NCBI GenBank assembly: GCA_030765235.1 | Contig: JAVCCW010000029.1 | Span: 12,939-76,938, forward strand | DNA from: Candidatus Gorgyraea atricola | GTDB taxonomy: Bacteria; Omnitrophota; Gorgyraeia; Gorgyraeales; Gorgyraeaceae | Length of the DNA stretch: 64,000 nucleotides | Direction of reading: 5' to 3' | Shown: piece by piece, positions 1 to 64,000 of the stretch | Position numbering within the stretch: position 1 is the stretch's first letter | Layout: every line of letters begins with the position of its first letter | The notes under the pieces: generated by a model | What the model was told of the DNA's origin: nothing | The model's input: only the letters and a program-made list of their open reading frames with translations | The model's database searches: none | Translations under genes and position numbers: made by a program

Positions 1-1908
1 TTAACAGTCGCGGCGGATGTCGTAGACGCGGGCGGAGGCAGCATTATTCTGGCGGCGGAAGGCACTACAGCGGGGGATGACTTAACGATCAATGATGTCA
101 TAACAGCCTCTGGTGGTAATGGAAATATAACTCTTTACGCGGGAAATACCATTACTCATAATGGTGTTGCTGTTACGGCCGCGGGTTCAGGAACTGTTAA
201 TTATTACGCTGGCGTGGATTATAATAGCGGCACACCTCAAGCGGGACTTTCTACAGGCTTGAGTGACATAACTATGGCAGCTGCAGCTACAGCGGTTTCC
301 GGCAGTGGAAATATTACAATGACCGCTCCAGGGAGTATCGCGCTTAGCGCGATATCAACGACAGGCAATGCGACGGTAACAGCTGATGATACCACTTATA
401 TCGTTTCCAATTCTATCGGCGCGATCACTGAAAGCGCGGCTGAGGGCACAGCGAATATAACTGCCGCTACAGCGACGCTGCGCGCCGCGACAGGAGTAGG
501 CTCAGCCGATGATATCGAAACAAACATCACTGCTTTAGATGTTTTAAACTCGATTTCCAGCAATATAAACATAACTGAACTGGCTGCCGGCGGGGCATTA
601 GGTATTAATCGGGCAACCCAAAGCGCTCTTGGCGACATAACGATTCAAACACTTGATGGAACACTCACAGTGACAGCGGGGCAAAATGGTGTAAGCTTGA
701 CTACAGGGGCCTTACTTCTTAATGCCGCAGACGCTGGCGCAAGCGGTGATGATAATTTAGCGGTAAACGCGGCAGTTACCTCAACTACAGGCAAGGTAAA
801 TCTGGATGCCAGCAATGACGTAACATTTGGCGCTGCGGGAGACGTGACTACTACCAGCGGTGAGATCGAAGTCGCTGCTACTGACGCGATCACTATGACA
901 GACGGGGCAGTTCTTGATGCGGGAGATGATCAGATTGATATGGACGCGGATGAGGATATTACACTTGGCGGCTTGACAACAGTGCATACCGCGGATGACG
1001 CGATAGCGGTTACATCAGTTTCCGGCGGTATAGTGGATGGCGGCGATACAGATGTTGATATAGTCGCTAATACCGCTTCCGCGACAGTCGATCTGGATGC
1101 CGCGACGGGAATCGGCTCTGCCAATGCCCTTGAGACAACGATCTATAATCTTGAGGCAAACAATACGACATCCGGTGATATAAAGATCAATGAAACAGAC
1201 GCGATCAATCTGGTCGAGGTATTGGACAATATCACGGGCGGGGATATCGAGCTTGAGTCAGGCGGAGATATTACCTCGACGACTGTAACAGCGGGCAACG
1301 GTGTAACGCTTTATGCTAACGGCGGCAATATATATGATACTGCCGGAGGGCTTATAACAGCTGGAGCAAGTTCAAGCTTGAAGGCAACAGGTATTATAGG
1401 TACTGCCCTTGTGCCGTATAATCCCGTAGATGTTGATATAACAGGAGATCTCTGGGTAGGCGCTGGAGAAGAACAAAATGGTATCTCAGTGATCCTCCAG
1501 GGCGCGGTCAGATCACCTACGCATACTGAAAGGGTCGAGATATACAGTGATCCTATTGTTCCTCCCGGGATCGTCATGTTGAATAATCATTTAATGGGAG
1601 GCTCTAATTACGGAAGCGGCAGCGCTAATGGAAGCATATTGAGCGTGGGTTATGGGGCCTTACAACAGAGCGTAAATGATACTGTTGGTTTCTATAACTC
1701 GAAAAATCTTCAGCCATGGGGTTATCAGAATAGTTCACCCTGGATCAACAGCATGATGCCTGTCATAGACAATAATTTCCTGAACGGGCCCATGGTTATC
1801 GTCGATGGTTCACAGGTGGGAGTCATCGTAGTGCCTGAAGCTTTACGTATTCTTCCGCCAAGATTTTCGCCCGATAGTTATTATGTGATCCGAAGCAGTA
1901 AAAAGTAG
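1..1908 (+). CDS. Large repetitive exoprotein, C-terminal portion. The frame is open from nt 1, so the 5' end lies outside the window. Thr/Ala/Gly/Asp-rich beta-helix-like repeats.
   Basis: Frame 1 has no stop from position 1 to the TAG at 1906-1908. Repetitive 'GxGNIT...GSIAL/TADDAIT' segments resemble hemagglutinin-type or autotransporter-type beta-solenoid repeats. Confidence 0.5.
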   Translation, partial: LTVAADVVDAGGGSIILAAEGTTAGDDLTINDVITASGGNGNITLYAGNTITHNGVAVTAAGSGTVNYYAGVDYNSGTPQAGLSTGLSDITMAAAATAVSGSGNITMTAPGSIALSAISTTGNATVTADDTTYIVSNSIGAITESAAEGTANITAATATLRAATGVGSADDIETNITALDVLNSISSNINITELAAGGALGINRATQSALGDITIQTLDGTLTVTAGQNGVSLTTGALLLNAADAGASGDDNLAVNAAVTSTTGKVNLDASNDVTFGAAGDVTTTSGEIEVAATDAITMTDGAVLDAGDDQIDMDADEDITLGGLTTVHTADDAIAVTSVSGGIVDGGDTDVDIVANTASATVDLDAATGIGSANALETTIYNLEANNTTSGDIKINETDAINLVEVLDNITGGDIELESGGDITSTTVTAGNGVTLYANGGNIYDTAGGLITAGASSSLKATGIIGTALVPYNPVDVDITGDLWVGAGEEQNGISVILQGAVRSPTHTERVEIYSDPIVPPGIVMLNNHLMGGSNYGSGSANGSILSVGYGALQQSVNDTVGFYNSKNLQPWGYQNSSPWINSMMPVIDNNFLNGPMVIVDGSQVGVIVVPEALRILPPRFSPDSYYVIRSSKK

Positions 1909-1934
1909 GCAGGGTTTCCTTTTTCAGAAAAACC

Positions 1935-1964
1935 TTGACAGAATAGTTGAAACGAATGTATAAT
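1935..1964 (+). promoter_or_regulatory. Sigma70-like promoter: TTGACA, 18-nt spacer, TATAAT.
   Basis: TTGACA at 1935-1940 and TATAAT at 1959-1964, just upstream of the HD-GYP gene. Confidence 0.4.
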
Positions 1965-1975
1965 TTCTACATATT

Positions 1976-2797
1976 GTGAAAAACGGGACAGAAAATAATT
2001 CCAGCCTATATAAAAAGCCGGTCCTTACTACTAAGGAAGCCGCGAAGTTATTGAAGGTCGGCGTCCAAACCATTAAGAATTACATCTACCAGGGAAAAAT
2101 CAAATCTTTTAAGACTCCGGGCGGTCATCACCGCATTCTTCGCTCTGATCTGCCTGCCCAGCTCGAAGAGACTTTTATGGCAGAGCTGAAAAACGGAACA
2201 GAGCAACTCATCAGGACCAATGGCGCTAAAGCAGCCCATGATACTCACGAGAGCTATCTTGTCATTATCAAGGCGCTGGTAAAGGCACTGGAGATGAGAG
2301 AGACACGCGATGACTCGCATCTGGATTTCGCGGCAAAGTGTTCTTTAAAAATGGCTCAGCGCCTGGATCTTCCTGAAGAGGAAAAAAAGAATCTTGAACT
2401 CGCGGCGCTTTTACGTGACATTGGAAAGATCGGAGTGAGTGAACAGATCCTTGGAAAACCGGGAAAACTCACTGAACAGGAATTCATGGTTATAAAGGAA
2501 CACCCGAAGATCGCGGAACGAATAGTGAGTGACATAGAATTTTTAGAAAAGACAAAACCTTTAGTAAGGCATCATCATGAAAGAATGGATGGCAGTGGAT
2601 ATCCTGATGGACTTAGCGGAAAAAATATTCCTTTAGGCGCGCGCATAATCGCGATAACAGGGGTGTATCAGGCATTAATATCTGACCGGCCTTACAGAAA
2701 GGCATACAGCGAAGAAGACGCAAAGGCCATAATAAAGAAAAGTTCTGGATCCCAGTTTGATCCAAAACTGGTTGATCTGTTCTTTGAAGTAACATAA
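1976..2797 (+). CDS. Excisionase-type HTH DNA-binding domain fused to an HD-GYP phosphohydrolase (putative c-di-GMP phosphodiesterase/regulator).
   Basis: N-terminus 'TTKEAAKLLKVGVQTIKNYIYQGKI...TPGGHHRI' is an MerR/excisionase-like HTH. HD-GYP motifs are 'LRDIGKIGV', 'HPK' and 'HHERMDGSGYPDGL'. Confidence 0.8.
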   Translation: MKNGTENNSSLYKKPVLTTKEAAKLLKVGVQTIKNYIYQGKIKSFKTPGGHHRILRSDLPAQLEETFMAELKNGTEQLIRTNGAKAAHDTHESYLVIIKALVKALEMRETRDDSHLDFAAKCSLKMAQRLDLPEEEKKNLELAALLRDIGKIGVSEQILGKPGKLTEQEFMVIKEHPKIAERIVSDIEFLEKTKPLVRHHHERMDGSGYPDGLSGKNIPLGARIIAITGVYQALISDRPYRKAYSEEDAKAIIKKSSGSQFDPKLVDLFFEVT

Positions 2798-2921
2798 AAG
2801 AGAATTTTTTTTGAACAAATACCGTCTAAAACCGATAGTTTCGATAAGAAGCGACATAATTGTGCAAGTAAGTAAATCGTATAAAATCGATAATGCCCAA
2901 AAAGAAACATTTAAAAAATAG

Positions 2922-2950
2922 TTGACACCCAGAGCAACCAGTGCTAATAT
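2922..2950 (+). promoter_or_regulatory. Sigma70-like promoter: TTGACA, 17-nt spacer, TAATAT.
   Basis: TTGACA at 2922-2927 and TAATAT at 2945-2950. Confidence 0.35.
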
Positions 2951-3027
2951 CAGAAACACAATACGTAACATTAAACAATTCGGATTTCATGAACCTACTA
3001 TCTAAATATATTTGGACAGTAAACTAT

Positions 3028-3068
3028 AAGGCGAAGATTTCTCTAAAGGAATCTCCGCCTTTTTTATT
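3028..3068 (+). terminator. Intrinsic terminator-like hairpin plus T-run in the leader of the first repeat-protein gene.
   Basis: Stem AAGGCGAAGATT / AATCTCCGCCTT with one mismatch, followed by TTTTTTATTT. Confidence 0.45.
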
Positions 3069-3113
3069 TATAAAAACAGAAAGCGTTTACAAGTGATTCA
3101 AAAGGAGAATACC

Positions 3114-6100
3114 ATGAAGAAATTATTCGCAATTATGCTTACAGTATCAATTAGCTTATTTCAAATAATGCCGGTTCTAGCTGAACCGGTTTTTTTATCT
3201 GATAAGGACATGGATAGTGTAGTGGCAGGCTACATTGAAGAAAACACCCTGACCATGACAGATGATAGCCAGCGCGATTTAAAAGCTCTTAGCAATGTAA
3301 ATGATGTTGACTCAGCAGTAGCAGCGCAGTCAAACGTCACGTTTGGCGGATTTGATGTGGAAAGTTACAACAGCGCCGCAGTAGAAAATAATGATGCGGA
3401 TCCAGGCATAACATTATTAGAAAGTATAGAATCTAATAATTCCCTTAGCCTAACTGATTTTGCGCAGGCTGAACTCCTTGCGCTCAGCAATGTAAACTCT
3501 GTTGACTCTGCAAACGCGGTCCAGTCCAATATCACAGTGTGCTCACAGTTTCCTTTGAGCGAAAATAAAGCAGACGTAGTTAACATAGATGCTGATAGCG
3601 AAGAAGAGATAGACGCCATTAACACCCTTTCACTCTCAGGCAGTGCTCAGACTTCACTGCATGCCCTTAGCAACCTTAACTCAGTAGACTCAGCAGTGGC
3701 AGTACAGTCGAATGCGAATTTCTGCGGAGAGAGCGTAGTAAATTCTAACATCGCTTGTGTAGATAATTTTAATGGTGATGCGGGTGATGTAGATACCTTG
3801 GATGATAACCCGCATTCACTCTCGATCATAGACAATGCACAGGAAAACCTGGCAGCATTCAGTAATGTCAATGCAGTTGACTCAGCTGTGTGCGTACAGC
3901 TCAATACCTCTATTAATATAAGAGAGGACGCCACTAACACAAATGACGGCTATGCCACGAATAACTCCACGCATCAGGCCAACTACATGGATCGCGACAA
4001 TGACCTTTATATAGCTGGCAATGGCCAGGCAGGCACAAGCGGCATTGTAAGCATAAACGCGGTAGACTCCGCGGAACTCGCGCAGGTAAACATTACAGTC
4101 TTCAGCGGCACAATAGGCGTGATGGACACAAACATCGTGCGCATAGTTTTAAATGATGACGGCGTTACATCAGGAACAGACTGGGATACTGACACCAACA
4201 CCATGACGCTCACTGGCAATGCTCAGCAGGGCCTTATAGCGCTCCACAATGAAAACCTCGTGGACTCAGCAGCCACCATAGAAGGAAACTACGGCGCGTT
4301 TGGCTACAATGACTTTAGATTCAACGAGGCCTATCTTATTAATAAAGACAAGGACTCCTATATATACGCGTCAGTCAATAGAATGGATCTTTCAGAAAAT
4401 GCCCAAAAGGATGTCCAGGTCGTAAGTAACCTGAACGCAGTAGACTCTGCGCCTGGCGTACAGACAAACATTACTTATGATGCGCACTGGGCCATTGGCG
4501 AAAACTATGCTGAGGCTACTAATAATGACGGCACATCCAGCTATTGGACTGATACAGATAATTCGCTTACCATGTCTGGCAGCGCACAGGAAGACTTAAC
4601 AGCGCTCACAAGCACAAACTCAGTTGACTCTGCGTCTATGGTGCAGACAAACCTATTTGCCTTAACTGCCAGTATGTCAACCGCTGTGAATGAAGCAACT
4701 ATCCTAAATACAGACGGCAGTGCCAATGGCGACTCCTGGGGCATAACCTATAATGTACTGGATCTCTCAGGAGATTCCCAGAGAGGCCTTGTAGCACAGA
4801 GTAATCTTAATGAAGTAGATTCAGCTACCTTGGTCCAAACCAATATTACTGCTGAAGAGGAGCAGGGTACACTTTCTGTAATAAGCTCCTCAAATACAGC
4901 AGACGTGGATAATCTTGATATAGTAACTGAGGATCAAAATGGCTTGCGTTCCTATAATAAGCTTACCATGACTGATAATACCCAGAGATCTTTACATGCC
5001 TTGAGCAATATAAATAGCGTTGATTCTGCTAGTGCTGTGCAGTCTAATCTAACAGTTAATAGCTCCCTGCCACCTATTGACTCAGAGCTAGTAGGGCTCG
5101 AGCTTACTGGTTATGCGCCTCTAGCGCCTATCCAGACTGAGATAGTAGCGCTTGAACTAGCTGGTTTTACTCCTGGCGATGATATTGAGATCGCCTTTCC
5201 TATGATCACAGGTATTGAGCTAAGTGATTATACAGAAATAGGAGACGACATAACCTCTACTAACATTGCTACAGTAGACAATATTGATGGTACAGCATAC
5301 TGGATGGATGTGCCTGAAGGCGAGATAATGAATCTTTTGAAACTCTCAGGCAATAGCCAGAGGAATCTCAGCGCGCTCTCAAATCTCAACACAGTTGATT
5401 CAGCCAATGCAGTCCAGATCAACATCGTATACGGAAATGGCGCAGGTATCGCGTCAAGCAACACTGCTACAGTAAAGAATGACGATGGCTCTACTAATTT
5501 TATGGGTTCACTAGAAGACGGCGGCGTGAGTGATGACACAAATAGGCTTAGACTTGTAGATAATGTACAGAGAAAACTCGAGGCATTAAGCAATGCCAAT
5601 ACAGTAGATTCAGCTACAGCAGTGCAGGCAAATCTCGCTGTAGGCGTATCAAGCTCTACGCAGACCAATACCGCGGATGTCTTAAATCAGGGTAGAGATA
5701 TCCTGGGAGAAGACATGACAGACCCGAAGAATCGCTTGACCTTAAAAGACAATGCACAGAGAGGACTAACTGCGCTAAGTAACCTTAACTCAGTTGACTC
5801 TGCTAACACAGTCCAGTCCAATATTACTATAAACAATACTGAAGGAGAAGCAGGAGGCATTACAAATGTGAGCGTGAACAAGACATATGCAGCGTTTGAT
5901 ATAGACTGCAGGATATCTCGCGAAAGACGTCATGCACCTGATATTGAACCTTGCGTTGACATCTCTTGCTGCCCTATATGGTATCTTGGAATAGAGTCAG
6001 AGCCTGGCACAAGAAACTATGGTAATGATGCAAAGAATACACTTAAGCTTGAAGGTGAGGCCCAGATGAAACTTACCGCGCTCAGTAACCTCAATGCTGT

Positions 6101-6965
6101 TTCCAGCGCCAGCGCAGTGCAGTCAAATATCACTGCGAATAAGATAGGTACAGTCACAGGCCCGATTGAAAATTTCAGCCTGAACATAGCTTCTGTTGAG
6201 AATATAACTGAAGATGGAGATAATACACTTAAGCTGCAAAACAAGGCCCAGAAAGACCTGTTAGCGCTCAGTAATGCTAATAGCGTTGACTCTGCCAATG
6301 CAGTGCAGTCGAATATCAGTATCAATGGCTCAGAAAATATCAGCATAAACAAGGCTGATGTGTATAATTCCAGCGGGGACAATCTCTGGCCAGAGAAGAA
6401 AACTGATAAGCTCACTATCAAAAACCACGCCCAGGAGGATCTAACTGCGCTCAGTAACCTTAATACAGTCTCATCAGCTAATGCAGTACAGTCTAACATT
6501 ACCGCGAATAATGTTACAGGCAGCGCCCTTAATGTAAGCGTGAACATTGCGCAGGTAAAAAATGCTCGCGGCACAGGTGAAAATAAACTCATACTTAAAA
6601 ACAAGGCGCAAAGAGGACTCACAGCTCTCAGCAACGTAAACTCTGTAGAAAGCGCAAATGCTGTGCAGTCCAACATCAGTGTCACCTCAACTGAGGATGT
6701 AGAAGCATGCGTTTCCAATATCAGCGCGAACTTCGCGAATGTCGAGAATAAAGATGAGGACGAAAATGAAGCGGATAAGCTCAATACCTTGAGCCTATCT
6801 AACCATGCGCAGCAGAATCTCATGGCACTCAGCAACTTAAATACAGTAAGCAGCGCAACAGCTGTGCAGTCCAACGCCGCGGTATCAAACGCTGCAGGTA
6901 TAAATATCAGCATGAACAATGCCCGAGTAGTTAACTCAGGCAGTTTTAACAACATAAGCGATTAA
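3114..6965 (+). CDS. Secreted giant repeat protein, paralog A: 18 copies of the repeat 'L-x-L-x-[DG]-x-AQ-x-x-L-x-ALSNLN-x-VDSANAVQSNIT', with a Cys-rich central module.
   Basis: RBS AAGGAG then ATG at 3114 (the ORF track's first Met at 3093 is probably upstream of the true start). Signal peptide MKKLFAIMLTVSISLFQIMPVLA. Repeats counted directly in the translation. Central module is 'CVDISCCPIWYLGIESEPGTRNYG'. Confidence 0.8.
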   Translation: MKKLFAIMLTVSISLFQIMPVLAEPVFLSDKDMDSVVAGYIEENTLTMTDDSQRDLKALSNVNDVDSAVAAQSNVTFGGFDVESYNSAAVENNDADPGITLLESIESNNSLSLTDFAQAELLALSNVNSVDSANAVQSNITVCSQFPLSENKADVVNIDADSEEEIDAINTLSLSGSAQTSLHALSNLNSVDSAVAVQSNANFCGESVVNSNIACVDNFNGDAGDVDTLDDNPHSLSIIDNAQENLAAFSNVNAVDSAVCVQLNTSINIREDATNTNDGYATNNSTHQANYMDRDNDLYIAGNGQAGTSGIVSINAVDSAELAQVNITVFSGTIGVMDTNIVRIVLNDDGVTSGTDWDTDTNTMTLTGNAQQGLIALHNENLVDSAATIEGNYGAFGYNDFRFNEAYLINKDKDSYIYASVNRMDLSENAQKDVQVVSNLNAVDSAPGVQTNITYDAHWAIGENYAEATNNDGTSSYWTDTDNSLTMSGSAQEDLTALTSTNSVDSASMVQTNLFALTASMSTAVNEATILNTDGSANGDSWGITYNVLDLSGDSQRGLVAQSNLNEVDSATLVQTNITAEEEQGTLSVISSSNTADVDNLDIVTEDQNGLRSYNKLTMTDNTQRSLHALSNINSVDSASAVQSNLTVNSSLPPIDSELVGLELTGYAPLAPIQTEIVALELAGFTPGDDIEIAFPMITGIELSDYTEIGDDITSTNIATVDNIDGTAYWMDVPEGEIMNLLKLSGNSQRNLSALSNLNTVDSANAVQINIVYGNGAGIASSNTATVKNDDGSTNFMGSLEDGGVSDDTNRLRLVDNVQRKLEALSNANTVDSATAVQANLAVGVSSSTQTNTADVLNQGRDILGEDMTDPKNRLTLKDNAQRGLTALSNLNSVDSANTVQSNITINNTEGEAGGITNVSVNKTYAAFDIDCRISRERRHAPDIEPCVDISCCPIWYLGIESEPGTRNYGNDAKNTLKLEGEAQMKLTALSNLNAVSSASAVQSNITANKIGTVTGPIENFSLNIASVENITEDGDNTLKLQNKAQKDLLALSNANSVDSANAVQSNISINGSENISINKADVYNSSGDNLWPEKKTDKLTIKNHAQEDLTALSNLNTVSSANAVQSNITANNVTGSALNVSVNIAQVKNARGTGENKLILKNKAQRGLTALSNVNSVESANAVQSNISVTSTEDVEACVSNISANFANVENKDEDENEADKLNTLSLSNHAQQNLMALSNLNTVSSATAVQSNAAVSNAAGINISMNNARVVNSGSFNNISD

Positions 6966-6976
6966 TCGTAGACCCC

Positions 6977-7011
6977 TGTCATTGCGAGGCCCAGCCTTGT
7001 GTCATTGCGAG
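6977..7011. repeat. Two direct copies of TGTCATTGCGAG, belonging to the second palindromic repeat family (TGTCATT/AATGACA termini).
   Basis: Seen at 6977-6988 and 7000-7011. Related sequences occur at 11477-11500, 17211-17270 and 41511-41574. Confidence 0.4.
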
Positions 7012-7152
7012 CGAAGCGAAGCAATCTCAATAACAGGACGTAAACTCCCTATACCAGGCCTAAAAAGGTGGCCTTTAACCACCAACATGGGAGAGAGGCC
7101 TTAAAATAGATCGGTGAAACATGGTGAAGTTAAAAACAAGGAGGAGAAAGTA

Positions 7153-10100
7153 ATGAGAAAGTTAGTATCGATTATCGCAGCTTTAAGTATCATTTTCTCA
7201 GGCGCTATTTCTCCAGTATTAGCAGCTGAAGTCCTGACAGACGAAGGCTTGGACTCTATTGTTGCAGGCGACCTTCCAGTCGGCGCTACTTTAGAGAACA
7301 ATACCTTAGATCTAAAAGAACAATCTCAGAGGTTCTTCAAAGGTCTAAGCAATGCAAATACTGTAGATTCAGCAAATGCAGTACAGTCAAACGTTACTAT
7401 GACAGGTGGCGGTCTGGCTGTAAGTATGAACGCAGCTGATGTTGACAACTTGGACGGTTTGAATGATGATTATTATGGCAGAGAGCAGAACAATGATCTG
7501 AAATTAAAAGATGATGCACAGAGCGGTTCATCAGGGTATCCACCAGCTGATGTTGGACAGGATTTCTTCGCAGCTTTGAGCAATCTCAACACTGTTGACT
7601 CTGCTAATGCTATCCAGTCAAACATCACTGCTGGTAATGATGACAAATTCAGCGGCAACAATGCTGATGTATTGAATGATGATGGTACGACTACTTGTCA
7701 CGTAGAGACTAACAATCTGATGATACTCAAAGACCAGGCACAGAATAGGCTTTGGGCACTCAGCAATGTTAACACAGTTGATTCAGCAAATGCTGTCCAG
7801 TCAAACATCACTGTGAATACAGGTGTTACTGGTGATAATGTAGCTGATGCTACAAGTCGTAACTGTGCTATAGTAGAGAATGCAGATGGCACATCAGTTG
7901 CAGAACCACTGCCAGAAACTGAACCTGCAAAACTGGTTAACAACAAGCTGGTCATAGACAATACTGCTCAGGCAGAACTCATGGCACTAAGCAACTTAAA
8001 CACAGTTGATTCTGCTAATGCAGTTCAGTCAAACATCAGTATTCATGGCGCAGATAATAACAATCAAAACCAGGCAGAGGTGCTTAATGAAGATGGTATA
8101 GCACCAACTGGTCAGAAGATTTTGAACAACACCTTAAAGATCAAGGATCAGGCACAGCATGATTTAATTGCACTCTCGAACTTGAATGCAGTTGATTCAG
8201 CAAGTGCTGTTCAGTCTAACATTACCTATGCTCATTGTAAAAACATCAATACTAACAAGGCTGATGTTGAGAACAATGATGGTGGAGTTGGAGTGGGTGT
8301 AGTAGATTCAAGCGGCAACCCAATGGATCCAGTAGTAGATAACAATGACGCACTTTCTCTTGGGACAAATGTCCAGGGTGGCCTTACTGCGCTTAGCAAT
8401 ATCAATTCAGTTGATTCTGCTAATGCAGTTCAGTCAAATATCACTGTTAATGACAGTGATTATGAAGGAACAGCAGGGCCAACAAAGGTGTTGAATATTA
8501 ACAAGAACATAGCTGGTGTTTTAAACACTGATGCTGATCCAGAGACAGATGGTGGAAATAATTCCATACTGCTCGGAGGCTTAGCTCAGAGCGGACTTAT
8601 GGCACTCAGCAATATTAATACCATTGATTCTGCTAACACAGTCCAGTCCAATGTCACTGTAAATAATACAGTTGGCGATGTTGGAGAGATTCACAACATA
8701 AGTAAGAATGAGGCCTTTGCATCATTTGACCTTTACTACCATGGTGGTTGCTGTGGCGGAAATGGTATAGATGATGGCGGATGTGTTGACATTAACTGTC
8801 CACCAATAAGTTGCATAGGTATAATTTCTGAACCTTGCACAAAGAACTATGCAGGTGATGGGAATAATATCCTTACACTTGAGGGTAGTGCACAGATTGG
8901 CTTAATGGCACTAAGTAACCTCACAGCTGTTTCCAGTGCAAGCGTTATACAATCCAACATTACTGCCAATGGTATTGGTAAGGAAGATGATGGATCTGGA
9001 ACAATGGTTGGAAGCGCAAATAATGTCAGAAACTTCAGTGAGAACATAGCTTCTGTTTGGAATTCTAGTGGAACAGGAGACAATACTCTTGAGTTAATGG
9101 ACAATGCACAGCAAGGTCTTTGTGCGCTCAGCAATGTTAACACAGTTGATTCAGCAAATGTTGTTCAGTCAAATATTACTGTAACAGCAGATGATGTGAA
9201 TCTTTGTGCTGAAGTTGGCTGGAATGTGGACTTTGATCGGCTTGTTTTAGGTCTTTGCCCGCAGGGCGACTCATTACTTGCTATTCAGTATCCTGATCTA
9301 GGAGAAATAGGACCAGATCTCTTAGGTGCTCTTAACAATAACATGTTTACATCTGCCACTATCAATGGTTTTGCACCTGATACAGAAAGCTGGATTTTCT
9401 TCAGGAGTTCATTAGGCAATCCGTCATGGGTCAATTGCTTAAAGCATATGTTTAAAGGTAAAGCGCTTTTAAACTACAGCATGAACGCAGCTGATGTCTA
9501 TGATGCAAGCGGTGACTCTCCGGAAGACAGTACAACTGATTTACTTACCATTGAAGTCAGCGCTCAGAAAAATCTAAGCGCATTGAGCAATCTCAACACA
9601 GTTGGTTCTGCAAATGCAGTTCAGTCAAATATAACTGTAAACTGGGTTGGCGGTGAGCTTAACAATGGACTTGTCAGCATCAATGCAAATCTTGCTAAAG
9701 TCCAAAATGCTGCTGGTATTGGAGAAAATAAGATGAAGCTAGCAGGCAGTGCCCAGGAAGAGCTAACAGCATTGAGTAATCTTAACACGGTTGAAAGCGC
9801 AAATGCAGTTCAGTCCAACGTCACACTTACCAGGGCATCAGGCGCAAGCGAAACATGCTTTGGTTGTGAAGGTGCTGCAATGGCATGTACTTTCAATTTG
9901 AATTCTGCTGAGGTTAGAAATTATGATAAGGTTAGAGATGTTGTTCAAGAAACTCCTATAGATGTACCTGATAGGGTTAATTCTTTGAAACTATCTGGTA
10001 TGGCACAGCAAAACCTTATCGCATTAAGTAACCTTAATGCAGTAAATTCAGCAACAGCTGTTCAGTCAAACATAACAGTGAGCAGCGGCATAGGCATGAA

Positions 10101-10155
10101 TGTTAGTGTCAATACCGCATGCGTATCAAACGTAGGTAGAAGTTTTGCAGATTAA
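7153..10155 (+). CDS. Secreted giant repeat protein, paralog B: 12 copies of the same ALSNLNTVDSANAVQSNIT-type repeat, with a Cys-rich central module.
   Basis: RBS AAGGAGG then ATG at 7153. Signal peptide MRKLVSIIAALSIIFSGAISPVLA. N-terminal motif 'LTDEGLDSIVAG' is shared with paralog A ('LSDKDMDSVVAG'). Module 'CVDINCPPISCIGIISEPCTKNYAG' is homologous to that of paralog A. Confidence 0.8.
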   Translation: MRKLVSIIAALSIIFSGAISPVLAAEVLTDEGLDSIVAGDLPVGATLENNTLDLKEQSQRFFKGLSNANTVDSANAVQSNVTMTGGGLAVSMNAADVDNLDGLNDDYYGREQNNDLKLKDDAQSGSSGYPPADVGQDFFAALSNLNTVDSANAIQSNITAGNDDKFSGNNADVLNDDGTTTCHVETNNLMILKDQAQNRLWALSNVNTVDSANAVQSNITVNTGVTGDNVADATSRNCAIVENADGTSVAEPLPETEPAKLVNNKLVIDNTAQAELMALSNLNTVDSANAVQSNISIHGADNNNQNQAEVLNEDGIAPTGQKILNNTLKIKDQAQHDLIALSNLNAVDSASAVQSNITYAHCKNINTNKADVENNDGGVGVGVVDSSGNPMDPVVDNNDALSLGTNVQGGLTALSNINSVDSANAVQSNITVNDSDYEGTAGPTKVLNINKNIAGVLNTDADPETDGGNNSILLGGLAQSGLMALSNINTIDSANTVQSNVTVNNTVGDVGEIHNISKNEAFASFDLYYHGGCCGGNGIDDGGCVDINCPPISCIGIISEPCTKNYAGDGNNILTLEGSAQIGLMALSNLTAVSSASVIQSNITANGIGKEDDGSGTMVGSANNVRNFSENIASVWNSSGTGDNTLELMDNAQQGLCALSNVNTVDSANVVQSNITVTADDVNLCAEVGWNVDFDRLVLGLCPQGDSLLAIQYPDLGEIGPDLLGALNNNMFTSATINGFAPDTESWIFFRSSLGNPSWVNCLKHMFKGKALLNYSMNAADVYDASGDSPEDSTTDLLTIEVSAQKNLSALSNLNTVGSANAVQSNITVNWVGGELNNGLVSINANLAKVQNAAGIGENKMKLAGSAQEELTALSNLNTVESANAVQSNVTLTRASGASETCFGCEGAAMACTFNLNSAEVRNYDKVRDVVQETPIDVPDRVNSLKLSGMAQQNLIALSNLNAVNSATAVQSNITVSSGIGMNVSVNTACVSNVGRSFAD

Positions 10156-10177
10156 TTAGCACCTAAAGTAACATTGT

Positions 10178-10203
10178 GTAGGGCAGGTTTAAACCTGCCC
10201 TAC
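10178..10203. repeat. REP palindrome variant: GTAGGGCAGGTTTAAACCTGCCCTAC.
   Basis: Perfect 26-nt palindrome centred on GTTTAAAC. Confidence 0.75.
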
Positions 10204-10216
10204 ACAAGCACACATA

Positions 10217-10252
10217 ACTTTACATTTGAAGCAAGACCTTAAATGTAAAGTT
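10217..10252. repeat. Second hairpin: AACTTTACATTT ... AAATGTAAAGTT.
   Basis: 12-bp inverted repeat. The TTTACA/TGTAAA hairpin type recurs next to the REP copy at 11414-11434. Confidence 0.4.
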
Positions 10253-10278
10253 AAACATTGAAATAGAGGTGAATTGAC

Positions 10279-10671
10279 ATGAAGAAGTTAGTAGCATTAA
10301 CAATTAGCCTATTAGTAGTTGCGATGGCTATACCTTGTTTTGCTGGAAGCGCTCGTATCCTCAGTGATGAGGAGCTTGATATGGTTTCAGCTAAAGGTGT
10401 TGATCAGCCAGAGGTGATTTGGGAGATCCTCCCTATGGTCTCAGGCAACATGGAAGATTTCTTTGCTAATGGCGTACCGTATGACCTTGGTAGTGGTAAC
10501 ACAGTTTTTACCATGGGCGGGAACGCGCAGCAGAATCTACAAGCCTTAAGCAATATAACTGCGGTTAATAGCGCAGTCGGAGTCTTGATAAATATCACTG
10601 TTGTTAACGGCAATCTTACTGGGACAGTTAATCAGACCAACAACGCCCAGATAACCAACTTCGTATTCTAG
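10279..10671 (+). CDS. Small secreted single-repeat paralog of the giant repeat proteins (candidate minor/nucleator subunit).
   Basis: Signal peptide, N-terminal 'ILSDEELDMVSAKG' family motif, one repeat 'GGNAQQNLQALSNITAVNSAVGVLINIT', and a C-terminal aromatic residue. Confidence 0.7.
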   Translation: MKKLVALTISLLVVAMAIPCFAGSARILSDEELDMVSAKGVDQPEVIWEILPMVSGNMEDFFANGVPYDLGSGNTVFTMGGNAQQNLQALSNITAVNSAVGVLINITVVNGNLTGTVNQTNNAQITNFVF

Positions 10672-10696
10672 TAGGCCAGGTTTAAACCTGGCCTAC
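10671..10696. repeat. REP palindrome, consensus copy.
   Basis: GTAGGCCAGGTTTAAACCTGGCCTAC. Confidence 0.85.
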
Positions 10697-10716
10697 GTGG
10701 CACCAGGTGGAATATT

Positions 10717-11412
10717 ATGAGAAAGCATAACAGTATATTTATATTTGTCTTTATTTTAGCGATGTCTTTAGTAGCAGAGCCTTGCTTTGCTGCTAGTATT
10801 GGCATTGCAGGCAGGATAAACAAGAACGTAAAGAGTCTCAAAGAGATACGTCATCAGAATATTGAAGCTCAGAGTCTGGATTACTCCTGTGGTCCGGCGT
10901 CTCTAGCTACTCTTCTGAGCTATTACTTCGGCGATAAAGTCACCGAAGTAGACGTACTCGAGACGCTCCTTACGACCTGCGACATTGAAAAGGTAAAGGC
11001 AAAGAAGGGCTTTTCGCTCTTAGACCTGAAACGTTTTGCCCAGTCCCGCGGCTACGATGTAGTCGGCTATAAGATGGACCTGGAGTTTCTCGTTGAGCTC
11101 GATAAGCCAGTCTTGATCCCCGTGAGTATAAAGGACTACTCGCATTTTGTTATATTCCGGGGGCTAGAGGGCGATCGCGTGTTCATAGCTGACCCAGTAC
11201 TGGGCAACATGACCATGCGCTACGAGAAGTTCGAGAGGATCTGGGAAGGCGGCATAGGCCTGGTGCTTAATGGCAGAGACGATGAGAAACTAAAAGACTC
11301 TCCTTTAAGGATAAGCGGCCAAGAAGAGGCAGTTTTCGCGGACGCTACGACTGTACGAAGGCTATTCGGAGTAAATTCCCTAGGCACCATCTTCGCGGAT
11401 GGCGAGTTCTAA
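10717..11412 (+). CDS. Periplasmic peptidase C39-like domain protein (stand-alone, with a signal peptide).
   Basis: Signal peptide. Catalytic-Cys motif 'QSLDYSCGPASLATLLSYYFG' and a downstream His 'DYSHFVIF', as in double-glycine/C39 peptidase domains. Confidence 0.6.
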   Translation: MRKHNSIFIFVFILAMSLVAEPCFAASIGIAGRINKNVKSLKEIRHQNIEAQSLDYSCGPASLATLLSYYFGDKVTEVDVLETLLTTCDIEKVKAKKGFSLLDLKRFAQSRGYDVVGYKMDLEFLVELDKPVLIPVSIKDYSHFVIFRGLEGDRVFIADPVLGNMTMRYEKFERIWEGGIGLVLNGRDDEKLKDSPLRISGQEEAVFADATTVRRLFGVNSLGTIFADGEF

Positions 11413-11413
11413 A

Positions 11414-11459
11414 CTTTACACTTTAAGTGTAAAGTAGGCCAGGTTTAAACCTGGCCTAC
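11414..11459. repeat. TTTACA/TGTAAAG hairpin followed by a consensus REP.
   Basis: CTTTACACTTTAAGTGTAAAG then GTAGGCCAGGTTTAAACCTGGCCTAC. Confidence 0.8.
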
Positions 11460-11476
11460 AGTTACTGTTGTAATGG

Positions 11477-11496
11477 ATTCCCGCTTTCGCGGGAAT
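11477..11496. repeat. Palindrome ATTCCCGC-TTTC-GCGGGAAT (second repeat family core).
   Basis: Perfect 8-bp stem. An expanded version is at 17211-17266. Confidence 0.5.
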
Positions 11497-11550
11497 GACA
11501 AAGTTAACGGTTGACATATACCTATAATTTGTGGTATAAAGTCTATAGCC

Positions 11551-12465
11551 ATGAGACATTTGATGGTATTTTTTATTCTCTGGAGTAGTATGTTTCTTGC
11601 TGCACCCATCAGCATAGGCGCTAGCCTGGCTGAAGAGCAAAGGGAAATAGAGGGGGTAGTAGTAGGGTATTACTCTGCCAAGATCAGCTGGGCAACAGAT
11701 GAGCCAGCTACTTCACAGGTAGACTATGGCACATCAGGGTTTATATATGAACAGAGTTCCCCAGAGCGCAACAGCCTATTAATCAATCACGAGATAATCC
11801 TGAGCAACCTCAAGCCATCTACCCTATATCATTACAGGATAAGGAGTAAGGACGCTTTTGGCAATGAGGGTGTGAGCCAGGACCTTACATTTAAGACTCT
11901 GGATTTCTCCATAGCTGATAATAAAGCACCCACTATATCTAATATAAAGGTAGCCTCTCTTGCAGGCGTAAAAGAGCCTACCTATTTATCAGATGAGGAG
12001 GCAGCTGCTATTATAGGTGCAGGCCCGGCAGCGCCTAAAGGCAATTTCCCGGGTGGTAAGATAATTGCAGTAGCAAAGGCAAAACCAAAAGCAGAACCAA
12101 AGGCAGAGACAAGGCATATACAGGAGGGATCTGAGCCTGCAGCTTCAGGCATGATCCATTCAGCAGGTCAGCTTACTAAGCACGAAGCGCCAGTGGAAAA
12201 GACGCTTGTGCAAAAGGGCGGATTACTCATGCCTAAAGGCACATGGCAGTATGAGCCAAGTTTTGCCTATGCTCATACATCAGCAAATCGTATTGCCATA
12301 AGCGGATTTACAGTGCTGCCGGTTCTAATAATAGGAAGCATTTCCGTAGACGAAGTAAAAAGGGACATACTTATACAAACCAATACCTTTCGCTATGGGT
12401 TATTTAATAATTTCCAGGTAGAAGTAAAGGTCCCATCCCATATAGGTATCAATACGAGCGTATAA
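11551..12465 (+). CDS. Secreted FN3-like domain protein with an Ala/Pro/Lys-rich linker. It appears to be the N-terminal part of a frameshifted FN3 + outer-membrane beta-barrel gene.
   Basis: Signal peptide. 'KPSTLYHYRIRSKDAFGNEG' is FN3/purple-acid-phosphatase-N-like. Linker 'KAKPKAEPKAE'. C-terminal beta-strand-like segments run into the next ORF. Confidence 0.55.
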   Translation: MRHLMVFFILWSSMFLAAPISIGASLAEEQREIEGVVVGYYSAKISWATDEPATSQVDYGTSGFIYEQSSPERNSLLINHEIILSNLKPSTLYHYRIRSKDAFGNEGVSQDLTFKTLDFSIADNKAPTISNIKVASLAGVKEPTYLSDEEAAAIIGAGPAAPKGNFPGGKIIAVAKAKPKAEPKAETRHIQEGSEPAASGMIHSAGQLTKHEAPVEKTLVQKGGLLMPKGTWQYEPSFAYAHTSANRIAISGFTVLPVLIIGSISVDEVKRDILIQTNTFRYGLFNNFQVEVKVPSHIGINTSV

Positions 12466-13043
12466 CCACAGCAGACAATATAGAAACTACAGATAATCTG
12501 TCTGGACTTGGTGATATTGAGGCAGGATTATATAAGCAGATAGCGTTTGAGCATGGATGGGTACCAGATCTAATAGCTGGGGTCAGTGTAAAGTCAGACA
12601 GCGCCGATAAAAGCCCTTATGAGAATCCAGGAGATATTGGCTTAGGAACAGGGCACTGGGCAGTAAAAGGGAGCCTGGTGTGGGTAAAGTCAAGCGACCC
12701 GGCGATTGTCTTTGGTGGATTGAACTATACATGGAATATGGAAGATGATATTACAAATTACGGCAAGATAAATCCTGGAAATACTATTGGATATTCTCTT
12801 GGAATGACCTTTGCCTTGAATTACCAGGTAGCATTAAACCTGGGCGTGGACCAGAGCGTTACCGAAAAGATGAAAATAGATGACACTCCAGTAAATGGCT
12901 CATTTACTAATGTAGCCAGTTTTAAATACGGTTTTGTCTGGTCTGTAAACAAGAACTTTTCCTGTGATGTATCCGCAACACACGGCCTAACAGAAGACTC
13001 ACCTGACATGGTCCTGGAAGTCCGCTTCCCGTATACCTTCTAA
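12411..13043 (+). CDS. Outer-membrane beta-barrel C-terminal domain (MetA/transporter-like), ending in Phe. It continues the previous ORF in a different frame.
   Basis: Frame 0 is open from 12411, overlapping the 304-aa ORF, whose stop is at 12463-12465. Amphipathic alternating strands and a C-terminal 'RFPYTF'. Confidence 0.55.
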   Translation, partial: FPGRSKGPIPYRYQYERITTADNIETTDNLSGLGDIEAGLYKQIAFEHGWVPDLIAGVSVKSDSADKSPYENPGDIGLGTGHWAVKGSLVWVKSSDPAIVFGGLNYTWNMEDDITNYGKINPGNTIGYSLGMTFALNYQVALNLGVDQSVTEKMKIDDTPVNGSFTNVASFKYGFVWSVNKNFSCDVSATHGLTEDSPDMVLEVRFPYTF

Positions 13044-13051
13044 ACCCAACA

Positions 13052-13098
13052 AAAAAAGCCGAGGCTGGACCTCGGCCATTGGCCGAGGTCCAGCCTCG
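13052..13098. terminator. Large A-tract-flanked palindrome: two inverted copies of the GCCGAGG-CTGGA-CCTCGGC hairpin. Likely a bidirectional terminator.
   Basis: AAAAAAAGCCGAGGCTGGACCTCGGCCATTGGCCGAGGTCCAGCCTCG. The same hairpin recurs inside leuS at 62150-62180. Confidence 0.55.
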
Positions 13099-13136
13099 AA
13101 AGTTTAAACCCGGGCTACAGCTTTACACTCGTGCAA

Positions 13137-13162
13137 GTAGGCCAGGTTTAAACCTGGCCTAC
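13137..13162. repeat. REP palindrome, consensus copy. A half-copy, GTTTAAACCCGGGCTAC, lies at 13102-13118.
   Basis: GTAGGCCAGGTTTAAACCTGGCCTAC. Confidence 0.85.
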
Positions 13163-13209
13163 TTGTTTTGCTTTGTTTCGTTAAGTTTTAAAAAATATTA
13201 AAAAAGTAT

Positions 13210-13238
13210 TTGACAAGACAGCGTTTACATGGTATACT
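13210..13238 (+). promoter_or_regulatory. Sigma70-like promoter: TTGACA, 17-nt spacer, TATACT.
   Basis: TTGACA at 13210-13215 and TATACT at 13233-13238, upstream of the EPS outer-membrane protein gene. Confidence 0.4.
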
Positions 13239-13286
13239 TTCGTTCAATACCGTATAAAACCGTAGTAACTAAACGAGAGGTGGTTC

Positions 13287-14459
13287 ATGAAGAAAGTATG
13301 TAAAATTGTATTAAGTTTGTGCTTTTTGGCTTCCATTCTTGTAATTAACTCCACATTATATGCTGCAGAAGGATTAAAGATAGGCGATGCAGAGATCATC
13401 CCTTGGGGTGAAGTGCGACTTCAGTATGATGACAACATATTCCTGGATTCTGATGATGAAAAGGATGACATTATAGTCACGCTTGTGCCAGGTGTATCTC
13501 TTGAATGGCCATTCAGTGATAATCTTCTAAAGCTTGACTATCACGCGGAGATCACAGAGTTTATGGATTATGGCTCAAATGATGCCACGAACCATTATTT
13601 CTCCGGAGACCTGGAGGTAGAATTGCAGGACCTTACCTTTAATATATATGATGACTATAAGCATGTATATGAAAGGGCGTCCACAGAGGATACCTTAAGG
13701 ATCAAGAGGGAAGACAATACTATAGGTATCAGGGCTGGCCTGGAAAAGGATCGGCTTGGTGTACAGCTTGGTTATGAGCATTTTACTCGTGATTACAAAG
13801 ACGAAGATACTTATGATATTTATGACAGAAAAGAGGATATTTATTCCGCGGTCCTTACCCACCAGACATTCGCAAAGACAAAACTTCTGGCAGAATATGA
13901 TTTCGGGCAGATCAGGTATGATAGTTCCACCCGTTCAGACTCAGACTACCACCAGTTTCTTGTTGGCGCAATAGGCGAACTGACTCCAAAAACTACAGCT
14001 ACTGTAAAAGCAGGTTATCAGTTCAGGGAGTACGATGATAGCACCCAACCTGATTTTGATACAGGAGTGCTTTACGCGGATCTGACACACGAATTTTCAG
14101 AAAAAGATGCTCTTAAGCTTTCACTGACCAGGACAGCTTACGAGTCCACTTATGATATAAATAATTATTACACTGTAGAGAATGTAACCGCGATATACGA
14201 CCACTATTTCACTGCAAAACTACTTGGTTTTGTAAACGGCATATACCAGGTCAATTCCTATCCTCGAGAGACTACAGAAGGGACTGAGACACACAAGAGA
14301 GAAGACAGGTATGCTTCTTTGGGCGCTGGTTTCAGGTATTATATGCAAGAATGGCTGACATTTACTATGCAGCTCGAGCATATAGACAGGGATTCTAATT
14401 TTGATACATTTGATTACGAACAGAATCTAGCCACACTTACTGCAAAGGCGGTATTCTAA
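13287..14459 (+). CDS. Outer-membrane beta-barrel protein of the EPS export locus (PEP-CTERM-locus-type putative OMP).
   Basis: Signal peptide, Asp/Tyr-rich amphipathic strands and a C-terminal '...AKAVF'. Located immediately upstream of wza/wzc. Confidence 0.6.
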   Translation: MKKVCKIVLSLCFLASILVINSTLYAAEGLKIGDAEIIPWGEVRLQYDDNIFLDSDDEKDDIIVTLVPGVSLEWPFSDNLLKLDYHAEITEFMDYGSNDATNHYFSGDLEVELQDLTFNIYDDYKHVYERASTEDTLRIKREDNTIGIRAGLEKDRLGVQLGYEHFTRDYKDEDTYDIYDRKEDIYSAVLTHQTFAKTKLLAEYDFGQIRYDSSTRSDSDYHQFLVGAIGELTPKTTATVKAGYQFREYDDSTQPDFDTGVLYADLTHEFSEKDALKLSLTRTAYESTYDINNYYTVENVTAIYDHYFTAKLLGFVNGIYQVNSYPRETTEGTETHKREDRYASLGAGFRYYMQEWLTFTMQLEHIDRDSNFDTFDYEQNLATLTAKAVF

Positions 14460-14460
14460 C

Positions 14461-15027
14461 TTGCGATATTTAACCTTTCTATTAGCGCTAACTCTAGTAC
14501 TGAATCCTTTCACACTCCTTGCTGAAGAGTACAAGGTCGATACAGGGGATGTGCTTCTTATCACTGTGTATGAGCAGGCAGACCTTACTACTAAGGTGCG
14601 CGTTAGCTCAAAAGGCGAGATCACCTTTCCTCTGATTGGTACTGTAAATGTAAAGGACCTCACAGTGGAAGAGATAGAGAAAAAGATAATGGTCTCACTT
14701 AAAAAAGACTACCTCGTAGACCCTCAGGTCAATGTCTTTATAGAAAAATATACAGAGAAGAAGGTATTTGTAATGGGTTTTGTAAATAGGCCAGGCGAAT
14801 ATGAGCTTTTTAAAGACCGTCCTACCACAGTGCTTGAGGCAATTACTATGGCAGGCGGTTTTAAAGAAGGCGCAGCTCAGAACGGAACCAAGGTACTGCG
14901 CGTAGATAATGGCCAAGAACTCACCATAGCTATAAAAGTAACAGACATCACGAAAAAGGGCGATAAAGAAAAGGACATCCCTGTAAAACCAGGAGATATT
15001 GTTGTCGTGCCAGAGAGTTTCTTTTGA
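14461..15027 (+). CDS. wza: Polysaccharide export protein, Wza/KpsD/EpsA family (Poly_export + SLBB).
   Basis: 'PGDIVVVPESFF', 'VDTGDVLLITVYEQ' and 'GEITFPLIGTVNVKDLTVEEIEKKI'. TTG start. Confidence 0.8.
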   Translation: MRYLTFLLALTLVLNPFTLLAEEYKVDTGDVLLITVYEQADLTTKVRVSSKGEITFPLIGTVNVKDLTVEEIEKKIMVSLKKDYLVDPQVNVFIEKYTEKKVFVMGFVNRPGEYELFKDRPTTVLEAITMAGGFKEGAAQNGTKVLRVDNGQELTIAIKVTDITKKGDKEKDIPVKPGDIVVVPESFF

Positions 15028-15057
15028 ACACAGATGATCGCAGATGAAAGGATATAG

Positions 15058-17118
15058 ATGATCACAGATGTAACTAAGAACATACATATGCGTGATTACC
15101 TTAATATAATAAGTCGCAGGAAATGGCTCGTCATAAGCTTTTTCCTGATCACTGTTACGCTCGTGACAGTGACATCTTTCATGCAGAAAAAGGTCTACAG
15201 GGCCACTGCCACAGTAATAGTGGATGTGGAAGGCCCGAGTGTCCTGGCGGTAAAGGATGTTGTTAAGCTCGGTGAGACCAATTATTTTGCATACCGCGAT
15301 TACATAGAGACCCAGCAGGAGATAATAAGGGGCAGGCGCACTGCCTACCGTGTCATGAAGAACCTGGGATTGATCAAAAAAGAAGAGTTTAGCGAATCCA
15401 AAGACCCTATACAGACACTTCTGGAAAAGGTAAAGGTAGAGCTATTGCGTGATACAAGGATCATCAATGTACGCGCAGAAGATAACGATCCTAATCTGGC
15501 CAGCCGCATCGCGAATGAGTTTGCCAAGGTCTATGTTGATTCCAACATAGCTATGAAGATGAAGATGTCGCAGGATGCTCAGGATTGGTTAGGAAAAGAG
15601 GTTGATATCCAGAAGAAAAAGGTAAGAGAAGCAGAACTGAAACTTCAGGCTTACAAGGAACAAAATAGTATTGTTTCCATAGAGAACCAGGAGGCCATGA
15701 TCGATGATGGCCTGGCTAAACTGAATTCCAGTTATCTGGCAGCGCAGGAGCGAAGGATAGGCGCAGAGACTACCTATAATAGCCTTATTGATAGCAGTGG
15801 AAATGTGGCCATGGAAAATCTGCCATCGCTTTTAACAGACAATAAGTCCTTACAGTTATTAAAGGACGATTACCTGAAGCAAGAGGCGCTTTTAGTCGAA
15901 TATAAGAAGATCTACAAGTATAAGCATCCTAAGATGATAAAGCTCTCAGAGAATATAGATTATCTTAAATCTCGCCTGAAGAGCGAGATAGGGAATGAAT
16001 ATAATAGCGCAGTCGCGGAGGAAAAAAAGTTTAAGATGGCTCTTGCCGAACAAAAGAAAGAGGCCCTGGGATTAGAGCGTAAGATCATAGAGTACAGTGC
16101 CTTAGATAGAGAAGTAGAGACCAATGACCGTATTTTAGAGATCGTACTCAATAGACTCAAAGAGACATCTATCTCCAGCCAGATACAGGCGAATAATGTA
16201 CGAGTGCAGGATCTGGCAGAGCCTCCCATAAAACCAATAAAACCAAAGAAAAGAATAAATATCATACTTTCCATGATCGTGGGTTTGATGGGCGGCATAG
16301 TCCTCGCGTTTTTCAGGGATTATATGGACATCAGTTTAAAAAATCCCAATGAGATAGCCAGTGTGCTTCAGATACCTTTACTAGGGTCTGTGCCTAAGGT
16401 TAAATTAGACGGGAATCGTATCAGGAAAAAGGCTGATATCGACCGTGTTGTTGAAAAGGATTCGGCTTCACTGGCTTCAGAGGCCTACCGTTCAATAAGG
16501 ACAAATCTTTTATTCTCGCTAAACCATTCAGGCTCTTCAAAGAGTATAGTTGTAACAAGTTCTGTACCCAAAGAAGGAAAAAGCATTACTGCGGTGAATC
16601 TCGCGCTCATGATAGCTAATAGTGGAGAAAGAGTGCTTTTAGTAGACGCTGACATGAGAAGGCCAAGACTTCATACAGTATTTAATGATGATAATTCAAT
16701 AGGCCTTACGCAGTTTTTATCAAAAGAAGCGGACTTTGAAAGTGTAGTCAAACCTTCCGGCATAGATAATCTAAGCATAGTCACTTCAGGAGGCACTATT
16801 GGCAGTTCCGCGGAATTGATCTCTTCAGAACAGATGAAAATTTTCATAGAAAAGGCATCATCTGGATTTTCAAAGATCATCTTTGATACACCACCTATAG
16901 CCTTAGTTACAGACGCGGCATTGCTCTCGAGTATCTGTACAGGGGTGCTCCTGATAGCTGAAGGCGGCAGGGCAACAAAGGATTTATTGATAAAATCCAA
17001 AGGACTCTTAGAAAAGGTAGACGCGAAGATCTTAGGCGTCATAGTCAATAATATATCTCTTACCAGCGATAGTTCCTACCAGCAGTATTACTACGGAAAG
17101 ACTTACGGTAAAACTTAA
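15058..17118 (+). CDS. wzc: Chain-length determinant / BY tyrosine autokinase (Wzc/EpsG-like).
   Basis: Two transmembrane segments, a coiled-coil periplasmic region, Walker A 'VTSSVPKEGKSITAVNLA', 'LLVDADMRRP', Walker B 'IFDTPP' and a C-terminal Tyr cluster 'YQQYYYGKTYGKT'. Confidence 0.85.
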   Translation: MITDVTKNIHMRDYLNIISRRKWLVISFFLITVTLVTVTSFMQKKVYRATATVIVDVEGPSVLAVKDVVKLGETNYFAYRDYIETQQEIIRGRRTAYRVMKNLGLIKKEEFSESKDPIQTLLEKVKVELLRDTRIINVRAEDNDPNLASRIANEFAKVYVDSNIAMKMKMSQDAQDWLGKEVDIQKKKVREAELKLQAYKEQNSIVSIENQEAMIDDGLAKLNSSYLAAQERRIGAETTYNSLIDSSGNVAMENLPSLLTDNKSLQLLKDDYLKQEALLVEYKKIYKYKHPKMIKLSENIDYLKSRLKSEIGNEYNSAVAEEKKFKMALAEQKKEALGLERKIIEYSALDREVETNDRILEIVLNRLKETSISSQIQANNVRVQDLAEPPIKPIKPKKRINIILSMIVGLMGGIVLAFFRDYMDISLKNPNEIASVLQIPLLGSVPKVKLDGNRIRKKADIDRVVEKDSASLASEAYRSIRTNLLFSLNHSGSSKSIVVTSSVPKEGKSITAVNLALMIANSGERVLLVDADMRRPRLHTVFNDDNSIGLTQFLSKEADFESVVKPSGIDNLSIVTSGGTIGSSAELISSEQMKIFIEKASSGFSKIIFDTPPIALVTDAALLSSICTGVLLIAEGGRATKDLLIKSKGLLEKVDAKILGVIVNNISLTSDSSYQQYYYGKTYGKT

Positions 17119-17210
17119 TTTCTGATTTTTGCATTAGAGAACAAGGGGGATCGTCTTAGCATGAAGCGATTAAAAAAACATAAAATCAATTAAAATCGAA
17201 AGCATAATGG

Positions 17211-17266
17211 ATTCCCGCTTTCCCCGTACCATTCGCTTCGCTCAGGTACGGGGCACGCGCGGGAAT
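17211..17266. repeat. Composite palindrome: ATTCCCGC ... GCGGGAAT with an internal CCCCGTACC ... GGTACGGGG hairpin.
   Basis: Expanded version of the element at 11477-11496. Confidence 0.5.
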
Positions 17267-17279
17267 GACAGCAACAATA

Positions 17280-17305
17280 GTAGCCCAGGTTTAAACCTGG
17301 GCTAC
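17280..17305. repeat. REP palindrome variant: GTAGCCCAGGTTTAAACCTGGGCTAC.
   Basis: Perfect palindrome with compensatory changes in both arms. Confidence 0.8.
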
Positions 17306-17322
17306 CAAAAAGGAGAAAAATC

Positions 17323-18081
17323 ATGAAAAAGAAATTCGAAGGAGATGTTTATTTTACACCAAAGCAGGCTGCAGAGTATTTTAATCTGAGTCTGTCTACT
17401 ATTAAGAATTACATCTATGCGGGCAAGCTTAGGACGCTAAAGACGCCAGGGGGCCATCACAGGATCAGCAAGGCTGAACTCTTTGCTACCCTGGATCACG
17501 GGGTCGCATCCAGCGACTCGCTTTCTTCAGCTATATTCCTGTCCAACATCACCATGGCCTTATTCAATGCGATCGGCCCTGCAGGAAAATCCCTATCCCT
17601 GCATGTGCAGAATGTCTCTGAGCTATGCAGTCAGATAGCAAAGAAGCTGGGCTTAAGCGATCTAGATCTAAATCGCATAAAAATAGCAGGCCTTGTCCAT
17701 GACATAGGGCATATAGGCATAGACAAGAGCATACTTTTAAAATCAGGGCCATTGAGCGCCCAGGAATATGAATTAATAAAGAAACACCCGACACTGGGCC
17801 ACCAGACATTGAGTTCGATAAAAGAATTGAACGGCATCGCGGACCTTGTGATCCAGCATCATGAGAGGATAGACGGGACTGGTTACCCAAAAGGCCTTAA
17901 AGGAAGTGACATCCATGTGGGCGCGCGCATTATAGCTATTGCAGAGGCGTATGATTCAATGGTCTCAGAGCATTCGTATAAGACGCCTGTTTCAAAGAAC
18001 AAGGCCATAGCTGAGCTTATGCAGCATAAGGGCACGCAGTTTGATAAAGATATCGTGGAGATCTTTACTAAGATCATATGA
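17323..18081 (+). CDS. Second excisionase-type HTH – HD-GYP protein, paralogous to 1976-2797.
   Basis: 'TPKQAAEYFNLSLSTIKNYIYAGKL...TPGGHHRI', 'HDIGHIGI' and 'HHERIDGTGYPKGL'. Confidence 0.8.
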   Translation: MKKKFEGDVYFTPKQAAEYFNLSLSTIKNYIYAGKLRTLKTPGGHHRISKAELFATLDHGVASSDSLSSAIFLSNITMALFNAIGPAGKSLSLHVQNVSELCSQIAKKLGLSDLDLNRIKIAGLVHDIGHIGIDKSILLKSGPLSAQEYELIKKHPTLGHQTLSSIKELNGIADLVIQHHERIDGTGYPKGLKGSDIHVGARIIAIAEAYDSMVSEHSYKTPVSKNKAIAELMQHKGTQFDKDIVEIFTKII

Positions 18082-20564
18082 TGAAACTTTTCTTGATCTT
18101 AATCCTGGCATTCGCACCTATAGCAAGAGGAGCGGCTCGTGTATGGGCATTTGCGCCTATACAGATCTTTACGCTCGCTGTGCTTTTATATTCTATATTC
18201 AAGATGAGTGTAAATAGAGAGATCAGGATAAAAAGGACTCCCTTAGATATCCCTATAGTATTATTCTTATTTGTTTTTATAGTATCATGTTTTAATTCCA
18301 GCTATGCCTATGCCTCAATAATGGAATTTACGAAACTATTTACCCTGGCCTCTATCTTTTACCTGACAATTAATTTTGTAAAGACAAAAGAGGATATAAA
18401 GAAAGTATTAAACGCGGTTTTGATCGTAGCGACAGCCATTGCCTTATTTGGCATATTACAGTATATAGGCGCAGTAGACAGGTCCTGGTGGGCCAAGGAA
18501 AACTTTTTATCAGCCACCTATGTAAATCATAACCATTTTGCCGGGCTGTTGGAACTGACCATACCCCTTTCAATAGGCATGTTTTTATCGGAAAGGACAT
18601 TAGGCAAAAAGTCTTTATACGTATACTCGACCCTGATCCTTTGCGTCGCGTTTTTACTTTCTATGTCAAGGGGAGGGTGGCTGTCTTTATCGATCTCTAT
18701 GCTTTTTATGATCATGTGTATTTCAATAAGCGGAAGATTACGGCTTACGAAAAAAACAGGCATCGCTATTTTATTGCTAATGATAGGTGTCGGCGTATTT
18801 GCGTTAAAGGCAGCTGGTAAGGATGCTTTAGTGGGCAGGGTATCCAGCTATAGATACTTGGATTTTTCAGGAAGGCTTGACATATGGAAGGCTTCCTTAA
18901 GCATGATAAAAGATAACTGGTTCTTAGGGACAGGGCCAGGCACATTTATATATAGTTTCCCGAAATACAGGCTGGCAGGCATGAACATGCTTGTCAATTA
19001 CGCGCACAATGACTATCTTCATGTCTTATCTGAACTGGGTGTATTCGCTTTAGGCATTATGGTCTTCACCATCTTTACCATAGTCAAAAAGGCTATAAGG
19101 ACATACAGAGTGGCTAATTCATCTTTTAAGATGTGGATCTCTCTTGCCCTTGCTACAGGCATCTTAAGCATTGCCATACACGGTATCGGAGATTTTAATT
19201 TTTATATGCCGGCAAATGCTATTTTATTTACTGTGTTTTCCGCATTTATCTTTAATCTATCTTCCAGGAAGGAGAAGAAGATCGAGCCCCTGGTCATAAA
19301 ACACGGCCCTGTTTTTAAACCTCTTGTATTGACAGCAGTTATTGCCTTGATCATTTTTATAACTAGCTCTCTTGCGGCAGATGTGTGCCGGTTGAGCTCT
19401 CAAAAGGCGCTATCCAACAATGAATTGAATAAGGCAGAATACATGATGTTTTTGGCAACCAGGATATGCCCTTTAAATTACAAATATCATTATGAGCTCG
19501 CCAAGATCTACGATAAGAAAACTGATGTAAAAAGATCAGCGCAGTCCTACGAACGCTCCATAGCCTTAAATCCCCTGGACGCGTGGTCGTGGATGGGCCT
19601 TGCTGATAATTATTACAGGCGCAATATTGGCCTGGCAGATTCGGCGTACAGAAAGGCCGTGGAATTAGACCCGTTAAATTCATATTATCTTAAGAAATTT
19701 GGCAAGTTTTTGGTAGAGACAGGCGATTCAGGGCTTTCAAGCAGTATATATAAAAAGGCATCTTACGCGGAGTCTAAGTCTGAGACGCTTTCGATTCTGC
19801 CAACAGACTTTGCAGATGGAGAGACTTATCAGGAAAAGGCGGCCCTTTCATTTTCCGCGCAGAATATAAACAAGGCCCTTGTATTTTATGAGATGGCAGA
19901 GAATCTTCTTGAAGAGACTGACAAGGCAAAGCTGGGCCAGGTAAAGTGTTACCTGAAGATGTCTTTGTTAGGTGAGGCACTTAATAGATTTAGAGAGATA
20001 CAGCCTTCTATATCAGCCAAGAGCACATTGTTTGCCTGCATGGGAGATTATTATTTAAGAAAGGGATCCATTGATACAGCAAATAGGTTTTTAGAAAAAT
20101 CAATAACATTAGATCCTGAAAACCCGGAACCCTACCAGGTACGTTATAAGATTTCAAAGGCAAAGGAAGATAGCTCCAAGATATTGAGTTTTAACAGTCT
20201 TCTTACCTCAACAGAGCTGGGTGAAGATGGCCTTGAGATAACATTCGAACTCAAAAAACAATTTGCCTCTGAGGGAAGATTGAGTGTAGATCTCATCCTG
20301 CCAGCAGGCATATATGAATTTAATGTCAAGGCAAGGGGCAAAGATGCGCTGGATATCTGGCCTCACATGGAGGTGTGGTTTAATAATAAAAAATCACTGG
20401 ATACTCATGTGACAAATATATATTGGAATTTCTATCCAGGGATCGTAGTGGTGGATTACCCGGTGAACAGGATGGATATAATATTCGATAATGATTATTA
20501 TGACGAAAATACGCTGGAAGATCGTAATCTCTGCGTACACAGCATAAGTTTAAAAGCCCTTTAA
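18078..20564 (+). CDS. O-antigen ligase/polymerase-like (Wzy_C) membrane protein fused to TPR repeats, with an extra C-terminal domain.
   Basis: Polytopic N-terminal half with 'HNDYLHVLSELG'. TPR-like 'YERSIALNPLDAWSWMGLADNYY'. About 200-aa C-terminal domain. Confidence 0.65.
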   Translation: MMKLFLILILAFAPIARGAARVWAFAPIQIFTLAVLLYSIFKMSVNREIRIKRTPLDIPIVLFLFVFIVSCFNSSYAYASIMEFTKLFTLASIFYLTINFVKTKEDIKKVLNAVLIVATAIALFGILQYIGAVDRSWWAKENFLSATYVNHNHFAGLLELTIPLSIGMFLSERTLGKKSLYVYSTLILCVAFLLSMSRGGWLSLSISMLFMIMCISISGRLRLTKKTGIAILLLMIGVGVFALKAAGKDALVGRVSSYRYLDFSGRLDIWKASLSMIKDNWFLGTGPGTFIYSFPKYRLAGMNMLVNYAHNDYLHVLSELGVFALGIMVFTIFTIVKKAIRTYRVANSSFKMWISLALATGILSIAIHGIGDFNFYMPANAILFTVFSAFIFNLSSRKEKKIEPLVIKHGPVFKPLVLTAVIALIIFITSSLAADVCRLSSQKALSNNELNKAEYMMFLATRICPLNYKYHYELAKIYDKKTDVKRSAQSYERSIALNPLDAWSWMGLADNYYRRNIGLADSAYRKAVELDPLNSYYLKKFGKFLVETGDSGLSSSIYKKASYAESKSETLSILPTDFADGETYQEKAALSFSAQNINKALVFYEMAENLLEETDKAKLGQVKCYLKMSLLGEALNRFREIQPSISAKSTLFACMGDYYLRKGSIDTANRFLEKSITLDPENPEPYQVRYKISKAKEDSSKILSFNSLLTSTELGEDGLEITFELKKQFASEGRLSVDLILPAGIYEFNVKARGKDALDIWPHMEVWFNNKKSLDTHVTNIYWNFYPGIVVVDYPVNRMDIIFDNDYYDENTLEDRNLCVHSISLKAL

Positions 20565-20569
20565 TCGGA

Positions 20570-21952
20570 GTGTTTATGTCTTTAAAACTATTATTTACAC
20601 CAGAAACGATAATTTTATTAGGGGTAGTATTTACAGGGATGATCTTTTTGTTTCTTCTGGTGAATAAGAATTTTGTTATGGGCATATATCTGTGGTTTTT
20701 AATAGACCTGTTTTTAAAATATCAGAAGTTAAATTTCGCGGGCTCTATAATGCCGGCCATATCTATGGAAAGGATATTATTCGCGTTCCTGATAGGGATC
20801 TTCATCATAGAGGTCTTTTCAGGGAAGCTAAAGATTTCCAGGTTTACAGGCATAGAGTATGTGATGCTTCTATTTTGCCTCTTTGCCCTGATCTCGATGT
20901 TTTGGACAGGCTCTCTTATCAGGGCTGGCGGAAAACTGAACATAGGGCAGTTATTGACCGGATATATATTTCCATTTTCCATGTTTTTTATAAGCAAAAA
21001 TGTCTACGATAACGCGAAAAAAAGAGAAGGGTTTATAAAGTTTGTTATGCTGATAGGACTGTATCTGGTATGTACGGCATTTTTAGAGCATTTTCATATA
21101 AACAGACTGATCTGGCCCAGGTATATATTAGATCCTTCCTTTGGGATACATTTTGAAAGGGCAAGAGGGCCATTTGTCCAGGGAGCAGTCAATGGTACAG
21201 TGCTCGGATTTGTGCTCGTAAGCTCGTTCTACTTCCTCCTTCATCGCAATAAGAGGGACTTGTGGAGGACCTGTTCACGGGTTCTATTGATATTGTCTCC
21301 TATCGCTATATTTTTTACATATACCAGGGCTGCGTGGGTAGGCGCTCTGGCAGGTTTTTCACTGATCCTTTTATTTATTCTTAAGCAGGGAAAAAAGATG
21401 TCCACTCTAGTCATAATTATCTTATGCATAGGTATTTTTATAGGACTGGGATTTTTCCTGGACGATAGCGTAGTCTCTCTTTCGTCCGAGAGGGCTTTTG
21501 ACGAGAGCCCTGTTCACGATAGATTAAATCTGTATATAGCCATGATAAATATGTTCAAAGAGCACCCTATTTTAGGCGTAGGCTTTGGTAAATTTACAGA
21601 ATTTTCAAAGAATTATTTTAAGAACGTAGATGGTATACATTTTCAGGCAGTGGGCCTGAGCGGACATGATAGTTTCGCGGGCGTATTAGCGGAGATGGGA
21701 ATTCTGGGTTTTTCGTTAATAGCCTCTGTGTATCTTCTGATCCTGCGCAGCAGCATCAGATTATATAAAAATTTAAAGAAGGACGCAAAGGATACGCAGC
21801 TGGTAATAGTCTTTTGGGCATTTATGATCGTATTTATAGTCAATTCGGTTTTTATAGAGATGAAGTTTTTTGAATTCGTAAGCAGCATGTTTTTTGTATT
21901 TGCAGGTATCATATGCGCATGGGAGAGGAATTATGCAGCAGCGCGAGCTTGA
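20570..21952 (+). CDS. Second O-antigen ligase/Wzy-like polytopic membrane protein.
   Basis: 10-12 transmembrane segments. 'GLSGHDSFAGVLAEMGILG' matches the Wzy_C H-x-x-x-x-x-x-x-E-x-G motif. Confidence 0.65.
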   Translation: MFMSLKLLFTPETIILLGVVFTGMIFLFLLVNKNFVMGIYLWFLIDLFLKYQKLNFAGSIMPAISMERILFAFLIGIFIIEVFSGKLKISRFTGIEYVMLLFCLFALISMFWTGSLIRAGGKLNIGQLLTGYIFPFSMFFISKNVYDNAKKREGFIKFVMLIGLYLVCTAFLEHFHINRLIWPRYILDPSFGIHFERARGPFVQGAVNGTVLGFVLVSSFYFLLHRNKRDLWRTCSRVLLILSPIAIFFTYTRAAWVGALAGFSLILLFILKQGKKMSTLVIIILCIGIFIGLGFFLDDSVVSLSSERAFDESPVHDRLNLYIAMINMFKEHPILGVGFGKFTEFSKNYFKNVDGIHFQAVGLSGHDSFAGVLAEMGILGFSLIASVYLLILRSSIRLYKNLKKDAKDTQLVIVFWAFMIVFIVNSVFIEMKFFEFVSSMFFVFAGIICAWERNYAAARA

Positions 21953-23426
21953 TAGAAAAAATGTTATAAGGGATACGTCTTTCTTTTCAGGGAGTGTCTA
22001 TATCTCCCAGGCGATGTTTTTTATACGCGGGTTCCTGAACGCGAAGATACTCGGGCCGGAACTTTACGGGGTTTGGTCTTTCTTGAATATAATCCTGCGA
22101 TATAGCGTATTTGCTCATCTCGGCAGTTTTAATGCCATGGCCAGGGAGATCCCTTATGAAAACGGCAAGCGCTCAAATAAAGGCATGGATAGAGTCAGGA
22201 ATGTGGTTTTTACATTCTCACTCTGCACCATCTCCATATTCGCGCTCGGGGTGATAATAGTGGCGATTTTATTGTGGAAGAGACTTCTTCTGTATGAGGC
22301 AGTGGGCCTTATAGTGATAGCCGCCCTTGCTGTTTCAATGGCATTGTATGAATTCTGTCAGACCTCTCTGATAGGAGTAAAAAGGTTTGTGCTGATAAGC
22401 AAGGCGAATGTGCTATTTCCGATCTTAAGCGTGCTTCTTACATTGCTTTTTGTCCCCAGGCTTAAGATATACGGAGTTTATATTGTCGCGCTAGTAATAC
22501 CCATATTGACAGTCACATATCTTTACATGAAGGAAAGCTTTAAGCTGAAGTTATGTTTTGACCTTAAAGAAATATACAGGCTCCTTAAGATAGGATTTCC
22601 AATAATGTCCAGCGGGTTTTTGCAGGGCACTATCACGAATATCGCGGGGATAATGACACTCAGCTTTTTAGGAAAGACGAATATGGGATATTATTCTGTG
22701 GCAGCGCTCGCGACTAATTTTCTGATGTATTTTCCTATGAGCATACACCGCTCTTTTGAACCGCATATCTATCAGCGTTACGGGGAGACGCATGATATAG
22801 GTTCGCTCAAGAAGTATCTCTTTAAGCCGATGCTGGTAATGTCTCTGTTATTTCCAGTGGCGCTCGCGTTTTATTATACAGGCGTGACATTTTTCATACG
22901 ACATTTCCTGTCGAAGTATACTGTGGCTATTTATCCTTTTTCTATCATATTGATAGCGAGGTTTTTTCTCGCGTTTTCTCCAACAGCTGTCGCGATTATA
23001 ACAGTTTTGAACAAGCAGAGGTTTCTCGTACCGGTCTATCTATCGGGTATTGCTATTGCGTTTGTCTCAGGCCTTGTATTTATAAATCAGGGTTTTGGTA
23101 TAGTAGCTGTCGCGCTGGGGCTTTTATTATCATTTTTCTTCGTAGGGACCGTTATATTTATATATTCTATGAAGCAATACATAAAAAGCCCGCTTACATG
23201 CATAGGTTATTTAGTAACTATGTCTATCCCGCTTGTGTATATGATTGGAGTGATATTTTTTAATGAGATCATGATACCTGTTTCTGTGGAGATCCTTCCG
23301 GATATCTTTGTTCTTGTCATGAGGCTCCTGACAGTGGCAGGTTTTTCTATACCTTTAATATATATCGCGCACAGGAAGACAGGGATATTGCATGATGTGG
23401 CAGGGTTTATAAGGAGAAAAAGATGA
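21933..23426 (+). CDS. Wzx-like polysaccharide flippase (MOP superfamily).
   Basis: RBS GGAGAGG then ATG at 21933. About 12-14 transmembrane helices. Typical polysaccharide-biosynthesis-protein topology. Confidence 0.65.
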   Translation: MQQRELDRKNVIRDTSFFSGSVYISQAMFFIRGFLNAKILGPELYGVWSFLNIILRYSVFAHLGSFNAMAREIPYENGKRSNKGMDRVRNVVFTFSLCTISIFALGVIIVAILLWKRLLLYEAVGLIVIAALAVSMALYEFCQTSLIGVKRFVLISKANVLFPILSVLLTLLFVPRLKIYGVYIVALVIPILTVTYLYMKESFKLKLCFDLKEIYRLLKIGFPIMSSGFLQGTITNIAGIMTLSFLGKTNMGYYSVAALATNFLMYFPMSIHRSFEPHIYQRYGETHDIGSLKKYLFKPMLVMSLLFPVALAFYYTGVTFFIRHFLSKYTVAIYPFSIILIARFFLAFSPTAVAIITVLNKQRFLVPVYLSGIAIAFVSGLVFINQGFGIVAVALGLLLSFFFVGTVIFIYSMKQYIKSPLTCIGYLVTMSIPLVYMIGVIFFNEIMIPVSVEILPDIFVLVMRLLTVAGFSIPLIYIAHRKTGILHDVAGFIRRKR

Positions 23427-24568
23427 AGTTAGTAATAATAAGCCCATACCCGCTGGACAATGATACCGATAACATACATGGCGGGGTCGAGGCAGTGGCA
23501 GTTAATCTACTGAAAGGACTTTTAAGGTTTAAAGACCTTGATATACATGTCCTTACTGTAAGTCACGTTATAGACAAGGACAGGGATTTTAAGTCCAATG
23601 GTCTTACCATACACGCTGTAGCCGCAGACAAGAGATTTGGAAATATTACGCTTTACTCAAAAACAAGAAAGAGGATATGCAGAAAGATAAATGATATAAA
23701 ACCTGACCTGATACATTCGCACATGCTTGGATATCATACGTTAGCAGCATTAGAGAGTGGTCATCCAAAGGTAGTTATAAGCACTCATGGCATAACTGAA
23801 GGCAACTGGGGAGTATCCTGCACGCTTATGGATAAGATGAGGCGATATCTTCAGGACTTGATACGCGAGAAATGCTTAAAGAGGGCTAAAAACATTATAG
23901 TAAATAGCCGGTTTTCAGAGGATTTTCTGAAGAGCTATAAGATCAGAAATCTTTACAGATTAAACAATCCGATCTCTGACCCATTTTTTAATATAGACGC
24001 GGATAAGGAAGAAGAAAACAGGATCTTATTCGCGGGGAATATCTCTGAGGCAAAAGGCGTAGGTACGCTTATAGAGGCAGTGAGGATTTTAAAGGGTTCG
24101 TTTAAGGATATAAGGGTCATGGTAGCCGGACCTGTAAGCGACAGTAGTTTTTACGCGAAGTTAGAAGGATTTATCAGGGAAAATAATCTGACCGGAGCTG
24201 TTAATTTTTTAGGCCATCTAAATGAGAATAAGCTGAGGGAGGAGTACGCAAAGGCCTCTATATTTGTTTTTCCTTCACAGCAGGATGTGGCCCCGCTCGC
24301 GCTTTTACAGGCAATGGCCTGCGGCAAGGCCATAGTCAGCACCAGGGTAGGAGGTATACCTTATATCGTGGATGACAGCGTAAACGGATTTTTGGTCAAT
24401 AGCAAAAACCCTAATGCCCTGGCAGACATGGTAGCGGTATTATTAATGGACAAATCTCTACGTAAGGATCTGGGAGATAACGCGAAAAAAAAGATCTCCA
24501 AGGGCCACAGGATAGATTCTGTGGCAGAAGAGCTTTACGCGATATATAGAAGGTTTGAGGATAATTAA
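23423..24568 (+). CDS. Glycosyltransferase family 4.
   Basis: 'FVFPSQQDVAPLALLQAMACGKAIVSTRVGGIPYIVDDSVNGFLV' matches the GT4 E-x7-E region. Confidence 0.8.
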   Translation: MKLVIISPYPLDNDTDNIHGGVEAVAVNLLKGLLRFKDLDIHVLTVSHVIDKDRDFKSNGLTIHAVAADKRFGNITLYSKTRKRICRKINDIKPDLIHSHMLGYHTLAALESGHPKVVISTHGITEGNWGVSCTLMDKMRRYLQDLIREKCLKRAKNIIVNSRFSEDFLKSYKIRNLYRLNNPISDPFFNIDADKEEENRILFAGNISEAKGVGTLIEAVRILKGSFKDIRVMVAGPVSDSSFYAKLEGFIRENNLTGAVNFLGHLNENKLREEYAKASIFVFPSQQDVAPLALLQAMACGKAIVSTRVGGIPYIVDDSVNGFLVNSKNPNALADMVAVLLMDKSLRKDLGDNAKKKISKGHRIDSVAEELYAIYRRFEDN

Positions 24569-24569
24569 T

Positions 24570-25706
24570 ATGTTAAACATAAAGCAAGTTTCTAATCATG
24601 GGGAGTTCGAAGGCTATAAAGGCATGTGGAATGGCTTGCTAGAGAAGAGCAATATAGACAATGTCTTTATGACCTACGAGTGGGTCGATACATATATAAG
24701 GCATTTCTGCGTCTCTCAAAGATTATTGATACTGAATATCTTTGAAGGCGATAGATTAATAGGCATAGCGCCCCTAATGATAAGAAAATATAAATATCTT
24801 GGCTTACCTGTGAGGGCCGTTTCCTTTATAGGCGCAGGCGCGTCAGACAGGATGGATTTTATACTAACAGGCGACAAGGAAAAGGCCATATACCTGGTAT
24901 TAGATCATCTGATGGGAATAAGCTCAGAATGGGATCTCATAGACCTTGAGGAGATAACAGAAAAGAGCGCTACCGTAGAGATCATTGAAAAGTGGCTACA
25001 GGAAAGGAATATCCTGAATTTTTCAGGGCCCCAAAAGAGATCGTTCCTTATACAGTTCGATGGTAATAGAAAGTCTCTTGTGGAAAAATTTTCCGGAAAG
25101 CTCAAAAAAAGACTGACGAAGCTGGACAATAAGAATATACAAGTGAACCTGGACTTTAAAAGATACAGGGTAAGGGCCAGCGAGGTAGAAGCCATCTTTT
25201 CAGATATATGCGATATAGAGGATCGCAGCTGGCAGGGAAAAAAGCAGAAGGGCATCTTTACAAAAAACCCCAGTAGGGATTTTCACAAGGAGATATTTGA
25301 TAGATTTTCAAGAAATGGACAGTTGGATATCTCGGTCCTGATGTTAGAAAAAAAGCCAATAGCTTATATCTATAATTATCTGTATGGCGGGCGTTCCTAT
25401 AATTACAATGTCGCTTTTGATAACGCGCATAAAAACCTTTCTGCCGGGACCATGCTTATGTTCTGGATGCTGAAGGATTCTGCTGTAGGCGATATTTCAG
25501 AGTTTGATTTTATGAGGGGCGAAGAACCATGGAAGAAGAGATTGACAAGTTCTTTTAAACTCCACAATCGCGTGAGGATCTTTAAAGGCAGTTTTTATTC
25601 CAGGAGCCTGTATGTACTACAGTCAAAGATCATGCCTTATTTTAGAAAGAAAAACGCGCTTCGCAAAATATGGATAACTATCAAGGAGAAACTGGGATGG
25701 TATTGA
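24570..25706 (+). CDS. FemAB/CelD-like GNAT-fold acetyltransferase (Acetyltransf_6; PEP-CTERM-locus FemAB-related type).
   Basis: 'TMLMFWMLKDSAVGDISEFDFMRGEEPWKKRL' is typical of the BioF2/CelD-like family. Start chosen at the internal ATG at 24570. Confidence 0.6.
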   Translation: MLNIKQVSNHGEFEGYKGMWNGLLEKSNIDNVFMTYEWVDTYIRHFCVSQRLLILNIFEGDRLIGIAPLMIRKYKYLGLPVRAVSFIGAGASDRMDFILTGDKEKAIYLVLDHLMGISSEWDLIDLEEITEKSATVEIIEKWLQERNILNFSGPQKRSFLIQFDGNRKSLVEKFSGKLKKRLTKLDNKNIQVNLDFKRYRVRASEVEAIFSDICDIEDRSWQGKKQKGIFTKNPSRDFHKEIFDRFSRNGQLDISVLMLEKKPIAYIYNYLYGGRSYNYNVAFDNAHKNLSAGTMLMFWMLKDSAVGDISEFDFMRGEEPWKKRLTSSFKLHNRVRIFKGSFYSRSLYVLQSKIMPYFRKKNALRKIWITIKEKLGWY

Positions 25707-26668
25707 GAAGATCTTTTAAAGACATGGCAAAAGATTTATATTGTCGGCTGGGAATACCAGGGTCTTTATTGCGCCTGGCAGGTCTTTCAAGGCGGCCAAG
25801 ACTTTTTATATTTACATATCACAGGGTATGCGATGCCTCAGGGAGCGCCTCATATCTTGCAGTGCCAAGCAGTGTATTTGAAAGTCATATGAGATTTATA
25901 AAGAATAATTTTAAAATAGTATCTCTCTTGGAAGGTGTAGAGATCTTATCTAAGGATACATCAGGCGGTATGTACGCTGCCATAACCTTTGACGATGGTT
26001 ATATGGATAATTATCTTAACGCATTTCCCATACTGAAGAAACATAACGTACCTGCCACTATATTTCTTACAACAGATTTTATTGGCAAGGATAGTCTTTT
26101 CTGGTGGGACAGGATTTTTAATGTAGTGTCACAATTTCAATTGAATGGCAAGACAAGAGAAGAGATGGCAGATGACATAAATAGCACTCTATTAAGAAAA
26201 AAAGAGTCTGAGATAGAATCCCTTGTCAGTGGCTTAGAGGCAAGGCACCTTAATAATAAAGATATAAGACCCTGCGCCATGCTTGGCTGGGATGAGGCCA
26301 GAGAGATGCGCGATAATGGGCTTATAGATTTCGGATCACATACAAAGACACATCAAAATCTCTGCCTGCTTAATGACACTGAGGCGTTAGAGGAACTAAG
26401 AGGTTCCAAAAAGAAGATAGAACAGGAGTTGGACATAGAGGTCAATGTATTCTGCTATCCCTACGGGTTGTTTGATAAAAGGGTCAAGGATCTTATCTCT
26501 CAGGCTGGTTTTAAATGCGCCAGGAGCGCGTCGCAGGGATCCAATAGCAGAGAAACAGACAGGTTCTCATTGAACTATATCGGCGTAGGATCTCTTTTAA
26601 GGACAGATTTTCTCGCGGCACGAGTTTCGTCAAATTTATTTAAGACCAGAAATGGAGTCACAGCGTGA
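25697..26668 (+). CDS. Polysaccharide deacetylase (NodB homology domain).
   Basis: 'AITFDDGYMDNY' and 'FGSHTKTHQNL'. Confidence 0.75.
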   Translation: MVLRRSFKDMAKDLYCRLGIPGSLLRLAGLSRRPRLFIFTYHRVCDASGSASYLAVPSSVFESHMRFIKNNFKIVSLLEGVEILSKDTSGGMYAAITFDDGYMDNYLNAFPILKKHNVPATIFLTTDFIGKDSLFWWDRIFNVVSQFQLNGKTREEMADDINSTLLRKKESEIESLVSGLEARHLNNKDIRPCAMLGWDEAREMRDNGLIDFGSHTKTHQNLCLLNDTEALEELRGSKKKIEQELDIEVNVFCYPYGLFDKRVKDLISQAGFKCARSASQGSNSRETDRFSLNYIGVGSLLRTDFLAARVSSNLFKTRNGVTA

Positions 26669-28050
26669 ATATCTTTACTACTCGATTTTACATAAATAGC
26701 CCGTTATGGATGCAGGAGTGTATGGTTTCTCTGCGCGGCCTGAAGTTTAAATTACTCAGGGAAGGCAGGATGTTCCAGAGGCTGGTCTCTGAACTGGAAA
26801 AGAGCCAGTACTATTCAGAAGAGGAGCTCAGGAACCTGCAGAATGAAAAGTTCAGGATCATCATAAAGCATTCGTATGAAAATGTGCCATATTACAGGAG
26901 GCTCTTTAAGAAGCTGAATCTAAAGCCGGAGGATTTTAAGGATATCTCCGATATCTCTAAGCTCCCGATGATCAGTAAGCCTGATGTAAGAGTGAATCCA
27001 GATGATTTTCTGGCAAAAAACATAAATAGGCTCTTTACAAGGACTGTTTTTAGCAGCGGGACAACAGGCTCACCCTTAAAGATATTTAGAGATATGTACT
27101 TGATCAATTTTGAAAATGCCATACTCACCAGGCAATACAGGTGGGCAGGGTTTAATCCCGGGGATAAAAAGGTGATCATACGCTCCAGCCCAATAGTGCC
27201 TTCGCGTGTAAAGAGGCCGCCTTTCTGGAGGCACGATGTCTTTCAGAATAGTTTATGCGCCTCATCATACCATCTTTCAAAAGAGAATGTAGATTCTTAC
27301 GCAAGGGAGATCTCCAGATATAGCTCAGATGTCCTGGAGACAGTGCCATCACAGGGTTATATATTTGCCAAGCTCGCTTTTCTTAAAGGCATAGACCTGA
27401 ATTTTAAGAGTATATTTACCTCTTCAGAGGTCATGATGCCAGAGAAGAAATTATTTATAGAAAAACAATTGAAAGGCAAGGTTTTTGATCATTACGGGAC
27501 AGCTGAACGCGTTTCTGCTATAGGTACATGCGAAAGAGGGACTTATCATGTGTATCCTGAGTATGCGATAACAGAGTTTTTGCCTGTTCCCGGCAAAAAA
27601 GGCCAATTCGAGATCGTAGGAAGTACTTTAAATAGTTTTGCTATGCCGCTTTTTAGATACAAAACAGGGGATATTGTGACCCTGTCTTCTAAAGTATGTT
27701 CCTGCGGAAGAAATTTCCCGATCGTTGAATCAATAGAGGGCAGAAACACAGACCAGTTTTTCATAACAAAGGACGGCCGCATGATATCGCTTTTTTGCTC
27801 GATCTTTTCAGCAGATCTAAAGGATGTCATCGAGGCGCAATTTATTCAGGAAGACATGAATATGCTTAAGGTAAAACTGGTAGCTGGTGACAAATATGAC
27901 TCGTCAGACGAGGAGCTAATAAAGACTAATATAAAAAACTATCTCGGAGAAGATGTAACAGTAGACATAGAGAAGGTCGATTTTGTACCAAGGACAAACA
28001 CAGGCAAGTTCAAACAGTTTATTTCAAAACTAAAAGAAAAGGAGCTCTAA
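26665..28050 (+). CDS. Adenylate-forming enzyme, phenylacetate-CoA ligase (PaaK)/CapK-like.
   Basis: AMP-binding motif 'FSSGTTGSPLKI' with PaaK-like length and architecture. GTG start. Confidence 0.7.
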   Translation: MNIFTTRFYINSPLWMQECMVSLRGLKFKLLREGRMFQRLVSELEKSQYYSEEELRNLQNEKFRIIIKHSYENVPYYRRLFKKLNLKPEDFKDISDISKLPMISKPDVRVNPDDFLAKNINRLFTRTVFSSGTTGSPLKIFRDMYLINFENAILTRQYRWAGFNPGDKKVIIRSSPIVPSRVKRPPFWRHDVFQNSLCASSYHLSKENVDSYAREISRYSSDVLETVPSQGYIFAKLAFLKGIDLNFKSIFTSSEVMMPEKKLFIEKQLKGKVFDHYGTAERVSAIGTCERGTYHVYPEYAITEFLPVPGKKGQFEIVGSTLNSFAMPLFRYKTGDIVTLSSKVCSCGRNFPIVESIEGRNTDQFFITKDGRMISLFCSIFSADLKDVIEAQFIQEDMNMLKVKLVAGDKYDSSDEELIKTNIKNYLGEDVTVDIEKVDFVPRTNTGKFKQFISKLKEKEL

Positions 28051-28051
28051 G

Positions 28052-29131
28052 ATGAAAAAACTAAATTCTGATCATGAGGCAATGCTGTACAAGAAACTAT
28101 CAGATGATAGGGTCCAGTGCAGTTTATGCCCGAGAAGGTGCGTGATAGCTGAAGGCGAGAGAGGATTCTGTAAAGTAAGAGAGAATAAAAAGGGCACGCT
28201 TTACGCTATCAGCTATGGCAAGGCAGTGCATATAGCGGAAGAGCTCATGGAGACTGAGGCAGTGTTTCATTTTGAACCTGGAAGCCGCATACTCTCTCTT
28301 GGAAATGTAGGCTGTAATCTTTCTTGCCTGTATTGTCAGAACTGGAGATTTTCTCAGATAGAACATCTGGATGAAAACGTCATATTTGACTATACGCCTG
28401 AGCAGGTCGTTAAGACCGCGCTGGAAAAGGGCATAAAGGTGCTTTCATGGACCTATAACGATCCTGTTATATGGTTTGAATTTGTCATGGATACAGCCAG
28501 GCTTGCTAAGAAACACGGCATTATTAACCTCTTTAAGTCAGCCATGTTTATAAACCCAGAGGCCCTAGAGCAGTTGATGGATGTGATAGATATCTTTAGC
28601 ATCTCTGTAAAGAGCCTGAACTCTGAATTTTACAAAGAGTTTACCGGGGGCTGGATAGATCCAGTGCTTAAGGCTGTTAAGCAGGTTTTCGATGCAGGCA
28701 GGCATCACATAGAGATAAGCAATCTCGTAGTCACTGGCGCAAATGACAGTGAAAAGGATTATTTACAATTTATTAATTGGGTAAAGAAGGATCTTTCCGC
28801 GGATATCCCGATTCATTTTGTGCGTTTTCATCCGAATTATAAATATACACACGTTGCCCGCCCTTCCATAGATACCCTTGAGAAGGCAGAGAGATTAGCA
28901 AAGGCCTCTGGCATAAAACACTGCTATCTCGGCAATGTATTTATGCACGAAGGCGCGAATACATACTGTAGTCATTGCAGCAATCTGCTGGTTGAAAGAA
29001 GGGGCTTAAACGCAGATGCGGTTGGCTTAAAGGCCTCTAACAGCGGCTATATATGCAGTAAATGTAAGTCGAGTACACCGATAAAGATGATAAATATAAA
29101 GGAGGGCACTCATGAAATCACTAAGGCATAA
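28052..29131 (+). CDS. Radical SAM enzyme (AmmeMemoRadiSam / PFL-activase-like subfamily).
   Basis: 'CSLCPRRCVIAEGERGFCKVREN', then 'GCNLSCLYCQNW' (CxxxCxxC) and a C-terminal Cys cluster. Confidence 0.7.
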   Translation: MKKLNSDHEAMLYKKLSDDRVQCSLCPRRCVIAEGERGFCKVRENKKGTLYAISYGKAVHIAEELMETEAVFHFEPGSRILSLGNVGCNLSCLYCQNWRFSQIEHLDENVIFDYTPEQVVKTALEKGIKVLSWTYNDPVIWFEFVMDTARLAKKHGIINLFKSAMFINPEALEQLMDVIDIFSISVKSLNSEFYKEFTGGWIDPVLKAVKQVFDAGRHHIEISNLVVTGANDSEKDYLQFINWVKKDLSADIPIHFVRFHPNYKYTHVARPSIDTLEKAERLAKASGIKHCYLGNVFMHEGANTYCSHCSNLLVERRGLNADAVGLKASNSGYICSKCKSSTPIKMINIKEGTHEITKA

Positions 29132-29435
29132 ATGGGATAAGGATATTTGGCTCCTGCATCTTGAAGCAGATAATAATAACGGAGGCACTAAATCTATTGT
29201 CTATTCTCGTGTTATATGGAATGGCAATGGCGGCTTAAACGGGCCTAAGACCAGTGTCCCTGTAAAATCCGGGGAGAGTTACAGGTTTATACTGTCCAAA
29301 AACAGCATGGATGAGGTAGGCGTGGATATCAGATTTGAAAAAGGGCTTGCAGTAAAGATCTTCAGGCTCCAGGACAGGGCTTATCTGCCAGGGGATTCTG
29401 ATATAGTCTTTTCAAGTGAGGGGACATTAAATTGA
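29112..29435 (+). CDS. Hypothetical small protein.
   Basis: ORF only. Overlaps its neighbours by 4-20 nt. Confidence 0.3.
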   Translation: MKSLRHKWDKDIWLLHLEADNNNGGTKSIVYSRVIWNGNGGLNGPKTSVPVKSGESYRFILSKNSMDEVGVDIRFEKGLAVKIFRLQDRAYLPGDSDIVFSSEGTLN

Positions 29436-32400
29436 AAAAGATAGCTTTTCTTAATTCAACTTTAAATATTGGCGGCGCTGAAAAACTGGGCTACGAGATA
29501 ATGCGGGACCTCGATAAGGCCAGGTTTACGGTCAAGTCATTCTGTCTTTATGGGCCTGGCGTTATTGGGAAAAGGCTCACTTCAGAAGGCATAGACCTTA
29601 CGCACAGCCTTATGCGCAATAAATACGATTTTTTAGTAATATTCAGATTGATAAAGGCGCTAAAGGCTGAAGAAATAGACATACTGTATCTTGAGAGTTC
29701 GCCGCTGGTTCTATTTTGGGGATTTATATGCGGAAGGATAGCCAGGATCCCATATATTTATACAACGATCCATACCATGAGAAAGCCAGAGGCGTGGAAG
29801 AGATATAAATCAGGCATTATAAATAGATTAATATTGCGCAGGTTAGACAGAGTGGGTGTACCTTCAAGGATCAAATACGATTCCCTTATAAAAGAATATG
29901 GTCTTGATTCAAAAAAGCTCGAGCTGATCCAAAACGGCATAGACATAAAGAAGTTTGATAGGCTGAAAAAGGCCAATGGGTTAAAAAAAGAATTAGGCAT
30001 CTCACGCGATCAGAAGATCATAGGTATAGTAGGAAGATTAGTAAATGAAAAGGCGCATGATGTTTTTTTAAAGGCAGCGCAGCATATTATCGGATCCGAG
30101 CCGAATGTCAAATTTTTGATCATAGGAGATGGCGAAGAAAAGAAGAATCTCAAGGCCCTGGCAGATGGTCTGGGCATTTCAAAGAACGTGATATTTATTG
30201 ATAAAGGCAAGGATACAGAGAACATCCCAGGGCTTATTTCTATATTTGATGTAGCAGTGCTTTCCTCAAGAATGGAATTATTCCCTCTGGTGTTATTAGA
30301 ATACATGGCAGCATCCAAGCCTATAGTAGCGACAAGGGTGGGCGGAAATCCGGAGATCATCGTGCATGGCGAATCAGGGATCATTGTTCCGCCTGAGGAT
30401 CCAAAGGCCCTTGCAGAAAATGTCATAGCGATATTAAAAGACAAGGACATGGGCAGCAGTATGGCGGCCCTGGCAAGAAAAAGGGTCAAGAAAGAATTTT
30501 CTCTGGAGCGGATGGTAGAGAGAACAGAGAGATTCTTTCTGAATCCAGCGCCAAGATATTTTAAAACCCACATAATCCTGGCAGGCCCTGGCCTTTCAGT
30601 AAAAGGCGGGATATCGTCTTTTGCGAGAAATTATCTGAGCTCGCGATCGCCGGAAGGATCGAAGATAACATATCACGCGACAACAATAGACGGCAGTAAG
30701 ATACTCAAGACCTTTTTCTTCTTAAAAAGTTTTTTACTTTTTGCCGCTAAATTAGTTTTTGATAGGACCATAAAGATAGTACATGTCTGCAGTTCCTCAA
30801 AAGGCAGTTTTTACAGAAAAGCGATGATATTGATCCTGTCCAGGCTTTTTAAAAAGGCCACTATTTTTCATATACATGGTGGAGGTTTTCACCTGTTTCA
30901 TGATAGAGGAACTATATTGCGGAAGTTTTTCATAAGAAAGGTATTAGATATAACTGATTCAATAATAGTCCTGTCAGAGTCATGCCTTTTAGATATCAAG
31001 GGAATCACAAAAAACAGGAATATAAAAGTGATACCTAATCCTATAGATACCTCTGATTTTATATCAATTAGAGGCAGTAGAGATAATTCTAGTCTGAATG
31101 TCTTTACCGCGGGCAGGCTTTACTGGCTTAAAGGCACATATGACATATTGGATATAATTCCGCGCATCTTAAAAGAGATACCAGGCGTGAAGTTTCACCT
31201 GGCAGGTGATGGAGATGTGGAAAAGGTCAGAGAGATCGTCAGGAATAAGGGAATAGAAAAGAACGTATTTTTACCAGGCTGGCTCGATAAGCATGGATTA
31301 ATAAAAAATCTTAAAGACGCCGGTATATTTTTACTGCCTTCATATACTGAGGGGCTTCCAGTAGCCATGCTCGAGGCAATGGCATCGGGTTTACCTGTTG
31401 TCTCTACAAGAGTAGGCGGTATACCTGAGCTGGTAGAGGACGGGGTCAATGGATTTTTAGTAGAACCCGGGGAAAAGCAGAAGCTGGGAAACAGGATCAT
31501 AAAACTGCTTAAGGACGCGGATCTAAGAAACAGGATGGGCAAGAATAACATCGATAAGATAGACAGGTTCTTCAGGCTGGATCGTATCGTAGGTAAATTC
31601 TACAAGGAGTACGAGCGTTTGGTCGAGGTTTCGCCTCGACCAGGCAGGTTAAGATGGTATATCAAGAGGCTATCCTGTATGTCTACCCTGGAGATTATTC
31701 ACAGGATGGGCAGTATGGTACAGGCTGAGGTAAAAAGGTTTTCCAGGGGCAATGTAGATATAGACAGGCTCTTGAAGAAGAAGATCGCGCCGCGGACATT
31801 TTATTTTAAGGATAATGCAATAAAGGAATTTTCAAGGCTCTTCCCTGGCAGATCAAAGGATATCCTCAGAGAGGCTGATGAGATCTCCGCTCACAGGTTT
31901 AAGATCTTTGATCTGGATTGGGATGCCGGTAAAGACATAGACTGGCATAAAGATATTCTTACAGGCAAAACATGGCCTTTAGTATATCAGGCCGATATAG
32001 ATTTTAAAAATAACCACGATTCCAAGGAGATAAGGTTTATATGGGAATTGAACAGACATCAGCATCTTGTAACATTGGCCAAGGCATATTTTTTAACAAA
32101 AGACAAAAGATATAAAGAAGAGGCAAGGGGTCAGATCCTTTCATGGATAGAACAAAATCCTCCTTATAAGGGGGTTAATTGGACAAGCGCGCTTGAGGTA
32201 AGCCTGAGATTAATATCGTGGTGCTGGGCCTATAAGTTTATAGGGATAGATGAAGACAGGGATGAGTTTTTGAGATCTGTATACCTGCAGACTAAATTTA
32301 TAGAGCGTAATCTTTCTAAATATTCATCCGCGAATAATCATCTGATCGGCGAGGCGTGCGGCTTAATAATCACAGCGTTGAGTTTTCCAGAATTCAAGGA

Positions 32401-33607
32401 TTCTGACAGGTGGCTATATAAAGGTAAATCTATCCTGTTCAGGGAGATCCTCCGGCAGGTACATCCTGATGGAGTCACAAAGGAACAGGCATTCCATTAT
32501 CAGGGATTTATTATGGAACTTTTTGTGCTCGCAGCGGAGCTTCTTATAAAGAACAACATAAAAATCCCCAGGAAAGTCATGGACAGGTTCTTTTCCATGT
32601 CTGAATTCGTAATGAATATCATTGATTCTAAAGGCAAGGCGCCTCTTGTCGGAGATTCTGATGATGGAAGGGCTATAAGATTATCCAATAGTGAAGATTT
32701 TAGCCTGTTTAAGTCTATTTTGACAAGCGCATGTATTTTATCGCAGAGGGGTGATTTTAAAAGTAAAGGCGGTACCTTTAGCGAAGAGCATTTTTGGATA
32801 TTCGGGCTTAAAGGATATAAGGCTTATCGATCTATCAGGACTAAAAGGCCCGCGCTGGGTTCAAGGCTTTTTAAAAAAGGCGGCTATGCTGTTTTTAGAA
32901 ATGGCAAAGATGAAGTGCTTTTAATGGACTGCGGGAAACTGGGTTATGGGTCAATAGCAGCTCATGGCCATGCAGATCTTTTGAGCGTAACGCTGGTTGC
33001 AAATGGCGCGGAACTCTTAGTGGATCCCGGAACTTATTTATATCATACAGGAGGCGTATGGAGGGACTATTTTAGAGGCACAAGAGCTCATAATACAGTT
33101 ACGCTGGACGACAATAATCAATCAGAGATAACAGGCCCTTTTATGTGGGGCAAAAGGCCTTTACCCAGGATAGAAAAGTGGAAAAGCTCCAAAGACATGG
33201 ATTATATATCTGCCGCGTATAAAAATTCCAGGATCAGCCACAGGAGGACCATCTATTTTGATAAAAAGAAAGGGCTGTGGCGCATAGAGGATTTCTTGAA
33301 TACAGCCAGGCAGAGCACAGTAAGACAGTATTTTCACTTGTCTCCAGCAGTAAAGATCAGGCTGTTGGATCCCAATGTGATCGAGGTAGAGAATCAGGGG
33401 ATATATTTATATATAACATTGGATAGCCGTTTAACAGTTGATGTAAAAAAGGGTAGGTTGGATCCTATTTTGGGCTGGAGCTCAGATATATTTGGCACAA
33501 AGGTAGAGAGTCCAACGCTTGTCAATACAGCTGTTATAGGCAGTTCAAGGAAATTCACAACGTTTTTGCGTGTCTCAAATAGAAAACTGTCGAGGATAGA
33601 AGTATGA
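29432..33607 (+). CDS. Tri-domain fusion: GT4 glycosyltransferase + second GT4 glycosyltransferase + heparinase II/III-like (alginate-lyase-superfamily) C-terminal domain.
   Basis: 'RMELFPLVLLEYMAASKPIVATRVGGNPEII', 'EGLPVAMLEAMASGLPVVSTRVGGIPELVEDGVNGFLV', and Hepar_II_III-like 'AAHGHADLLSVTLVANGAELLVDPGTYLY...RGTRAHNTVTLDD'. Confidence 0.8.
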   Translation: MKKIAFLNSTLNIGGAEKLGYEIMRDLDKARFTVKSFCLYGPGVIGKRLTSEGIDLTHSLMRNKYDFLVIFRLIKALKAEEIDILYLESSPLVLFWGFICGRIARIPYIYTTIHTMRKPEAWKRYKSGIINRLILRRLDRVGVPSRIKYDSLIKEYGLDSKKLELIQNGIDIKKFDRLKKANGLKKELGISRDQKIIGIVGRLVNEKAHDVFLKAAQHIIGSEPNVKFLIIGDGEEKKNLKALADGLGISKNVIFIDKGKDTENIPGLISIFDVAVLSSRMELFPLVLLEYMAASKPIVATRVGGNPEIIVHGESGIIVPPEDPKALAENVIAILKDKDMGSSMAALARKRVKKEFSLERMVERTERFFLNPAPRYFKTHIILAGPGLSVKGGISSFARNYLSSRSPEGSKITYHATTIDGSKILKTFFFLKSFLLFAAKLVFDRTIKIVHVCSSSKGSFYRKAMILILSRLFKKATIFHIHGGGFHLFHDRGTILRKFFIRKVLDITDSIIVLSESCLLDIKGITKNRNIKVIPNPIDTSDFISIRGSRDNSSLNVFTAGRLYWLKGTYDILDIIPRILKEIPGVKFHLAGDGDVEKVREIVRNKGIEKNVFLPGWLDKHGLIKNLKDAGIFLLPSYTEGLPVAMLEAMASGLPVVSTRVGGIPELVEDGVNGFLVEPGEKQKLGNRIIKLLKDADLRNRMGKNNIDKIDRFFRLDRIVGKFYKEYERLVEVSPRPGRLRWYIKRLSCMSTLEIIHRMGSMVQAEVKRFSRGNVDIDRLLKKKIAPRTFYFKDNAIKEFSRLFPGRSKDILREADEISAHRFKIFDLDWDAGKDIDWHKDILTGKTWPLVYQADIDFKNNHDSKEIRFIWELNRHQHLVTLAKAYFLTKDKRYKEEARGQILSWIEQNPPYKGVNWTSALEVSLRLISWCWAYKFIGIDEDRDEFLRSVYLQTKFIERNLSKYSSANNHLIGEACGLIITALSFPEFKDSDRWLYKGKSILFREILRQVHPDGVTKEQAFHYQGFIMELFVLAAELLIKNNIKIPRKVMDRFFSMSEFVMNIIDSKGKAPLVGDSDDGRAIRLSNSEDFSLFKSILTSACILSQRGDFKSKGGTFSEEHFWIFGLKGYKAYRSIRTKRPALGSRLFKKGGYAVFRNGKDEVLLMDCGKLGYGSIAAHGHADLLSVTLVANGAELLVDPGTYLYHTGGVWRDYFRGTRAHNTVTLDDNNQSEITGPFMWGKRPLPRIEKWKSSKDMDYISAAYKNSRISHRRTIYFDKKKGLWRIEDFLNTARQSTVRQYFHLSPAVKIRLLDPNVIEVENQGIYLYITLDSRLTVDVKKGRLDPILGWSSDIFGTKVESPTLVNTAVIGSSRKFTTFLRVSNRKLSRIEV

Positions 33608-34878
33608 AGAAAAAAAAGACTTTAAGTATATTTGGACTTGGATATGTAGGCGTGGTCACAGCAGCCTGTCTTGCTGAACAGGGCTATCACATCATAGGTG
33701 TCGATGTCAGCAGGAAAAAGCTGGACCTTATAAACAAAGGCAAGAGTCCTATTGTCGAGAAAGGCATTGATGACCTTGTATCCAAGACAGTCAAGAGAAA
33801 GAGGTTTTGCGTAACTGACTCTGCGATGTACGCGATATCAAATAGCGAAGTTTCAATAGTGTGCGTTGGTACACCTTCCATGGAAAACGGCGCAATAGAC
33901 CTTTCGCATCTTAAGAATGTCTCAAGAGAGATAGGGGCTAGCCTAAAGGGACTGCGAAGATACCATATTATAGTCATAAGAAGCACTATGATGCCGGGCA
34001 CAACAGAAGATGTCGTTATCCCTATTATAGAAAAGGCCTCGTCCAAAAAGGCGTTTAAGGATTTTGGCGTGCTGGTCAATCCGGAATTTATGAGAGAGGG
34101 TAATTCCATAGAGGATTTTTACGCACCGGCAAAGGTGATAATCGGGAGTAGAAAAAAGCAAGATGAAAAGGTGTTGCGTTCGATATATGGATTCATCAAG
34201 GCGCCTTTTATTTCAACAGATTTTAAGACAGCGGAATTTTCAAAATATTTGGACAATGTTTTCCACGGCCTAAAGATAGTATTTGCCAATGAGATAGGGG
34301 CTTTTTCCAAGAGATTTGGCCTGGATGGAAAAAAGGCAATGGAGATCCTGTGCATGGATAAAAAGTCCAATATATCAGGCATGTATCTTAAGCCCGGGTT
34401 TGCCTTTGGAGGATCATGTCTTCCAAAGGATCTAAAGGCAGTCCTGCATAAGACAAAGATAGGGGAATTGGATCTGCCGCTTCTGGGGTCTATCGTAAAG
34501 AGTAATGACCTGGCTATTAGAAGGGCATTCGAGGCGATTAAAAAGACAGGTAAGAAAAAGATTACAATGCTGGGCCTGAGCTTTAAACCAGGGACAGATG
34601 ATCTAAGAGAGAGTCAGATGGTCAGGCTGGCAGAGCTTTTGATCGGTAAGGGCTATAAGTTAAAGATATACGATAAGAATGTATCTCTCGCGGCATTGAT
34701 GGGCGCTAACAGGACTTACATAGAAAATGAGATACCGCATATAGCGTCACTTTTATGCGGATCCATTAATGAGGCAATAAAGACTTCAGAGGTGATCGTG
34801 GTAGGGCATTCCGCAAAGGAATTTAAGAAGGCTATAAAGAAAATAAAAAAGAACCAGGTTTTAATAGATCTAACCTAA
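33604..34878 (+). CDS. Nucleotide-sugar (UDP-glucose/UDP-ManNAc) 6-dehydrogenase.
   Basis: Rossmann 'IFGLGYVGVVTAACLA' and catalytic 'GFAFGGSCLPKD'. Confidence 0.85.
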   Translation: MKKKKTLSIFGLGYVGVVTAACLAEQGYHIIGVDVSRKKLDLINKGKSPIVEKGIDDLVSKTVKRKRFCVTDSAMYAISNSEVSIVCVGTPSMENGAIDLSHLKNVSREIGASLKGLRRYHIIVIRSTMMPGTTEDVVIPIIEKASSKKAFKDFGVLVNPEFMREGNSIEDFYAPAKVIIGSRKKQDEKVLRSIYGFIKAPFISTDFKTAEFSKYLDNVFHGLKIVFANEIGAFSKRFGLDGKKAMEILCMDKKSNISGMYLKPGFAFGGSCLPKDLKAVLHKTKIGELDLPLLGSIVKSNDLAIRRAFEAIKKTGKKKITMLGLSFKPGTDDLRESQMVRLAELLIGKGYKLKIYDKNVSLAALMGANRTYIENEIPHIASLLCGSINEAIKTSEVIVVGHSAKEFKKAIKKIKKNQVLIDLT

Positions 34879-34888
34879 AGGGCATATT

Positions 34889-36277
34889 ATGAACGCAAAG
34901 GTCGCGATTTATAAACAGCATAGTTTACATTATTCAAATAGGGCGCCGTATTTTCCGCCGGCAATATTTGCAGAATATCCCTTTGCGAATAAGACAGTTG
35001 ATACAGGGAATGAGGCCTATTTTTCATTAAGGGAATTGTTTAAGATGCTTGATCTTGATTCTAAGAATTTTGGAAAAAATAACTGGAATCCTCTTTCTTT
35101 TCTTGTATCGCCAGGCCAGACAGTGCTTTTAAAGCCGAACCTTATGAGGCACTTTGCTGACAAGGGATCTACAGATAAGCTGATTACTCATGGCTCTGTG
35201 ATCAGGGCGATCGCAGATTATGTCTATATTGCTCTGAATGGCAAAGGCAGGATCATTATTGCTGATGGCCCAATGGATGATGGTGATTTTGGAAAGATAT
35301 GCAGGATCACGGGCCTGGACGAGATAAAGAGATTCTATAAGAAAAATGCCGGCTTTGATATCGAGATATATGACTTGAGGCAGGAACAGGTATTTAAAAA
35401 GGGCAATGAGATCATCCGCAGACTAAAGCTATCCGGTGATCCTATGGGCTATACAGCTATTGATTTATTCAAACACAGTGAATTCAAAAAAGACTCCTTG
35501 GACTATACGACATTCAAGGGGAGCGAATGTATAAGTTCTATCATGAATGCCCATCACAATGATAAGAAGAACGAATATCTTGTATCCAATACACTGCTTA
35601 ACGCGGATGTGGTCATTAATATTCCTAAACTCAAGACACACAACAAGGCTGGCGTTACGCTATCTCTTAAAAATATGGTAGGCATTACAGGTGACAGGAA
35701 CTGGCTGCCTCATTTTAAAGGGGTTTCATCAAAGTGCAATAGGATCAATAAGAGGGGCAGCAAGGTTTCATGTGTTTTGAATAAAGGGATCATCAAATAT
35801 CTTAAGGATAAAGTAAAGGAACTAAGAGGCCTCAGGGATTCTGATATAAAAAAGGGCAACTGGCATGGAAATAATATTATCTGGAGGATGATCTTAGACC
35901 TATCGCGAATAGTCATGTACGCGGATAAAAAAGGTAAGCTTCAGAAAGAGGTGCAGCGCAAGAATTTCTTTATTATAGACGGCATAGTCGGAGGAGAAGG
36001 GGATGGCCCTATGAATCCTGATCCAAAGCCGTGCGGCGTCTTAATGGCGGGTTTTGATAGCCTATGCGTAGACATGGCCGCGGCCAGGCTTATGGGGTTT
36101 GATCCTAAGCGTATCCCGCAATTTAAAAACTTCTCCAATAGTATATACAAGGATATCAAGGTTGTATCTAATTTACGCGATTGGGATAGATCTTTATCTC
36201 AGTTTAAAGGCAGGTGCCTGGGTTTTAAGCCGTTTTATGGATGGAGACATCATATAGAGGTAAAAGATGAAAAATAA
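34889..36277 (+). CDS. DUF362-domain protein.
   Basis: 'VINIPKLKTHNKAGVTLSLKNMVGITG' matches the DUF362 signature. Confidence 0.5.
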   Translation: MNAKVAIYKQHSLHYSNRAPYFPPAIFAEYPFANKTVDTGNEAYFSLRELFKMLDLDSKNFGKNNWNPLSFLVSPGQTVLLKPNLMRHFADKGSTDKLITHGSVIRAIADYVYIALNGKGRIIIADGPMDDGDFGKICRITGLDEIKRFYKKNAGFDIEIYDLRQEQVFKKGNEIIRRLKLSGDPMGYTAIDLFKHSEFKKDSLDYTTFKGSECISSIMNAHHNDKKNEYLVSNTLLNADVVINIPKLKTHNKAGVTLSLKNMVGITGDRNWLPHFKGVSSKCNRINKRGSKVSCVLNKGIIKYLKDKVKELRGLRDSDIKKGNWHGNNIIWRMILDLSRIVMYADKKGKLQKEVQRKNFFIIDGIVGGEGDGPMNPDPKPCGVLMAGFDSLCVDMAAARLMGFDPKRIPQFKNFSNSIYKDIKVVSNLRDWDRSLSQFKGRCLGFKPFYGWRHHIEVKDEK

Positions 36278-37451
36278 AAGCGTTTTGATAATAGTAGAAA
36301 ATCTATCCGTACCTTTTGACAGGCGCGTGTGGCTGGAGGCAAGGGCGTTAAAAGAGAACGGCTATGGTGTCAGCGTTATTTGCCCTAGATCTGGAAAAGA
36401 TAAAGGTTTTGAAGTCCTTGAAGGCATAAATATATACAGGTATAAGCCCGCCCCTAATACAAAAGGCGTTTTAAGCTACGTGTTTGAATTTTCGTATTGT
36501 TTTATCATGACATTTTTATTGAGCATATGGATAGCATTGAGACACAGCTTTGACATAATCCACGCGTGCAATCCACCAGATACATTTTTTGCCATAGGAC
36601 TGTTCTATAAATTATTTGGCAAGAAGTTCTATTTTGACCAGCATGATCTTTGCCCGGAGGTATATCTCGCGAAATACGGCATGAATAAAAAGGACTTTCT
36701 TTATAAGGCCCTTCTCGCGCTTGAATTCCTGACATATAAAACAGCGGATAAGGTCATTGTCACGAATGATTCTTACAGGCAGATCGCTATTGCAAGGGGA
36801 AAGCTGGATCCTGAAAAGGTCGTTGTAGTCAGGACGTCCCCGGAATTAGAGAGATTTAAAAGGACACCCTCTGACGCGGCGCTTAAACGCGGGAAAAAAT
36901 TTCTTGTTTCTTATCTTGGCGTCATGGCCCCCCAGGATGGCGTGGATTATCTTTTGGTCGCGATAAACATCATTATAAACAAGTATAAACGCGACGATAT
37001 AATGTTTACTTTAATAGGGAGCGGGGATTCTATCGAGGATCTAAAGAATCTAAGAGAGGAATTGGGTCTCGATGGAGCGGTCTTATTTACCGGCAGGATC
37101 CCTGATGAAGAGCTTTTTAAATATTTGTCCAGTTCTGATGTATGTGTCGCGCCGGATCCAAAGAGCCCTTTAAATGATAAGTCCACCATGAATAAGATCC
37201 TGGAATATATGGCAATGGAAAGGCCAATAGTCTCTTTTGATCTAAAGGAATCCAGGTATTCAGCGGGTGACGCGGCGCTTTATGCCAAGCCGAACAATAT
37301 CGAAGAATTTGCCAAAAATATCATTGAATTGGTAGATGACGCGCGGCGCAGAGAGAAGATGGGAAAGCTTGGTTACCAGCGCCTTAAGGGCGAGCTTTCA
37401 TGGGAATACAACAAGAAGAGGTTAATAGATGCGTATAGAGGATCTATCTAA
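36267..37451 (+). CDS. Glycosyltransferase family 4 (WbuB-like).
   Basis: 'EYMAMERPIVSFDLKESRYSAGDAALYA' C-terminal GT4 motif region. Confidence 0.8.
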   Translation: MKNKSVLIIVENLSVPFDRRVWLEARALKENGYGVSVICPRSGKDKGFEVLEGINIYRYKPAPNTKGVLSYVFEFSYCFIMTFLLSIWIALRHSFDIIHACNPPDTFFAIGLFYKLFGKKFYFDQHDLCPEVYLAKYGMNKKDFLYKALLALEFLTYKTADKVIVTNDSYRQIAIARGKLDPEKVVVVRTSPELERFKRTPSDAALKRGKKFLVSYLGVMAPQDGVDYLLVAINIIINKYKRDDIMFTLIGSGDSIEDLKNLREELGLDGAVLFTGRIPDEELFKYLSSSDVCVAPDPKSPLNDKSTMNKILEYMAMERPIVSFDLKESRYSAGDAALYAKPNNIEEFAKNIIELVDDARRREKMGKLGYQRLKGELSWEYNKKRLIDAYRGSI

Positions 37452-39513
37452 GAAAATAATAACTGGAGCGCTTTTAGCTTCGTTTGCATTTTTTCCAGTG
37501 AACCTGTTCGAGAAGAAGAGGGAGAATTGGTTCCCGTTCTATATTCCCTGGAATTACTGTCAGGATTCGAGGCTGGATTTTAGTTTCTTGCTGGACGCGC
37601 CTGCCGGCAGTCATGGTTTTTTGACTGTAAAGGACGGGCATTTTTATTTTGAAGATGGCAAGAAGGCGAGATTCTGGGGGGTGAATATACATTCTGACAC
37701 GGCATGTTTTCCCACGCGTAAACAGGCAGAGGATGTTTCAAAGAGACTTGCCCAGCTGGGCTGCAACGCAGTGAGGATGCATTTTCTTGATAATGAAGCA
37801 CCTCATGGAATAATAGCGTCACATCGCAATGACTCGCAGCATCTTTCAGAATCGCAGATGGATAAATTGGATTATTTTATCTATCAATTGAAACAGAATG
37901 GCATATATGTGTGCTTTGATGTATTGGGCCTCGGGGTCAGGAGATTTAAAAAAGACGACATGGTGCCTGAATTAAAAGACATGCCCAGAGGCGCAAGGGG
38001 CATCTCATTTTTTAATAAACGCATTATAGAGTTGAGCAAGAAATTCGCGTTTGATTTTTTGAGTCATGTGAATCCGTACACTGGCGTTAGCTATCTGGAT
38101 GAGCCGGCAATTGCCTTTGTGGAGATGACCAATGAGAATTCTATTTTTTTTAAAAGCTGCAGGAATTTCTCACCTTACTATGAAAACGAGATAGAGGGAT
38201 TATGGAAAAAGTGGCTTGTTGATAATGATAAGAATCTTGACGGTGACTGGGCTCATTGGAGCGAAGACAGGGAATTTTTATATGAACTTACAGATGGATA
38301 TCAGAGAGATATGTATGAGTACCTTCGTTCTATAGGCGTGAAGGTCCCCATAGGGGCTTCGAATATACCGTACGACAGTCTGATGCTGTTAGCGGACAGT
38401 CACATGGATTTTACTGATATTCACGTGTACTGGGATCTATGTGATTCCATGGATAAGATACACAACAGGCCCCTTGTGAAGCAGGACCATACGAATCCTA
38501 AGACAATAGTCAATACGATCAGCATAGCAAAGACCAGTAAAAAACCTTTAATGTCCACTGAATGGGGAAGTAATTGGCCTAATGAATGGAGGTCAATAGA
38601 CATGCTGACCACCGCGTCTTATGCGAGCTTGAACGATTGGGACGCATTGTTTTTGTATTCCTATAATGGCGGCTACACCTCCAACTGGTATGATCTTGAA
38701 AAGAGACTTTATTTTGGCACAGTAGTGTTTAATGATCCGGCAAAGATGGGGCTTTTTTCATTGGCCGCACTTATGTTTTTAAGAGATGATATTGAAAAAT
38801 CGTCAAAGGTATACACGGTACGTTATCCCGTAGAGTCACTTTTTAAGATGGATGATACCTGGGCCGATAGATTGGGCATGGCAGGCGCAGCATATCTGGC
38901 TAGAGTTGAAAAAATATTTTACAGAAATAACGAAGGAGGCCCGGGGACTGAAGTAGACTATCCTGATCTTGAGGGCTTGTCAAATGAGGACGGGACGGTC
39001 GTTTCCGATACGGGCCAGATTACCAGGGATCACAAAAAGGGCGTCTTTATGCTGAAGACTCCGAGGGTATTTTCTTTTTCAGGATTTTTGTCCGAGAAAC
39101 AGGATCAGGAATTTCAGGGCGTAAGATTTTCCACAGAGGAAGACTTCGCCACTTTTACAGTTATTTCTATGGACGATAAGGATATATCCGGATCCAAGCG
39201 ACTTTTGTTAGCGGTAGTCGGCCGTGTTCAAAATAGAGGTCAGAAACTCGCCCCGCATATCACTAAGAGTTCAGACGATCTTCGCAGGGATGTGTATATC
39301 TTAAATGAGGGGGAAGAGCCGATAATGGTAGAAGATATAGAAGGGAATATTTTTATAGAAAAGACTGAAAACGATAATGGATTAATGGTGTTTTCTTTGG
39401 ATGAAAAAGGGCACAGGAAAGAGACTGTTCCTGTAAAGCGTGTGCGTGATGGTTATAGCTTTGATGTGTCAGGCAGTTATCAGACTATCTATTACGAGAT
39501 CATAAGGATGTAG
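37429..39513 (+). CDS. Putative glycoside hydrolase (TIM-barrel, GH5-like), a candidate EPS-processing hydrolase.
   Basis: N-terminal hydrophobic segment. 'ARFWGVNIHSDTACFP...LGCNAVRMHFLDNE' resembles GH5 sugar-binding pocket strands. Confidence 0.4.
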   Translation: MRIEDLSKKIITGALLASFAFFPVNLFEKKRENWFPFYIPWNYCQDSRLDFSFLLDAPAGSHGFLTVKDGHFYFEDGKKARFWGVNIHSDTACFPTRKQAEDVSKRLAQLGCNAVRMHFLDNEAPHGIIASHRNDSQHLSESQMDKLDYFIYQLKQNGIYVCFDVLGLGVRRFKKDDMVPELKDMPRGARGISFFNKRIIELSKKFAFDFLSHVNPYTGVSYLDEPAIAFVEMTNENSIFFKSCRNFSPYYENEIEGLWKKWLVDNDKNLDGDWAHWSEDREFLYELTDGYQRDMYEYLRSIGVKVPIGASNIPYDSLMLLADSHMDFTDIHVYWDLCDSMDKIHNRPLVKQDHTNPKTIVNTISIAKTSKKPLMSTEWGSNWPNEWRSIDMLTTASYASLNDWDALFLYSYNGGYTSNWYDLEKRLYFGTVVFNDPAKMGLFSLAALMFLRDDIEKSSKVYTVRYPVESLFKMDDTWADRLGMAGAAYLARVEKIFYRNNEGGPGTEVDYPDLEGLSNEDGTVVSDTGQITRDHKKGVFMLKTPRVFSFSGFLSEKQDQEFQGVRFSTEEDFATFTVISMDDKDISGSKRLLLAVVGRVQNRGQKLAPHITKSSDDLRRDVYILNEGEEPIMVEDIEGNIFIEKTENDNGLMVFSLDEKGHRKETVPVKRVRDGYSFDVSGSYQTIYYEIIRM

Positions 39514-39515
39514 GC

Positions 39516-40928
39516 ATGTTAAAAGAAAAGGACCAACTTTTTAGAAAATTATTAATACTGTCAGATGTGGCCACTATCTGCGTCTCATTCTTTATTGCTT
39601 ATGCATTGAGACAGAATATAGAGGTGCTTGGAGAACTCTATTCTCCGTCTAAATATCTGAATATACTGGCCCTGGTCTTATTTTCATGGATGTTCGCATT
39701 GCGTTCCACAGGCCTATATGAATCTTTAAGGAGAGAGAATCTATTCGGGATAACGAGTCGTATAATAAAAAGCGCCTTTTTTGTTATGGTGATATCTATA
39801 GGCGCGATATTTATTTTTAAGATGGAATTTGTGAGCAGGACCTTTATATTAAGCCTGCTTCTTGTGACGAGTTTATTTTTGATATTCGAGCGATGGATCG
39901 TAATATCCTCTTTGAGATTTTTTAGGAAAAAGGGTTATAATTTTAGAAATATTTTAGTAGTGGGCACAGGGCCCAGGGCAAAGAATTTTATAGAACTTGT
40001 TCACAGGCATGATGAGTGGGGTCTGAGGATCATAGGTATAATAGACGCTGAGAAAAAGATGCTGGGAAAGACTGTAGCCGGGGAAAAGGTAATAGGACTT
40101 CTAAAGGATATACCAAAGATACTTATTGAAAATGTAGTAGATGAGGCGATGTTTGTAATACCCAGGAAGTGGATACCTATTATAGAAGAAAGTCTTTTGG
40201 CCTGTGAGTTGCAGGGCGTTAAGACCAATCTTGCCGCTGATTTTTTTAACATGAAGATATCAAGCTGGAGCTCCGGCGAGGTCGGAGGCGTACCTACTCT
40301 GGGCTTTCAGACAACAGTTGGTGAAGAATGGCAATTGTTAGTTAAAAGGTTATCTGATATACTATTATCGTTAGCAGGTATGGCGATCACCCTGCCTATT
40401 TTGATAGGAGTAGGTATCGCTATAAAGATTTTTTCGCGAGGGCCTGCGATATTTAAGCAAATAAGAAGCGGCCTTAATGGCAGAAAGTTTGTGATGTATA
40501 AATTCAGGACTATGGTGGATGGCGCAGAAAATGGGATAGACGCGCTTCGCGCCAATAATGAAATGGCCGGGCCTGTATTTAAGATGCGCAAAGATCCACG
40601 TGTCACAAGATTTGGCGAATTTTTACGCAGGTCTAGTCTGGATGAACTACCACAGCTTTTTAATGTATTGAAGGGCGAGATGTCTATAGTAGGCCCGAGA
40701 CCTCCTATACCTAGAGAAGTGGAGAAATACCAGATCTGGCAGAGAAGGCGTCTTAGCATGAAACCAGGACTTACGTGTTTGTGGCAGATAAATGGACGCA
40801 ATAATGTAGACTTTGACGAATGGATGAAGCTGGATTTAGAATATATAGATAATTGGTCATTGAGATTGGATCTGAAGATCTTATTAAAAACAGTACCCGC
40901 GGTGATTTTTTCAGTAGGCGCGAGGTAA
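39516..40928 (+). CDS. Undecaprenyl-phosphate sugar phosphotransferase (WbaP/EpsB-like priming glycosyltransferase).
   Basis: Five N-terminal transmembrane segments and C-terminal 'DELPQLFNVLKGEMSIVGPRP'. Confidence 0.85.
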   Translation: MLKEKDQLFRKLLILSDVATICVSFFIAYALRQNIEVLGELYSPSKYLNILALVLFSWMFALRSTGLYESLRRENLFGITSRIIKSAFFVMVISIGAIFIFKMEFVSRTFILSLLLVTSLFLIFERWIVISSLRFFRKKGYNFRNILVVGTGPRAKNFIELVHRHDEWGLRIIGIIDAEKKMLGKTVAGEKVIGLLKDIPKILIENVVDEAMFVIPRKWIPIIEESLLACELQGVKTNLAADFFNMKISSWSSGEVGGVPTLGFQTTVGEEWQLLVKRLSDILLSLAGMAITLPILIGVGIAIKIFSRGPAIFKQIRSGLNGRKFVMYKFRTMVDGAENGIDALRANNEMAGPVFKMRKDPRVTRFGEFLRRSSLDELPQLFNVLKGEMSIVGPRPPIPREVEKYQIWQRRRLSMKPGLTCLWQINGRNNVDFDEWMKLDLEYIDNWSLRLDLKILLKTVPAVIFSVGAR

Positions 40929-40939
40929 CGGAGGTAGGT

Positions 40940-41503
40940 ATGAAAATGATATTTTCTGTTTTGCTGGTTTCATGTTTTATACTATCAGGTTGTTCATGTC
41001 CTGTTAGCGGCGGGGGTAAGAAGACAGTGGCGCAGGCAGGCAAATACAAGATGAGCGTAGAGGACCTGAAGTACGAGTTAAAGAGTGTGCCTCATGACGA
41101 AACAGCGCTTCTGGATACAGCAGCAGGCAGGGCGCAGTATATAGATAGATTGCTGGAGAAAGAGCTTCTTCTTCAAGAAGCACAGCGTCAGGGTCTGGAC
41201 AGGGAAGGGGATTTCATGAAGAGTATTGAGAGCTACTGGGAGCAGGCGCTTTTAAGACTTTTGCTTGAGAAAAAGAGCAAGGAGATCTCAGGTCTGATCC
41301 ATGTCTATGATAATGAGGTGGAGGAGCATTACAGGGACTCCGGAGAAGACTTGCCTCTTCCAACGGTTCGGGCTGATATAAGAAGGGCTATTAGGCAAGG
41401 AAAAGAGACAGAGGCAATGAGGGCATGGATAAAGGAATTAAGGAAAAAATCATATATAAAGATAAATAAGAAACTTCTGGAAGAAGTACTTTCGAATCGT
41501 TAA
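40940..41503 (+). CDS. Lipoprotein with a SurA-N-terminal-like chaperone domain (EpsD-like).
   Basis: RBS GGAGGTAGG then ATG at 40940. Lipobox 'ILSGC'. SurA_N-like helices. Confidence 0.5.
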   Translation: MKMIFSVLLVSCFILSGCSCPVSGGGKKTVAQAGKYKMSVEDLKYELKSVPHDETALLDTAAGRAQYIDRLLEKELLLQEAQRQGLDREGDFMKSIESYWEQALLRLLLEKKSKEISGLIHVYDNEVEEHYRDSGEDLPLPTVRADIRRAIRQGKETEAMRAWIKELRKKSYIKINKKLLEEVLSNR

Positions 41504-41510
41504 TTACATG

Positions 41511-41574
41511 TGTCATTGCGAGCCTCAATTTGTAGGCCAGGTTTAAACCTGGCCTACAAATTGGGCAATGACAG
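41511..41574. repeat. Nested composite palindrome: TGTCATTGC ... [consensus REP 41532-41557] ... GCAATGACA.
   Basis: Outer 9-bp inverted repeat of the second family encloses a perfect consensus REP with extended CAATTTG/CAAATTG arms. Confidence 0.8.
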
Positions 41575-41589
41575 GCATAGGAGGGGATC

Positions 41590-42189
41590 ATGGCAAAGTA
41601 CAAGCGCAGGAATTATTTCATAAACAAGGGTTTTCAGACAGAGTTTATATTGAAGTTTTGCGTATTGGCGGCTATTGGATGCGTGTTCTTTGGGATAATT
41701 TTATACGCCTTTTCTAGTCGTACGCTTACCACATCTTTCGAGAACTCGAGGCTGGTAGTAAAAAGCACAGCTGATTACATATTACCTGGTTTGTTATTTG
41801 GCGGGCTTATAGTGGGACTTTTATTGGCAATAGCAGCGAGTATTGTAGTGCTTTTCATGACGCATCGGCTCGCGGGACCTATGTACAGGTTTGAAAAATA
41901 TGCCCAGAAGGTCGGTAATGGCGAGCTCGCGCCTGATTTAAAGATAAGAAAGAAAGACCAGTTTCAGAATCTGGTCAGCGCCTTTAATAACATGACCCAG
42001 GGACTAAACGTGGGACTTTTAAAGGTGGTCGGTGTTTCAGAAAAGCTGGACGGCTTAATAGATGAGCTTACAGACAGCTCGAACCAGGAATTGCTGCTCA
42101 AAGAGGACATAAAGAAGATAGTCTCTGAGTTAAAAAAGGATAAAAAGGACCTTAATAACGCACTTTCGTATTTCAAAATAAGCAGGTAG
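41590..42189 (+). CDS. Two-transmembrane HAMP-domain membrane protein.
   Basis: Two transmembrane helices then HAMP-like 'LAGPMYRFEKYAQKVGNGELAPDLKIRKKDQFQNLVSAFNNM'. Confidence 0.5.
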   Translation: MAKYKRRNYFINKGFQTEFILKFCVLAAIGCVFFGIILYAFSSRTLTTSFENSRLVVKSTADYILPGLLFGGLIVGLLLAIAASIVVLFMTHRLAGPMYRFEKYAQKVGNGELAPDLKIRKKDQFQNLVSAFNNMTQGLNVGLLKVVGVSEKLDGLIDELTDSSNQELLLKEDIKKIVSELKKDKKDLNNALSYFKISR

Positions 42190-42203
42190 CGTACCAAAGG
42201 TTA

Positions 42204-42255
42204 CCTGTCCAACTTCGTAGGTCGGATTTAAATCCGACCTACGAAGTTGGACAGG
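42204..42255. repeat. 52-nt perfect palindrome containing a REP variant: GTAGGTCGGATTTAAATCCGACCTAC.
   Basis: CCTGTCCAACTTCGTAGGTCGGATTT | AAATCCGACCTACGAAGTTGGACAGG. Confidence 0.8.
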
Positions 42256-42265
42256 TCTAAGCCCT

Positions 42266-42829
42266 ATGATTAAAGTTAGAGCTGCTATTATTTTAATTAT
42301 TGCGTGTTTAGCACTTAATATTGCGGATTTTGCGCATTCGCAAGACAGGGAATGGAATATATTCTCGACGAGGTTTTGTACCGTGTTCTATGAAAAGGAT
42401 GTGAATTTGAAGATAGTCAACAGGCGCATCAATCTAAGATTTTCTGATTTTTACAGCGCCAGGGCATACAGGAAAAAGGCGGATATGTCAATGGAGGAGA
42501 TAGTCTCAGACAAACTTGACGCTATATTCATGAAGGTCGAGGACATACTGGACATGTTTCCTTCCAAGGTACACGTTGCCATTAATATCTATAAGACAAA
42601 ACATGGCCTGAACGAGGCATACGAAGACATATTTAACCAGCCAAATACAGCAGTTTCTTTTTATGTTTACAAGACCAATACCATTTACACCACAGAACGC
42701 GCCATAAGACAAGGCCTTCTTGCCCACGAGATGGCCCATTGCATAATAGACCACTACTTCGTCATTTTACCGCCTAAAAAAATCCAGGAAATGCTCGCGA
42801 TCTACGCAGATGTACATCTAAAAGATTAA
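42266..42829 (+). CDS. Secreted hypothetical protein with an HExxH motif.
   Basis: Signal peptide and 'LLAHEMAHCIIDHY'. Confidence 0.4.
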   Translation: MIKVRAAIILIIACLALNIADFAHSQDREWNIFSTRFCTVFYEKDVNLKIVNRRINLRFSDFYSARAYRKKADMSMEEIVSDKLDAIFMKVEDILDMFPSKVHVAINIYKTKHGLNEAYEDIFNQPNTAVSFYVYKTNTIYTTERAIRQGLLAHEMAHCIIDHYFVILPPKKIQEMLAIYADVHLKD

Positions 42830-42906
42830 TAAGATTTTGCTTGCAAAAGCAGGGCATATCTGGTATACTTATATAAGTATTTAAAAAGTATTTTAAGGAG
42901 GAGCAT

Positions 42907-44343
42907 ATGAGAAAGATAGTATCTATAATAATAGTAGTTAGCATGTTAACGATCGCGTCTGCCATGGCTAAGCAGGATGCAGATGTGTGCCGGACCAGAT
43001 GCAGGCTTGATGAGGGAGTTATCTGTCTTGAGAGAGACCCTTGCGCGCCTGAAAATGAGTATTTATTAAAGGCTGCAAAGAATTGCAGAGAAGAAGCTGT
43101 TGCCAAATATATGCCTATTACGAAGCTGTTGTTCGTAGATATCCTGTCGCAGGTGATACGGCTGGATAAGGAATTTGCCCAGAATGTATATAGACTGAGC
43201 GATGAAGAGAGATATATTTTAAAGGCAGAACTCCTGGATCGTAAAGGCATAGATATGTTTGTCGGTACCAAGCCTTTATCTCCTCTTACAAGAGAAGAGC
43301 TGGCTACAGTATTAAAGAATATAACTGTAGAAAAGTATTTAGGCCTTTCAAGCGGCCTGCCAGGTCAGATGTTTGACCTGAAGAACGCCGAATTTATTGT
43401 GTATGATGTCGAAGTATACGTAGATGAAGGAAAAGGGTTTGAAGTGTGGGAAAGGAAGAAGACCTTTGAAGAGAGTAAATCCAACGCAGAAGACTATGTT
43501 GCAAAGCTTGATTCCTGCGATGACGCAATGGTAGTGTTTGGTGACAATGAAAAGGGCAGGATTCCTGAAGCAGGTTCAAGATTAAAGACAATATATAAGT
43601 TTTTTGGCAGGGATGACGAGATGGTTACAGAATGCGAGATAGCAATGCTTCTGTCTGATCCAGATGTGACAAGGGCATTGAAACAGAAATACAATCCATC
43701 AAGGTTACTTACAAGGGCAAATTTCGTAGACCTTCTTGTAAAGACAAGGCACATAGAAAACCAGCTGCCAAGGCATTATGCTGTTCTTACTGAGAACGAG
43801 ATATATAGACTTCAGACTGAGATACTCCGGAAGCACGGCATTGATATATTTGTAGGCACTGATCCAAGTGAGTTATTGACTCGCGAAGAGCTTGCCAGGG
43901 TGTTGTATGATTCTCCTGTGCAGGAGATCATAGGCATAAGTAATGGTAGTCAAGGCCAGAGTTTTGAGCTCAAGAACGCGGGTTTTGTCATATACGATTT
44001 ACACGCATATGTAGATGAAGAATCCGGGTATGAAGAGTGGTACAAGAAAAAGAGTTTCTTCGAGAGCTCTTTAGCGAGTAAAGATTACGTAGTCAAGCTC
44101 GACTCAGGAAATTACGCGAGTGTTTATTTTGGAGATGATAAAAAAGGCAAGATCCCAGTAGCAAATTCCCCTATAAGGGTGACTTATAGACTTTATGCGC
44201 CTGTTGCGATGATTACAGAGGATGATATTATCTGCGTATTGGGCAGGATAGTCCCTGTAGCCGAGACATATATCCCACCTATGCCCCCTCCTGAATTTCC
44301 GCCGCCCACTAACGGATACGATGATCCTGCTTCACACTTATGA
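42907..44343 (+). CDS. Secreted protein with an internal ~200-aa tandem duplication and a Pro-rich C-terminus.
   Basis: Signal peptide. The two halves align: 'ERYILKAELLDRKGIDMFVGTKPLSPLTREELA...' against 'EIYRLQTEILRKHGIDIFVGTDPSELLTREELA...'. Confidence 0.55.
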   Translation: MRKIVSIIIVVSMLTIASAMAKQDADVCRTRCRLDEGVICLERDPCAPENEYLLKAAKNCREEAVAKYMPITKLLFVDILSQVIRLDKEFAQNVYRLSDEERYILKAELLDRKGIDMFVGTKPLSPLTREELATVLKNITVEKYLGLSSGLPGQMFDLKNAEFIVYDVEVYVDEGKGFEVWERKKTFEESKSNAEDYVAKLDSCDDAMVVFGDNEKGRIPEAGSRLKTIYKFFGRDDEMVTECEIAMLLSDPDVTRALKQKYNPSRLLTRANFVDLLVKTRHIENQLPRHYAVLTENEIYRLQTEILRKHGIDIFVGTDPSELLTREELARVLYDSPVQEIIGISNGSQGQSFELKNAGFVIYDLHAYVDEESGYEEWYKKKSFFESSLASKDYVVKLDSGNYASVYFGDDKKGKIPVANSPIRVTYRLYAPVAMITEDDIICVLGRIVPVAETYIPPMPPPEFPPPTNGYDDPASHL

Positions 44344-45305
44344 GGAGAGCGCGGTTAATTCAGAATATTTGTATATCCTTTCTTAGTTTAGCGATATTTT
44401 TTTCGCTAGGCGAAATCATTACAAGAAAAATCGTTGGCTCCCCATTATTGACAAAGCCGGATAATGTTTTATTCTGGAGATACAAGAAGGGCCAGATTGG
44501 CTGCCAGAAACTATATTCGCCTGTTTCACGAGTTGACAAGAATGGTTTTCGTTATTCAGGCAAGGAGTATGACCCGGCTTTACCGTCGATTTATGTAGGA
44601 GGGGATTCCTATGCCTGGGGAGAAGGCGTTCTGGACAGAGAGACATTTGCAGCCAGTCTTCAGGATTTACTGGATTCGCGCGGCATGCATTATAATGTCC
44701 TTAACGGAGGCGTACCCGGCTATGGTATTGAACAGATCGCTAACAGGATGGAAATAGAGAGCGAAAAATATAATTGTAAATATGCTATATTTTTATGGGT
44801 AGAAGAGGATATAAATAGGCTGAGGGATATTTCTCCTGAAAGAAAGAAAAGATTTCTCAGGGATTACAGGCTGCGTTCGATGTTTCGTTACTCCGCTTTT
44901 TTAAAAATGATAAAAGAGCGGGTGTTTGATAAGTTTTTGCAGAAAGATATAGGCTTTGGTTATTATGGCGATGAAAATCTGGAATACGCAAAGGCTAATT
45001 CATTCGATGAAAAGATCAAGGGCCTGACTCCTAAAATAAGAGATAATGTTCGTTTTCTTAAAGATAGAAATATAATCCCAATGTGGGCATTTATAACCGT
45101 GCCTTCTAAAGAATTTAAAAGCTACCTTAATTTACTGGCGGATGAGCTTTCTGTGAAGTTGATCGATCCAGAGGCAACCTATAGAGGACATTTTCAGGGA
45201 TTAAAAAATATGGCAACTGAGCACAGTGGACATTTTAAGCCGAAGGTCTATAGATTATTAGCCGGAGAACTTTTTGATAGAGCGTTTCAGGGGAGCGACC
45301 AATGA
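44340..45305 (+). CDS. SGNH/GDSL-like hydrolase (putative polysaccharide O-acetyl-esterase or acetyltransferase accessory).
   Basis: N-terminal transmembrane segment and 'IYVGGDSYAWGEGV' GDS block. Confidence 0.55.
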   Translation: MRRARLIQNICISFLSLAIFFSLGEIITRKIVGSPLLTKPDNVLFWRYKKGQIGCQKLYSPVSRVDKNGFRYSGKEYDPALPSIYVGGDSYAWGEGVLDRETFAASLQDLLDSRGMHYNVLNGGVPGYGIEQIANRMEIESEKYNCKYAIFLWVEEDINRLRDISPERKKRFLRDYRLRSMFRYSAFLKMIKERVFDKFLQKDIGFGYYGDENLEYAKANSFDEKIKGLTPKIRDNVRFLKDRNIIPMWAFITVPSKEFKSYLNLLADELSVKLIDPEATYRGHFQGLKNMATEHSGHFKPKVYRLLAGELFDRAFQGSDQ

Positions 45306-46153
45306 CTTTTTGTGAAAGATATTTTCTAGGCTTTGCGAAAAGATTTATTCTAAGGCATGCGTTATTGAAAAGGGCGTGCCTTTTTTTCTTGGTCCAGAAA
45401 CCCGTGACAAGGCTTCTCAAGCCCCCATTTACAAGGACCTCCAAGATAATCGCCATAGATATCACTTATGTCTGCAATCTAAAATGCAATAATTGTGTTC
45501 GCTCCTGTAAGCAGGCCCCGACCAGTCAGCGTATGACTGTCGAGCAAATAAAAAAGTTTATCAAGGAGAGTATTGAAAATAATAACAGATGGGAAAGAAT
45601 ACGACTGATGGGAGGGGAACCAACGCTTCACCCTGACCTTCTTAAGATCGTACAGTTATTACTGGAGTACAAAAAGAAATATTCTCCTGAGGCTGTGATA
45701 GAAGTCGTAACTAATGGCCATGGGAAGACAGTAAATAATATCTTGTCCAAACTTCCAAAAGACATTGAGATCTCTAATTCAGCAAAGGATTCTCCTATGC
45801 AGGAGCATTTTCTTGCCTTTAATATAGCCCCGCGGGACCTTAAACATTATAGATTTGCAGATTATTCAGTGGGCTGCAGGGGCATGACTGTGAGCGGCAT
45901 GGGCCTGACTCCATATGGCTATTATCCCTGCGCGGTATCTGGCGGCATTGACAGGATCTTTGGTTTTAATATCGGCAGAAAGAAATTGCCATTGGATGAC
46001 GATTCCATGAAGGATCAGAGAGAAAAGTTCTGTCAATATTGTGGAAGATTCAGAGGTATGGGCGGATGGGTAAAAGAAGAAGTCATGTCTCCTACCTGGA
46101 AAAATGCCTATGCCAGTTATAAGTCAAAAAAGCCTACCTTGTCGTTGTATTAA
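45302..46153 (+). CDS. Small radical SAM protein.
   Basis: 'IAIDITYVCNLKCNNC' (CxxxCxxC) and 'RLMGGEPTLHP'. Confidence 0.65.
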   Translation: MTFCERYFLGFAKRFILRHALLKRACLFFLVQKPVTRLLKPPFTRTSKIIAIDITYVCNLKCNNCVRSCKQAPTSQRMTVEQIKKFIKESIENNNRWERIRLMGGEPTLHPDLLKIVQLLLEYKKKYSPEAVIEVVTNGHGKTVNNILSKLPKDIEISNSAKDSPMQEHFLAFNIAPRDLKHYRFADYSVGCRGMTVSGMGLTPYGYYPCAVSGGIDRIFGFNIGRKKLPLDDDSMKDQREKFCQYCGRFRGMGGWVKEEVMSPTWKNAYASYKSKKPTLSLY

Positions 46154-46209
46154 TCCTTTCAATTTATTCAACCCTTGAACTCCATAATCTCGTGTGATAC
46201 AATCTCCCT

Positions 46210-48870
46210 ATGCGAATAAGTAGAAAGATCGGGATTAGTTTTTTTATAACCTTTCTTCTTGTTATAGTTCTTGGCGCACTTTCCATCTATAGTCTAAGGC
46301 ATACATATAGAGGCTTGAGTCAGGTCTTTGCAAGGGATCTGCCTGCATCCAGGGCTACCTACCAGATAGCCATTTCAATGGAAGGGCTTTTTGCAGAGCT
46401 CAATAATTTTCTAATAACAGGCAATGAGAATTTTAAGATAAGTTATGAAAAGGCCCACAAAGGGATAGAGCGGGATATATCAGCCCTTGAGAGATTTATA
46501 TCTGAAGAGGAAGAGACAGGGCTTTTTGACGAGGCAGAGGATTTAATAGCCCGGATAGACGGAGCTGCGCAGGACATATTTAAGAACAAAAAAGATATAG
46601 ACGCTCTATACAAGGATCTCAGGGCAATAGAGATCACATTCACAAAGAAACTGGACAGCCTTTTTGATTTTGAAGAAAAAAAGATGCAGGATGAGAAGGA
46701 TTTTTTGTTGGTACAGACGCAATATCTCCCTGCATCAGACCTAATAACAGAAGCGCGCTTGAGGTTTTCAAAAGCACTCTCAGACCTTAATGAAGAAGAT
46801 GTCCTGATCCTGGAAAAATCCTTAAGGGATTACAAGAATTACTACGGGTATTCTATTTCTGATAAAGAACGCAGCCTCGCGACTGAACTTATAGAATCCT
46901 CCACTGAAATCAAATCAATTGTCAGCTCGATCAATGATCTTAAGGCTAAGGCAGGCAGTCATGTGGAGTTACTCTTGGCTAAAGGCAAGGATTTTATGGA
47001 GGCGCTGGATAAGATAATCGCGCTTAAGAAAAGTGGCATTTCTTCAAAACTGGGAGTAGGCGCTGCGCTTACAGAGGATATACCAGCCATACATAATATT
47101 TCCAAGATAGAAAAGGATCTGGCAGAGTCGTGGAGGGCAAGCAGTAGATATATATTGACTGGTGATGAAACATATATAGCCCACTATCATCAGCTTAGAC
47201 AGAATATAGATAAGGCTCTTAAGGATTATGGCCGTCATGCGCGGCTTAGGGGTACAGAGAGATTTTTAGATGATATCCTGGAATCAGATAACGCTATTTT
47301 AAAGCTTATAGATTCTAACACGGCACTCTTTGACAAGAAACAGGATAGCCTTTCAGAGTTTTTGTCTATAGCTTCAGAGATCGAGAGCAAGATAGATGGG
47401 CTCTTGGCTGAAAAGGATTCTTTGATAAAAGAGGCAGAGGACCCGCAGGATATTTTAGAGAAACATGTGCCTGCGAGGTGGATGTTGATGCGTCTTAAGG
47501 ATGAGCTTGCGGGCGCGTCCAGGCTTATCATGGATTATTTAGATGAACAGGAATTAAAGTACAAGGACCAGTATTCAGAATCATATTTTGATATGAAAAA
47601 ATACATGAATAGATACAGGAATCTTTCTAAGGGGCGCGCTGATTCTGTGTTTATAAAAGAGATAGAGCTAAAGCTGGACAGCTTTAATAGCGCTGTCTTG
47701 GGTGTTATTGATAGTCACGATAGCATTATGAAGGAGCGCGGGTGGACCCTTATAGAATTACAGGATGATCTAAAGGATAGTTTAGCCAAGGCAGTGGAGG
47801 CAGAGATCAGTCAGATCGAGAAGAATAAAAAAGACCTTACGAATAGGATAAGGACTATCAACATCGTGATATTTATCATAATAGGCGTAGTGGCCTTTAT
47901 AGCAGTGTTTGTTATTTTCTACACCACGAGCTCCATAACAAATCCTATTCAGGCGCTTTACAGCGGCGCTGGCATCATAGGTAAGGGCAATCTGGACCAT
48001 CGATTGAACATAAAAACAGGTGATGAGATACAGGATCTTGCAGAAGGATTTAACACAATGGCAGGGGAGCTCAAGGAGCTCTATACAAATTTAGAGAACA
48101 AGGTAAAGGAGAGGACCGCTCAGCTGGGAGAGGCAAACAAGACCCTTGTTTTCAAGAAAGATGAATTAGAGAAGATCAATTCTAAGCTTAAAGATCTGGA
48201 CAGGATGAAGTCAGACTTTGTGGCAAACGTAGTGCATGAATTAAGGACGCCGCTTACCCTGATAACAGGCAATTTAGATAATATTGATAAAGGTTTTGCA
48301 GGGAAAGTCCAACCAAAACAACAGGAGATATTGGGTGACGTGTTCAGAGTCGTAAACAGGCTTGCGAGGCTTGTGAATAACCTTCTGGATCTATCCAAGA
48401 TCGAATCAGGCAAAATGTCACTCAAAAAGGAAACCCTGGACGTGGTAAAACTGGCAAAAGGAGTCCTTAAAGAATTTGATAGTGTAGCCAGGAAAAAGAA
48501 TGTGGACCTAAAACGAGAATTTCCTGATAAGGCCGTTAGCATCAAGGCAGACGAGGATAAATTGACACAGGTCTTCGTGAATCTTGTAGGGAATGCCCTG
48601 AAGTTCACTGACAAGGGAGGCGTTACTGTAAAGATCGCCGAATTGCAGGATGAGGTGCAGGTGGAGATCCAGGACACTGGCCCGGGCATGACAAAAGAAG
48701 AGTGCGAGAAGATTTTTGATAAATTCGTAAGAGTTGTCGCAGAGAAAAAAGAGGGCACAGGTCTTGGCCTTCCAATAGCAAAGGACATAGTAATGCTTCA
48801 CAAAGGCCGCATGAGAGTAGAAAGCGCTCCAGGTAAAGGTTCAACCTTCATCTTCAACCTACCAAAGTAA
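46210..48870 (+). CDS. Sensor histidine kinase: transmembrane segments, HAMP, coiled coil, HisKA and HATPase_c. No receiver domain and no adjacent response regulator.
   Basis: 'VANVVHELRTPLT' H-box, HAMP 'GDEIQDLAEGFNTMAGEL' and G-boxes 'DTGPGM...GTGLGL'. Confidence 0.85.
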   Translation: MRISRKIGISFFITFLLVIVLGALSIYSLRHTYRGLSQVFARDLPASRATYQIAISMEGLFAELNNFLITGNENFKISYEKAHKGIERDISALERFISEEEETGLFDEAEDLIARIDGAAQDIFKNKKDIDALYKDLRAIEITFTKKLDSLFDFEEKKMQDEKDFLLVQTQYLPASDLITEARLRFSKALSDLNEEDVLILEKSLRDYKNYYGYSISDKERSLATELIESSTEIKSIVSSINDLKAKAGSHVELLLAKGKDFMEALDKIIALKKSGISSKLGVGAALTEDIPAIHNISKIEKDLAESWRASSRYILTGDETYIAHYHQLRQNIDKALKDYGRHARLRGTERFLDDILESDNAILKLIDSNTALFDKKQDSLSEFLSIASEIESKIDGLLAEKDSLIKEAEDPQDILEKHVPARWMLMRLKDELAGASRLIMDYLDEQELKYKDQYSESYFDMKKYMNRYRNLSKGRADSVFIKEIELKLDSFNSAVLGVIDSHDSIMKERGWTLIELQDDLKDSLAKAVEAEISQIEKNKKDLTNRIRTINIVIFIIIGVVAFIAVFVIFYTTSSITNPIQALYSGAGIIGKGNLDHRLNIKTGDEIQDLAEGFNTMAGELKELYTNLENKVKERTAQLGEANKTLVFKKDELEKINSKLKDLDRMKSDFVANVVHELRTPLTLITGNLDNIDKGFAGKVQPKQQEILGDVFRVVNRLARLVNNLLDLSKIESGKMSLKKETLDVVKLAKGVLKEFDSVARKKNVDLKREFPDKAVSIKADEDKLTQVFVNLVGNALKFTDKGGVTVKIAELQDEVQVEIQDTGPGMTKEECEKIFDKFVRVVAEKKEGTGLGLPIAKDIVMLHKGRMRVESAPGKGSTFIFNLPK

Positions 48871-49979
48871 TGAAACAGAACCTTTTAATACTAAACGCGT
48901 CTTTATCAGGATCAAATAGATTTCTATTTGAATCCCTGAAGAAACGCGGCTGGAATCTTATTGTCAAAGATGTCCCGATTCCTGCAAGATATAAATTATG
49001 GAGCCTTTTAAAGACCTTTAATTTCAATAAGTCTAAATGGGGCAATGCGTATCGTGACTATTTAGGACGATATACAATAACACCCAGTGTTTTTCGCGAA
49101 AGGAGCAGGATCTGCGAAAGATATTTAGCCAGTCACAGTCATGAGTATGATCTGATTTTACAGATCGGGTCTTTATTCGCGCCCAGCCTTAAGTCAATAA
49201 ATAAAAAATACGTTATCTTCTCTGACTATACAACAAGGCTTGCTGAAAAGCATTTTCCTGAATGGGCGCCTTTGTCTTCCAAGCGCCAGAGCGATGAGTT
49301 GCTCGAATTACAGAAAGGCCTTTATCAAAGGGCCGCCATGGTCTTTACGACCAGCAATAATACGCGCAGATCCATGATCAGCGATTATGGCGTAAGAGAA
49401 GAAAGATCGATGACTGTGGGTTATGGATTGCCTTTTAGCGTATTTCCACACGCAGAGAAAAAGCAATACGATAGGAAGACCATACTTTTTATAGGCAATA
49501 ATTTTAAAAGAAAAGGGGGATTTACATTATTAGAGGCTTTTAAGAATGTAAGGAATAAAATAAAGGATGTACGCCTGATCATAATAGGTCCAAACCAGGT
49601 TTTGGCAGAAGTAGAAGGCGTTGAATGGAAAGGCCACATAAAGGATAGAGATATGATCGGGGATTTTCTTAATAAGTCTTCAATATTCGCTATGCCATCT
49701 TTCTGTGAACCATTTGGCCTGGTTTTTTTAGAGGCCATGTCCTACAGGCTTCCCTGCATAGGCTCTAGAGTAGATGCCATGCCAGAGATAGTAGAGGAGG
49801 GAAAGACAGGATTTTTGGTTAATGCGGGGGATGCTGATGATTTAGGGCGCAAGATAACACTTCTTTTGGAGGATAAAAAATTAATGGAGACTATGGGTGA
49901 AGCTGGAGCTAAAAGAGTGAAAGAGCGCTTTACATGGGATAAAGTCGCAGAAAAGATAATGGAGGCAAAATATGTCTAA
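48870..49979 (+). CDS. Glycosyltransferase family 4.
   Basis: 'FAMPSFCEPFGLVFLEAMSYRLPCIGSRVDAMPEIVEEGKTGFLV'. Confidence 0.8.
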   Translation: MKQNLLILNASLSGSNRFLFESLKKRGWNLIVKDVPIPARYKLWSLLKTFNFNKSKWGNAYRDYLGRYTITPSVFRERSRICERYLASHSHEYDLILQIGSLFAPSLKSINKKYVIFSDYTTRLAEKHFPEWAPLSSKRQSDELLELQKGLYQRAAMVFTTSNNTRRSMISDYGVREERSMTVGYGLPFSVFPHAEKKQYDRKTILFIGNNFKRKGGFTLLEAFKNVRNKIKDVRLIIIGPNQVLAEVEGVEWKGHIKDRDMIGDFLNKSSIFAMPSFCEPFGLVFLEAMSYRLPCIGSRVDAMPEIVEEGKTGFLVNAGDADDLGRKITLLLEDKKLMETMGEAGAKRVKERFTWDKVAEKIMEAKYV

Positions 49980-50372
49980 TGTAACCAAAGTCGAACTAAA
50001 ATTTCGAAAACTCCCCAATAACCCCGACATGTTCGAGTTCACAGTAAGCTCGCCATTACTAAGGTCCCAATTCTGCGTACCTAGGGCTATCGTCAATCAG
50101 CTGCGCGTAGATCTGGAAAAGGCATTGACGAGATAGGAAATTTTACCTATCTACTTGTAATCATTATAGATATATCAAAAATTTTACTTGCAATCTAGTA
50201 TATTTTGTGCTATACTTAATATGACCTTATAAATAGGGAAAAGGCTATTTTTTTGGCTAAATTATGTTAAAGTTTAATAAAGCTCTCAATTTAAAGATAA
50301 TCTTAATAACAGCGGGTTTTTTATTTATACTTAGCCCCCCCTCTATGCTATGCTTTTTTTAATGGCAAAACA

Positions 50373-51842
50373 TTGCGAATCCCACTTGAAGGCTATAGGC
50401 GCGCTGCAAATAAACTAAAACAGGAAAAAAGCAATAAAACATCTTCCTTCCAAAGAGAGAACTTCAAAGCTATATTGAGAGACGAAGGTTTGGTCGGGTT
50501 TGTCAGAGATGAATACTGTCTGAGGTTATTAAGGAGGTATGGAGATCAAAAAAGTTTTTACCTAACCGCAACATCGAAACTTATCAAAAGTACAGGTTTC
50601 GCAAGAGAATACTTTCTGAATACTTCGGATAAACTAGGTTTAAGAATAGTAGACTCTAAAAACGCTTCAACAAAGCGTATGTCCGTAAGATTAATAGATA
50701 AATGGCTTGCAGAAAAACGAGAAAATGAAAAGTTGATTCTAAAAGATTCTATAATTAATAAACCCAGGGAATGGGAAGCAGTAAATGAATACCTTAAAAA
50801 GTTTGTTTATCAATCTTTAGGCATAGCCAGAGCGAAAGATGAAAAAGTAAAATTAGAACTGATGAACCTGTGTTATCAGACACTTTATAAAGGAAATGAG
50901 AACTCTCACATAGGTCGACTTAATGAAATTATGGATGGAATAGGAAAAAGTAAAAATGTAACTAATTTAAGAATAAATAGTATTTTAAAAGACGAATTTA
51001 TAGCTTTTTTAAATTCCCACATAGAGGATATGAAAAAACAGGCGATTCTGACCGTAAAGAGAAAATCAGAAAAGATAACATTTAAAGGAAAGACAAGATT
51101 TTCGGGGCGTAATAATGTTTCGGAAAAAGAAGGCCCAAAAGAAGACCCATTGGTGATGGCCATACTGGAAGAAAAAGAAGCTCTTTTAGTGAAACAGCAA
51201 GCACCCGGACGCAAAGGTGAAAGCTTAACAAAAGGTGCAATAGTAGAACATCCTACTTTTGGCAGGGGGATTGTTAGTAAAATAGATTCCGCAGGACAGA
51301 AGATCACAGTTAAGTTTGATAAAGTGGGAGTCAAAAAACTTGCTATTCAACATGCGAATTTAAAGGTTGTTGTAGATAATGATGATATGTCCATTCCTAA
51401 GAATACTAATGGCCATTGGTCCATAATAAACAAAGAGTACCCGCCTCTATTGCATAATAATGGATTAATGAAAGACCAAATAGACTTAAAGGCCTTGCCA
51501 ACAGCCTCACTTGTATATATGACTGATATAGACAGTCAGGATGTTTATATTATAGAAGTTATTGATGATGGCCGCGTAAAATTATGGCTTAATTATAACC
51601 TTGGTTGTGCGGTTGGAAAAGCAGAATTGATTTCGACTAACTTTGGAAAAGGGGTATTGAATAAAGGAGAGAGGATAGCATTGCCGATACCATTGTCTAA
51701 TTTAGACGGAGATGGTGAAGTGTTGGATTTTTATGAAATTTCAGGCAGATGGAGCATCAATGAATTCTCATATTTTGATGTTTTGTATCCCGAGGATTCT
51801 AAGGTAATATCTGATAATATCGATCTAAGGTCTTCACTTTAA
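50373..51842 (+). CDS. Hypothetical protein with a UvrD-helicase-C-terminal-like ~50-aa motif. The start is uncertain (TTG, or internal Met near 50682). It lies in an AT-rich islet.
   Basis: 'GAIVEHPTFGRGIVSKIDSAGQKITVKFDKVGVKKLAIQHANLKVV' matches the V-H-x-x-FG-x-G-x-V ... V-x-F ... G-x-K pattern of UvrD/PcrA C-terminal (UvrD_C_2-like) domains. The rest is unrecognised. Confidence 0.4.
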   Translation: MRIPLEGYRRAANKLKQEKSNKTSSFQRENFKAILRDEGLVGFVRDEYCLRLLRRYGDQKSFYLTATSKLIKSTGFAREYFLNTSDKLGLRIVDSKNASTKRMSVRLIDKWLAEKRENEKLILKDSIINKPREWEAVNEYLKKFVYQSLGIARAKDEKVKLELMNLCYQTLYKGNENSHIGRLNEIMDGIGKSKNVTNLRINSILKDEFIAFLNSHIEDMKKQAILTVKRKSEKITFKGKTRFSGRNNVSEKEGPKEDPLVMAILEEKEALLVKQQAPGRKGESLTKGAIVEHPTFGRGIVSKIDSAGQKITVKFDKVGVKKLAIQHANLKVVVDNDDMSIPKNTNGHWSIINKEYPPLLHNNGLMKDQIDLKALPTASLVYMTDIDSQDVYIIEVIDDGRVKLWLNYNLGCAVGKAELISTNFGKGVLNKGERIALPIPLSNLDGDGEVLDFYEISGRWSINEFSYFDVLYPEDSKVISDNIDLRSSL

Positions 51843-51858
51843 TATATAATGTAGAGTA

Positions 51859-51902
51859 GCAGTAGCAGTAGGCCAGGTTTAAACCTGGCCTACTGCTACT
51901 GC
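51859..51902. repeat. 44-nt perfect palindrome; extended REP copy.
   Basis: GCAGTAGCAGTAGGCCAGGTTTAAACCTGGCCTACTGCTACTGC. Confidence 0.85.
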
Positions 51903-52007
51903 TTAGTGTTGACCTCTGTCCCCACGCCCCCAAAGTTCTATACAAATTTTTCACAAAATTTGAAACTTTGCCCTATTTAGGCTATAATTAGGGCAAAGGG
52001 AGATGCC

Positions 52008-53744
52008 ATGGAGATGGATTCTACTCAGAATACAAAAAAGAAGAAGATAATAGCTGCAGTGATTTTATTGGCAATTTTTATAGGTGCCGGCTATTTTTTA
52101 TTTACTAGCGGGACAGCAGTTAAGCTATACAAACATGCTAAGTTTATAATGCAGAAGAAATTATATGCGACTGAGGAAATCCTAGAATACGACTACAAAG
52201 ATAAGGTAGCACTGCATTTTAGAGATGGAAGCACAATGATAGGGGGGCTGGCAGGTATAACAAAAGACGCGTATCATATTGATTGGAAAGGTGAGGAGAT
52301 CATTGTCTATCTTGATATGGTAGATCGTATAACCCCTCCTAAGGAGGCCCTGAAAGAAAAAACCTTGCTTTCAGACGAAGAGATCTCAGAACATTGGCCT
52401 TTTAAGAATGATGTTGTAATAAGACTGAATAACAGGAGTATCCTGGACGCCAAGATCGATCGAGTAGATCCAGATAAACTCTATTTATCGTATGCTACAG
52501 AAGGAGGGGGAAGCATTGAACAGGATATTGAGCGCTCAGAGATCCAATATCTTATTTTTAAGCCAGTAGATAATGAAGAGAGCAGGAATACAGAGGATTC
52601 ACTTAAAAGGCTTTTTCCAGAGATGGAGTTTTACAAAGATGGGAATTTTACTATTGTAACTGATTCATATATTACATGGGTTAAAAGATGCAGGAAGGTT
52701 TTAAGAAAGACATATACAGATATCTATTTAGAGTTTTTTGATATCTTTAAAGACAGGGAGCCGAAACTTCAGAATTTTGTAGTAATATTTGATGACTATG
52801 TTGATTTTGTTGAATATGCCGTGTCAGATGGCGTGCCAGGATGGGCAGCCGCAGGTTATTTTACGCCAGAGGACAAGGTGCTTTACCTTTTTAATGTATT
52901 AGGAGACAGATTTGCAGAGCTGTTGTTTGAAGGTATAGTCGGGGAAAGCGGAAGGCAGATTAATCAGATAGTGGATGCGATCGAGACCCGCGTAGATAAG
53001 AGATATCATATCTATGTCGAAGGCCGAGCAAAGAAGATTAAAAACAAGTTCTGGAAAGTATACAACTATTACGAGAATATGTTCATAAATATGACGATGT
53101 CTACATTGAGGCATGAATTTACTCACGAACTCTTTCATAACTGGGGCCTGCAAAACATAACTCTTTCAAGGTTTAAAGGGCCCGACAAAGAGCTTATAAA
53201 AAGGAAAAAGGCATTTCTGGAGGAAAAGGATTACAAAAAAAAGGCAAAGGTCTTAAAGAAGCTGCTTGAGCAGAAGAGCGAGGATGTGCCGCTTGATATG
53301 AAGGCTGCAAATTCATGGCTTTCAGAGGGCATGGCTACATATTGCGAGCCAGATGAACTCGGCGCCCAGAACGATAGGAGGTTATTTATCTACCAGGAGA
53401 TGACCAGAAAAGGCCCTGTATACCCATTGGAATTTTTAACAGCTTATAAAATGGGAAGTTTCCCAGGGGTCTATTCAAGGGCCATGCGGGACATGTATGC
53501 CCAAAGCTGGGCATTTGTCTCTTTTTTGATGAAGAGATATCCGAAAGAATTTATGGAATACCAAAATAGGTTAGCAGGTGAAACTGCTAAATACTCTGAA
53601 GATATAAATTGGCTGCTAGAGGCCTTAGGCAAAGATTCAAAGACAATAGAGAGAGAATTTGCAGAATACATGGCTGGCTTTGAAGAATTAGAAGATCCCT
53701 TCCTGATCCGTTTTGATGTAATCAACAACGCCTTTAAGTATTGA
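52008..53744 (+). CDS. Membrane-anchored hypothetical protein with HExxH (putative zinc metallopeptidase-like).
   Basis: N-terminal transmembrane segment and 'LRHEFTHELFHNWG'. Confidence 0.45.
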   Translation: MEMDSTQNTKKKKIIAAVILLAIFIGAGYFLFTSGTAVKLYKHAKFIMQKKLYATEEILEYDYKDKVALHFRDGSTMIGGLAGITKDAYHIDWKGEEIIVYLDMVDRITPPKEALKEKTLLSDEEISEHWPFKNDVVIRLNNRSILDAKIDRVDPDKLYLSYATEGGGSIEQDIERSEIQYLIFKPVDNEESRNTEDSLKRLFPEMEFYKDGNFTIVTDSYITWVKRCRKVLRKTYTDIYLEFFDIFKDREPKLQNFVVIFDDYVDFVEYAVSDGVPGWAAAGYFTPEDKVLYLFNVLGDRFAELLFEGIVGESGRQINQIVDAIETRVDKRYHIYVEGRAKKIKNKFWKVYNYYENMFINMTMSTLRHEFTHELFHNWGLQNITLSRFKGPDKELIKRKKAFLEEKDYKKKAKVLKKLLEQKSEDVPLDMKAANSWLSEGMATYCEPDELGAQNDRRLFIYQEMTRKGPVYPLEFLTAYKMGSFPGVYSRAMRDMYAQSWAFVSFLMKRYPKEFMEYQNRLAGETAKYSEDINWLLEALGKDSKTIEREFAEYMAGFEELEDPFLIRFDVINNAFKY

Positions 53745-54115
53745 ATTTTGGAGCATCTTGAGTCACCTACAATTGTGAACAGACCCAGAAGGAAGTCAGG
53801 TTATATAAACAGATGGGCTACCTAAGTCTAGGAAAGAAGTTATGCATAATAAAGACATAAACCCAGGAAAAGAACCAAGCAATTATCAATATGATGCCTA
53901 TGATTTTTAAGAATTTATTCATCACTTTAAATTATACCTTAGGGAAAGAGGGTTTGCAAGGGGGAGTGCGAGTAAATAATCCTCCCCTGTATTTTTAAGG
54001 ATTTTTTGATAAGGAAAAGTTAAAGGTAAAAATACGTTCGTTTGTTTAGTGGGTTATTTTATCCTATTTGACTTTTGAGGTGTACAGGGTATACTTTTGG
54101 GAATAAGGAGAGGTT

Positions 54116-54439
54116 ATGGATAAGAAGGATAAAACTTCAGTTAATATATTGAGTATTATTTTCTTAGTGCTTGATACCCTCATTTTAATTGCCACTCCTT
54201 TAATACAAGGGAAAATGTATGGTTTATACCAAGAATTTGGGATAAAGTTACCTTCATTTATGCACATAATTTTCTTTCATAAGTATATTTTTATTATCAT
54301 AGCCCTGATTTTAATAGCAAAAGAGTTTGCAAAAAATAAAATGAATTGCATTATTAACATAGTAACGTTTATTATATTAGGTTTTTTATTAATGGGACCT
54401 ATTCTCATTGGTTTTTTATCACCACTTTCTAACTTCTGA
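54116..54439 (+). CDS. Small polytopic membrane protein, hypothetical.
   Basis: Three predicted transmembrane helices. AT-rich context. Confidence 0.3.
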   Translation: MDKKDKTSVNILSIIFLVLDTLILIATPLIQGKMYGLYQEFGIKLPSFMHIIFFHKYIFIIIALILIAKEFAKNKMNCIINIVTFIILGFLLMGPILIGFLSPLSNF

Positions 54440-54473
54440 AAAGGAATTTTAAGAACAAGTAGCCCTAAAGTAG

Positions 54474-54507
54474 TAGGCCAGTAGTAGGCCAGGTTTAAAC
54501 CTGGCAC
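54474..54507. repeat. Degenerate REP (duplicated left arm, diverged right arm) at the 3' flank of the RAYT gene.
   Basis: GTAGGCCAGTAGTAGGCCAGGTTTAAACCTGGCACC. Confidence 0.6.
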
Positions 54508-54529
54508 CATGCATGTTACATACTACAAA

Positions 54530-55015
54530 TTACGGTTCTATCTTATCAATTTCTGGTATTCCTGAATAATTATTGCCAAAGTAGTAGTTATAACTTGAAA
54601 AAGGATACTCATCTGGCGTTGTTGTCAATTTTGCACGGACAGGATTATTATGGATGTATTCTATTTTCTGAAGCAGAACATCATGATTCCTGAGGCCTGT
54701 ATCATAGAATCTGTCTTGCCAGACTTTTCCTTGCGTTGAGAGCATTTTATTATATTTTCTTGCGAAATTACCTTTAATCATCTTCATGATATATGAAATA
54801 TTATAGATGCCATAGGTTTGAATTATGAGATGTAAATGGTCGGGCATTAAGCAGTAGGCAAATAGTTTATAGTCCAGAACCAGTTTAAAGAATTCGATTG
54901 TGGCCAAGAGGATTTTGCAGTTCCGTTCGTCACGGAAGATAGGCTTTCTATTGAAAGTTGCAGTAGTGATAAGATATGGATATCCCTCTTCGAAATATCT
55001 TTTGAGTCTGCCCAT
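54530..55015 (-). CDS. REP-associated tyrosine transposase (RAYT; IS200/IS605-like Y1 HUH transposase).
   Basis: HUH motif 'LMPDHLHLII', catalytic Tyr region 'YIHNNPVRAKL', about 160 aa, flanked on both sides by REP copies. Confidence 0.8.
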   Translation of the reverse strand: MGRLKRYFEEGYPYLITTATFNRKPIFRDERNCKILLATIEFFKLVLDYKLFAYCLMPDHLHLIIQTYGIYNISYIMKMIKGNFARKYNKMLSTQGKVWQDRFYDTGLRNHDVLLQKIEYIHNNPVRAKLTTTPDEYPFSSYNYYFGNNYSGIPEIDKIEP

Positions 55016-55030
55016 GAATTCCTTTCTGTA

Positions 55031-55088
55031 GTAGGCCGGGTTTAAACCCGGCCTACTGGATCGTAGGCCAGGTTTAAACCTGGCCTAC
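55031..55088. repeat. Two tandem REP copies (GTAGGCCGGGTTTAAACCCGGCCTAC and consensus) at the 5' flank of the RAYT gene.
   Basis: Copies at 55031-55056 and 55063-55088. Confidence 0.85.
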
Positions 55089-55105
55089 CGGTTAGATTAC
55101 CAGGA

Positions 55106-56641
55106 TTACCAACTGGTCTTGTCTAGGCTTCTTAGTTGTATGCTTTCAGAGACGTGGTTGGGTTCTATGTTGGATTTTCCCTCCAAGTCTGCAATTGTCC
55201 TGGAAATCTTCAGGATCTTGTCGTAGCATCTGGCGCTGAAGCCCATTTCTGTTATTGCTTGCTTTAGGAGACCCTGTGCAGCCTCGTCTAATCTGCAGTA
55301 TTTTCTGATAAGCTTATGAGGCATCTGGGAGTTTGCGAATATGCCATGGTCTTTGAGTCTAGTCAGCTGGATTTTTCTTGCAGCTTCAACCCTTGCCTTT
55401 ATTACTTCTGATTTTTCCCCGCAGGCCTCGCCTGAAAGCTCTTTGTATCTGACAGGAGGGACCTCTATGTGGATGTCGATCCTGTCTAAGAGCGGCCCTG
55501 AGATCCTGGACATGTATTTCTGTATTCTTGGAGATGTGCAAAGACATTCTTTCTTTGGATCAGTTAAAAAACCACAAGGGCACGGGTTCATCGAGGCCAC
55601 AAGAGTAAACTTGGACGGGAATCTCAAGGTAGCGCTTACCCTGGAAATAGTTACGTACCCATCTTCAAGAGGCTGCCTCAATGCCTCCAGGACATTCCTG
55701 TGAAATTCAGGCAGCTCGTCCATAAAAAGCACACCGTTATGCGCTAGGCTCACCTCGCCTGGCTTTGGCGTGCTTCCACCGCCAACAAGCGATGAGTCAG
55801 AAGAGGTGTGATGTGGCGTTCTAAAGGGCCTTGTGTTTATTATTGCCTTTTTTGTTGGGACAAGGCCGCATATGCTGTAAATCTTTGTAGTCTCAATAGC
55901 TTCTTCAAGTGTCATATCAGGCATGATCGTGGGCAGCCTCTTAGCGAGCATTGTCTTTCCGCTGCCAGGAGGACCTATCATGATGATATTATGACCTCCT
56001 GCTGCAGCGATCTCCATGGCCCTTTTTGCATAGACCTGGCCTTTTACGTCTGAGAAATCAGTTTCATAGTCGCGTTTTTTATTTAGATGGATCTGCGCAG
56101 TATAAGGTAAGGGTGAGAGCGAGTTTATGTCGTTTATAAAATCACACACGCTATTGAGCCTGTCTACAGGATAGACCTCCAGGCCTTCTACTACGCTGGC
56201 CTCATATGCATTTTCTTCTGGCAGGATCAGTTTTTTACGCGAGTTCTTTAAAGATATTGCAATAGGCAGGACCCCTTTTACAGGCCTTATGCTGCCATTA
56301 AGGGCAAGCTCTCCCAGGAATACAAAGTCCTTTATGTTCTTATAATCTATCTGCTCAGATGCAACAAGTATCCCTATTGCCATAGGAAGGTCAAAGCAAG
56401 GACCTTCTTTCTTTATGTCGCATGGCGCAAGGTTTACTGTTATCTTTTTAGAAGGATACTTGAACTGGCTGTTTTTTATAGCTGAGCGCACCCTGTCCCT
56501 GGACTCTCGTATAGCAGTATCAGGGAGACCTACAATAGCCACTTGCGGCAGCCCGCTCGCTATATCTACCTCGATCTCGATCTCTCTTGCTTCAATGCCA
56601 ATAGTGGTTGCTGAAAATACCTTTGATAACATATAGACCAC
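55106..56641 (-). CDS. comM: YifB/ComM family Mg-chelatase-like AAA+ ATPase.
   Basis: N-terminal Lon-like domain 'IGIEAREIEIEVDIASGLPQVAIVGLPDTAIRESRDRV', Walker A 'GPPGSGKT' and C-terminal Mg_chelatase_C. Confidence 0.85.
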   Translation of the reverse strand: MVYMLSKVFSATTIGIEAREIEIEVDIASGLPQVAIVGLPDTAIRESRDRVRSAIKNSQFKYPSKKITVNLAPCDIKKEGPCFDLPMAIGILVASEQIDYKNIKDFVFLGELALNGSIRPVKGVLPIAISLKNSRKKLILPEENAYEASVVEGLEVYPVDRLNSVCDFINDINSLSPLPYTAQIHLNKKRDYETDFSDVKGQVYAKRAMEIAAAGGHNIIMIGPPGSGKTMLAKRLPTIMPDMTLEEAIETTKIYSICGLVPTKKAIINTRPFRTPHHTSSDSSLVGGGSTPKPGEVSLAHNGVLFMDELPEFHRNVLEALRQPLEDGYVTISRVSATLRFPSKFTLVASMNPCPCGFLTDPKKECLCTSPRIQKYMSRISGPLLDRIDIHIEVPPVRYKELSGEACGEKSEVIKARVEAARKIQLTRLKDHGIFANSQMPHKLIRKYCRLDEAAQGLLKQAITEMGFSARCYDKILKISRTIADLEGKSNIEPNHVSESIQLRSLDKTSW

Positions 56642-56654
56642 CTCCCTTTTAATA

Positions 56655-56680
56655 GTAGCCCAGGTTTAAATCTGGGCTAC
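56655..56680. repeat. REP variant: GTAGCCCAGGTTTAAATCTGGGCTAC.
   Basis: Near-perfect palindrome. The centre is TTTAAAT. Confidence 0.7.
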
Positions 56681-56818
56681 TATTATAATAGACACATCTA
56701 AGGGGTGGTTTTCTTTCAATTTTTTTAAGGATATCGGGTTTTATGCTGGCTCCCTTGACAATACCTATATTGTAATGTATACTTCATTATAAAATAAACT
56801 GAAGTATTATACTTTATT

Positions 56819-57676
56819 ATGAAGAAACTCTGTATTTTATATTCTTTATTGATTACAGCTATATTTGCCAATAGTGGGGTTGCGTTTGCCGCAACTGTAG
56901 GTAATTCCCTTGATCTTGATGTGCCAAATGTCTCTGCTATATTGAAACAGGAGGCTGTGAGTAAAGCCCTTGATGGCTATGAACAGATGATAAAGATAAA
57001 GGCAGCGCTGGATATGGAATTTCTATTTGATAAAGATCTAAATGGACCTAATGAAGTAGGAGGCGCTGAGCTATCAGGAGAGTCTTATATGGTAAAGCTG
57101 GGCGTTACTATTTTTGACAGGGTAGAGCCATATATCAAGATAGGCGCATCAAGGTTAGACGCGAAATGGAGACAGAATAGTGCATTGGACATAGAGGTTG
57201 CATCTGATCAGGGTTTTGCATGGGGCGGTGGCATAAAGGGGATTATCTGGGATTTCGATGGTTCGGGTATTCGCCTGACAGGCGATGTTCAATGCAGGAT
57301 TACAGATCTGGACGTAAGCGATATTGAGCGGGGAGGTACTGTCATAACTGATACAGGCGCAGATTTTAAAGTAGATGAATGGCAGGCATCCATTGCTATG
57401 AGTAAGAAGTATGAGCTTCCTTTAAAATGGCAGAATATCTACTTAGTGCCTTATACAGGTTTGACGCTTTCTGATTCAACAGTAGATATAAGCTTTAAAA
57501 ATCCAGATGATACTACGCAGGATTGGACGCTCTATGACGCGAATAATGATTCCATGTTTGGTTTTTTTCTGGGATGCGACATTATGCCGACCTTGTCAAG
57601 CTCGTTTATATACAGCATAGAGGTCAGGCTTATTAATGAGATGGCGCTTACGCTTGGCGGCGCAATGAAGTTTTGA
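56819..57676 (+). CDS. Outer-membrane beta-barrel protein, tandem paralog 1.
   Basis: Signal peptide, alternating amphipathic strands and C-terminal 'LTLGGAMKF'. Confidence 0.5.
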   Translation: MKKLCILYSLLITAIFANSGVAFAATVGNSLDLDVPNVSAILKQEAVSKALDGYEQMIKIKAALDMEFLFDKDLNGPNEVGGAELSGESYMVKLGVTIFDRVEPYIKIGASRLDAKWRQNSALDIEVASDQGFAWGGGIKGIIWDFDGSGIRLTGDVQCRITDLDVSDIERGGTVITDTGADFKVDEWQASIAMSKKYELPLKWQNIYLVPYTGLTLSDSTVDISFKNPDDTTQDWTLYDANNDSMFGFFLGCDIMPTLSSSFIYSIEVRLINEMALTLGGAMKF

Positions 57677-57746
57677 AAGAGGGTATAAAAATGACCTATT
57701 CGACACAAACTCAAGGTCATCCTGAGCGACTGAAAGGAGTCGAAGG

Positions 57747-58589
57747 ATGAAAAAAATAATAATAATCTCATTTTTCATAATTTTTAGTGCTTCGTTTGCG
57801 CTGGCAGCTACAGTAGGCGGTCCTGATATGAGCGTTCCAGAGGACTCTCTATTCCTAAAGGAACAGGCAATAAAAAAGACCCTTGATAAATTTGAAGAAG
57901 AGATGAATATAAAAGTCGGCCTGGACATGGAAATAGTTACCAAAAGAACTCTTTCTTCTGCTACGGATGTCACTGACGCTGAGATGGACGGTTATAATTT
58001 CATCCTCAAGGTTTCCAATAATTATAAAGATATGCTCGACTCCTATATAAAAATAGGAACATCCAGTCTTGAAGTCGAGTGGGAGCAAAATGGTGATGCT
58101 GTTAAAGTGGAGTCAAATATTGGTCTTTCCTGGGGCGCTGGCCTAAAGGCAAAGTTATGGGAGCTGAAGAATTATGATGTTGATCTTACAATGGATCTAC
58201 AATATAGGCATAGTGATCTGGGTTTTGACAAGGCAAAGATAAACGGTTCAGAATCAACAGCTTCTCGCACTAACGAGGATTTCACAATAGATGAATGGCA
58301 GACGAGTTTATTGGCCAGCAAGAAATTCATTATTCCATTAGGGGTAAATGATTGCTATGTTATTCCGTATGGCGGCCTGACTTATTTAGCGTCAGACATA
58401 GATGTGAATTTTATGCGGTCTACTACTGGTCAGCTTTATTCTACATATAATGCGAATGATGAAAATAGCTTTGGTATTGTACTTGGCTGCGATATAATGC
58501 CGTTCTATTTGAGCTACTATCTGCTGAACTTTGAGCTCAGACTCCTGAATGAGACTGCCCTGACTCTTGGCGGTACAGTGAAGTTCTAA
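57747..58589 (+). CDS. Outer-membrane beta-barrel protein, tandem paralog 2.
   Basis: Signal peptide, conserved 'AATVGxxxxxVPE...LDxxEExMxIKxxLDME' and C-terminal 'LTLGGTVKF'. Confidence 0.5.
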   Translation: MKKIIIISFFIIFSASFALAATVGGPDMSVPEDSLFLKEQAIKKTLDKFEEEMNIKVGLDMEIVTKRTLSSATDVTDAEMDGYNFILKVSNNYKDMLDSYIKIGTSSLEVEWEQNGDAVKVESNIGLSWGAGLKAKLWELKNYDVDLTMDLQYRHSDLGFDKAKINGSESTASRTNEDFTIDEWQTSLLASKKFIIPLGVNDCYVIPYGGLTYLASDIDVNFMRSTTGQLYSTYNANDENSFGIVLGCDIMPFYLSYYLLNFELRLLNETALTLGGTVKF

Positions 58590-58668
58590 AGAGTTTCCCA
58601 TCTTTTCCCTTGCCATAGTTCCTATCTATTATATATAATGTTATACAACTTAATTTTAGGAGGTTAGG

Positions 58669-59115
58669 GTGGATTTCTTTGTAGACTTAGGGAAGAACCA
58701 GGTGTTTTTGACTGCCTCGTTGGCATGGCTTTTAGCGCAGACCATAAAGGTGGCGATCGGTGTGATACGCGAGAAGCGGTTTAATTTTAGATGGTTCGTG
58801 GGAGCAGGGGGTATGCCGAGTTCTCATGCCGCTACTGTGACAGCGCTTGCCGCTTCTATTGGATTTACCTTTGGTTTTTCGTCGGCATTTTTTGCATTCG
58901 CGTTTTTCATTGCGCTTATCATAATGTTTGATGCCCAGGGTGTGCGGCGGCAAAGCGGCCAGCAGGCAGAGATACTCAATAAGATCATAGAGGATATTTA
59001 TTTACAAAAGGGCGTTAAACAGGATCGTCTTATAGCGTTATTAGGTCATACGCCTATACAGGTATTTATAGGCGCTGCATTAGGTATTTTAGTCGCGATT
59101 TTTTGTTACAGATAA
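58669..59115 (+). CDS. Divergent PAP2 family membrane protein (DUF212/YuiD-like).
   Basis: 'GGMPSSHAATVTALAASIGF' and 'FDAQGVRRQSG'. Confidence 0.7.
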   Translation: MDFFVDLGKNQVFLTASLAWLLAQTIKVAIGVIREKRFNFRWFVGAGGMPSSHAATVTALAASIGFTFGFSSAFFAFAFFIALIIMFDAQGVRRQSGQQAEILNKIIEDIYLQKGVKQDRLIALLGHTPIQVFIGAALGILVAIFCYR

Positions 59116-59118
59116 AAC

Positions 59119-60036
59119 ATGGAGGATAGAGTGAATAGTAAACTGGTTGGTGCGGGAATTGGTTTGGCGTTGATATTGGTATTGATAATTATTGTATTCA
59201 GTCCTAAGAATCAGGCTAAGATAGAGGGGTTATCAGATTTTAGATCTGTAAGGGAATTGATCTCGAAGGACGATCTGGATGAGGCAGAGAAAAAGATAGC
59301 TGAGCTAACAGATAAAGATCCTGATTCAGCTGAGGCAGGCAGGGTCTATTTTGATCTCGCAAAATCTTACGAGAAAAAAGAAGAGATCGTTAAGGCAAGG
59401 GATGCATATCAGATGATATTGAGTAAATATCAGAATGTCGACAATATACTTCAGATACAGGAAAAACTGGGAGCGCTTAACATAGAGATACTTTTTTCCC
59501 CTATTATTACAGATATGGACCTGCTCTATCAGGTGGAGCCAGGCGACAGTCTTACAAAGATCGCAAAGAAATTCAAGACGACGATCGAGCTTATCAAGGC
59601 TTCAAATTCACTGGAAAGTAATACCATAATGGCCAATTCAAGACTAAAGGTCTCGACTGCCAGATATAAGATATTGATAGATAAGTCTCAAAATCTTTTA
59701 ACGATTTTTTCTGGGGATGAGGATACTGTAAAGGTCTATCCGGTTTCAACAGGCAAAAATGGATCTACGCCAGTAGGGACTTTTACTATAATCAATAGAA
59801 TGGAAGACCCTGTCTGGTATAAAGAAGGTGCAATGGTGCCTGCTGAGAGCCCTGAGAATATTCTTGGTTCGCGCTGGCTTGGACTTTCTGAAAAAGGTTA
59901 TGGCATTCATGGGACAATAGATCCAGACAGTGTGGGCCAACAGGCTACGCAAGGCTGCGTGAGGATGTTCAATGCCGACGTGGAAGAGTTATACGCTATT
60001 ATTCCAGTCGGGACACAGGTCACGACAGTAGAGTGA
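59119..60036 (+). CDS. LysM domain + L,D-transpeptidase (YkuD) protein.
   Basis: LysM 'YQVEPGDSLTKIAKKF'. Catalytic 'GIHGT...GCVRM'. Confidence 0.8.
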   Translation: MEDRVNSKLVGAGIGLALILVLIIIVFSPKNQAKIEGLSDFRSVRELISKDDLDEAEKKIAELTDKDPDSAEAGRVYFDLAKSYEKKEEIVKARDAYQMILSKYQNVDNILQIQEKLGALNIEILFSPIITDMDLLYQVEPGDSLTKIAKKFKTTIELIKASNSLESNTIMANSRLKVSTARYKILIDKSQNLLTIFSGDEDTVKVYPVSTGKNGSTPVGTFTIINRMEDPVWYKEGAMVPAESPENILGSRWLGLSEKGYGIHGTIDPDSVGQQATQGCVRMFNADVEELYAIIPVGTQVTTVE

Positions 60037-60044
60037 GATAGATT

Positions 60045-60989
60045 ATGGCAGGTGGATTGGATTTTGAAAAACCTATATTGGAACTGGAGCTGAAGATAGC
60101 AGAGCTAAAGTCTCTTGCGTCAGATGGCAGCATAAATCTTTCTGCAGAGATAAAGACGCTCGAGGCAAGACTCGAGAAGGTCAAGAAAGAGATTTTTGAT
60201 TCTCTTACGCCATGGCAGAAGATACAGATCGCCAGGCATCCGAAAAGGCCGTACACCACTGATTACATCCATATGATAATGGTGGATTTTGTTGAGTTGC
60301 ATGGCGATCGCATGTTTAAGGATGACAAGGCCATGATCGGCGGTTTTGCCAAGATCGACGGGGAAAAAGTCATGGTGATCGGCCATCAAAAAGGCAGGGA
60401 CACAAAAGAGAATCTCATGAGAAATTTTGGCAGCGCTCATCCAGAAGGGTATCGCAAGGCAATGAGACTGATGAAGCTTGCCGAGAAATTTAATGCACCT
60501 ATAGTCACTTTTATTGATACACCTGGCGCATATCCTGGCATAGGCGCTGAAGAGCGTGGCCAGGCAAATTCCATTGCGCATAATCTGATGGAGATGATAT
60601 CTTTAAAGGTGCCAGTGATCGTAGTAGTAATAGGAGAGGGTGGCTCAGGAGGAGCGCTTGGCATAGGTATAGGCGACAGGGTCTATGTAATGGAGAATGC
60701 ATACTATTCAGTGATATCTCCAGAAGGCTGCGCTGCTATTTTATGGAAAGACAGATTAAAGGCGCCTGAGGCAGCAGAGGTGCTGAAGCTTACTGCCAAG
60801 GACCTTATTGAACTCGAGATTATTGATGGTGAGATCCCAGAGCCAATTGGCGGTGCGCACAGGGACCCTGAAAAAACAGCTCAGACCGTGAAGAAGTGCA
60901 TAAAAAAGGCATTGAAGGAACTCAAAACAGTTCCTGTGGATAAATTACTAAAAAAGCGCTACGAGAAATTCAGAAGCATGGGGGATTAG
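60045..60989 (+). CDS. accA: Acetyl-CoA carboxylase carboxyltransferase alpha subunit.
   Basis: '[19 protein letters not shown]' and '[17 protein letters not shown]'. Confidence 0.9.
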
Positions 60990-60999
60990 GTTTAGCCCG

Positions 61000-61072
61000 T
61001 TGACCCGTTACCCGTTTTGCCCGTTAACGGGCAAAACGGGTAAACGGACTAAACGGGTAACGGAAATTGCCG
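61000..61072. repeat. About 70-nt imperfect palindrome between accA and tRNA-Leu.
   Basis: GTTTAGCCCGTT ... CCCGTTTTGCCCGTTAACGGGCAAAACGGG ... AACGGACTAAAC. Confidence 0.4.
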
Positions 61073-61156
61073 GAGTGGCGGAACTGGCTGACGCGCACGA
61101 CTCAAAATCGTGTGAGGCAACCCCTCGTGTGGGTTCGACTCCCACCTCCGGCACCA
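61069..61156 (+). tRNA. tRNA-Leu (anticodon CAA), class II with a long variable arm; CCA encoded.
   Basis: Acceptor GCCGGAG/CTCCGGC. Anticodon stem CACGA/TCGTG with loop CTCAAAA. T-loop GGTTCGACTCC. Confidence 0.8.
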
Positions 61157-61279
61157 TGAACCACTCGCTAAGAATACTACTTTTAGTTGCGTATTCGCTC
61201 GGGTTCATGGCAGGCCATCAGATACTGGGGCGTGCCCCGTTCCAAATTGCCCGATTTTAAGAATGGGGCAATTTGGAAT

Positions 61280-61353
61280 GGGGCTGTAGTGAAGCGGGAT
61301 CACACGACAATGGCATTGTCGCATCACGGGTTCGATTCCCGTCAGCTCCACCA
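61280..61353 (+). tRNA. tRNA-Ala (anticodon GGC); CCA encoded.
   Basis: Acceptor GGGGCTG/CAGCTCC with the G3:U70 identity pair. Anticodon stem CGACA/TGTCG with loop ATGGCAT. T-arm ACGGG-TTCGATT-CCCGT. Confidence 0.7.
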
Positions 61354-61374
61354 AACTCGCCGAAGGCGAGTTTG
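61354..61374 (+). terminator. Hairpin CTCGCC-GAAG-GCGAG plus TTT after the tRNAs.
   Basis: Short GC stem followed by TTT. Confidence 0.4.
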
Positions 61375-61440
61375 ATCCTGAGCGAGCAATAAAATCCGAT
61401 GAATAAGAGGATTTTATGCGAGTCGAAGGACCTTTTTATT

Positions 61441-63969
61441 ATGAGTGAATTTTATCCGTTTAAGAAAATTGAGAAGAAGTGGCAGAAGGCGTGGGAGAAG
61501 AAGGGTCTTTTTAAGATGGACCCTAAGTCTTCTAAGGAAAAATACTATTGCCTCATGATGTTTCCGTATCCGTCTGCATCTCTGCATGTAGGACATGGCA
61601 GGAACTACATCATAGGTGATGTTGTAGCGCGTTATAAGATCATGCATAAGCTCAATGTCCTGGCGCCAATGGGCTGGGATGCATTTGGCCTTCCTGCAGA
61701 AAATGCTGCTATAAAGAGCGGCATCCATCCTAAGACTTCCACATTGAATAATATAAAGACAATGAAAAAGCAACTCGATGCCTGGGGCGTGGGTTATGAC
61801 TGGGATAGAGAGATTGCTTCGTGCATGCCTGACTATTACAAATGGACACAGTGGATATTTTTAGAGCTCTATAAAAAAGGTCTTGCCTATAAGAAAAAAG
61901 CCCAGGTCAACTGGTGTCCTTCCTGCCAAACGGTGCTTGCAAATGAGCAGGTCGTGGATGGCGCGTGCGAGAGATGCTCATCAGAGGTCGAACTGCGCAG
62001 CCTGGAGCAATGGTTTTTAAAGATCACTGATTACGCGCAAAGGCTTCTGGATGATCTGAGTCTTTTAAAGGATTGGCCAGAGCGTGTAAGGATCATGCAG
62101 AAGAACTGGATAGGCAGGAGCGAGGGCGTTGAGATAGATTTCAAGCTTGAAAAAAGCCGAGGTCCAGCCTCGGCTTTTTTGAGCTGTTTTACCACAAGGG
62201 TGGATACGATTTATGGCGCTACATATATGGTGCTTGCTGCAGAGCATCCAATGGTCGAGGAATTAGTAAAGAGTTCCAGTAAAGAAAAAGACATAAAGAA
62301 ATTCATCGCAGATGTTAAAAAAGAGAGTTTTACAGACAGGGTCTCAGCTACGACTGAGAAAAAAGGCATATTTACAGGCCGCTATGTTATAAATCCTGTG
62401 AATAATAAAAAGATCCCGCTCTGGATCTCGAATTATGTACTCATGGAATATGGCACTGGCGCAGTAATGGCAGTGCCTGCGCATGATGAAAGGGATTTTG
62501 AATTTGCGAAAAAGTATGATCTAGATATAGTGGTCGTGATCGATGATCCAAAAGAACATCTTGATGTAAAGACTATGAAAGAAGCCTTTGTTGAAGAAGG
62601 CGTAATGGTAAATTCTGATCAATTCAATGACCTGCCAAGCCTTAAGGCAATTGAAAAAATCGCAGACTACATGGAAAAAGAAGAGATCGGCAGGAGAAAG
62701 ATCCATTATAAGCTGCGGGACTGGCTCATCTCCAGGCAGAGATACTGGGGCGCGCCTATACCTATAGTGTATTGTGAAAAATGTGGCATACAGGCAGTGG
62801 ACGAGAAAGACCTGCCAGTTCTTTTGCCTGAAAAAGTTGAATTCAAGCCTCATGGCGAGTCACCTCTAAAACAAGCCAAGGGTTTTGTCAATGCAAAATG
62901 CCCTAAGTGTAAATCAAAAGCTCGACGAGAAATCGATACAATGGACACATTCGTGGACTCGAGCTGGTATTTTCTTAGATTCTTATCGTCAAAAGACAAC
63001 AAAAGACCTTTTGATAAAGAATTAATCAATAAGTGGCTTCCTGTAGATCAATATATAGGTGGCGTAGAGCATGCTATTCTGCATTTAATGTATTCAAGAT
63101 TTATTGTAAAGGTACTTTATGATTTGGGTCATGTAGGTTTTAAAGAACCATTCGCCAAACTCTTTACACAGGGCATGATCGTAAAAGATGGCGCAAAGAT
63201 GTCCAAGTCAAAAGGCAATGTAGTAAGTCCTGACGCGCTCATAGAAAAATACGGCGCAGACACAGTGAGACTTTATACATTGTTCATTGGTCCACCTGAG
63301 AAGGATGCAGAGTGGAATGACCGAGGAGTAGAGGGAGCGTGGAGATTTCTTAATCGGGTGTGGAGGCTTGTGGAAGGGACAAGGGACAAGGGACCCCATA
63401 CGAGAATCAAAGATTTCGTACGGGGCAGGCAAGGGACAAGGGATGAAGGCTTAAGACGAAGAACTCATCTTACTATTAAAAAAGTTACAGAAGATATGGA
63501 AGGGTCGTTTCATTTTAATACAGCGCTCAGTGCGATAATGGAGTTAGTGAATGAGATCTATAAAGTCAGGGACAAGGGACCCCATACGAGAATCAAAGAT
63601 TTCGTACGGGGCAGGCAAGGGACAAGAGACAAGGGGTATGGACTTGCCGTAGAGACTGTGATAATTCTTCTTGCGCCATTCGTGCCGCATGTTGCTGAAG
63701 AGATGTGGGAGAGGTTGGGGAATAAGAAAAGCGTGTTTGAAGCAGAGTGGCCAGGATATGACGAGGCTGCGCTTGCTCAGGACAAGATTACTATGCCAGT
63801 GCAGATAAATGGCAGGGTGCGCTCAAAAATAGAAGTAGCATCAAGCGCAGGTGATGAAGATATTAAAAGAATTGTGCTTGAAGATCCTGGAATAAATAAA
63901 TGGACTCAAGGTAAAGCGCCCAAGAAGATTATTGTTGTAAAAGGGAGATTAGTGAATCTTGTGGTATAA
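61441..63969 (+). CDS. leuS: Leucyl-tRNA synthetase carrying in-frame palindromic insertions.
   Basis: 'HVGHGRNY' HIGH motif, 'KMSKSKGN' KMSKS motif, editing-domain 'TTRVDTIYGATYMVLAAEHP'. Start at the internal ATG at 61441 (the ORF track starts at 61399). Confidence 0.9.
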   Translation: MSEFYPFKKIEKKWQKAWEKKGLFKMDPKSSKEKYYCLMMFPYPSASLHVGHGRNYIIGDVVARYKIMHKLNVLAPMGWDAFGLPAENAAIKSGIHPKTSTLNNIKTMKKQLDAWGVGYDWDREIASCMPDYYKWTQWIFLELYKKGLAYKKKAQVNWCPSCQTVLANEQVVDGACERCSSEVELRSLEQWFLKITDYAQRLLDDLSLLKDWPERVRIMQKNWIGRSEGVEIDFKLEKSRGPASAFLSCFTTRVDTIYGATYMVLAAEHPMVEELVKSSSKEKDIKKFIADVKKESFTDRVSATTEKKGIFTGRYVINPVNNKKIPLWISNYVLMEYGTGAVMAVPAHDERDFEFAKKYDLDIVVVIDDPKEHLDVKTMKEAFVEEGVMVNSDQFNDLPSLKAIEKIADYMEKEEIGRRKIHYKLRDWLISRQRYWGAPIPIVYCEKCGIQAVDEKDLPVLLPEKVEFKPHGESPLKQAKGFVNAKCPKCKSKARREIDTMDTFVDSSWYFLRFLSSKDNKRPFDKELINKWLPVDQYIGGVEHAILHLMYSRFIVKVLYDLGHVGFKEPFAKLFTQGMIVKDGAKMSKSKGNVVSPDALIEKYGADTVRLYTLFIGPPEKDAEWNDRGVEGAWRFLNRVWRLVEGTRDKGPHTRIKDFVRGRQGTRDEGLRRRTHLTIKKVTEDMEGSFHFNTALSAIMELVNEIYKVRDKGPHTRIKDFVRGRQGTRDKGYGLAVETVIILLAPFVPHVAEEMWERLGNKKSVFEAEWPGYDEAALAQDKITMPVQINGRVRSKIEVASSAGDEDIKRIVLEDPGINKWTQGKAPKKIIVVKGRLVNLVV
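62150..62180. repeat. Terminator-like hairpin element A6-GCCGAGG-TCCAG-CCTCGGC-T6, embedded in-frame in leuS.
   Basis: Reverse-complement-identical to one arm of the intergenic palindrome at 13052-13098. Encodes 'EKSRGPASAFLS'. Confidence 0.6.
63375..63443. repeat. About 60-nt palindromic element, copy 1, in-frame in leuS (encodes 'TRDKGPHTRIKDFVRGRQGTRD').
   Basis: AGGGACAAGGGACCCCATACGAGAATCAAAGATTTCGTACGGGGCAGGCAAGGGACAAG. Hairpin CCCCATACG/CGTACGGGG. Confidence 0.65.
63569..63636. repeat. About 60-nt palindromic element, copy 2, in-frame in leuS, about 190 nt downstream of copy 1.
   Basis: Near-identical direct repeat of 63375-63443. Confidence 0.65.
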
Positions 63970-64000
63970 TTGTTCTATGTTAAGAAAAATAGTTATTGTT

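Follow-up and report, generated by a model that had tools for sequence, protein, structure and literature searches.

Two BldC-like HTH–HD-GYP proteins as candidate regulators of a fibre and EPS-export locus in Omnitrophota

What do two proteins that join a DNA-binding domain to an HD-GYP domain do at a locus for repeat proteins and EPS export? In the 64-kb stretch of DNA analysed here as a whole (the window), ORFs encoding such proteins, W1 (positions 1976–2797) and W2 (17323–18081), lie on either side of the cluster. We propose, with a probability of roughly 0.6, that both are one-component transcription regulators of this matrix locus, in which a BldC-like HTH is joined to an HD-GYP-derived sensor.

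Gene content, promoters and conserved gene order

All genes and promoter-like sites of the locus are on the forward strand. Downstream of W1 lies Rep1 (3093–6965), encoding a secreted protein of 1290 aa with Q/N-rich imperfect repeats (ALSNLNTVDSANAVQSNIT), followed by Rep2 (10155 being the last position of a gene that starts at 7114), a paralogous repeat protein of 1013 aa. A stand-alone, FapD/FilB-like C39 peptidase gene (10717–11412) and a FapF-like outer-membrane transporter gene (11551–13043) come next; the latter is split by a frameshift near 12435 and is a single unbroken 497-aa ORF in locus L067. The epsL, wza and wzc genes (13287–17118) encode a BBP2_2 outer-membrane protein, a Poly_export/SLBB protein and a Wzz-GNVR-tyrosine kinase (domains Wzz/GNVR/AAA_31), respectively, so that W1 and W2 bracket the repeat-protein genes and the exporter, as the initial annotation had described. 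W2 is followed by a gene for a Wzy_C-TPR-CBM60 protein (18078–20564), whose start codon shares bases with the stop codon of W2 (ATGA), suggesting that the two are translationally coupled. No GGDEF or PilZ gene was found within the window, which counts against the regulator reading.

A promoter-like site or a REP had also been noted before each gene, and both elements were found. W1 is preceded by a perfect (12/12) TTGACA-18-TATAAT site (1935–1964), whose −35 and −10 elements are kept in L005 and L006; since the GTG start lies 12 nt after this site, the W1 mRNA would be nearly leaderless. Directly before the W2 ribosome-binding site there is a REP-like palindrome, GTAGCCCAGGTTTAAACCTGGGCTAC (17278–17307, no strand assigned), which we rejected as a specific operator because the repeat recurs throughout the window. 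Two further promoter-like sites precede Rep1 (2922–2950, TTGACA-17-TAATAT with an extended TG, kept in L006) and the epsL operon (13210–13238, TTGACA-17-TATACT, TG-extended, kept across Omnitrophota loci).

W1 and W2 are 35 % identical over 256 aa (BLASTP, E 1e-54), in agreement with the proposed paralogy. The duplication is neither local nor recent: W1 is about 50 % identical to members from Thermodesulfobacteriota as against 35 % to W2, which points to an ancient event, the two proteins belonging to different clades of one large family. That family was found only in uncultured lineages (Omnitrophota, Thermodesulfobacteriota and others), all the members found being from metagenome-assembled genomes or metagenomic contigs. 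The fusion singled out by the initial annotation is real but not rare in nature, being common in uncultured phyla; we found no description of the architecture in the literature searched, and the text of a domain-architecture review, outside its Table 3, does not mention such an HD-GYP fusion. Certain family members, e.g. P0203, occur in housekeeping contexts, which speaks against a role confined to matrix genes.

The conserved contexts of the two proteins differ, W2 being internal to the EPS operon and W1 being at its 5′ edge or before repeat-protein genes. Orthologues of W2 (50–82 % identity), seen in about 20 Omnitrophota loci, always lie between wzc and the Wzy_C-TPR gene, in the order EpsL-Wza-Wzc-W2-WzyTPR. 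For W1 orthologues, the gene immediately 3′ is epsL in L007, L009 and L167 and a repeat-protein gene in L005, L006 and L168, suggesting that the fibre cluster is a lineage-specific insert; Rep1 is 53 % identical to the gene that follows the W1 orthologue in L006. Family members of 39–42 % identity, one of them from Ratteibacteria, are also found directly 5′ of EpsL or Wza, and stand-alone HTHs of 60–73 aa and of the same subtype lie directly 5′ of EpsL, Wza or a WbaP-like gene. Both the synteny and the stand-alone HTHs support the suggestion that W1 and W2 are DNA-binding regulators dedicated to the matrix locus.

The insert-like nature of the fibre cluster, which is missing between W1 and epsL in L007, L009 and L167, would also fit a reading in which the HTH_17 'excisionase' domains are recombination directionality factors and the cluster is a mobile island excised under their control, and the TIGR01764 'excisionase family' model does exceed its cut-off in both proteins. 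We consider this highly improbable, since no integrase or recombinase gene lies inside or adjoining the cluster (the sole transposase-like gene of the window, of the IS200 type, lies at 54.5 kb), the operon position of W2 is fixed over the loci described above, the HD-GYP fusion is conserved across phyla, and the nearest solved relative of the HTH is the transcription factor BldC and not Xis.

The HTH domain and candidate operator repeats

A Pfam domain search identified HTH_17 in W1 (273 aa; aa 16–59, nt 2021–2152, E 5.8e-13, above the gathering score) and in W2 (252 aa; aa 10–55, nt 17350–17487, E 8.9e-11), in each case followed by HD_5, bearing out the predicted N-terminal excisionase-like HTH fused to HD-GYP; the motifs quoted for the two proteins (TIKNYIY-GK, TPGGHHRI and GYPDGL/GYPKGL) were all found. 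AlphaFold models (pLDDT 84.7 for W1 and 87.8 for W2) gave a β-α-α-β-β-α winged HTH and then the HD-GYP domain, connected by a long linker helix in W1 and by a short disordered linker in W2. Foldseek matched the N-terminal part to BldC (TM-score to the target 0.75–0.85); in sequence, too, BldC is the PDB entry that fits both HTHs best, with no gap over about 50 aa.

BldC of Streptomyces (PDB 6AMA, 6AMK) is a MerR-like regulator of 68 residues that forms head-to-tail multimers on variable numbers of ~9 bp direct repeats, recognizing an AT-rich tract and a C-G pair per repeat. It shares with W1 and W2 the GGH(R/H)R wing, including His46, which touches the minor groove in BldC. Across 234 family members, 94–100 % invariance is seen in the recognition helix (KNYIY) and in the wing (TPGGHHRI), against only about 35 % identity otherwise, making the DNA-contacting residues the most conserved portion of the protein. 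The resemblance has limits: BldC is stand-alone, without a sensor domain; its recognition-helix residues K26 and R30 are S/Q and N in W1 and W2; and both proteins score under the cut-off of the NCBIfam BldC model (35 and 31 bits vs 77).

The candidate operator motif AYCGTRTAAA occurs as tandem 10-bp repeats at only two places in the window, 2821–2895 and 13249–13268, and its three exact matches in 64 kb (0.22 expected) all fall in these two regulatory regions. Upstream of Rep1, array A (2821–2860, forward strand) consists of four direct repeats of about 10 bp, ACCGTCTAAA ACCGATAGTT TCGATAAGAA GCGACATAAT, located 60–100 bp 5′ of the Rep1 −35 element and kept in L006, while array B (2876–2895, forward strand), with two repeats, ATCGTATAAA ATCGATAATG, ends 27 bp 5′ of that element. 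Array C (13249–13268, forward strand) comprises two direct repeats, ACCGTATAAA ACCGTAGTAA, in the epsL leader, and begins 11 nt past the epsL −10; its position is matched in L007, L009, L012, L016, L018 and L074, and in L019 at up to two mismatches.

Across 80 independent loci, we found 23 motif matches in 29 kb adjoining family genes or epsL, none in the remaining 76 kb of non-coding DNA and seven in 1.03 Mb of coding DNA. Ahead of HTH genes, in the interval from the −10 to the start codon, two to three 10-bp units of the motif stand in phase, in one orientation or the other. In a de novo 7-mer count, the words with the highest enrichment were AAATCGT, CGTGTAA and CGTATAA. At the stringent threshold it is carried by only 20 of the 80 loci; it is absent from the epsL leader in several W2-type loci (e.g. 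L001 and L003), and no common word was found in the Thermodesulfobacteriota clade. Its presence in both intergenic regions that the initial annotation had named for EMSA, and its enrichment beside family genes elsewhere, further support dedicated regulators, with Rep1 a likely regulated target. The repeats may be bound by W1, by W2 or by another protein.

Residue status of the HD-GYP domains

HD_5 was detected at aa 102–265 of W1 (nt 2279–2770, E 3.8e-39) and aa 93–244 of W2 (nt 17599–18054, E 1.3e-36), and Foldseek matched the C-terminal part to DvhD and to the canonical phosphodiesterases PmGH (4MCW) and PA4781 (4R8Z). The fold is common to these enzymes and the RpfG family (E 1e-10 to 1e-9), as is the HHExxDGxGYP motif; their N-terminal partner is a REC, GAF or PAS domain, in contrast to the DNA-binding domain of W1 and W2.

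The claim that both domains are c-di-GMP phosphodiesterases did not hold for W1 as stated and is uncertain for W2. GYP is present in both proteins, whereas only W2 has an intact HD motif (VHDIG), that of W1 being broken (RDIGK, HD to RD). The W1 clade carries H221R/K, D305G and D308Q, from which W1 is predicted to be enzymatically inactive; it retains KPG, GYP and RxYR, motifs for c-di-GMP binding, and is therefore probably a c-di-GMP receptor. W2 has all seven His/Asp metal ligands shared with the canonical enzymes, D305 being E, but shows D183 to G, K225 to H, R314 to H and KPG to KSG. In PmGH, mutagenesis showed that H221A abolishes activity and that D183 and K225 are both essential. Since W2 keeps the metal ligands and lacks the D183/K225 pair, its activity is uncertain.

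These residues bear on whether W1 and W2 could be mainly ordinary c-di-GMP phosphodiesterases whose HTH serves only as an anchor on the chromosome or on a partner, so that they lower c-di-GMP locally near the EPS machinery, with no control of transcription. The strong HD_5 scores, the seven metal ligands and GYP kept in W2 and the wider family, the apparently complete catalytic set of the Thermodesulfobacteriota clade and the coupling of W2 to a Wzy-like membrane protein would all suit such enzymes. We nevertheless judge this quite unlikely, because the W1 clade has lost H221, D305 and D308, the EPS-linked clades lack D183 and K225, stand-alone HTHs without HD-GYP hold the same spot before EPS operons, the DNA-contacting residues are the best conserved, and a phased repeat motif accompanies the genes.

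Somewhat less unlikely, though still doubtful, is that, at least for the W2 clade, the HD-GYP domain couples EPS transcription to a signal other than c-di-GMP, either through its di-metal centre (iron availability, redox state, O2 or NO) or by binding another nucleotide such as 3′3′-cGAMP or pGpG. The W2 clade retains every metal ligand and has lost R314, the proline of KPG, D183 and K225, so its ligand may not be c-di-GMP; Galperin and Chou, who describe the roles of the HD-GYP motifs, state that RxxK, which includes R314, sets c-di-GMP specificity. The variable replacement of K225 (H, L, Q, N) suggests relaxed constraint, the top PDB sequence match of both domains is the cGAMP-specific enzyme V-cGAP3, and cGAMP is also accommodated by DvhD. 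On the other hand, GYP, K235 and K317 are retained, R314A and K317A altered PmGH activity only slightly, we found no direct evidence for non-nucleotide sensing by any HD-GYP domain, and the full c-di-GMP-binding set of W1 points to c-di-GMP as the signal at the locus.

A proposed mechanism and its known counterparts

Under the one-component regulator reading, the HTH would bind the ~10 bp tandem direct repeats, probably with protomers head-to-tail as in BldC, whose ~9 bp direct repeats are resembled by the phased 10-bp direct repeats found here, with CG and TAAA. Those upstream of the Rep1 promoter (2821–2895) would occupy an activator-type position, and those just past the epsL −10 (13249–13268) a repressor-type one. 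Depending on its nucleotide or metal state, the HD-GYP domain would alter its dimerization or the linker geometry and, through it, the way in which the HTHs occupy the repeats. A comparable HD-GYP-driven switch is DvhD of Desulfovibrio vulgaris (PDB 9RBZ), a degenerate HD-GYP protein with lost metal ligands (HD is SQ) that binds c-di-GMP and cannot hydrolyse it, and in which the ligand induces dimerization and movement of the N-terminal stalk helices. W1 is similarly degenerate, with an N-terminal helix joined to its output domain, and preserves more of the HHE/GYP core; DvhD is a membrane dCache-PAS-HD-GYP protein with periplasmic output via protease control, whereas in the soluble W1 a DNA-binding domain provides the output. 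At the head of the locus, W1 would be a dead enzyme that serves as c-di-GMP receptor and as regulator. W2, made within the epsL operon, would feed back on that operon and would be either an enzyme of the trigger type or a sensor without catalysis that still bears a metal centre.

As a functional analogue, PdeL (YahA) of E. coli comes closest: this 'trigger' phosphodiesterase is likewise a single polypeptide whose N-terminal part is a DNA-binding HTH and whose C-terminal part is a domain of the c-di-GMP phosphodiesterase type. It differs in its domains (LuxR-type HTH and EAL, as opposed to a MerR/BldC-like winged HTH and HD-GYP), in its imperfectly palindromic site, where direct repeats are predicted for W1 and W2, in the predicted inactivity of W1 and in the predicted EPS and fibre gene targets. 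PdeL binds its own promoter and its transcription-factor activity is modulated by c-di-GMP; the operator-like repeats before family genes suggest similar autoregulation. Hengge suggested HD-GYP proteins as possible trigger phosphodiesterases, PdeL being the known HTH-EAL example, and in the view proposed here W1 and W2 would be its HD-GYP counterpart.

Domain architecture and helix-turn-helix class of W1 and W2

Both genes, W1 (1976-2797, + strand, 273 aa) and W2 (17323-18081, + strand, 252 aa), encode an N-terminal HTH_17 domain fused to a C-terminal HD_5 domain, as the initial annotation had claimed. All four Pfam matches exceeded the gathering scores (PF13487, HD_5: E 3.8e-39 for W1 and 1.3e-36 for W2), and both proteins scored over the cut-off of the TIGR01764 'excisionase family' model. 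The two proposed paralogues proved to be related, aligning end to end with 35% identity (E 1e-54). The HD-GYP fold was recovered by Foldseek matches to PmGH (4MCW), a canonical HD-GYP phosphodiesterase, to PA4781 and to DvhD, a degenerate HD-GYP receptor of Desulfovibrio vulgaris (E 1e-10 to 1e-8). The HHExxDGxGYP region reads HHHERMDGSGYP in W1 and QHHERIDGTGYP in W2, so that the GYP motif reported for both is indeed kept; its G and Y are invariant in 234 relatives and its P is kept with two exceptions. AlphaFold models (pLDDT 87.8 for W2 and 84.7 for W1) predicted a β-α-α-β-β-α winged HTH in each protein, connected to the HD-GYP domain by a probably disordered linker in W2 (aa 58-63) and by a long predicted helix in W1 (aa 61-82).

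The best solved relative of both HTHs, in sequence and fold alike, was the Streptomyces MerR-like regulator BldC. This protein forms head-to-tail multimers on direct repeats of variable number, each protomer inserting a wing His into the AT-rich minor groove and contacting one C-G pair. The wing His of BldC aligns with the first His of GGHH in the W1/W2 family. The MerR-like winged HTH fold and the wing His are conserved in W1 and W2, and a phased direct-repeat motif is enriched beside the genes, on which protomers may sit head-to-tail as in BldC. W1 and W2 were rejected as members of the BldC family proper because they scored 35.0 and 30.9 bits against NF033787, for which the NCBIfam cut-off is 77; moreover, that family consists of small stand-alone proteins, whereas W1 and W2 (252-273 aa) carry a second domain. 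A classical MerR regulator was rejected as well, both by the PF00376 scores (22.1 and 17.6 bits, where 28.2 would be needed to reach the gathering score) and by the C-terminus, which is an HD-GYP domain and not a coiled-coil dimerisation/effector-binding domain.

Over 234 family members the KNYIY recognition helix is 100% invariant and the TPGGHHRI wing 94-100% invariant, and on this basis a common DNA site is predicted for the family. Some proteins (P0239, P0241, P0242, P0258 and P0282) contain three to five tandem copies of the same HTH subtype per chain, an arrangement that would be consistent with the reading of tandem direct repeats by covalently linked protomers.

Database searches with W1 or W2 returned a 100%-identical entry for each of the two and hundreds of HTH_17 + HD_5 proteins, named only 'HD domain-containing protein' or 'excisionase family DNA binding protein / HDIG'. 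Scanning one genome per GTDB species gave at least 380 relatives, and 78 loci were kept, all 78 from metagenome-assembled or single-cell genomes; among them were Omnitrophota (some labelled Planctomycetia), Thermodesulfobacteriota/Syntrophobacterales, Ratteibacteria, Elusimicrobia and Clostridia-labelled MAGs. Three groups stood out: g1 comprises W1 with about 12 close relatives, g2 comprises W2 with about 100, and g3 is broad, its proteins being about 266-290 aa long. Since W1 is nearer to g3 (about 50%) than to W2, the pair represents an old paralogy and not a local duplication. A metagenome scan for further W1 orthologues found only generic soil HD-GYP proteins, matching residues about 60-273 (most from 97), with the HTH absent.

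Divergence of the HD-GYP site between the groups

PmGH numbering was transferred via PDB alignments, and residues were counted in g1 (n=13), g2 (n=101) and g3 (n=120) and read on the basis of PmGH mutagenesis and the motif roles of Galperin and Chou. In PmGH, the H221A change abolishes activity, and the D183A and K225A variants are each inactive. The set of phosphodiesterase metal ligands of PmGH (H189, H221, D222, H250, H276, H277 and D305) is broken in W1 by H221R and D305G and stands in W2, with D305 replaced by E (E208). The same pattern extends to the groups: H221 is R or K in 13/13 g1 proteins and is kept in g2 and g3, while D305 is G in 10 of the 13 g1 members (D in two), E in 101/101 of g2 and E or D in 113/120 of g3. 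D308 (D211 of W2) is Q throughout g1 (13/13), D in 97/101 of g2 and D in 117/120 of g3, and H189 is variable in g1 and kept in g2 and g3. The GYP motif is kept in all three groups.

The residues required in PmGH beyond these ligands were distributed differently. At D183, g1 has E or D in 12/13 (E in W1), g2 has G in 82/101 (G in W2) and g3 keeps the residue in 103/120, and K225 is kept in 12/13 of g1 (including W1) and 119/120 of g3, with H, L, Q or N in g2 (K in 0/101; H in W2). W2 has neither member of the D183/K225 pair and in this respect falls short of the PmGH standard for a catalytically competent phosphodiesterase. A tendency to lose D183 and K225 was also seen in EPS-linked upstream-type Omnitrophota members. 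As for the c-di-GMP pocket, the RxY[K/R] and KPG motifs are both intact in W1 (RPYR, KPG) and read HSYK and KSG in W2. R314 of RxxK is kept in g1 (RPYR), H or Y in g2 and not conserved in g3, and KPG (K235-G237) is kept in g1 and g3 (P in 113/120 of g3).

By these residues W1 resembles DvhD, in which ligand binding drives dimerisation and movement of the N-terminal stalk helices. W2, having all His/Asp ligands, may be a poor or unconventional enzyme of uncertain ligand, and g3 looks like a canonical HD-GYP group of the binuclear type. Two further readings of these sites were considered, namely a pure enzyme that is tethered to DNA and a sensor responding to something other than c-di-GMP, the latter above all for W2 with its complete metal ligands and altered pocket motifs.

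Gene neighbourhoods and a candidate operator

Between W1 and W2 lie Rep1 (3093-6965, +) and Rep2 (7114-10155, +), which encode giant repeat proteins without Pfam matches, a small ORF, genes for a FapD/FilB-like C39 peptidase and a FapF-like protein, and epsL (BBP2_2), wza and wzc (13287-17118, +). W2 and the next gene, which encodes a Wzy_C-TPR-CBM60 protein, overlap at their stop and start codons (ATGA), and EPS genes continue downstream to about 41 kb, encoding a second Wzy_C protein, a flippase, glycosyltransferases, an acetyltransferase, a deacetylase, a UDP-glucose dehydrogenase and a WbaP-like priming transferase. The fibre genes (3093-13043) look like a Fap-type functional-amyloid export module, comprising a FapD-like C39 peptidase and a FapF-like barrel, with two giant proteins of 1290 and 1013 aa and imperfect Q/N-rich repeats ('ALSNLNTVDSANAVQSNIT') as cargo. 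Searches of the PDB, as of Pfam, gave no match for the Rep1 and Rep2 proteins, and a search for DNA-level tandem repeats in their genes found none. The FapF-like outer-membrane transporter gene (11551-13043) has a frameshift near 12435: its orthologue at L067, one of the loci compared from other genomes, is a single 497-aa ORF, of which residues 7-298 and 297-497 fall in two frames in the window. The break reflects decay to a pseudogene, programmed frameshifting or a fault in the assembly.

In a sample of about 20 Omnitrophota loci (50-82% identity), every locus with enough flanking DNA had the g2 gene between wzc and the Wzy_C-TPR gene, with epsL-wza upstream. The g1 gene lies immediately 5' of the epsL promoter at L007, L009 and L167, immediately 5' of a Rep-like gene at L005, L006 and L168, and upstream of a cluster with C39 and FapF-like genes at L067. 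The initial annotation had the two regulators bracketing a fibre and export cluster. The bracket around the exporter genes recurs at L007 and L009, where the order is W1-epsL-wza-wzc-W2-wzy; because fibre genes are absent from both, the fibre cluster is better seen as a lineage-specific insertion into the bracket. An excisionase or recombination directionality factor, here that of a mobile fibre island, would agree with the HTH_17 and TIGR01764 matches, but the locus has no integrase and its gene order is stable between species, and we rejected this assignment as unlikely.

Distant members (39-42% identity, one from Ratteibacteria) lie directly upstream of EpsL or Wza. Immediately in front of EpsL, Wza or a WbaP-like gene there are also stand-alone HTHs of 60-73 aa with the KNYIY...TPGGHHRI signature. 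A member from Syntrophobacterales is divergently oriented to a Wzc gene, and another family member has a housekeeping context. The consistent tie to EPS loci is the DNA-binding module, and the HD-GYP domain is an add-on. At L005 (3716-7349), where the family protein is an intermediate relative with 57% identity to W1, and at L169 (305-1872; the W1 orthologue P0132), the gene is preceded by those for a sigma-54 response regulator and a PocR-GAF protein. Further upstream products at L005 are a GAF histidine kinase and a PEP-CTERM protein, and the arrangement hints at a PrsK/PrsR-like second control layer.

Exact copies of the 17-mer AATACCGTNTAAAACCG were found at just two places in the window, the W1-Rep1 spacer (2818) and the epsL leader (13246). 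A looser pattern, AYCGTNTAAAAYCG, has three exact matches (2821, 2876 and 13249) against an expectation of 0.22, and three were reached in no shuffle. The candidate operator units are phased at about 10 bp, with four (2821-2860) and a further two (2876-2895) preceding the Rep1 -35 (2922), and two at 13249-13268, which start 11 nt past the epsL -10 (13238). The first repeat block upstream of Rep1 is conserved in L006.

As the window itself had supplied the motif, the test was made on other loci, 80 in number after dereplication, with at most one mismatch allowed. The near-gene regions (the 200 nt before and the 120 nt after a family gene, and the 150 nt before epsL) gave 23 matches in 29.4 kb, compared with none in 75.8 kb of other non-coding DNA and seven in 1.03 Mb of coding DNA; at this stringency the motif was present in only 20/80 loci. 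Distant and stand-alone-HTH loci carry two or three tandem TTTAYACGRT units between the -10 and the start codon of the HTH gene, which suggests autoregulation, and a de novo 7-mer count over 20 of their upstream regions placed pieces of the motif as the top words after the -35. The orientation in these leaders is opposite to that of the epsL-leader copies, favouring a DNA-level over an RNA-level site. The epsL-leader motif is absent from some W2-type loci, and a shared-word search of upstream regions of g3 (Thermodesulfobacteriota clade) gave only A/T runs.

A riboswitch, for c-di-GMP or another ligand, was sought in the Rep1 and epsL leaders, where Rfam returned no match at the gathering score and only sub-threshold sRNA noise. 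The Rep1 leader, from the promoter (2922-2950) to the start codon, contains a conserved hairpin followed by a T-run (3030-3070; about 2180-2215 in L006), which had no Rfam match and could be an attenuator or leader terminator. A REP-like perfect palindrome, GTAGSCCAGGTTTAAACCTGGSCTAC, occurs at 11 intergenic sites between 10183 and 56675 (e.g. 13142, 17285, 54489 and 55068); it had been a candidate operator before W2 and near epsL and was rejected, these 11 copies lying in unrelated intergenic regions of the window. Three of the copies lie around an IS200/Y1-transposase-like gene (54533-55015, - strand), an arrangement suggestive of a REP/RAYT system.

Predicted regulation and its significance

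The observation on both genes was confirmed, and its interpretation was supported in part only. We file the W1/W2 type, on its predicted features, as a c-di-GMP-type one-component regulator or trigger enzyme and not as an excisionase. Beyond the architecture, residue status, synteny and motif enrichment, which the analysis shows, we propose a mechanism. The HTHs would bind the tandem repeats, and the ligand state of the HD-GYP domain would alter oligomerisation and with it repeat occupancy. From their positions, the epsL repeats past the -10 would mediate repression, and the Rep1 repeats upstream of the -35 would mediate activation or anti-activation. W1 has its own perfect promoter and would act as an upstream receptor; W2, having no promoter of its own and being located inside the operon, would form a feedback loop on that operon. 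The W1 promoter matches the consensus at 12/12 positions and ends 12 nt before the GTG start (1935-1976), so that the mRNA should be nearly leaderless; the promoter-to-start spacing is much longer in L006. In the wzc-W2 spacer no consensus promoter was found, and a conserved A-rich block (TTAAAAAAAnnTAAAAT) is present in three species (17150-17200 in the window, 9935-9975 in L001 and 9945-9975 in L003).

Since recognition helix and wing are essentially identical between W1 and W2, both proteins could occupy the same repeats. They might even form mixed head-to-tail filaments there, a speculative scheme to which we give only a small chance, in which a single array would integrate c-di-GMP (W1) with a metal, redox or other-nucleotide signal (W2) and the Fap-like giant amyloid/fibre system and the Wzx/Wzy polysaccharide would be oppositely controlled. 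In this scheme W1 would have a dead metal site but bind nucleotide, and W2 would combine an intact metal site with a degraded nucleotide pocket.

Among c-di-GMP enzymes, those of the HD-GYP type are to our knowledge the least well understood, and we know of no DNA-binding phosphodiesterase studied so far other than the EAL protein PdeL. In architecture, PdeL of E. coli (HTH-EAL) would be the closest functional analogue. We found no description of an HTH + HD-GYP fusion in the literature searched, and the running text of a dedicated HD-GYP architecture review, apart from its Table 3, does not mention one. An HD-GYP equivalent of the PdeL 'trigger' protein has been suggested as possible, without being identified. 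The family described here supplies hundreds of candidates for this class, so far only predicted, and offers a natural series for study, with catalytic-looking, metal-site-only, nucleotide-site-only and HTH-only forms together with a specific predicted operator, all testable in vitro without cultivation. Its large size, the lack of a description in the literature searched and its direct testability make the family of moderate to high interest.

Omnitrophota are ultra-small, uncultured bacteria. The mixed filaments, if true, would represent a new principle by which second messengers control transcription, found in a phylum without cultured members. Through this family, direct-repeat binding of the BldC type may extend to regulators coupled to a sensor, and the family provides a first lead on exopolysaccharide and fibre control in Omnitrophota.

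Follow-up and report, generated by a model that had tools for sequence, protein, structure and literature searches.

The DNA at positions 3114-13043 (+ strand) of the window, which is the whole 64,000-nucleotide Omnitrophota stretch analysed here, probably encodes a FapD/FapF-type two-step secretion module that sends a new acidic repeat family to the cell surface, beside an extracellular-polysaccharide (EPS) export locus. The module comprises the repeat proteins A and B, the mini-protein C, a C39 peptidase (C39) and an outer-membrane transporter (OMP). The first-pass annotation had described these elements, all of which we find where it placed them, as seven genes; there are five genes in six open reading frames (ORFs). 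Colocalised fapD/fapF homologs have previously been noted in five further phyla (PMC6173800), so the suggestion of an undescribed system stands for the cargo repeat and falls for the machinery: FapD/FapF-type secretion is already known, whereas the cargo family is new. On sequence homology, the protease and pore are true relatives of the Pseudomonas Fap amyloid export machinery.

The peptidase and the outer-membrane transporter

C39 (10717-11412, + strand) is a stand-alone cysteine peptidase of the FapD/FilB type, assigned from Pfam and NCBIfam, with a Sec signal peptide. It matches Peptidase_C39 (Pfam) with an E-value of 1.3e-19; among NCBIfam models, FilB is the best match (2.7e-38), followed by FapD (1.3e-35), and the likeness to FapD drawn earlier as an analogy is thus one of homology. 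The Cys/His dyad is intact within a full Gln52/Cys58/His143/Asp159 set that is invariant in 22 homologs. The protein ends in a conserved GEF, and among solved structures its best relative is LahT150, a double-glycine protease (6mpz, E 4.5e-9). FapD itself is periplasmic, its active-site Cys is needed for FapC secretion, and about 70 N-terminal residues are lost from FapE (PMC5557850); the substrate of FapD was never established (PMC5557850, PMC6173800).

The FapF-family transporter gene (11551-13043, + strand) is split as sequenced into two ORFs, 11551-12465 and 12678-13043. The frameshift, which the first-pass annotation had repaired, is traced to a 5-bp tandem duplication, TCCCA TCCCA (12431-12440, + strand): removal of one copy returns the reading frame (...EVKVPYRYQYERITT...) to that of intact orthologs. 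In the repaired OMP, the signal peptide is followed by an FN3-like domain (Pur_ac_phosph_N, about nt 11674-11898) and a leader-like motif; an Ala/Pro/Lys linker then leads to a conserved pre-barrel segment, after which comes the barrel. It matches the NCBIfam FapF model (6.5e-39) over profile positions 78-420 of 420. The alignment with FapF crystal chains 5o65/5o67/5o68 (E 1.5e-28) passes straight over the frameshift junction; here too, the relationship goes beyond analogy to homology.

With this duplication in the transporter gene, the module is possibly inactive in this genome, unless the assembly is in error. If the duplication is real, the transporter would not be made and A, B and C would not be exported from what would be a decaying locus, as the broken OMP gene and the intact orthologs in two relatives (L083 and L084) suggest. 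However, all of the other genes are intact, the repeat ORFs (3.9 kb and 3.0 kb) would soon gather stops if unselected, and the source is the consensus of a metagenome-assembled genome (MAG), where the duplication could reflect misassembly at this spot or a minority variant. We consider an inactive locus unlikely.

The repeat cargo and its leader-like motif

Proteins A (1283 aa, 3114-6965, + strand) and B (1000 aa, 7153-10155, + strand) likely start at ATG 3114 and ATG 7153, within ORFs that open at GTG 3093 (3093-6965) and GTG 7114 (7114-10155). In mini-protein C (130 aa, 10279-10671, + strand), the signal peptide and leader-like motif are followed by a short variable region and, at the C-terminus, a single repeat unit. 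Protein C is identical to a protein of the MAG 'Candidatus Gorgyraea atricola'. Searching with a profile made from the repeats recovers exactly 18 full copies in A, 12 in B and 1 in C (E-values of 1e-13 to 1e-23 per copy), in agreement with the original counts; in the repeat search, the representative-library match of 1283 aa contains 19 matched stretches. The repeat core, first given as approximately 21 residues, is longer: the conserved unit spans about 37 aa (xNxLxLxxxAQxxLxALSNLNxVDSAxAVQSNITV) and is accompanied by a further submotif, SxNxAxVxNxDG. These units are Asn/Gln/Ser-rich, with small or polar residues alternating with hydrophobic ones. Most units recur every 59-77 aa, a few inserts reaching 100-150 aa, and variable spacers and long non-repeat and Cys-rich inserts lie between units. 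With a net charge of -111, A is strongly acidic, and Asn makes up 13% of its residues; the net charge of B is -73. DNA identity among the repeat cores has a median of 55% and a maximum of 72%, which marks them as old and selected and not as an assembly artefact.

The repeat of A, B and C has no match in Pfam, NCBIfam or PDB, and no homology of the cargo to FapC, FapB or FapE was detectable (FapC also being compared by hhalign), consistent with the original view that it lies outside described families. The anticipated beta-solenoid was not obtained with confidence in AlphaFold2, the models being of low confidence (a block of 4 repeats had a mean pLDDT of 40.5, and protein C one of 53.5).

The absence of a confident solenoid, the extreme acidity of A and B, their lower Gly content relative to CsgA and FapC and the spacers and inserts between their units would all suit a different product of the same machinery: acidic surface adhesins, either monomeric or in loose association, or a layer coating the cell, instead of an amyloid-like matrix fibre, with C as a secretion pilot or anchor. 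Relatives are also consistent with this, as they mostly have just two units, N- and C-terminal, with long low-complexity linkers between. An ultra-small Omnitrophota cell that depends on a host might use such proteins to attach to it, and Omnitrophota are described as largely host-dependent nanobacteria (PMC10066038). We regard this alternative as somewhat unlikely: strict residue alternation in the conserved unit together with a one-unit paralog has the look of nucleated stacking systems, the module lies inside a lineage-conserved EPS locus, and FapF carries amyloid subunits in the only case studied.

A, B and C begin with typical signal peptides, each followed by the motif L-[ST]-D-x-x-[LM]-D-x-[VI]-x-A-[GK]. 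Its occurrence in all three had been recognized in the first-pass annotation, which missed its bacteriocin-style double-glycine-leader nature. The motif reads LSDKDMDSVVAG in A (3195-3230, + strand), where it starts five residues past the predicted signal-peptide cleavage site (between VLA and EP), and LTDEGLDSIVAG in B (7234-7269, + strand), both as read from the sequence, the alignment and the family logo; in C, the alignment gives LSDEELDMVSAK(G) (10360-10395, + strand). Hydrophobic residues occupy -12, -7 and -4, and positions -2/-1 are taken by a pair of small residues, the same spacing as in the double-glycine leader LSxxELxxIxGG. Judged by its residues, the motif of A, B and C thus has the spacing of a leader cleaved by C39 peptidases. 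At -2/-1, A and B have Ala-Gly, whereas C has Ala-Lys (none has Gly-Gly). In the low-confidence AlphaFold2 model, the motif forms a short helix.

The motif is conserved in an alignment of the homologs of C. A permissive pattern, applied to same-strand ORFs within about 6 kb of a C39 gene and requiring a preceding hydrophobic stretch, gave 97 matches, spread over 51 of the 80 loci sampled across many phyla, with the column consensus P-x-P-L-[ST]-D-A-Q-[LM]-D-x-V-[TS]-A-G-G; the rate near C39 is 5.6 times that in all other ORFs of the same loci, chance matches included. Canonical GG versions occur near FapD-like genes, in flanking ORFs of Photobacterium (LTDDEMSSLRGG and LTEAFMTHSRGG) and Cupriavidus (KLDDVRGG) and in FapE of Aeromonas (LADGELAHLRGR). 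The cargo motif may point to what this kind of protease cuts.

A further leader-like motif, LSDEEAAAIIGAG (residues 146-158; 11986-12024, + strand), lies inside the OMP, after the FN3-like domain and before the linker. FN3-bearing orthologs from Omnitrophota conserve this motif, which was not found in the OMPs of the other phyla. Its conservation in this clade raises the alternative that C39 does not cut the cargo leaders, which would be targeting or chaperone-binding signals for the transporter, and that the substrate of C39 is the transporter (at the linker motif) or another protein. The Ala-Lys of protein C, which is not a small pair, fits this alternative, as does the proposal by Rouse et al. 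of a possible FapD cut of FapF near GG motifs (PMC5557850). Yet the internal motif is confined to FN3-bearing Omnitrophota, versus the 51 of 80 loci with the cargo motif, and the latter fits known C39 recognition spacing, with the catalytic residues of C39 invariant; we judge it distinctly unlikely that C39 leaves the cargo leaders uncut.

In the preferred model, with cleavage of the cargo leaders, A, B and C would cross the inner membrane by Sec, as their signal peptides suggest. Periplasmic C39 would then bind the leader-like segment and cleave after it, which may license or hand over the unfolded cargo. Transport across the outer membrane would be through the FapF-family barrel, by comparison with its homolog FapF, and the transporter, through its own leader-like motif, may likewise be a docking site or a substrate for C39. 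Outside the cell, stacking of the approximately 37-aa units may give rise to a beta-rich fibre or a surface layer, with the one-unit protein C as a putative nucleator, cap or pilot; this is the least supported step.

Related secretion systems

The Fap system of Pseudomonas is encoded by fapABCDEF, FapD being a C39 peptidase and FapF a trimeric 12-stranded barrel. Both it and the present module have an adjacently encoded Sec-exported stand-alone C39 and FapF-family barrel, homologous to each other, and a cargo of Asn/Gln-rich imperfect repeats with a small paralog; in addition, a small protein that bears a GG-like motif at its N-terminal end is similar to FapE of an Aeromonas fap operon. The one-to-one map onto fapABCDEF that had been drawn nevertheless breaks down in detail. 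The cargo repeats, 18 and 12 in number here versus 3, are unrelated to the FapC/FapB repeat GN-x-G-N-x2-AG-x2-NQQ-x-N (hhalign E 0.38), homologs of FapA and FapE are absent, and the OMP gene directly follows that of C39 with no gene in between. The OMP has an FN3-like N-domain in place of the coiled coil of FapF, scores are far under the NCBIfam equivalog cut-offs (122.7 versus 330; 133.9 versus 700), and the host belongs to the Omnitrophota.

The Fil locus of Acinetobacter baumannii (NCBIfam 'putative pilus system') encodes the DUF6160 protein FilA, the C39 peptidase FilB and the FapF-like OMP FilC, and thus has the same order of cargo, C39 and FapF-like OMP, FilB being the best NCBIfam match noted above. 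FilA has a similar motif after its signal peptide, SMDDAALSAATGQ, although hhalign aligns just 14 residues (E 0.03). In contrast to FilA, none of A, B and C has a Pfam domain; the scores for FilB and FilC fall well short of the cut-offs (131.9 versus 475; 52 versus 630), and the extra genes downstream of filC in Acinetobacter have no counterpart here.

C39 peptidase-containing ABC transporters (PCATs), such as LahT, ComA and PCAT1, share with C39 the peptidase fold and catalytic residues, LahT150 being its best PDB match, and the leader spacing of their substrates is that of the cargo motif. Unlike PCATs, C39 is a periplasmic protein with no ABC transporter fused to it; the leader here comes after a Sec signal peptide rather than being itself N-terminal, its -2 residue is usually Ala, and the export route is an outer-membrane barrel. 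Curli (CsgA/CsgB/CsgG, type VIII secretion) likewise combine a major repeat subunit and a small paralog, here a possible nucleator, with a dedicated outer-membrane channel and a biofilm-matrix context, but no homology to them was detected: Pfam gives no match of any kind for A, B and C, the curlin repeat included, and a CsgG-like lipoprotein channel, CsgE and CsgF are all absent.

Conservation and flanking genes

The cassette of repeat protein(s), mini-protein, C39 and FapF-like OMP recurs in many phyla, whereas the 18- and 12-repeat forms are nearly unique. In the 80-locus set, a FapF-like OMP is present in 73 loci, typically immediately downstream of the C39 gene. The protein C family consists of widespread small proteins encoded directly upstream of C39 genes; a small protein with signal peptide, motif and C-terminal unit holds this position in about 35 of the 80 loci, often preceded by larger proteins with 2-3 units. 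The closest relative, L083 (C39 69% identical), keeps this gene order all the way from the repeat protein to the EPS genes and HD-GYP, so that the gene set is co-conserved in this relative, as is the cassette more widely. In the 80 genome loci, EPS genes do not adjoin the cassette, and the EPS link is therefore lineage-specific.

The cluster is bracketed by two HD-GYP regulators with an EPS exporter nearby, as originally described. An HTH_17 + HD-GYP protein is encoded upstream (1976-2797, + strand) and a second copy, with a syntenic equivalent in L083, at 17323-18081; both match Pfam HD_5 and have the motif HHExxDGxGYP. The EPS export genes, identified by their domains and by syntenic orthologs in L083, encode a BBP2_2/EpsL-like barrel (13287-14459, + strand), a short Wza-like protein of 188 aa (14461-15027, + strand) and a chain-length/tyrosine-kinase-like protein (15058-17118, + strand). 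Beyond them, a Wzy/flippase/glycosyltransferase locus reaches at least 36 kb.

An intergenic REP-like element, the unstranded 26-bp perfect palindrome GTAGGSCAGGTTTAAACCTGSCCTAC, lies at 10178-10203, with further copies within the cluster at 10671-10696, 11434-11459 and 13137-13162. The window contains 10 copies of this palindrome, compared with 0 expected by chance.

The gene cluster and its repeat proteins

The cluster (3093-13043, + strand) consists of five consecutive genes spread over six ORFs, as determined from the ORF listing and translation, and not of seven genes as counted in the first-pass annotation. These encode three cargo repeat proteins (A, B and C), a stand-alone C39 peptidase and a FapF-like outer-membrane protein (OMP). 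A likely starts at ATG 3114 (+; 1283 aa) and B at ATG 7153 (+; 1000 aa), each length being that of a top-two library match.

A profile made from the repeats finds exactly 18 full copies in A, 12 in B and one in the 130-aa C (per-copy E-values 1e-13 to 1e-23), the same numbers as originally proposed. The unit itself, initially put at ~21 residues, is real but longer: the conserved core is about 37 aa (xNxLxLxxxAQxxLxALSNLNxVDSAxAVQSNITV) and is followed, past a variable stretch, by a second submotif, SxNxAxVxNxDG. Units mostly recur every 59-77 aa, and a few inserts measure 100-150 aa. DNA identity among the 111-nt cores has a median of 55% and a maximum of 72%, indicating that the array is ancient and held by protein-level selection, and ruling out both a recent expansion and an assembly artefact. 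Mature A and B contain 13% Asn, are rich in Ser, Ala and Thr with few aromatics, and are very acidic (net charge -111 and -73, respectively).

Several inserts interrupt the arrays. A Cys-rich non-repeat insert (CVDIsCcPI...GI.SEP.T.NY..D) is common to A (5880-6029, residues ~930-979) and B (8722-8859, residues ~537-582), lies at an equivalent place five units before the C-terminus, and holds nearly all of the cysteines of both proteins. A also has a long insert (5061-5324, residues ~657-744) with short internal repeats of its own (ELVGLELTGYAP / EIVALELAGFTP / MITGIELSDYTE), and B has a hydrophobic, Trp-containing insert of ~115 aa (9187-9531, residues ~692-806).

Pfam and NCBIfam searches of A, B, C and five related small proteins returned nothing meaningful, and a PDB sequence search with the repeat profile found no relative, its only matches being chance ones to armadillo proteins. 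The dissimilarity to FapC repeats proposed earlier holds: hhalign of the repeat profile against FapC from a genuine Aeromonas fap operon gives a non-significant E of 0.38. Identities as PEP-CTERM, RTX, curli or S-layer proteins were rejected, as no motif or domain match was found, in line with the first reading of the repeats as lacking RTX, PEP-CTERM and S-layer signatures. Unlike PEP-CTERM/exosortase cargo, the C-termini of A, B and C (...SGSFNNISD, ...VGRSFAD and ...ITNFVF) have neither a PEP motif nor a TM helix; a weak affinity to PEP-CTERM systems is seen only in the neighbouring EpsL-like barrel. Curli differ in that A, B and C have no Pfam match, curlin repeats included, and in that the channel here is FapF-like. 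No description of this family was found in a literature search of partial coverage, and A, B and C are classed, from their sequences, as a new cargo family.

When a 30-repeat profile from the window was compared with 1.84 billion representative proteins, only 67 were found at E <= 1e-3. The clusters of A and B, with 19 and 13 matched stretches, are the only many-repeat proteins among them; the others are either roughly 300 aa in length with two units or small with one or two. Cargo of the multi-repeat form is restricted to this lineage. Among the Omnitrophota, the relatives of A and B (L003-L006, P0128-P0163) are mostly about 300 or about 900 aa in length, with one unit near the N-terminus, one at the extreme C-terminus, and a long, low-complexity linker between them that is Ser/Thr/Ala/Asp-rich or Pro-rich. 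With a unit at either end, such proteins would be well suited to pair head to tail between molecules.

Within the repeat unit, residues alternate strictly (i/i+2), which fits beta-strands. In AlphaFold2, a 4-unit block of A (run with a 7-row in-register paralog alignment) has a mean pLDDT of 40.5, with each core drawn as one long low-confidence strand; C, run with 112 homologs, has a mean pLDDT of 53.5 and is mostly coil, with a short helix at residues 30-35 on the leader motif (described below). Low confidence in these monomer models is compatible with a protein that would be unfolded until export. Neither the alternation nor the low confidence proves a solenoid or an amyloid, and the amyloid/solenoid nature of the cargo is the weakest link of the interpretation. 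Of the fibre system proposed in the first-pass annotation, the observation is confirmed and the interpretation partly supported.

The C39 peptidase and the FapF-like transporter

The C39 gene (10717-11412, + strand) encodes a 25-kDa, 231-aa protease whose only domain, behind a signal peptide, is Peptidase_C39 (Pfam, 1.3e-19). Its best family models are FilB (2.7e-38, 131.9 bits, against an equivalog cut-off of 475) and C39_FapD (1.3e-35, 122.7 bits, against 330), both from NCBIfam, and among solved structures the peptidase is nearest to LahT150, a double-glycine-motif protease domain (6mpz, E 4.5e-9). In an alignment of 22 homologs (35-69% identity) Gln52, Cys58, His143 and Asp159 are invariant; these residues correspond to the canonical C39 catalytic set, and the Cys and His called for at the outset are both among them. 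PCAT-type peptidases have the C39 domain fused to an ABC exporter and act in the cytoplasm, whereas the window C39 is unfused and has a signal peptide. Most homologs in the alignment end in a conserved ...GEF (window 11404-11412) after a variable C-terminal tail that lies outside the peptidase domain.

In this assembly the OMP gene (11551-13043, + strand) is interrupted. A tandem duplication of 5 bp (TCCCA-TCCCA, 12431-12440, +), and not a homopolymer slip, causes a frameshift that splits it into two ORFs. Removal of one TCCCA copy restores ...EVKVPYRYQYERITT..., as found in two relatives whose orthologs are intact (476 and 507 aa). The duplication could be a real inactivation, a population variant or an assembly error. 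Searches were performed with an approximate repair of 497 aa, two residues off at the junction. This repaired OMP matches the NCBIfam FapF model over profile positions 78-420 of 420 (6.5e-39, 133.9 bits, cut-off 700) and the FapF crystal chains 5o65/5o67/5o68 over residues 225-497, unbroken across the junction (E 1.5e-28), bearing out the C-terminal barrel that had been predicted; the FilC model scores 52.1 bits (cut-off 630). At the N-terminus, an FN3-like domain (Pur_ac_phosph_N, 6.6e-9) precedes an Ala/Pro/Lys linker.

These results bear on the one-to-one mapping onto the Pseudomonas Fap operon that was proposed first, of which part stands. As in Fap, where FapD is a periplasmic stand-alone peptidase with a catalytic Cys/His, the window C39 has a signal peptide and the catalytic residues, and the FapF-type barrel with its pre-barrel plug region is found in the OMP after repair of the frameshifted gene. 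Both proteins are, by sequence comparison, homologs of the Fap machinery, beyond analogy. The rest of the mapping is absent. The FapC/FapB repeat is GN-x-G-N-x2-AG-x2-NQQ-x-N, whereas A, B and C have no NCBIfam or Pfam match; FapE is encoded between fapD and fapF, whereas the C39-OMP gap is only 139 bp; the cluster has no additional ORF that could be FapA; and where FapF has an N-terminal periplasmic coiled coil, the OMP has, by domain match, the FN3-like domain and linker. Nor does the cluster fit the Acinetobacter Fil system: C39 and OMP fall far below the FilB and FilC equivalog cut-offs, and DUF6160 matches FilA and not A, B or C. The cluster thus combines secretion of the FapD/FapF type with a new family of cargo; as a module it is neither a categorically new system nor Fap proper.

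A leader-like motif and the conservation of the cassette

Just after the predicted signal-peptide cleavage sites, A, B and C read LSDKDMDSVVAG, LTDEGLDSIVAG and LSDEELDMVSAK-G, respectively (leader-spanning stretches EPVFLSDKDMDSVVAGYIEENT, AEVLTDEGLDSIVAGDLPVG and GSARILSDEELDMVSAKGVDQP). These conform to a leader-like motif, L-[ST]-D-x-x-[LM]-D-x-[VI]-x-A-[GK], in which L is at -12, S/T at -11, L/M at -7 and V/I at -4, counted back from the -2/-1 pair (Ala-Gly for A and B, Ala-Lys for C; the family logo reads V-[TS]-A-G-G). C39 peptidases recognise an LSxxELxxIxGG leader whose small pair at -2/-1 is Gly-Gly (or GA/GS). The spacing in A, B and C fits that of this leader, which the motif resembles.

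A C39 profile scan of one genome per GTDB species confirmed at least 581 relatives among the first 600 pattern matches, and the loci of the best 80 were compared. These come from Omnitrophota, Planctomycetota, Acidobacteriota, Alpha-, Beta- and Gammaproteobacteria, Thermodesulfobacteriota and other 'delta' lineages, Nitrospirota, Verrucomicrobiota and Campylobacterales. In 51 of the best 80 loci the leader pattern is matched by ORFs that lie on the strand of the C39 gene and no more than about 6 kb from it; the pattern is permissive, requiring a preceding hydrophobic stretch, and is loose enough to collect chance matches as well. The column consensus of 97 such matches is P-x-P-L-[ST]-D-A-Q-[LM]-D-x-V-[TS]-A-G-G. 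In these same loci the match rate near C39 is 5.6 times that of all other ORFs, several of the 'far' matches being true members misclassified through overlapping ORFs.

The cassette recurs across this set. A FapF-like OMP is found in 73 of the best 80 loci, typically immediately 3' of the C39 gene, and in about 35 the ORF directly 5' of C39 encodes a protein of 120-200 aa in three parts: a signal peptide, the leader motif and a C-terminal unit (L.L.g.AQQNL.AL.NiNAVNS.vnVLlNLNvnI.S.vG...Q.N) that can be aligned to the one unit of C. Larger upstream proteins with 2-3 units occur in many loci. A profile search with the small-protein family collected 112 proteins; the names given are all 'hypothetical protein', and Pfam domains are absent throughout. 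L083, the closest relative with a long contig (C39 69% identical), has the same order as the window: a partial repeat protein (at least 9 units), a 139-aa mini protein, C39 and an intact FN3 + barrel OMP, continuing with a BBP2_2 barrel, a short Poly_export protein, a Wzz/kinase, an HD-GYP protein and a Wzy_C/TPR protein. This synteny and the recurrence of the cassette indicate that the gene set is co-conserved, as the first-pass annotation required. A review from 2018 had already pointed to fapD/fapF homologs encoded together in five further phyla; its consulted portion says nothing on their cargo (PMC6173800).

Canonical GG versions of the motif occur in small ORFs beside the FapD-like genes of Fap-like loci. 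In Photobacterium sp. DA100 (L086), ORFs at 5675-6196 and 3810-4172 carry motifs of the canonical double-glycine type, LTDDEMSSLRGG in the ORF directly after C39 and LTEAFMTHSRGG in a nearby small ORF. FapE of Aeromonas caviae (L082, 5605-6252) carries LADGELAHLRGR, and an ORF of Cupriavidus metallidurans CH34 (L085, 4351-4878) carries KLDDVRGG. The GG motif lies about 15 residues past the predicted signal peptide in both Photobacterium ORFs and in Aeromonas, and about 60 residues past it in Cupriavidus. Two of these four ORFs end in ...NVLIQNAT.(I/L)N..., in style like the window repeat unit. Acinetobacter FilA (DUF6160) starts SMDDAALSAATGQ; hhalign gave the small-protein family no significant homology to FilA or to Aeromonas FapE (E 0.46), and only the 14-residue leader aligned with FilA (E 0.03).

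FapD acts in the periplasm, its catalytic Cys is needed for FapC secretion, and FapE is the sole Fap protein found without its first ~70 residues; the FapD target was stated as unknown (Rouse et al., PMC5557850). Given that open target and the periplasmic, Cys-dependent role of FapD, the leader motif is a specific candidate for the signal that FapD-class peptidases recognise, and the window C39 would cleave it.

The OMP has a leader-like motif of its own, LSDEEAAAIIGAG (11986-12024, +; residues 146-158), between the FN3-like domain and the linker (stretch YLSDEEAAAIIGAGPAAP). FN3-bearing orthologs in L083, in a second relative (L084) and in L001 keep it as VADEELDDIIVAG, ISDEEARSIVAAG and LSDKEADAIVAAG, and a search of the OMPs from the other phyla showed no such motif. 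FapD has been proposed to cut FapF near GG motifs (PMC5557850). The motif in the OMP could be a docking or processing site for C39, and hints at the transporter itself as a partner or substrate of the peptidase.

Of most use is a concrete candidate signal, a conserved leader of the double-glycine type following a Sec signal peptide, with which the question of the FapD substrate becomes directly testable. In the databases searched, FapD/FapF pairs accompany at least one large family of cargo lacking both a Pfam domain and an informative name, with members from soil Acidobacteriota, marine Gammaproteobacteria, Omnitrophota and others; secretion of the Fap type may hence be a much wider route for building cell-surface or matrix proteins than expected from the Pseudomonas amyloid case. 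A joint reading, which as a whole we regard as possible rather than probable, goes further. In it, the recognition and cleavage signal long sought for the periplasmic peptidases of the FapD family may be L-[ST]-D-x-x-[LM]-D-x-V-[TS]-A-G-G. The order 'Sec, then C39, then FapF-type barrel' would be a general secretion pathway for unrelated cargo in Omnitrophota, Acidobacteriota, several Pseudomonadota classes and other phyla, with Fap and Fil as special cases. As for the cargo, the ALSNLN/AQQNL unit would stack on itself as an amyloid-like building block of a new kind, multiplied by this Omnitrophota lineage to 12-18 copies, and the FN3 of the transporter would be a pro-domain removed, or docked on, by the same protease.

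The EPS locus and other features of the window

The cluster heads a long same-strand EPS locus, as noted at first pass, encoding an EpsL/BBP2_2 barrel, a 188-aa Wza-like protein, a chain-length/kinase-like protein, two Wzy_C proteins, a flippase, glycosyltransferases, an acetyltransferase, a deacetylase and a UDP-glucose dehydrogenase. Omnitrophota are ultra-small, uncultured and possibly attached to hosts, and for them A and B, encoded at the start of this locus, are candidate major surface structures. EPS genes are beside the cassette in none of the best 80 loci, all of which are more distant, and the EPS link thus holds for close relatives only. A link of a FapF-like barrel with polysaccharide export has been proposed for GfcD (PMC9603273).

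The Wza-like export protein and the 390-aa EpsL-like BBP2_2 barrel are encoded together (13287-15027, +), and the L083 ortholog of the former has Poly_export and SLBB domains. Short 'class 3' OPX proteins need a separate porin (PMC9603273); by analogy, the pair is a putative class 3 OPX arrangement. The HD-GYP proteins described earlier as bracketing the cluster are found on both sides (1976-2797 and 17323-18081, +), with the HHExxDGxGYP motif. Both have an N-terminal HTH_17 domain (excisionase/MerR-like) and no receiver domain, which suggests c-di-GMP-linked transcription factors; the counterpart of the second is syntenic in L083.

Ahead of A there is a good sigma-70-like promoter (2922-2950; TTGACA-17-TAATAT with a TG extension) and, downstream of it and about 50 nt before the start of A, a hairpin with a T-run (3030-3065) that resembles an intrinsic terminator; the two could be a leader attenuator. 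An Rfam search of window 1-21000, riboswitches included, gave no match at E <= 0.1.

At the window edge (1-1908, +), frame 1 is open from base 1, and what was called as a 564-aa ORF at 214 forms the C-terminal portion of a larger protein, Gly/Thr/Ala/Asp-rich and beta-helix repeat-like, that begins upstream of the window and has no Pfam or NCBIfam match. Giant proteins have been reported in the class Gorgyraeia (bioRxiv 10.64898/2026.06.07.730766).

Finally, a 26-bp perfect palindrome, GTAGGCCAGGTTTAAACCTGGCCTAC, has 10 intergenic copies in the window (0 expected by chance): four with the cluster (10178-10203, 10671-10696, 11434-11459 and 13137-13162) and others at 17280-17305, 41532-41557, 51868-51893, 55031-55056, 55063-55088 and 56655-56680. 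It looks like a REP-like element or an mRNA-end hairpin, and its variants keep their pairing by compensatory changes (GGG/CCC).

Follow-up and report, generated by a model that had tools for sequence, protein, structure and literature searches.

We analyzed a 64-kb stretch of DNA from Candidatus Gorgyraea atricola (hereafter the window) and recovered on its plus strand, at the predicted positions, the three paralogous open reading frames (ORFs) A, B and C that the original prediction had described (Table 1). An upstream GTG at 3093 offers an alternative start for A and extends it to 1290 aa; the lengths counted from ATG 3114 and ATG 7153 equal those of the NCBI proteins P0002 (A) and P0001 (B), and these starts are likely. 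The signal peptide of A is of the Sec type, and B and C carry one as well. Genes for a C39 peptidase and a FapF-like outer-membrane barrel lie 3' of C; the original prediction had overlooked both. Exopolysaccharide (EPS) export genes and HD-GYP regulators flank the A–C locus, and the same HTH + HD-GYP gene is found upstream of the A orthologue in another locus (L001).

Table 1. Features of the A–C locus (positions in the window)
Feature	Position	Strand	Description
HTH + HD-GYP regulator	1976..2797	+	c-di-GMP phosphodiesterase-type
Paralog A, giant subunit	3114..6965	+	1283 aa from ATG 3114; 18 repeats
A signal peptide	3114-3182	+	Sec type
A leader motif, positions -12 to -1	3195..3230	+	LSDKDMDSVVAG; residues 28-39 of the precursor, FLSDKDMDSVVAG; directly after the signal peptide
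A Cys module	5895..6029	+	aa 935-979 of the 1290-aa ORF
A module core	5952-6023	+	CVDISC..PI...GI.SEP.T.NY
Paralog B, giant subunit	7153..10155	+	1000 aa from ATG 7153; 12 repeats
B leader motif	7234..7269	+	LTDEGLDSIVAG; residues 28-39 of the precursor, VLTDEGLDSIVAG
B Cys module	8725..8859	+	aa 538-582 of the 1013-aa ORF
Paralog C, minor subunit	10279..10671	+	130 aa; 1 repeat at 10495-10608
C leader variant	10360..10395	+	LSDEELDMVSAK then Gly, A-[K/E/Q]-G class; residues 28-39 of the precursor, ILSDEELDMVSAK
C39 cysteine peptidase, FapD/FilB-like	10717..11412	+	stand-alone; own Sec signal peptide; predicted periplasmic
FapF/FilC-like outer-membrane barrel	11551..13043	+	N-terminal Fn3-like domain; frameshifted

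Repeat architecture and the cysteine-rich module

The repeats were counted with a hidden Markov model (HMM) built on the repeat cores, and their modal period was 61-65 aa. The unit is ~62 aa long and rich in Asn, Ser and Ala, with the consensus ..N.L.l...AQ..L.ALSNlN.VDSAnaVQSNitv; Gln12, Ser26 and Ala27 are invariant among the 50 cores aligned. Asn accounts for 12.6-13.1% of A and B, and Asn and Gln occupy fixed repeat positions. The claim of a new repeat family held up: A, B and C had no match in Pfam and NCBIfam at E <= 1, and an exhaustive phmmer search with B against 1.84 billion representative proteins gave only 26 matches, two being proteins of the window and the remainder mostly unnamed proteins of ~300 aa.

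A and B aligned over 877 residues in BLASTP (E = 2e-106), with 61-71% identity in the repeat cores and 33-57% in the inter-repeat linkers. Repeats 14-18 of A pair one to one with repeats 8-12 of B. A is a mosaic, in which residues 1-840 track P0003, the 22-repeat orthologue of A encoded by a related organism, and residues 840-1290 track B 436-1013; the two repeat arms proposed earlier reflect this mosaic. AlphaFold2 modeled residues 395-700 of B with a pLDDT of 37.6 and a 300-aa relative with 53.4, the repeats of the latter falling below 50. Given this low confidence, a beta-solenoid or amyloid fold of the repeats is something that we infer only.

The strings given for the Cys-rich module were exact in both giant proteins. 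The two copies align without gaps inside the BLASTP alignment, and the E-value of the alignment spanning them shows that their likeness is not due to chance. The module corresponds to no curated domain in Pfam or NCBIfam, and the best hit of a profile search against the PDB had an E-value of 0.56, in agreement with its description as an unrecognized element. The original prediction had further seen in it a conserved hinge or disulfide knot. In that reading, extended to a possible metal site, the module would join two functionally distinct repeat arms, and it does sit at the boundary where A turns from P0003-like to B-like. Over its second half (CVDIxC-PI-GI-SEP-T-NY), A and B share 56% identity despite saturated synonymous sites, and the B copy packs six cysteines into 30 residues. 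However, the A copy has four cysteines and only two are conserved between the copies, the C-x4-C pair of CVDIxC, while the overall identity of 42% (19/45) and the pN (share of non-synonymous differences) of 0.39 are those of ordinary linkers. P0003 lacks the module, and no further copy was found by phmmer among the 1.84 billion representatives or in two JGI metagenome scans. Moreover, cysteine content is erratic across the family, many members being cysteine-free, and other large loop insertions, unrelated in sequence, occur at other repeats (A 655-745 and B 698-800). We consider a hinge, knot or metal site highly improbable. Every repeat unit has a variable loop, and the module occupies the position of that loop: it is a single loop between repeats that has expanded in this lineage, within the C-terminal five-repeat cassette common to A and B, and no general functional element of the family. 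The first repeats after the module, repeat 14 of A and repeat 8 of B, both read AVSSAS as had been noted, but VDSA is changed to VSSA, VGSA, VESA or VNSA in four of the five C-terminal repeats of A and B, and the replacement of Asp is thus not special to the first one.

The peptidase, the barrel and related loci

The C39 gene encodes 231 aa and matched FilB (2.7e-38), FapD (NF058616; 1.3e-35) and Pfam Peptidase_C39 (1.3e-19). Its score against NF058616, 122.7 bits with a cut-off of 330, makes it a homologue of FapD and not an equivalog, and the 131.9 bits against FilB likewise indicate homology below the family cut-off of 475. Among solved structures, its best match is the double-Gly protease LahT150 (6MPZ; 4.5e-9). 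The barrel gene is frameshifted by a tandem duplication of CCCAT (5 nt) at 12432-12441, and the matches given here were computed after deleting one CCCAT copy. The repaired ORF matched the FapF model NF058560 (9.3e-38; 130 bits with a cut-off of 700). Its alignment to the FapF structure in the PDB (5O65; 8.6e-27) spans the entire barrel, and against FilC it reached 53.7 bits, homologous but below the family cut-off of 630.

The order of subunit gene(s), C39 gene and FapF-like gene recurs in five independent loci, L003, L005, L006, L007 and L008, which come from metagenome-assembled genomes (MAGs) of Omnitrophota or other members of the PVC group and from metagenomes; all five of the other loci long enough have subunit genes directly 5' of the C39 and FapF-like genes. 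C is one of a conserved class of subunits whose genes are invariably found immediately 5' of the C39 gene. The barrel homologue of L005 is also split and, together with the broken frame in the window, this could mean that the locus is decaying, the system dead and A, B and C its relics. Such a decay would have to be reconciled with the long intact frames of A, B, C and the C39 gene and with repeat cores showing a pN of 0.20-0.27 against a pS of 0.56-0.89, and, as the genome is a MAG, the frameshift may be an assembly error; we regard decay as very unlikely.

The N-terminal leader motif

Straight after the Sec signal peptide, A, B and C share the motif L-S/T-D-x-x-L/M-D-x-V/I-x-A-G/K. Its presence in all three paralogs had been predicted correctly, except that the Val/Ile given for the first position is Phe in A. 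When the motif was searched as a strict regular expression in all six frames of the window, it matched three ORFs only, A, B and C, and the motif was found in 42 of 44 relatives, a stronger conservation than could be seen from the window. Among 41 leaders, Leu occupied position -12 in 38, Glu, Gln or Asp position -8 in 38, Met or Leu position -7 in all and Val or Ile position -4 in all; the search pattern had left -8 and -4 free. Ala at -2 was likewise present in 41/41 but was required by the pattern, and Ala-Gly was invariant in an independent alignment of 24 sequences. Position -1 was Gly in 36/41, with Lys, Glu or Gln in class C.

The consensus of double-glycine leaders is Leu-12 x3 Glu-8 Leu-7 x2 Val/Ile-4, and in characterized C39 substrates the leader terminates with Gly-Gly, Gly-Ala or Gly-Ser, Gly holding -2 (PMC6363468). 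The A/B/C family agrees with this consensus at -12, -8, -7 and -4 but, instead of the Gly(-2)-Gly/Ala/Ser(-1) site, has Ala at -2. The motif looks like a double-glycine-type leader with Ala-Gly for Gly-Gly, a putative cutting signal for the neighboring C39 protease, and this is its most likely meaning because C39 peptidase and FapF-like genes flank A–C. The cut would probably fall after Ala-Gly. Indirect support comes from the relative P0022, which has lost exactly the leader: 'EWEII' follows its signal peptide where others read AG and then, past the boundary, DWVIL.

Alternatively, the motif could be an uncleaved targeting or chaperoning signal that is bound by the C39 protein or the FapF-like channel and kept on the subunit, for which the N22 segment of CsgA (curli) and the C39-like domains of RTX transporters provide models. 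Sites cleaved by C39 do not typically have Ala at -2, the class-C subunits have Lys, Glu or Gln at the expected Gly-1, and catalytically inactive C39-like domains are known as substrate chaperones (PMC5557850). The peptidase of the window nevertheless retains the full set of Gln52, Cys58, His143 and Asp159, secretion in Pseudomonas needs the active-site cysteine of FapD (PMC5557850), and the segment missing from P0022 ends precisely at the Ala-Gly boundary. An uncleaved signal is, in our view, unlikely.

Known systems compared and the proposed export route

The locus resembles the Fap system of Pseudomonas in having a stand-alone FapD-like C39 peptidase and a FapF-type barrel directly 3' of genes for Sec-exported subunits with Asn/Gln-rich imperfect repeats, in co-encoding major and minor subunits and in its association with biofilm and c-di-GMP genes. 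It differs in that no sequence relationship of A, B or C to FapB, FapC or FapE was detectable, that A and B have 12-18 repeats of ~62 aa where Fap subunits have three, and that the barrel has an Fn3-like N-terminal domain in place of a coiled coil. The GN-x-GN-x2-AG-x2-NQQ-x-N repeats of FapB and FapC were not found in A, B or C, whose 18, 12 and 1 repeats follow a different consensus, and no protein among those scanned across 214-20564 matched a model of the chaperone FapA or the minor subunit FapE. The leader is near-canonical for the double-Gly type, whereas Fap proteins are reported to lack one (PMC5557850). As no canonical C39 site is present in the Fap proteins of Pseudomonas and it is still unclear what FapD acts on (PMC5557850; PMC12822426), there is no proven mechanism to borrow by analogy.

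In NCBIfam, the peptidase matches FilB of Acinetobacter Fil (FilA-F, a putative pilus) best, and for the barrel FilC ranks second. FilA of A. baumannii (DUF6160), encoded beside FilB and FilC, likewise has a signal peptide followed by MDDAALSAATGQ and then DG, and a short x-D-x-x-L-S-x-x-T-G-Q segment stands after the signal peptide. However, A, B and C showed no match to FilA or DUF6160, homology between the N-termini of the A/B/C family and FilA was unsupported in hhalign (probability 3.8%), and genes for FilD (FadL-type), FilE and FilF are absent here; the relative P0010 gave a weak match to DUF6160 that stays under the cut-off (E = 0.047). With the double-Gly leaders of PCAT/AMS systems (ComA, LahT and PCAT1), the family shares Leu-12, an acidic -8, Leu/Met-7, Val/Ile-4 and small residues at -2/-1, and the peptidase is homologous to LahT150. 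Unlike in those systems, the leader follows a Sec signal peptide and is not at the extreme N-terminus, the peptidase is free and predicted to be periplasmic where theirs is fused to an ABC exporter as its cytoplasmic domain, the site is Ala-Gly and not Gly-Gly, Gly-Ala or Gly-Ser, and the cargo consists of 130-1280-aa repeat proteins and not of small peptides. Curli (CsgA/CsgB) likewise have secreted, Asn/Gln-rich imperfect repeats whose number varies, a distinct minor subunit or nucleator, and a mature subunit that bears a targeting segment at its N-terminus, but the repeat here is three times longer; Pfam gave no match to Curlin_rpt (PF07012), and CsgG, CsgE and CsgF genes are absent.

Weighing these likenesses, we put it at a little better than even that a Fap-like (FapD/FapF-type) system of Candidatus Gorgyraea atricola secretes A, B and C as the subunits of a surface fiber. 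Cleavage, fiber formation and fold are here all deduced from sequence. Sec would export each precursor and signal peptidase would remove the signal peptide, leaving a propeptide of ~15 residues with the core L(-12)-S/T-D-x-E/D(-8)-L/M(-7)-D-x-V/I(-4)-x-A(-2)-G(-1). The periplasmic C39 peptidase, whose gene is the second one 3' of B, may bind this leader in the form of a short helix and would probably cut it after Ala-Gly; the FapF-like barrel would then let the unfolded subunit cross the outer membrane. Once outside, the imperfect 62-aa repeats, rich in Asn, Gln, Ser, Ala and Val, could fold into a stacked beta structure, a solenoid or amyloid-like, and become a component of a fiber or adhesive matrix. 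C, with its one repeat and a leader ending in A-K-G and not A-G, would represent a minor subunit of a conserved kind, one that might act as nucleator or anchor.

A and B could also take the same export route but be beta-helical adhesins that sit on the cell surface as monomers, much like autotransporter passengers or the giant adhesins of Omnitrophota, and not polymerizing amyloid-like subunits. Their size, 1000-1300 aa with 12-18 repeats, suits adhesins, FapC and FapB being far smaller with three repeats (PMC12822426); large surface proteins are believed to mediate the attachment of Omnitrophota to host cells (PMC10066038), and variable loop insertions in repeats are typical of adhesin solenoids. 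CsgA homologues, however, reach ~60 repeats (PMC12822426), co-encoded major and minor subunit classes are typical of nucleated fibers, and neither an anchoring domain nor a sorting signal is visible at the C-termini of A and B, which makes monomeric adhesins somewhat unlikely. Returning to the fiber subunits that we favor, we read the secretion system as Fap-like, the substrate family as new and the protease signal as unusually legible. The HD-GYP regulators and EPS export genes flanking the locus suggest that the fiber is made together with an exopolysaccharide matrix.

Repeat genes and their N-terminal motif

The window belongs to the Omnitrophota MAG 'Candidatus Gorgyraea atricola'. Using the repeat cores as the basis of an HMM, we found 18 repeats in protein A, 12 in B and one in C. 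The repeats have a period of ~61-65 aa and the consensus ..N.L.l...AQ..L.ALSNlN.VDSAnaVQSNitv, with Gln12, Ser26 and Ala27 invariant among 50 cores and an extra strand-like motif, N-x-A-x-V-x-N, in 40 of the 49 linkers. Asparagine makes up 12.6-13.1% of A and B, and aromatic residues are scarce in both. The original prediction that these proteins form a new repeat family was borne out: an exhaustive phmmer search of 1.84 billion representatives gave only 26 matches to B, making the family rare. Apart from A and B, the matches were weak, with E-values of 1.7e-8 at best; most were unnamed proteins of ~300 aa, none of which scored above threshold against Pfam or NCBIfam. Their layout consists of a signal peptide, LSDxEMDxIAAG followed by DW, an N-terminal repeat, a Ser/Thr-rich middle and a C-terminal repeat. 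Word-indexed homologue searches were insensitive, returning three proteins for B and six for the N-terminal profile, whose own input sequences were missed.

Features of the proposed fibre locus and its surroundings
Feature	Position	Strand or place	Description
Repetitive ORF	214-1908		564 aa, Thr/Ala/Gly/Asp-rich
HTH + HD-GYP regulator	1976-2797	upstream of A	HHExxDGxGYP
A	3114-6965	same strand as B, C	repeat protein, identical to NCBI hypothetical protein P9L93_05715
B	7153-10155	same strand as A, C	repeat protein, identical to NCBI hypothetical protein P9L93_05720
C	10279-10671	same strand as A, B	repeat protein, minor class
C39 cysteine peptidase	10717-11412	next gene after C	231 aa, own signal peptide
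FapF-like barrel gene	11551-13043	next after C39 gene	frame split
Fn3-like domain	11551-12000	N-terminus of FapF-like protein	PF16656, 6.6e-9
5-nt tandem duplication	12432-12441	in FapF-like gene	CCCAT CCCAT
HTH + HD-GYP regulator	17323-18081		HHExxDGxGYP, paralogous to the first
Palindrome GGCCAGGTTTAAACCTGGCC	10181-10200, 10674-10693, 11437-11456, 13140-13159	gaps after B, C, C39 gene and FapF-like gene, respectively	20 nt, REP-like
Palindrome GGCCAGGTTTAAACCTGGCC, remaining copies	17283, 41535, 51871, 54487, 55034, 55066

The conserved N-terminal motif, the Cys-containing module and the VSSAS-type repeats that had been described from the sequence were each found in the window. The motif is real. 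In all 41 nonredundant sequences, Val or Ile occupied position -4, which the search pattern left free. Ala-Gly appeared without exception in a 24-sequence alignment, and a search of all frames of the window gave no instance of the motif outside A, B and C. The median precursor position of Leu-12 is 27, a few residues past the predicted signal-peptidase site. The motif follows the published pattern by which C39 domains recognise their leaders, with one exception: position -2 holds Ala where Gly is usual. One family member outside the window, P0022, lacks exactly the leader segment and continues with EWEII right after its signal peptide, which fits a removable propeptide bounded by Ala-Gly.

Residue counts at the N-terminal motif in 41 nonredundant sequences
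Position	Residue	Count	Search pattern
-12	Leu	38/41	constrained
-11	Ser/Thr	39/41	constrained
-10	Asp	37/41	constrained
-8	Glu/Gln/Asp	38/41	unconstrained
-7	Met/Leu	41/41	constrained
-4	Val/Ile	41/41	unconstrained
-2	Ala	41/41	constrained
-1	Gly	36/41	constrained
+1	Asp/Glu	30/41	unconstrained
+2	Trp	28/41	unconstrained

The repetitive ORF at 214-1908 could belong to another large surface protein; it had no Pfam or NCBIfam match, and its listed frame lacks a signal peptide. In a related organism, locus L001 encodes an extra 157-aa paralog (447-920; RLSDAELEAVSAG followed by KF) with two degenerate repeats, placed upstream of an HD-GYP regulator and having no counterpart in the window.

Peptidase, barrel and conserved gene order

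The C39 peptidase had its best family matches in FilB (2.7e-38) and FapD (1.3e-35), and the closest solved structure was the double-glycine protease LahT150; Gln52, Cys58, His143 and Asp159 are kept in two homologues. The duplication in the barrel gene shifts its frame and, with one CCCAT copy removed, the ORF encodes a 495-aa protein whose barrel matches FapF from end to end (NCBIfam 9.3e-38; PDB 5O65, 8.6e-27). Either the gene is truly inactivated or the frameshift arose in assembly; the homologous barrel gene in locus L005 (10639-11963) is likewise split into two ORFs. FapF has a periplasmic coiled coil where the protein of the window carries the Fn3-like domain. The N-terminal segments of the barrel homologues in L003 and L006 are charged and rich in Lys, Glu, Gln and Arg.

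Genome contigs were scanned with the C39 alignment. On contigs long enough, the order was constant, with one to three subunits, a distinct minor subunit, the C39 peptidase and the FapF-like barrel, as seen in five loci (L003 and L005-L008) from metagenomes and MAGs of Omnitrophota or other PVC-group bacteria. Minor-class proteins, among which C falls, have a leader ending in A-[K/E/Q]-G and a single C-terminal repeat of greater hydrophobicity; their gene always lies directly upstream of the peptidase gene. A Halieaceae locus (L009) was set aside as a different, small-peptide C39 system.

Upstream of A lies an HTH-HD-GYP regulator, and EpsL-, Wza- and Wzc-like genes follow the barrel gene. The two paralogous regulators flank a stretch that holds the proposed fibre operon together with the first of the EPS export genes, and the same regulator is found upstream of the A orthologue in L001. 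The REP-like palindrome GGCCAGGTTTAAACCTGGCC occurs in 10 copies in the window, with 0 expected by chance, and could form transcript-stabilizing or attenuating hairpins.

The Cys module and structure predictions

Protein A is a mosaic: its residues 1-840 are collinear with its orthologue P0003 (run SRR22388041) at 56-80% identity, while residues 840-1290 are collinear with residues 436-1013 of B. The Cys module resides within this C-terminal cassette, where a variable loop usually connects the N-x-A-x-V-x-N strand to the N-x-L-x-L strand that follows. Between A and B, the module is 42% identical (19/45) with a proportion of nonsynonymous differences (pN) of 0.39, close to the other linkers (33-57%; pN 0.28-0.42) and diverged in comparison with the repeat cores (61-71%; pN 0.20-0.27); synonymous sites are saturated. 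Of its cysteines, only those of CVDIxC are kept, and P0003, with its 22 repeats, lacks the module. With identity at linker level, two conserved cysteines and an orthologue without the module, the proposal of a conserved hinge or disulfide knot was unsupported. The VSSAS variant is present as described and belongs to a wider loss of the repeat Asp, which affects four out of five C-terminal repeats in both A and B. Saturated synonymous sites (pS 0.6-0.9) and DNA repeats only 60-70% identical led us to reject a recent conversion event between the two genes at the module.

Further copies of the module were found neither by phmmer nor in a JGI metagenome scan, and a second JGI scan, with the AVSSAS-type repeat, found nothing either. 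The module had no match in Pfam, NCBIfam or PDB; a module profile search gave no candidate, though it also missed P0001 and P0002, the NCBI copies of B and A. Cysteine content is erratic across the wider family, and the module appears unimportant beyond this lineage.

Both AlphaFold2 predictions had low confidence. AlphaFold2 modeled residues 395-700 of B, from an alignment of four-repeat windows of A, B and P0003, with a mean pLDDT of 37.6 and the module as coil. For P0017, a 300-aa relative modeled from an alignment with 20 natural homologues, the mean was 53.4 and the repeats fell below 50, while the Ser/Thr-rich middle (residues 118-248) was predicted as one very long beta-hairpin (pLDDT 70-82). 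A C-x2-3-C pair lies at the tip of this hairpin in 4 of 23 members.

Parallels and proposed export route

Pseudomonas Fap cannot do without its periplasmic C39 peptidase, FapD, whose substrate and recognition sequence are described as unclear (PMC5557850; PMC12822426). Rouse et al. noted that canonical C39 sites are missing from the Fap proteins and called the FapD target unclear (PMC5557850). Of FapE and FapF, a December 2025 review says only that FapD "is thought" to process them (PMC12822426). The fil locus of Acinetobacter baumannii (L011) encodes FilA (NF050077, DUF6160), FilB, FilC and FilD. Like the subunits of the window, FilA (4702-5547) has a signal peptide and then MDDAALSAATGQ followed by DG. 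On an Acinetobacter plasmid (L010, 1522-4712), small Sec-signal proteins with LELSRQEMKDTQGA adjoin a FapD-like peptidase and a small barrel. Double-Gly-type segments lie next to FapD/FilB-like peptidases in both, as ...TGQ before DG in FilA/DUF6160 and as ...TQGA in the plasmid proteins, which suggests that a Sec signal joined to such a segment is a general tandem signal of periplasmic C39 systems. An hhalign comparison of the N-terminal profile with FilA gave a probability of 3.8% and did not establish homology of the N-termini, so we regard the parallels as analogous layouts. In the literature searched on FilB, DUF6160, Gorgyraea and FapD, no account of the repeat family or of a tandem Sec and double-Gly signal turned up, and the Omnitrophota papers examined made no mention of this secretion system.

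We read the locus as a new form of Fap/Fil-type secretion system. In the proposed mechanism, Sec would export the precursors, and the periplasmic C39 peptidase would capture the double-Gly-type leader and cut probably after Ala-Gly. The subunit would then cross the FapF-like barrel, and its imperfect repeats would fold extracellularly into a stacked beta structure, with C as a putative minor nucleator or anchor subunit. More broadly, and at slightly less than even confidence, we propose that this locus and the related ones from MAGs of Omnitrophota and other PVC-group bacteria represent an undescribed FapD/FapF-type branch, in which a tandem Sec signal peptide and double-glycine-type leader (invariant Ala-Gly, then Asp/Glu-Trp) directs giant fibre subunits of a new class, built of 12-22 imperfect repeats.

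If true, periplasmic C39 peptidases would for the first time have a substrate signal that can be clearly read; their target in Pseudomonas Fap has been in question since 2017. Acinetobacter FilA/DUF6160 may follow the same logic. As a homologous peptidase and barrel lie beside substrates with a conserved, near-canonical leader, the protease-substrate pairing is open to a direct peptide test; the interest of the locus lies mainly in making the FapD-type question testable. Published surveys of fap operons demanded FapB/C-type repeats (PMC12822426), so systems like this one would go uncounted, and FapD/FapF-type export may serve more cargo families and phyla than on record. In Omnitrophota, a group of uncultured, ultra-small and possibly host-dependent bacteria, the locus points to a candidate surface fibre or adhesin beside EPS and c-di-GMP genes.
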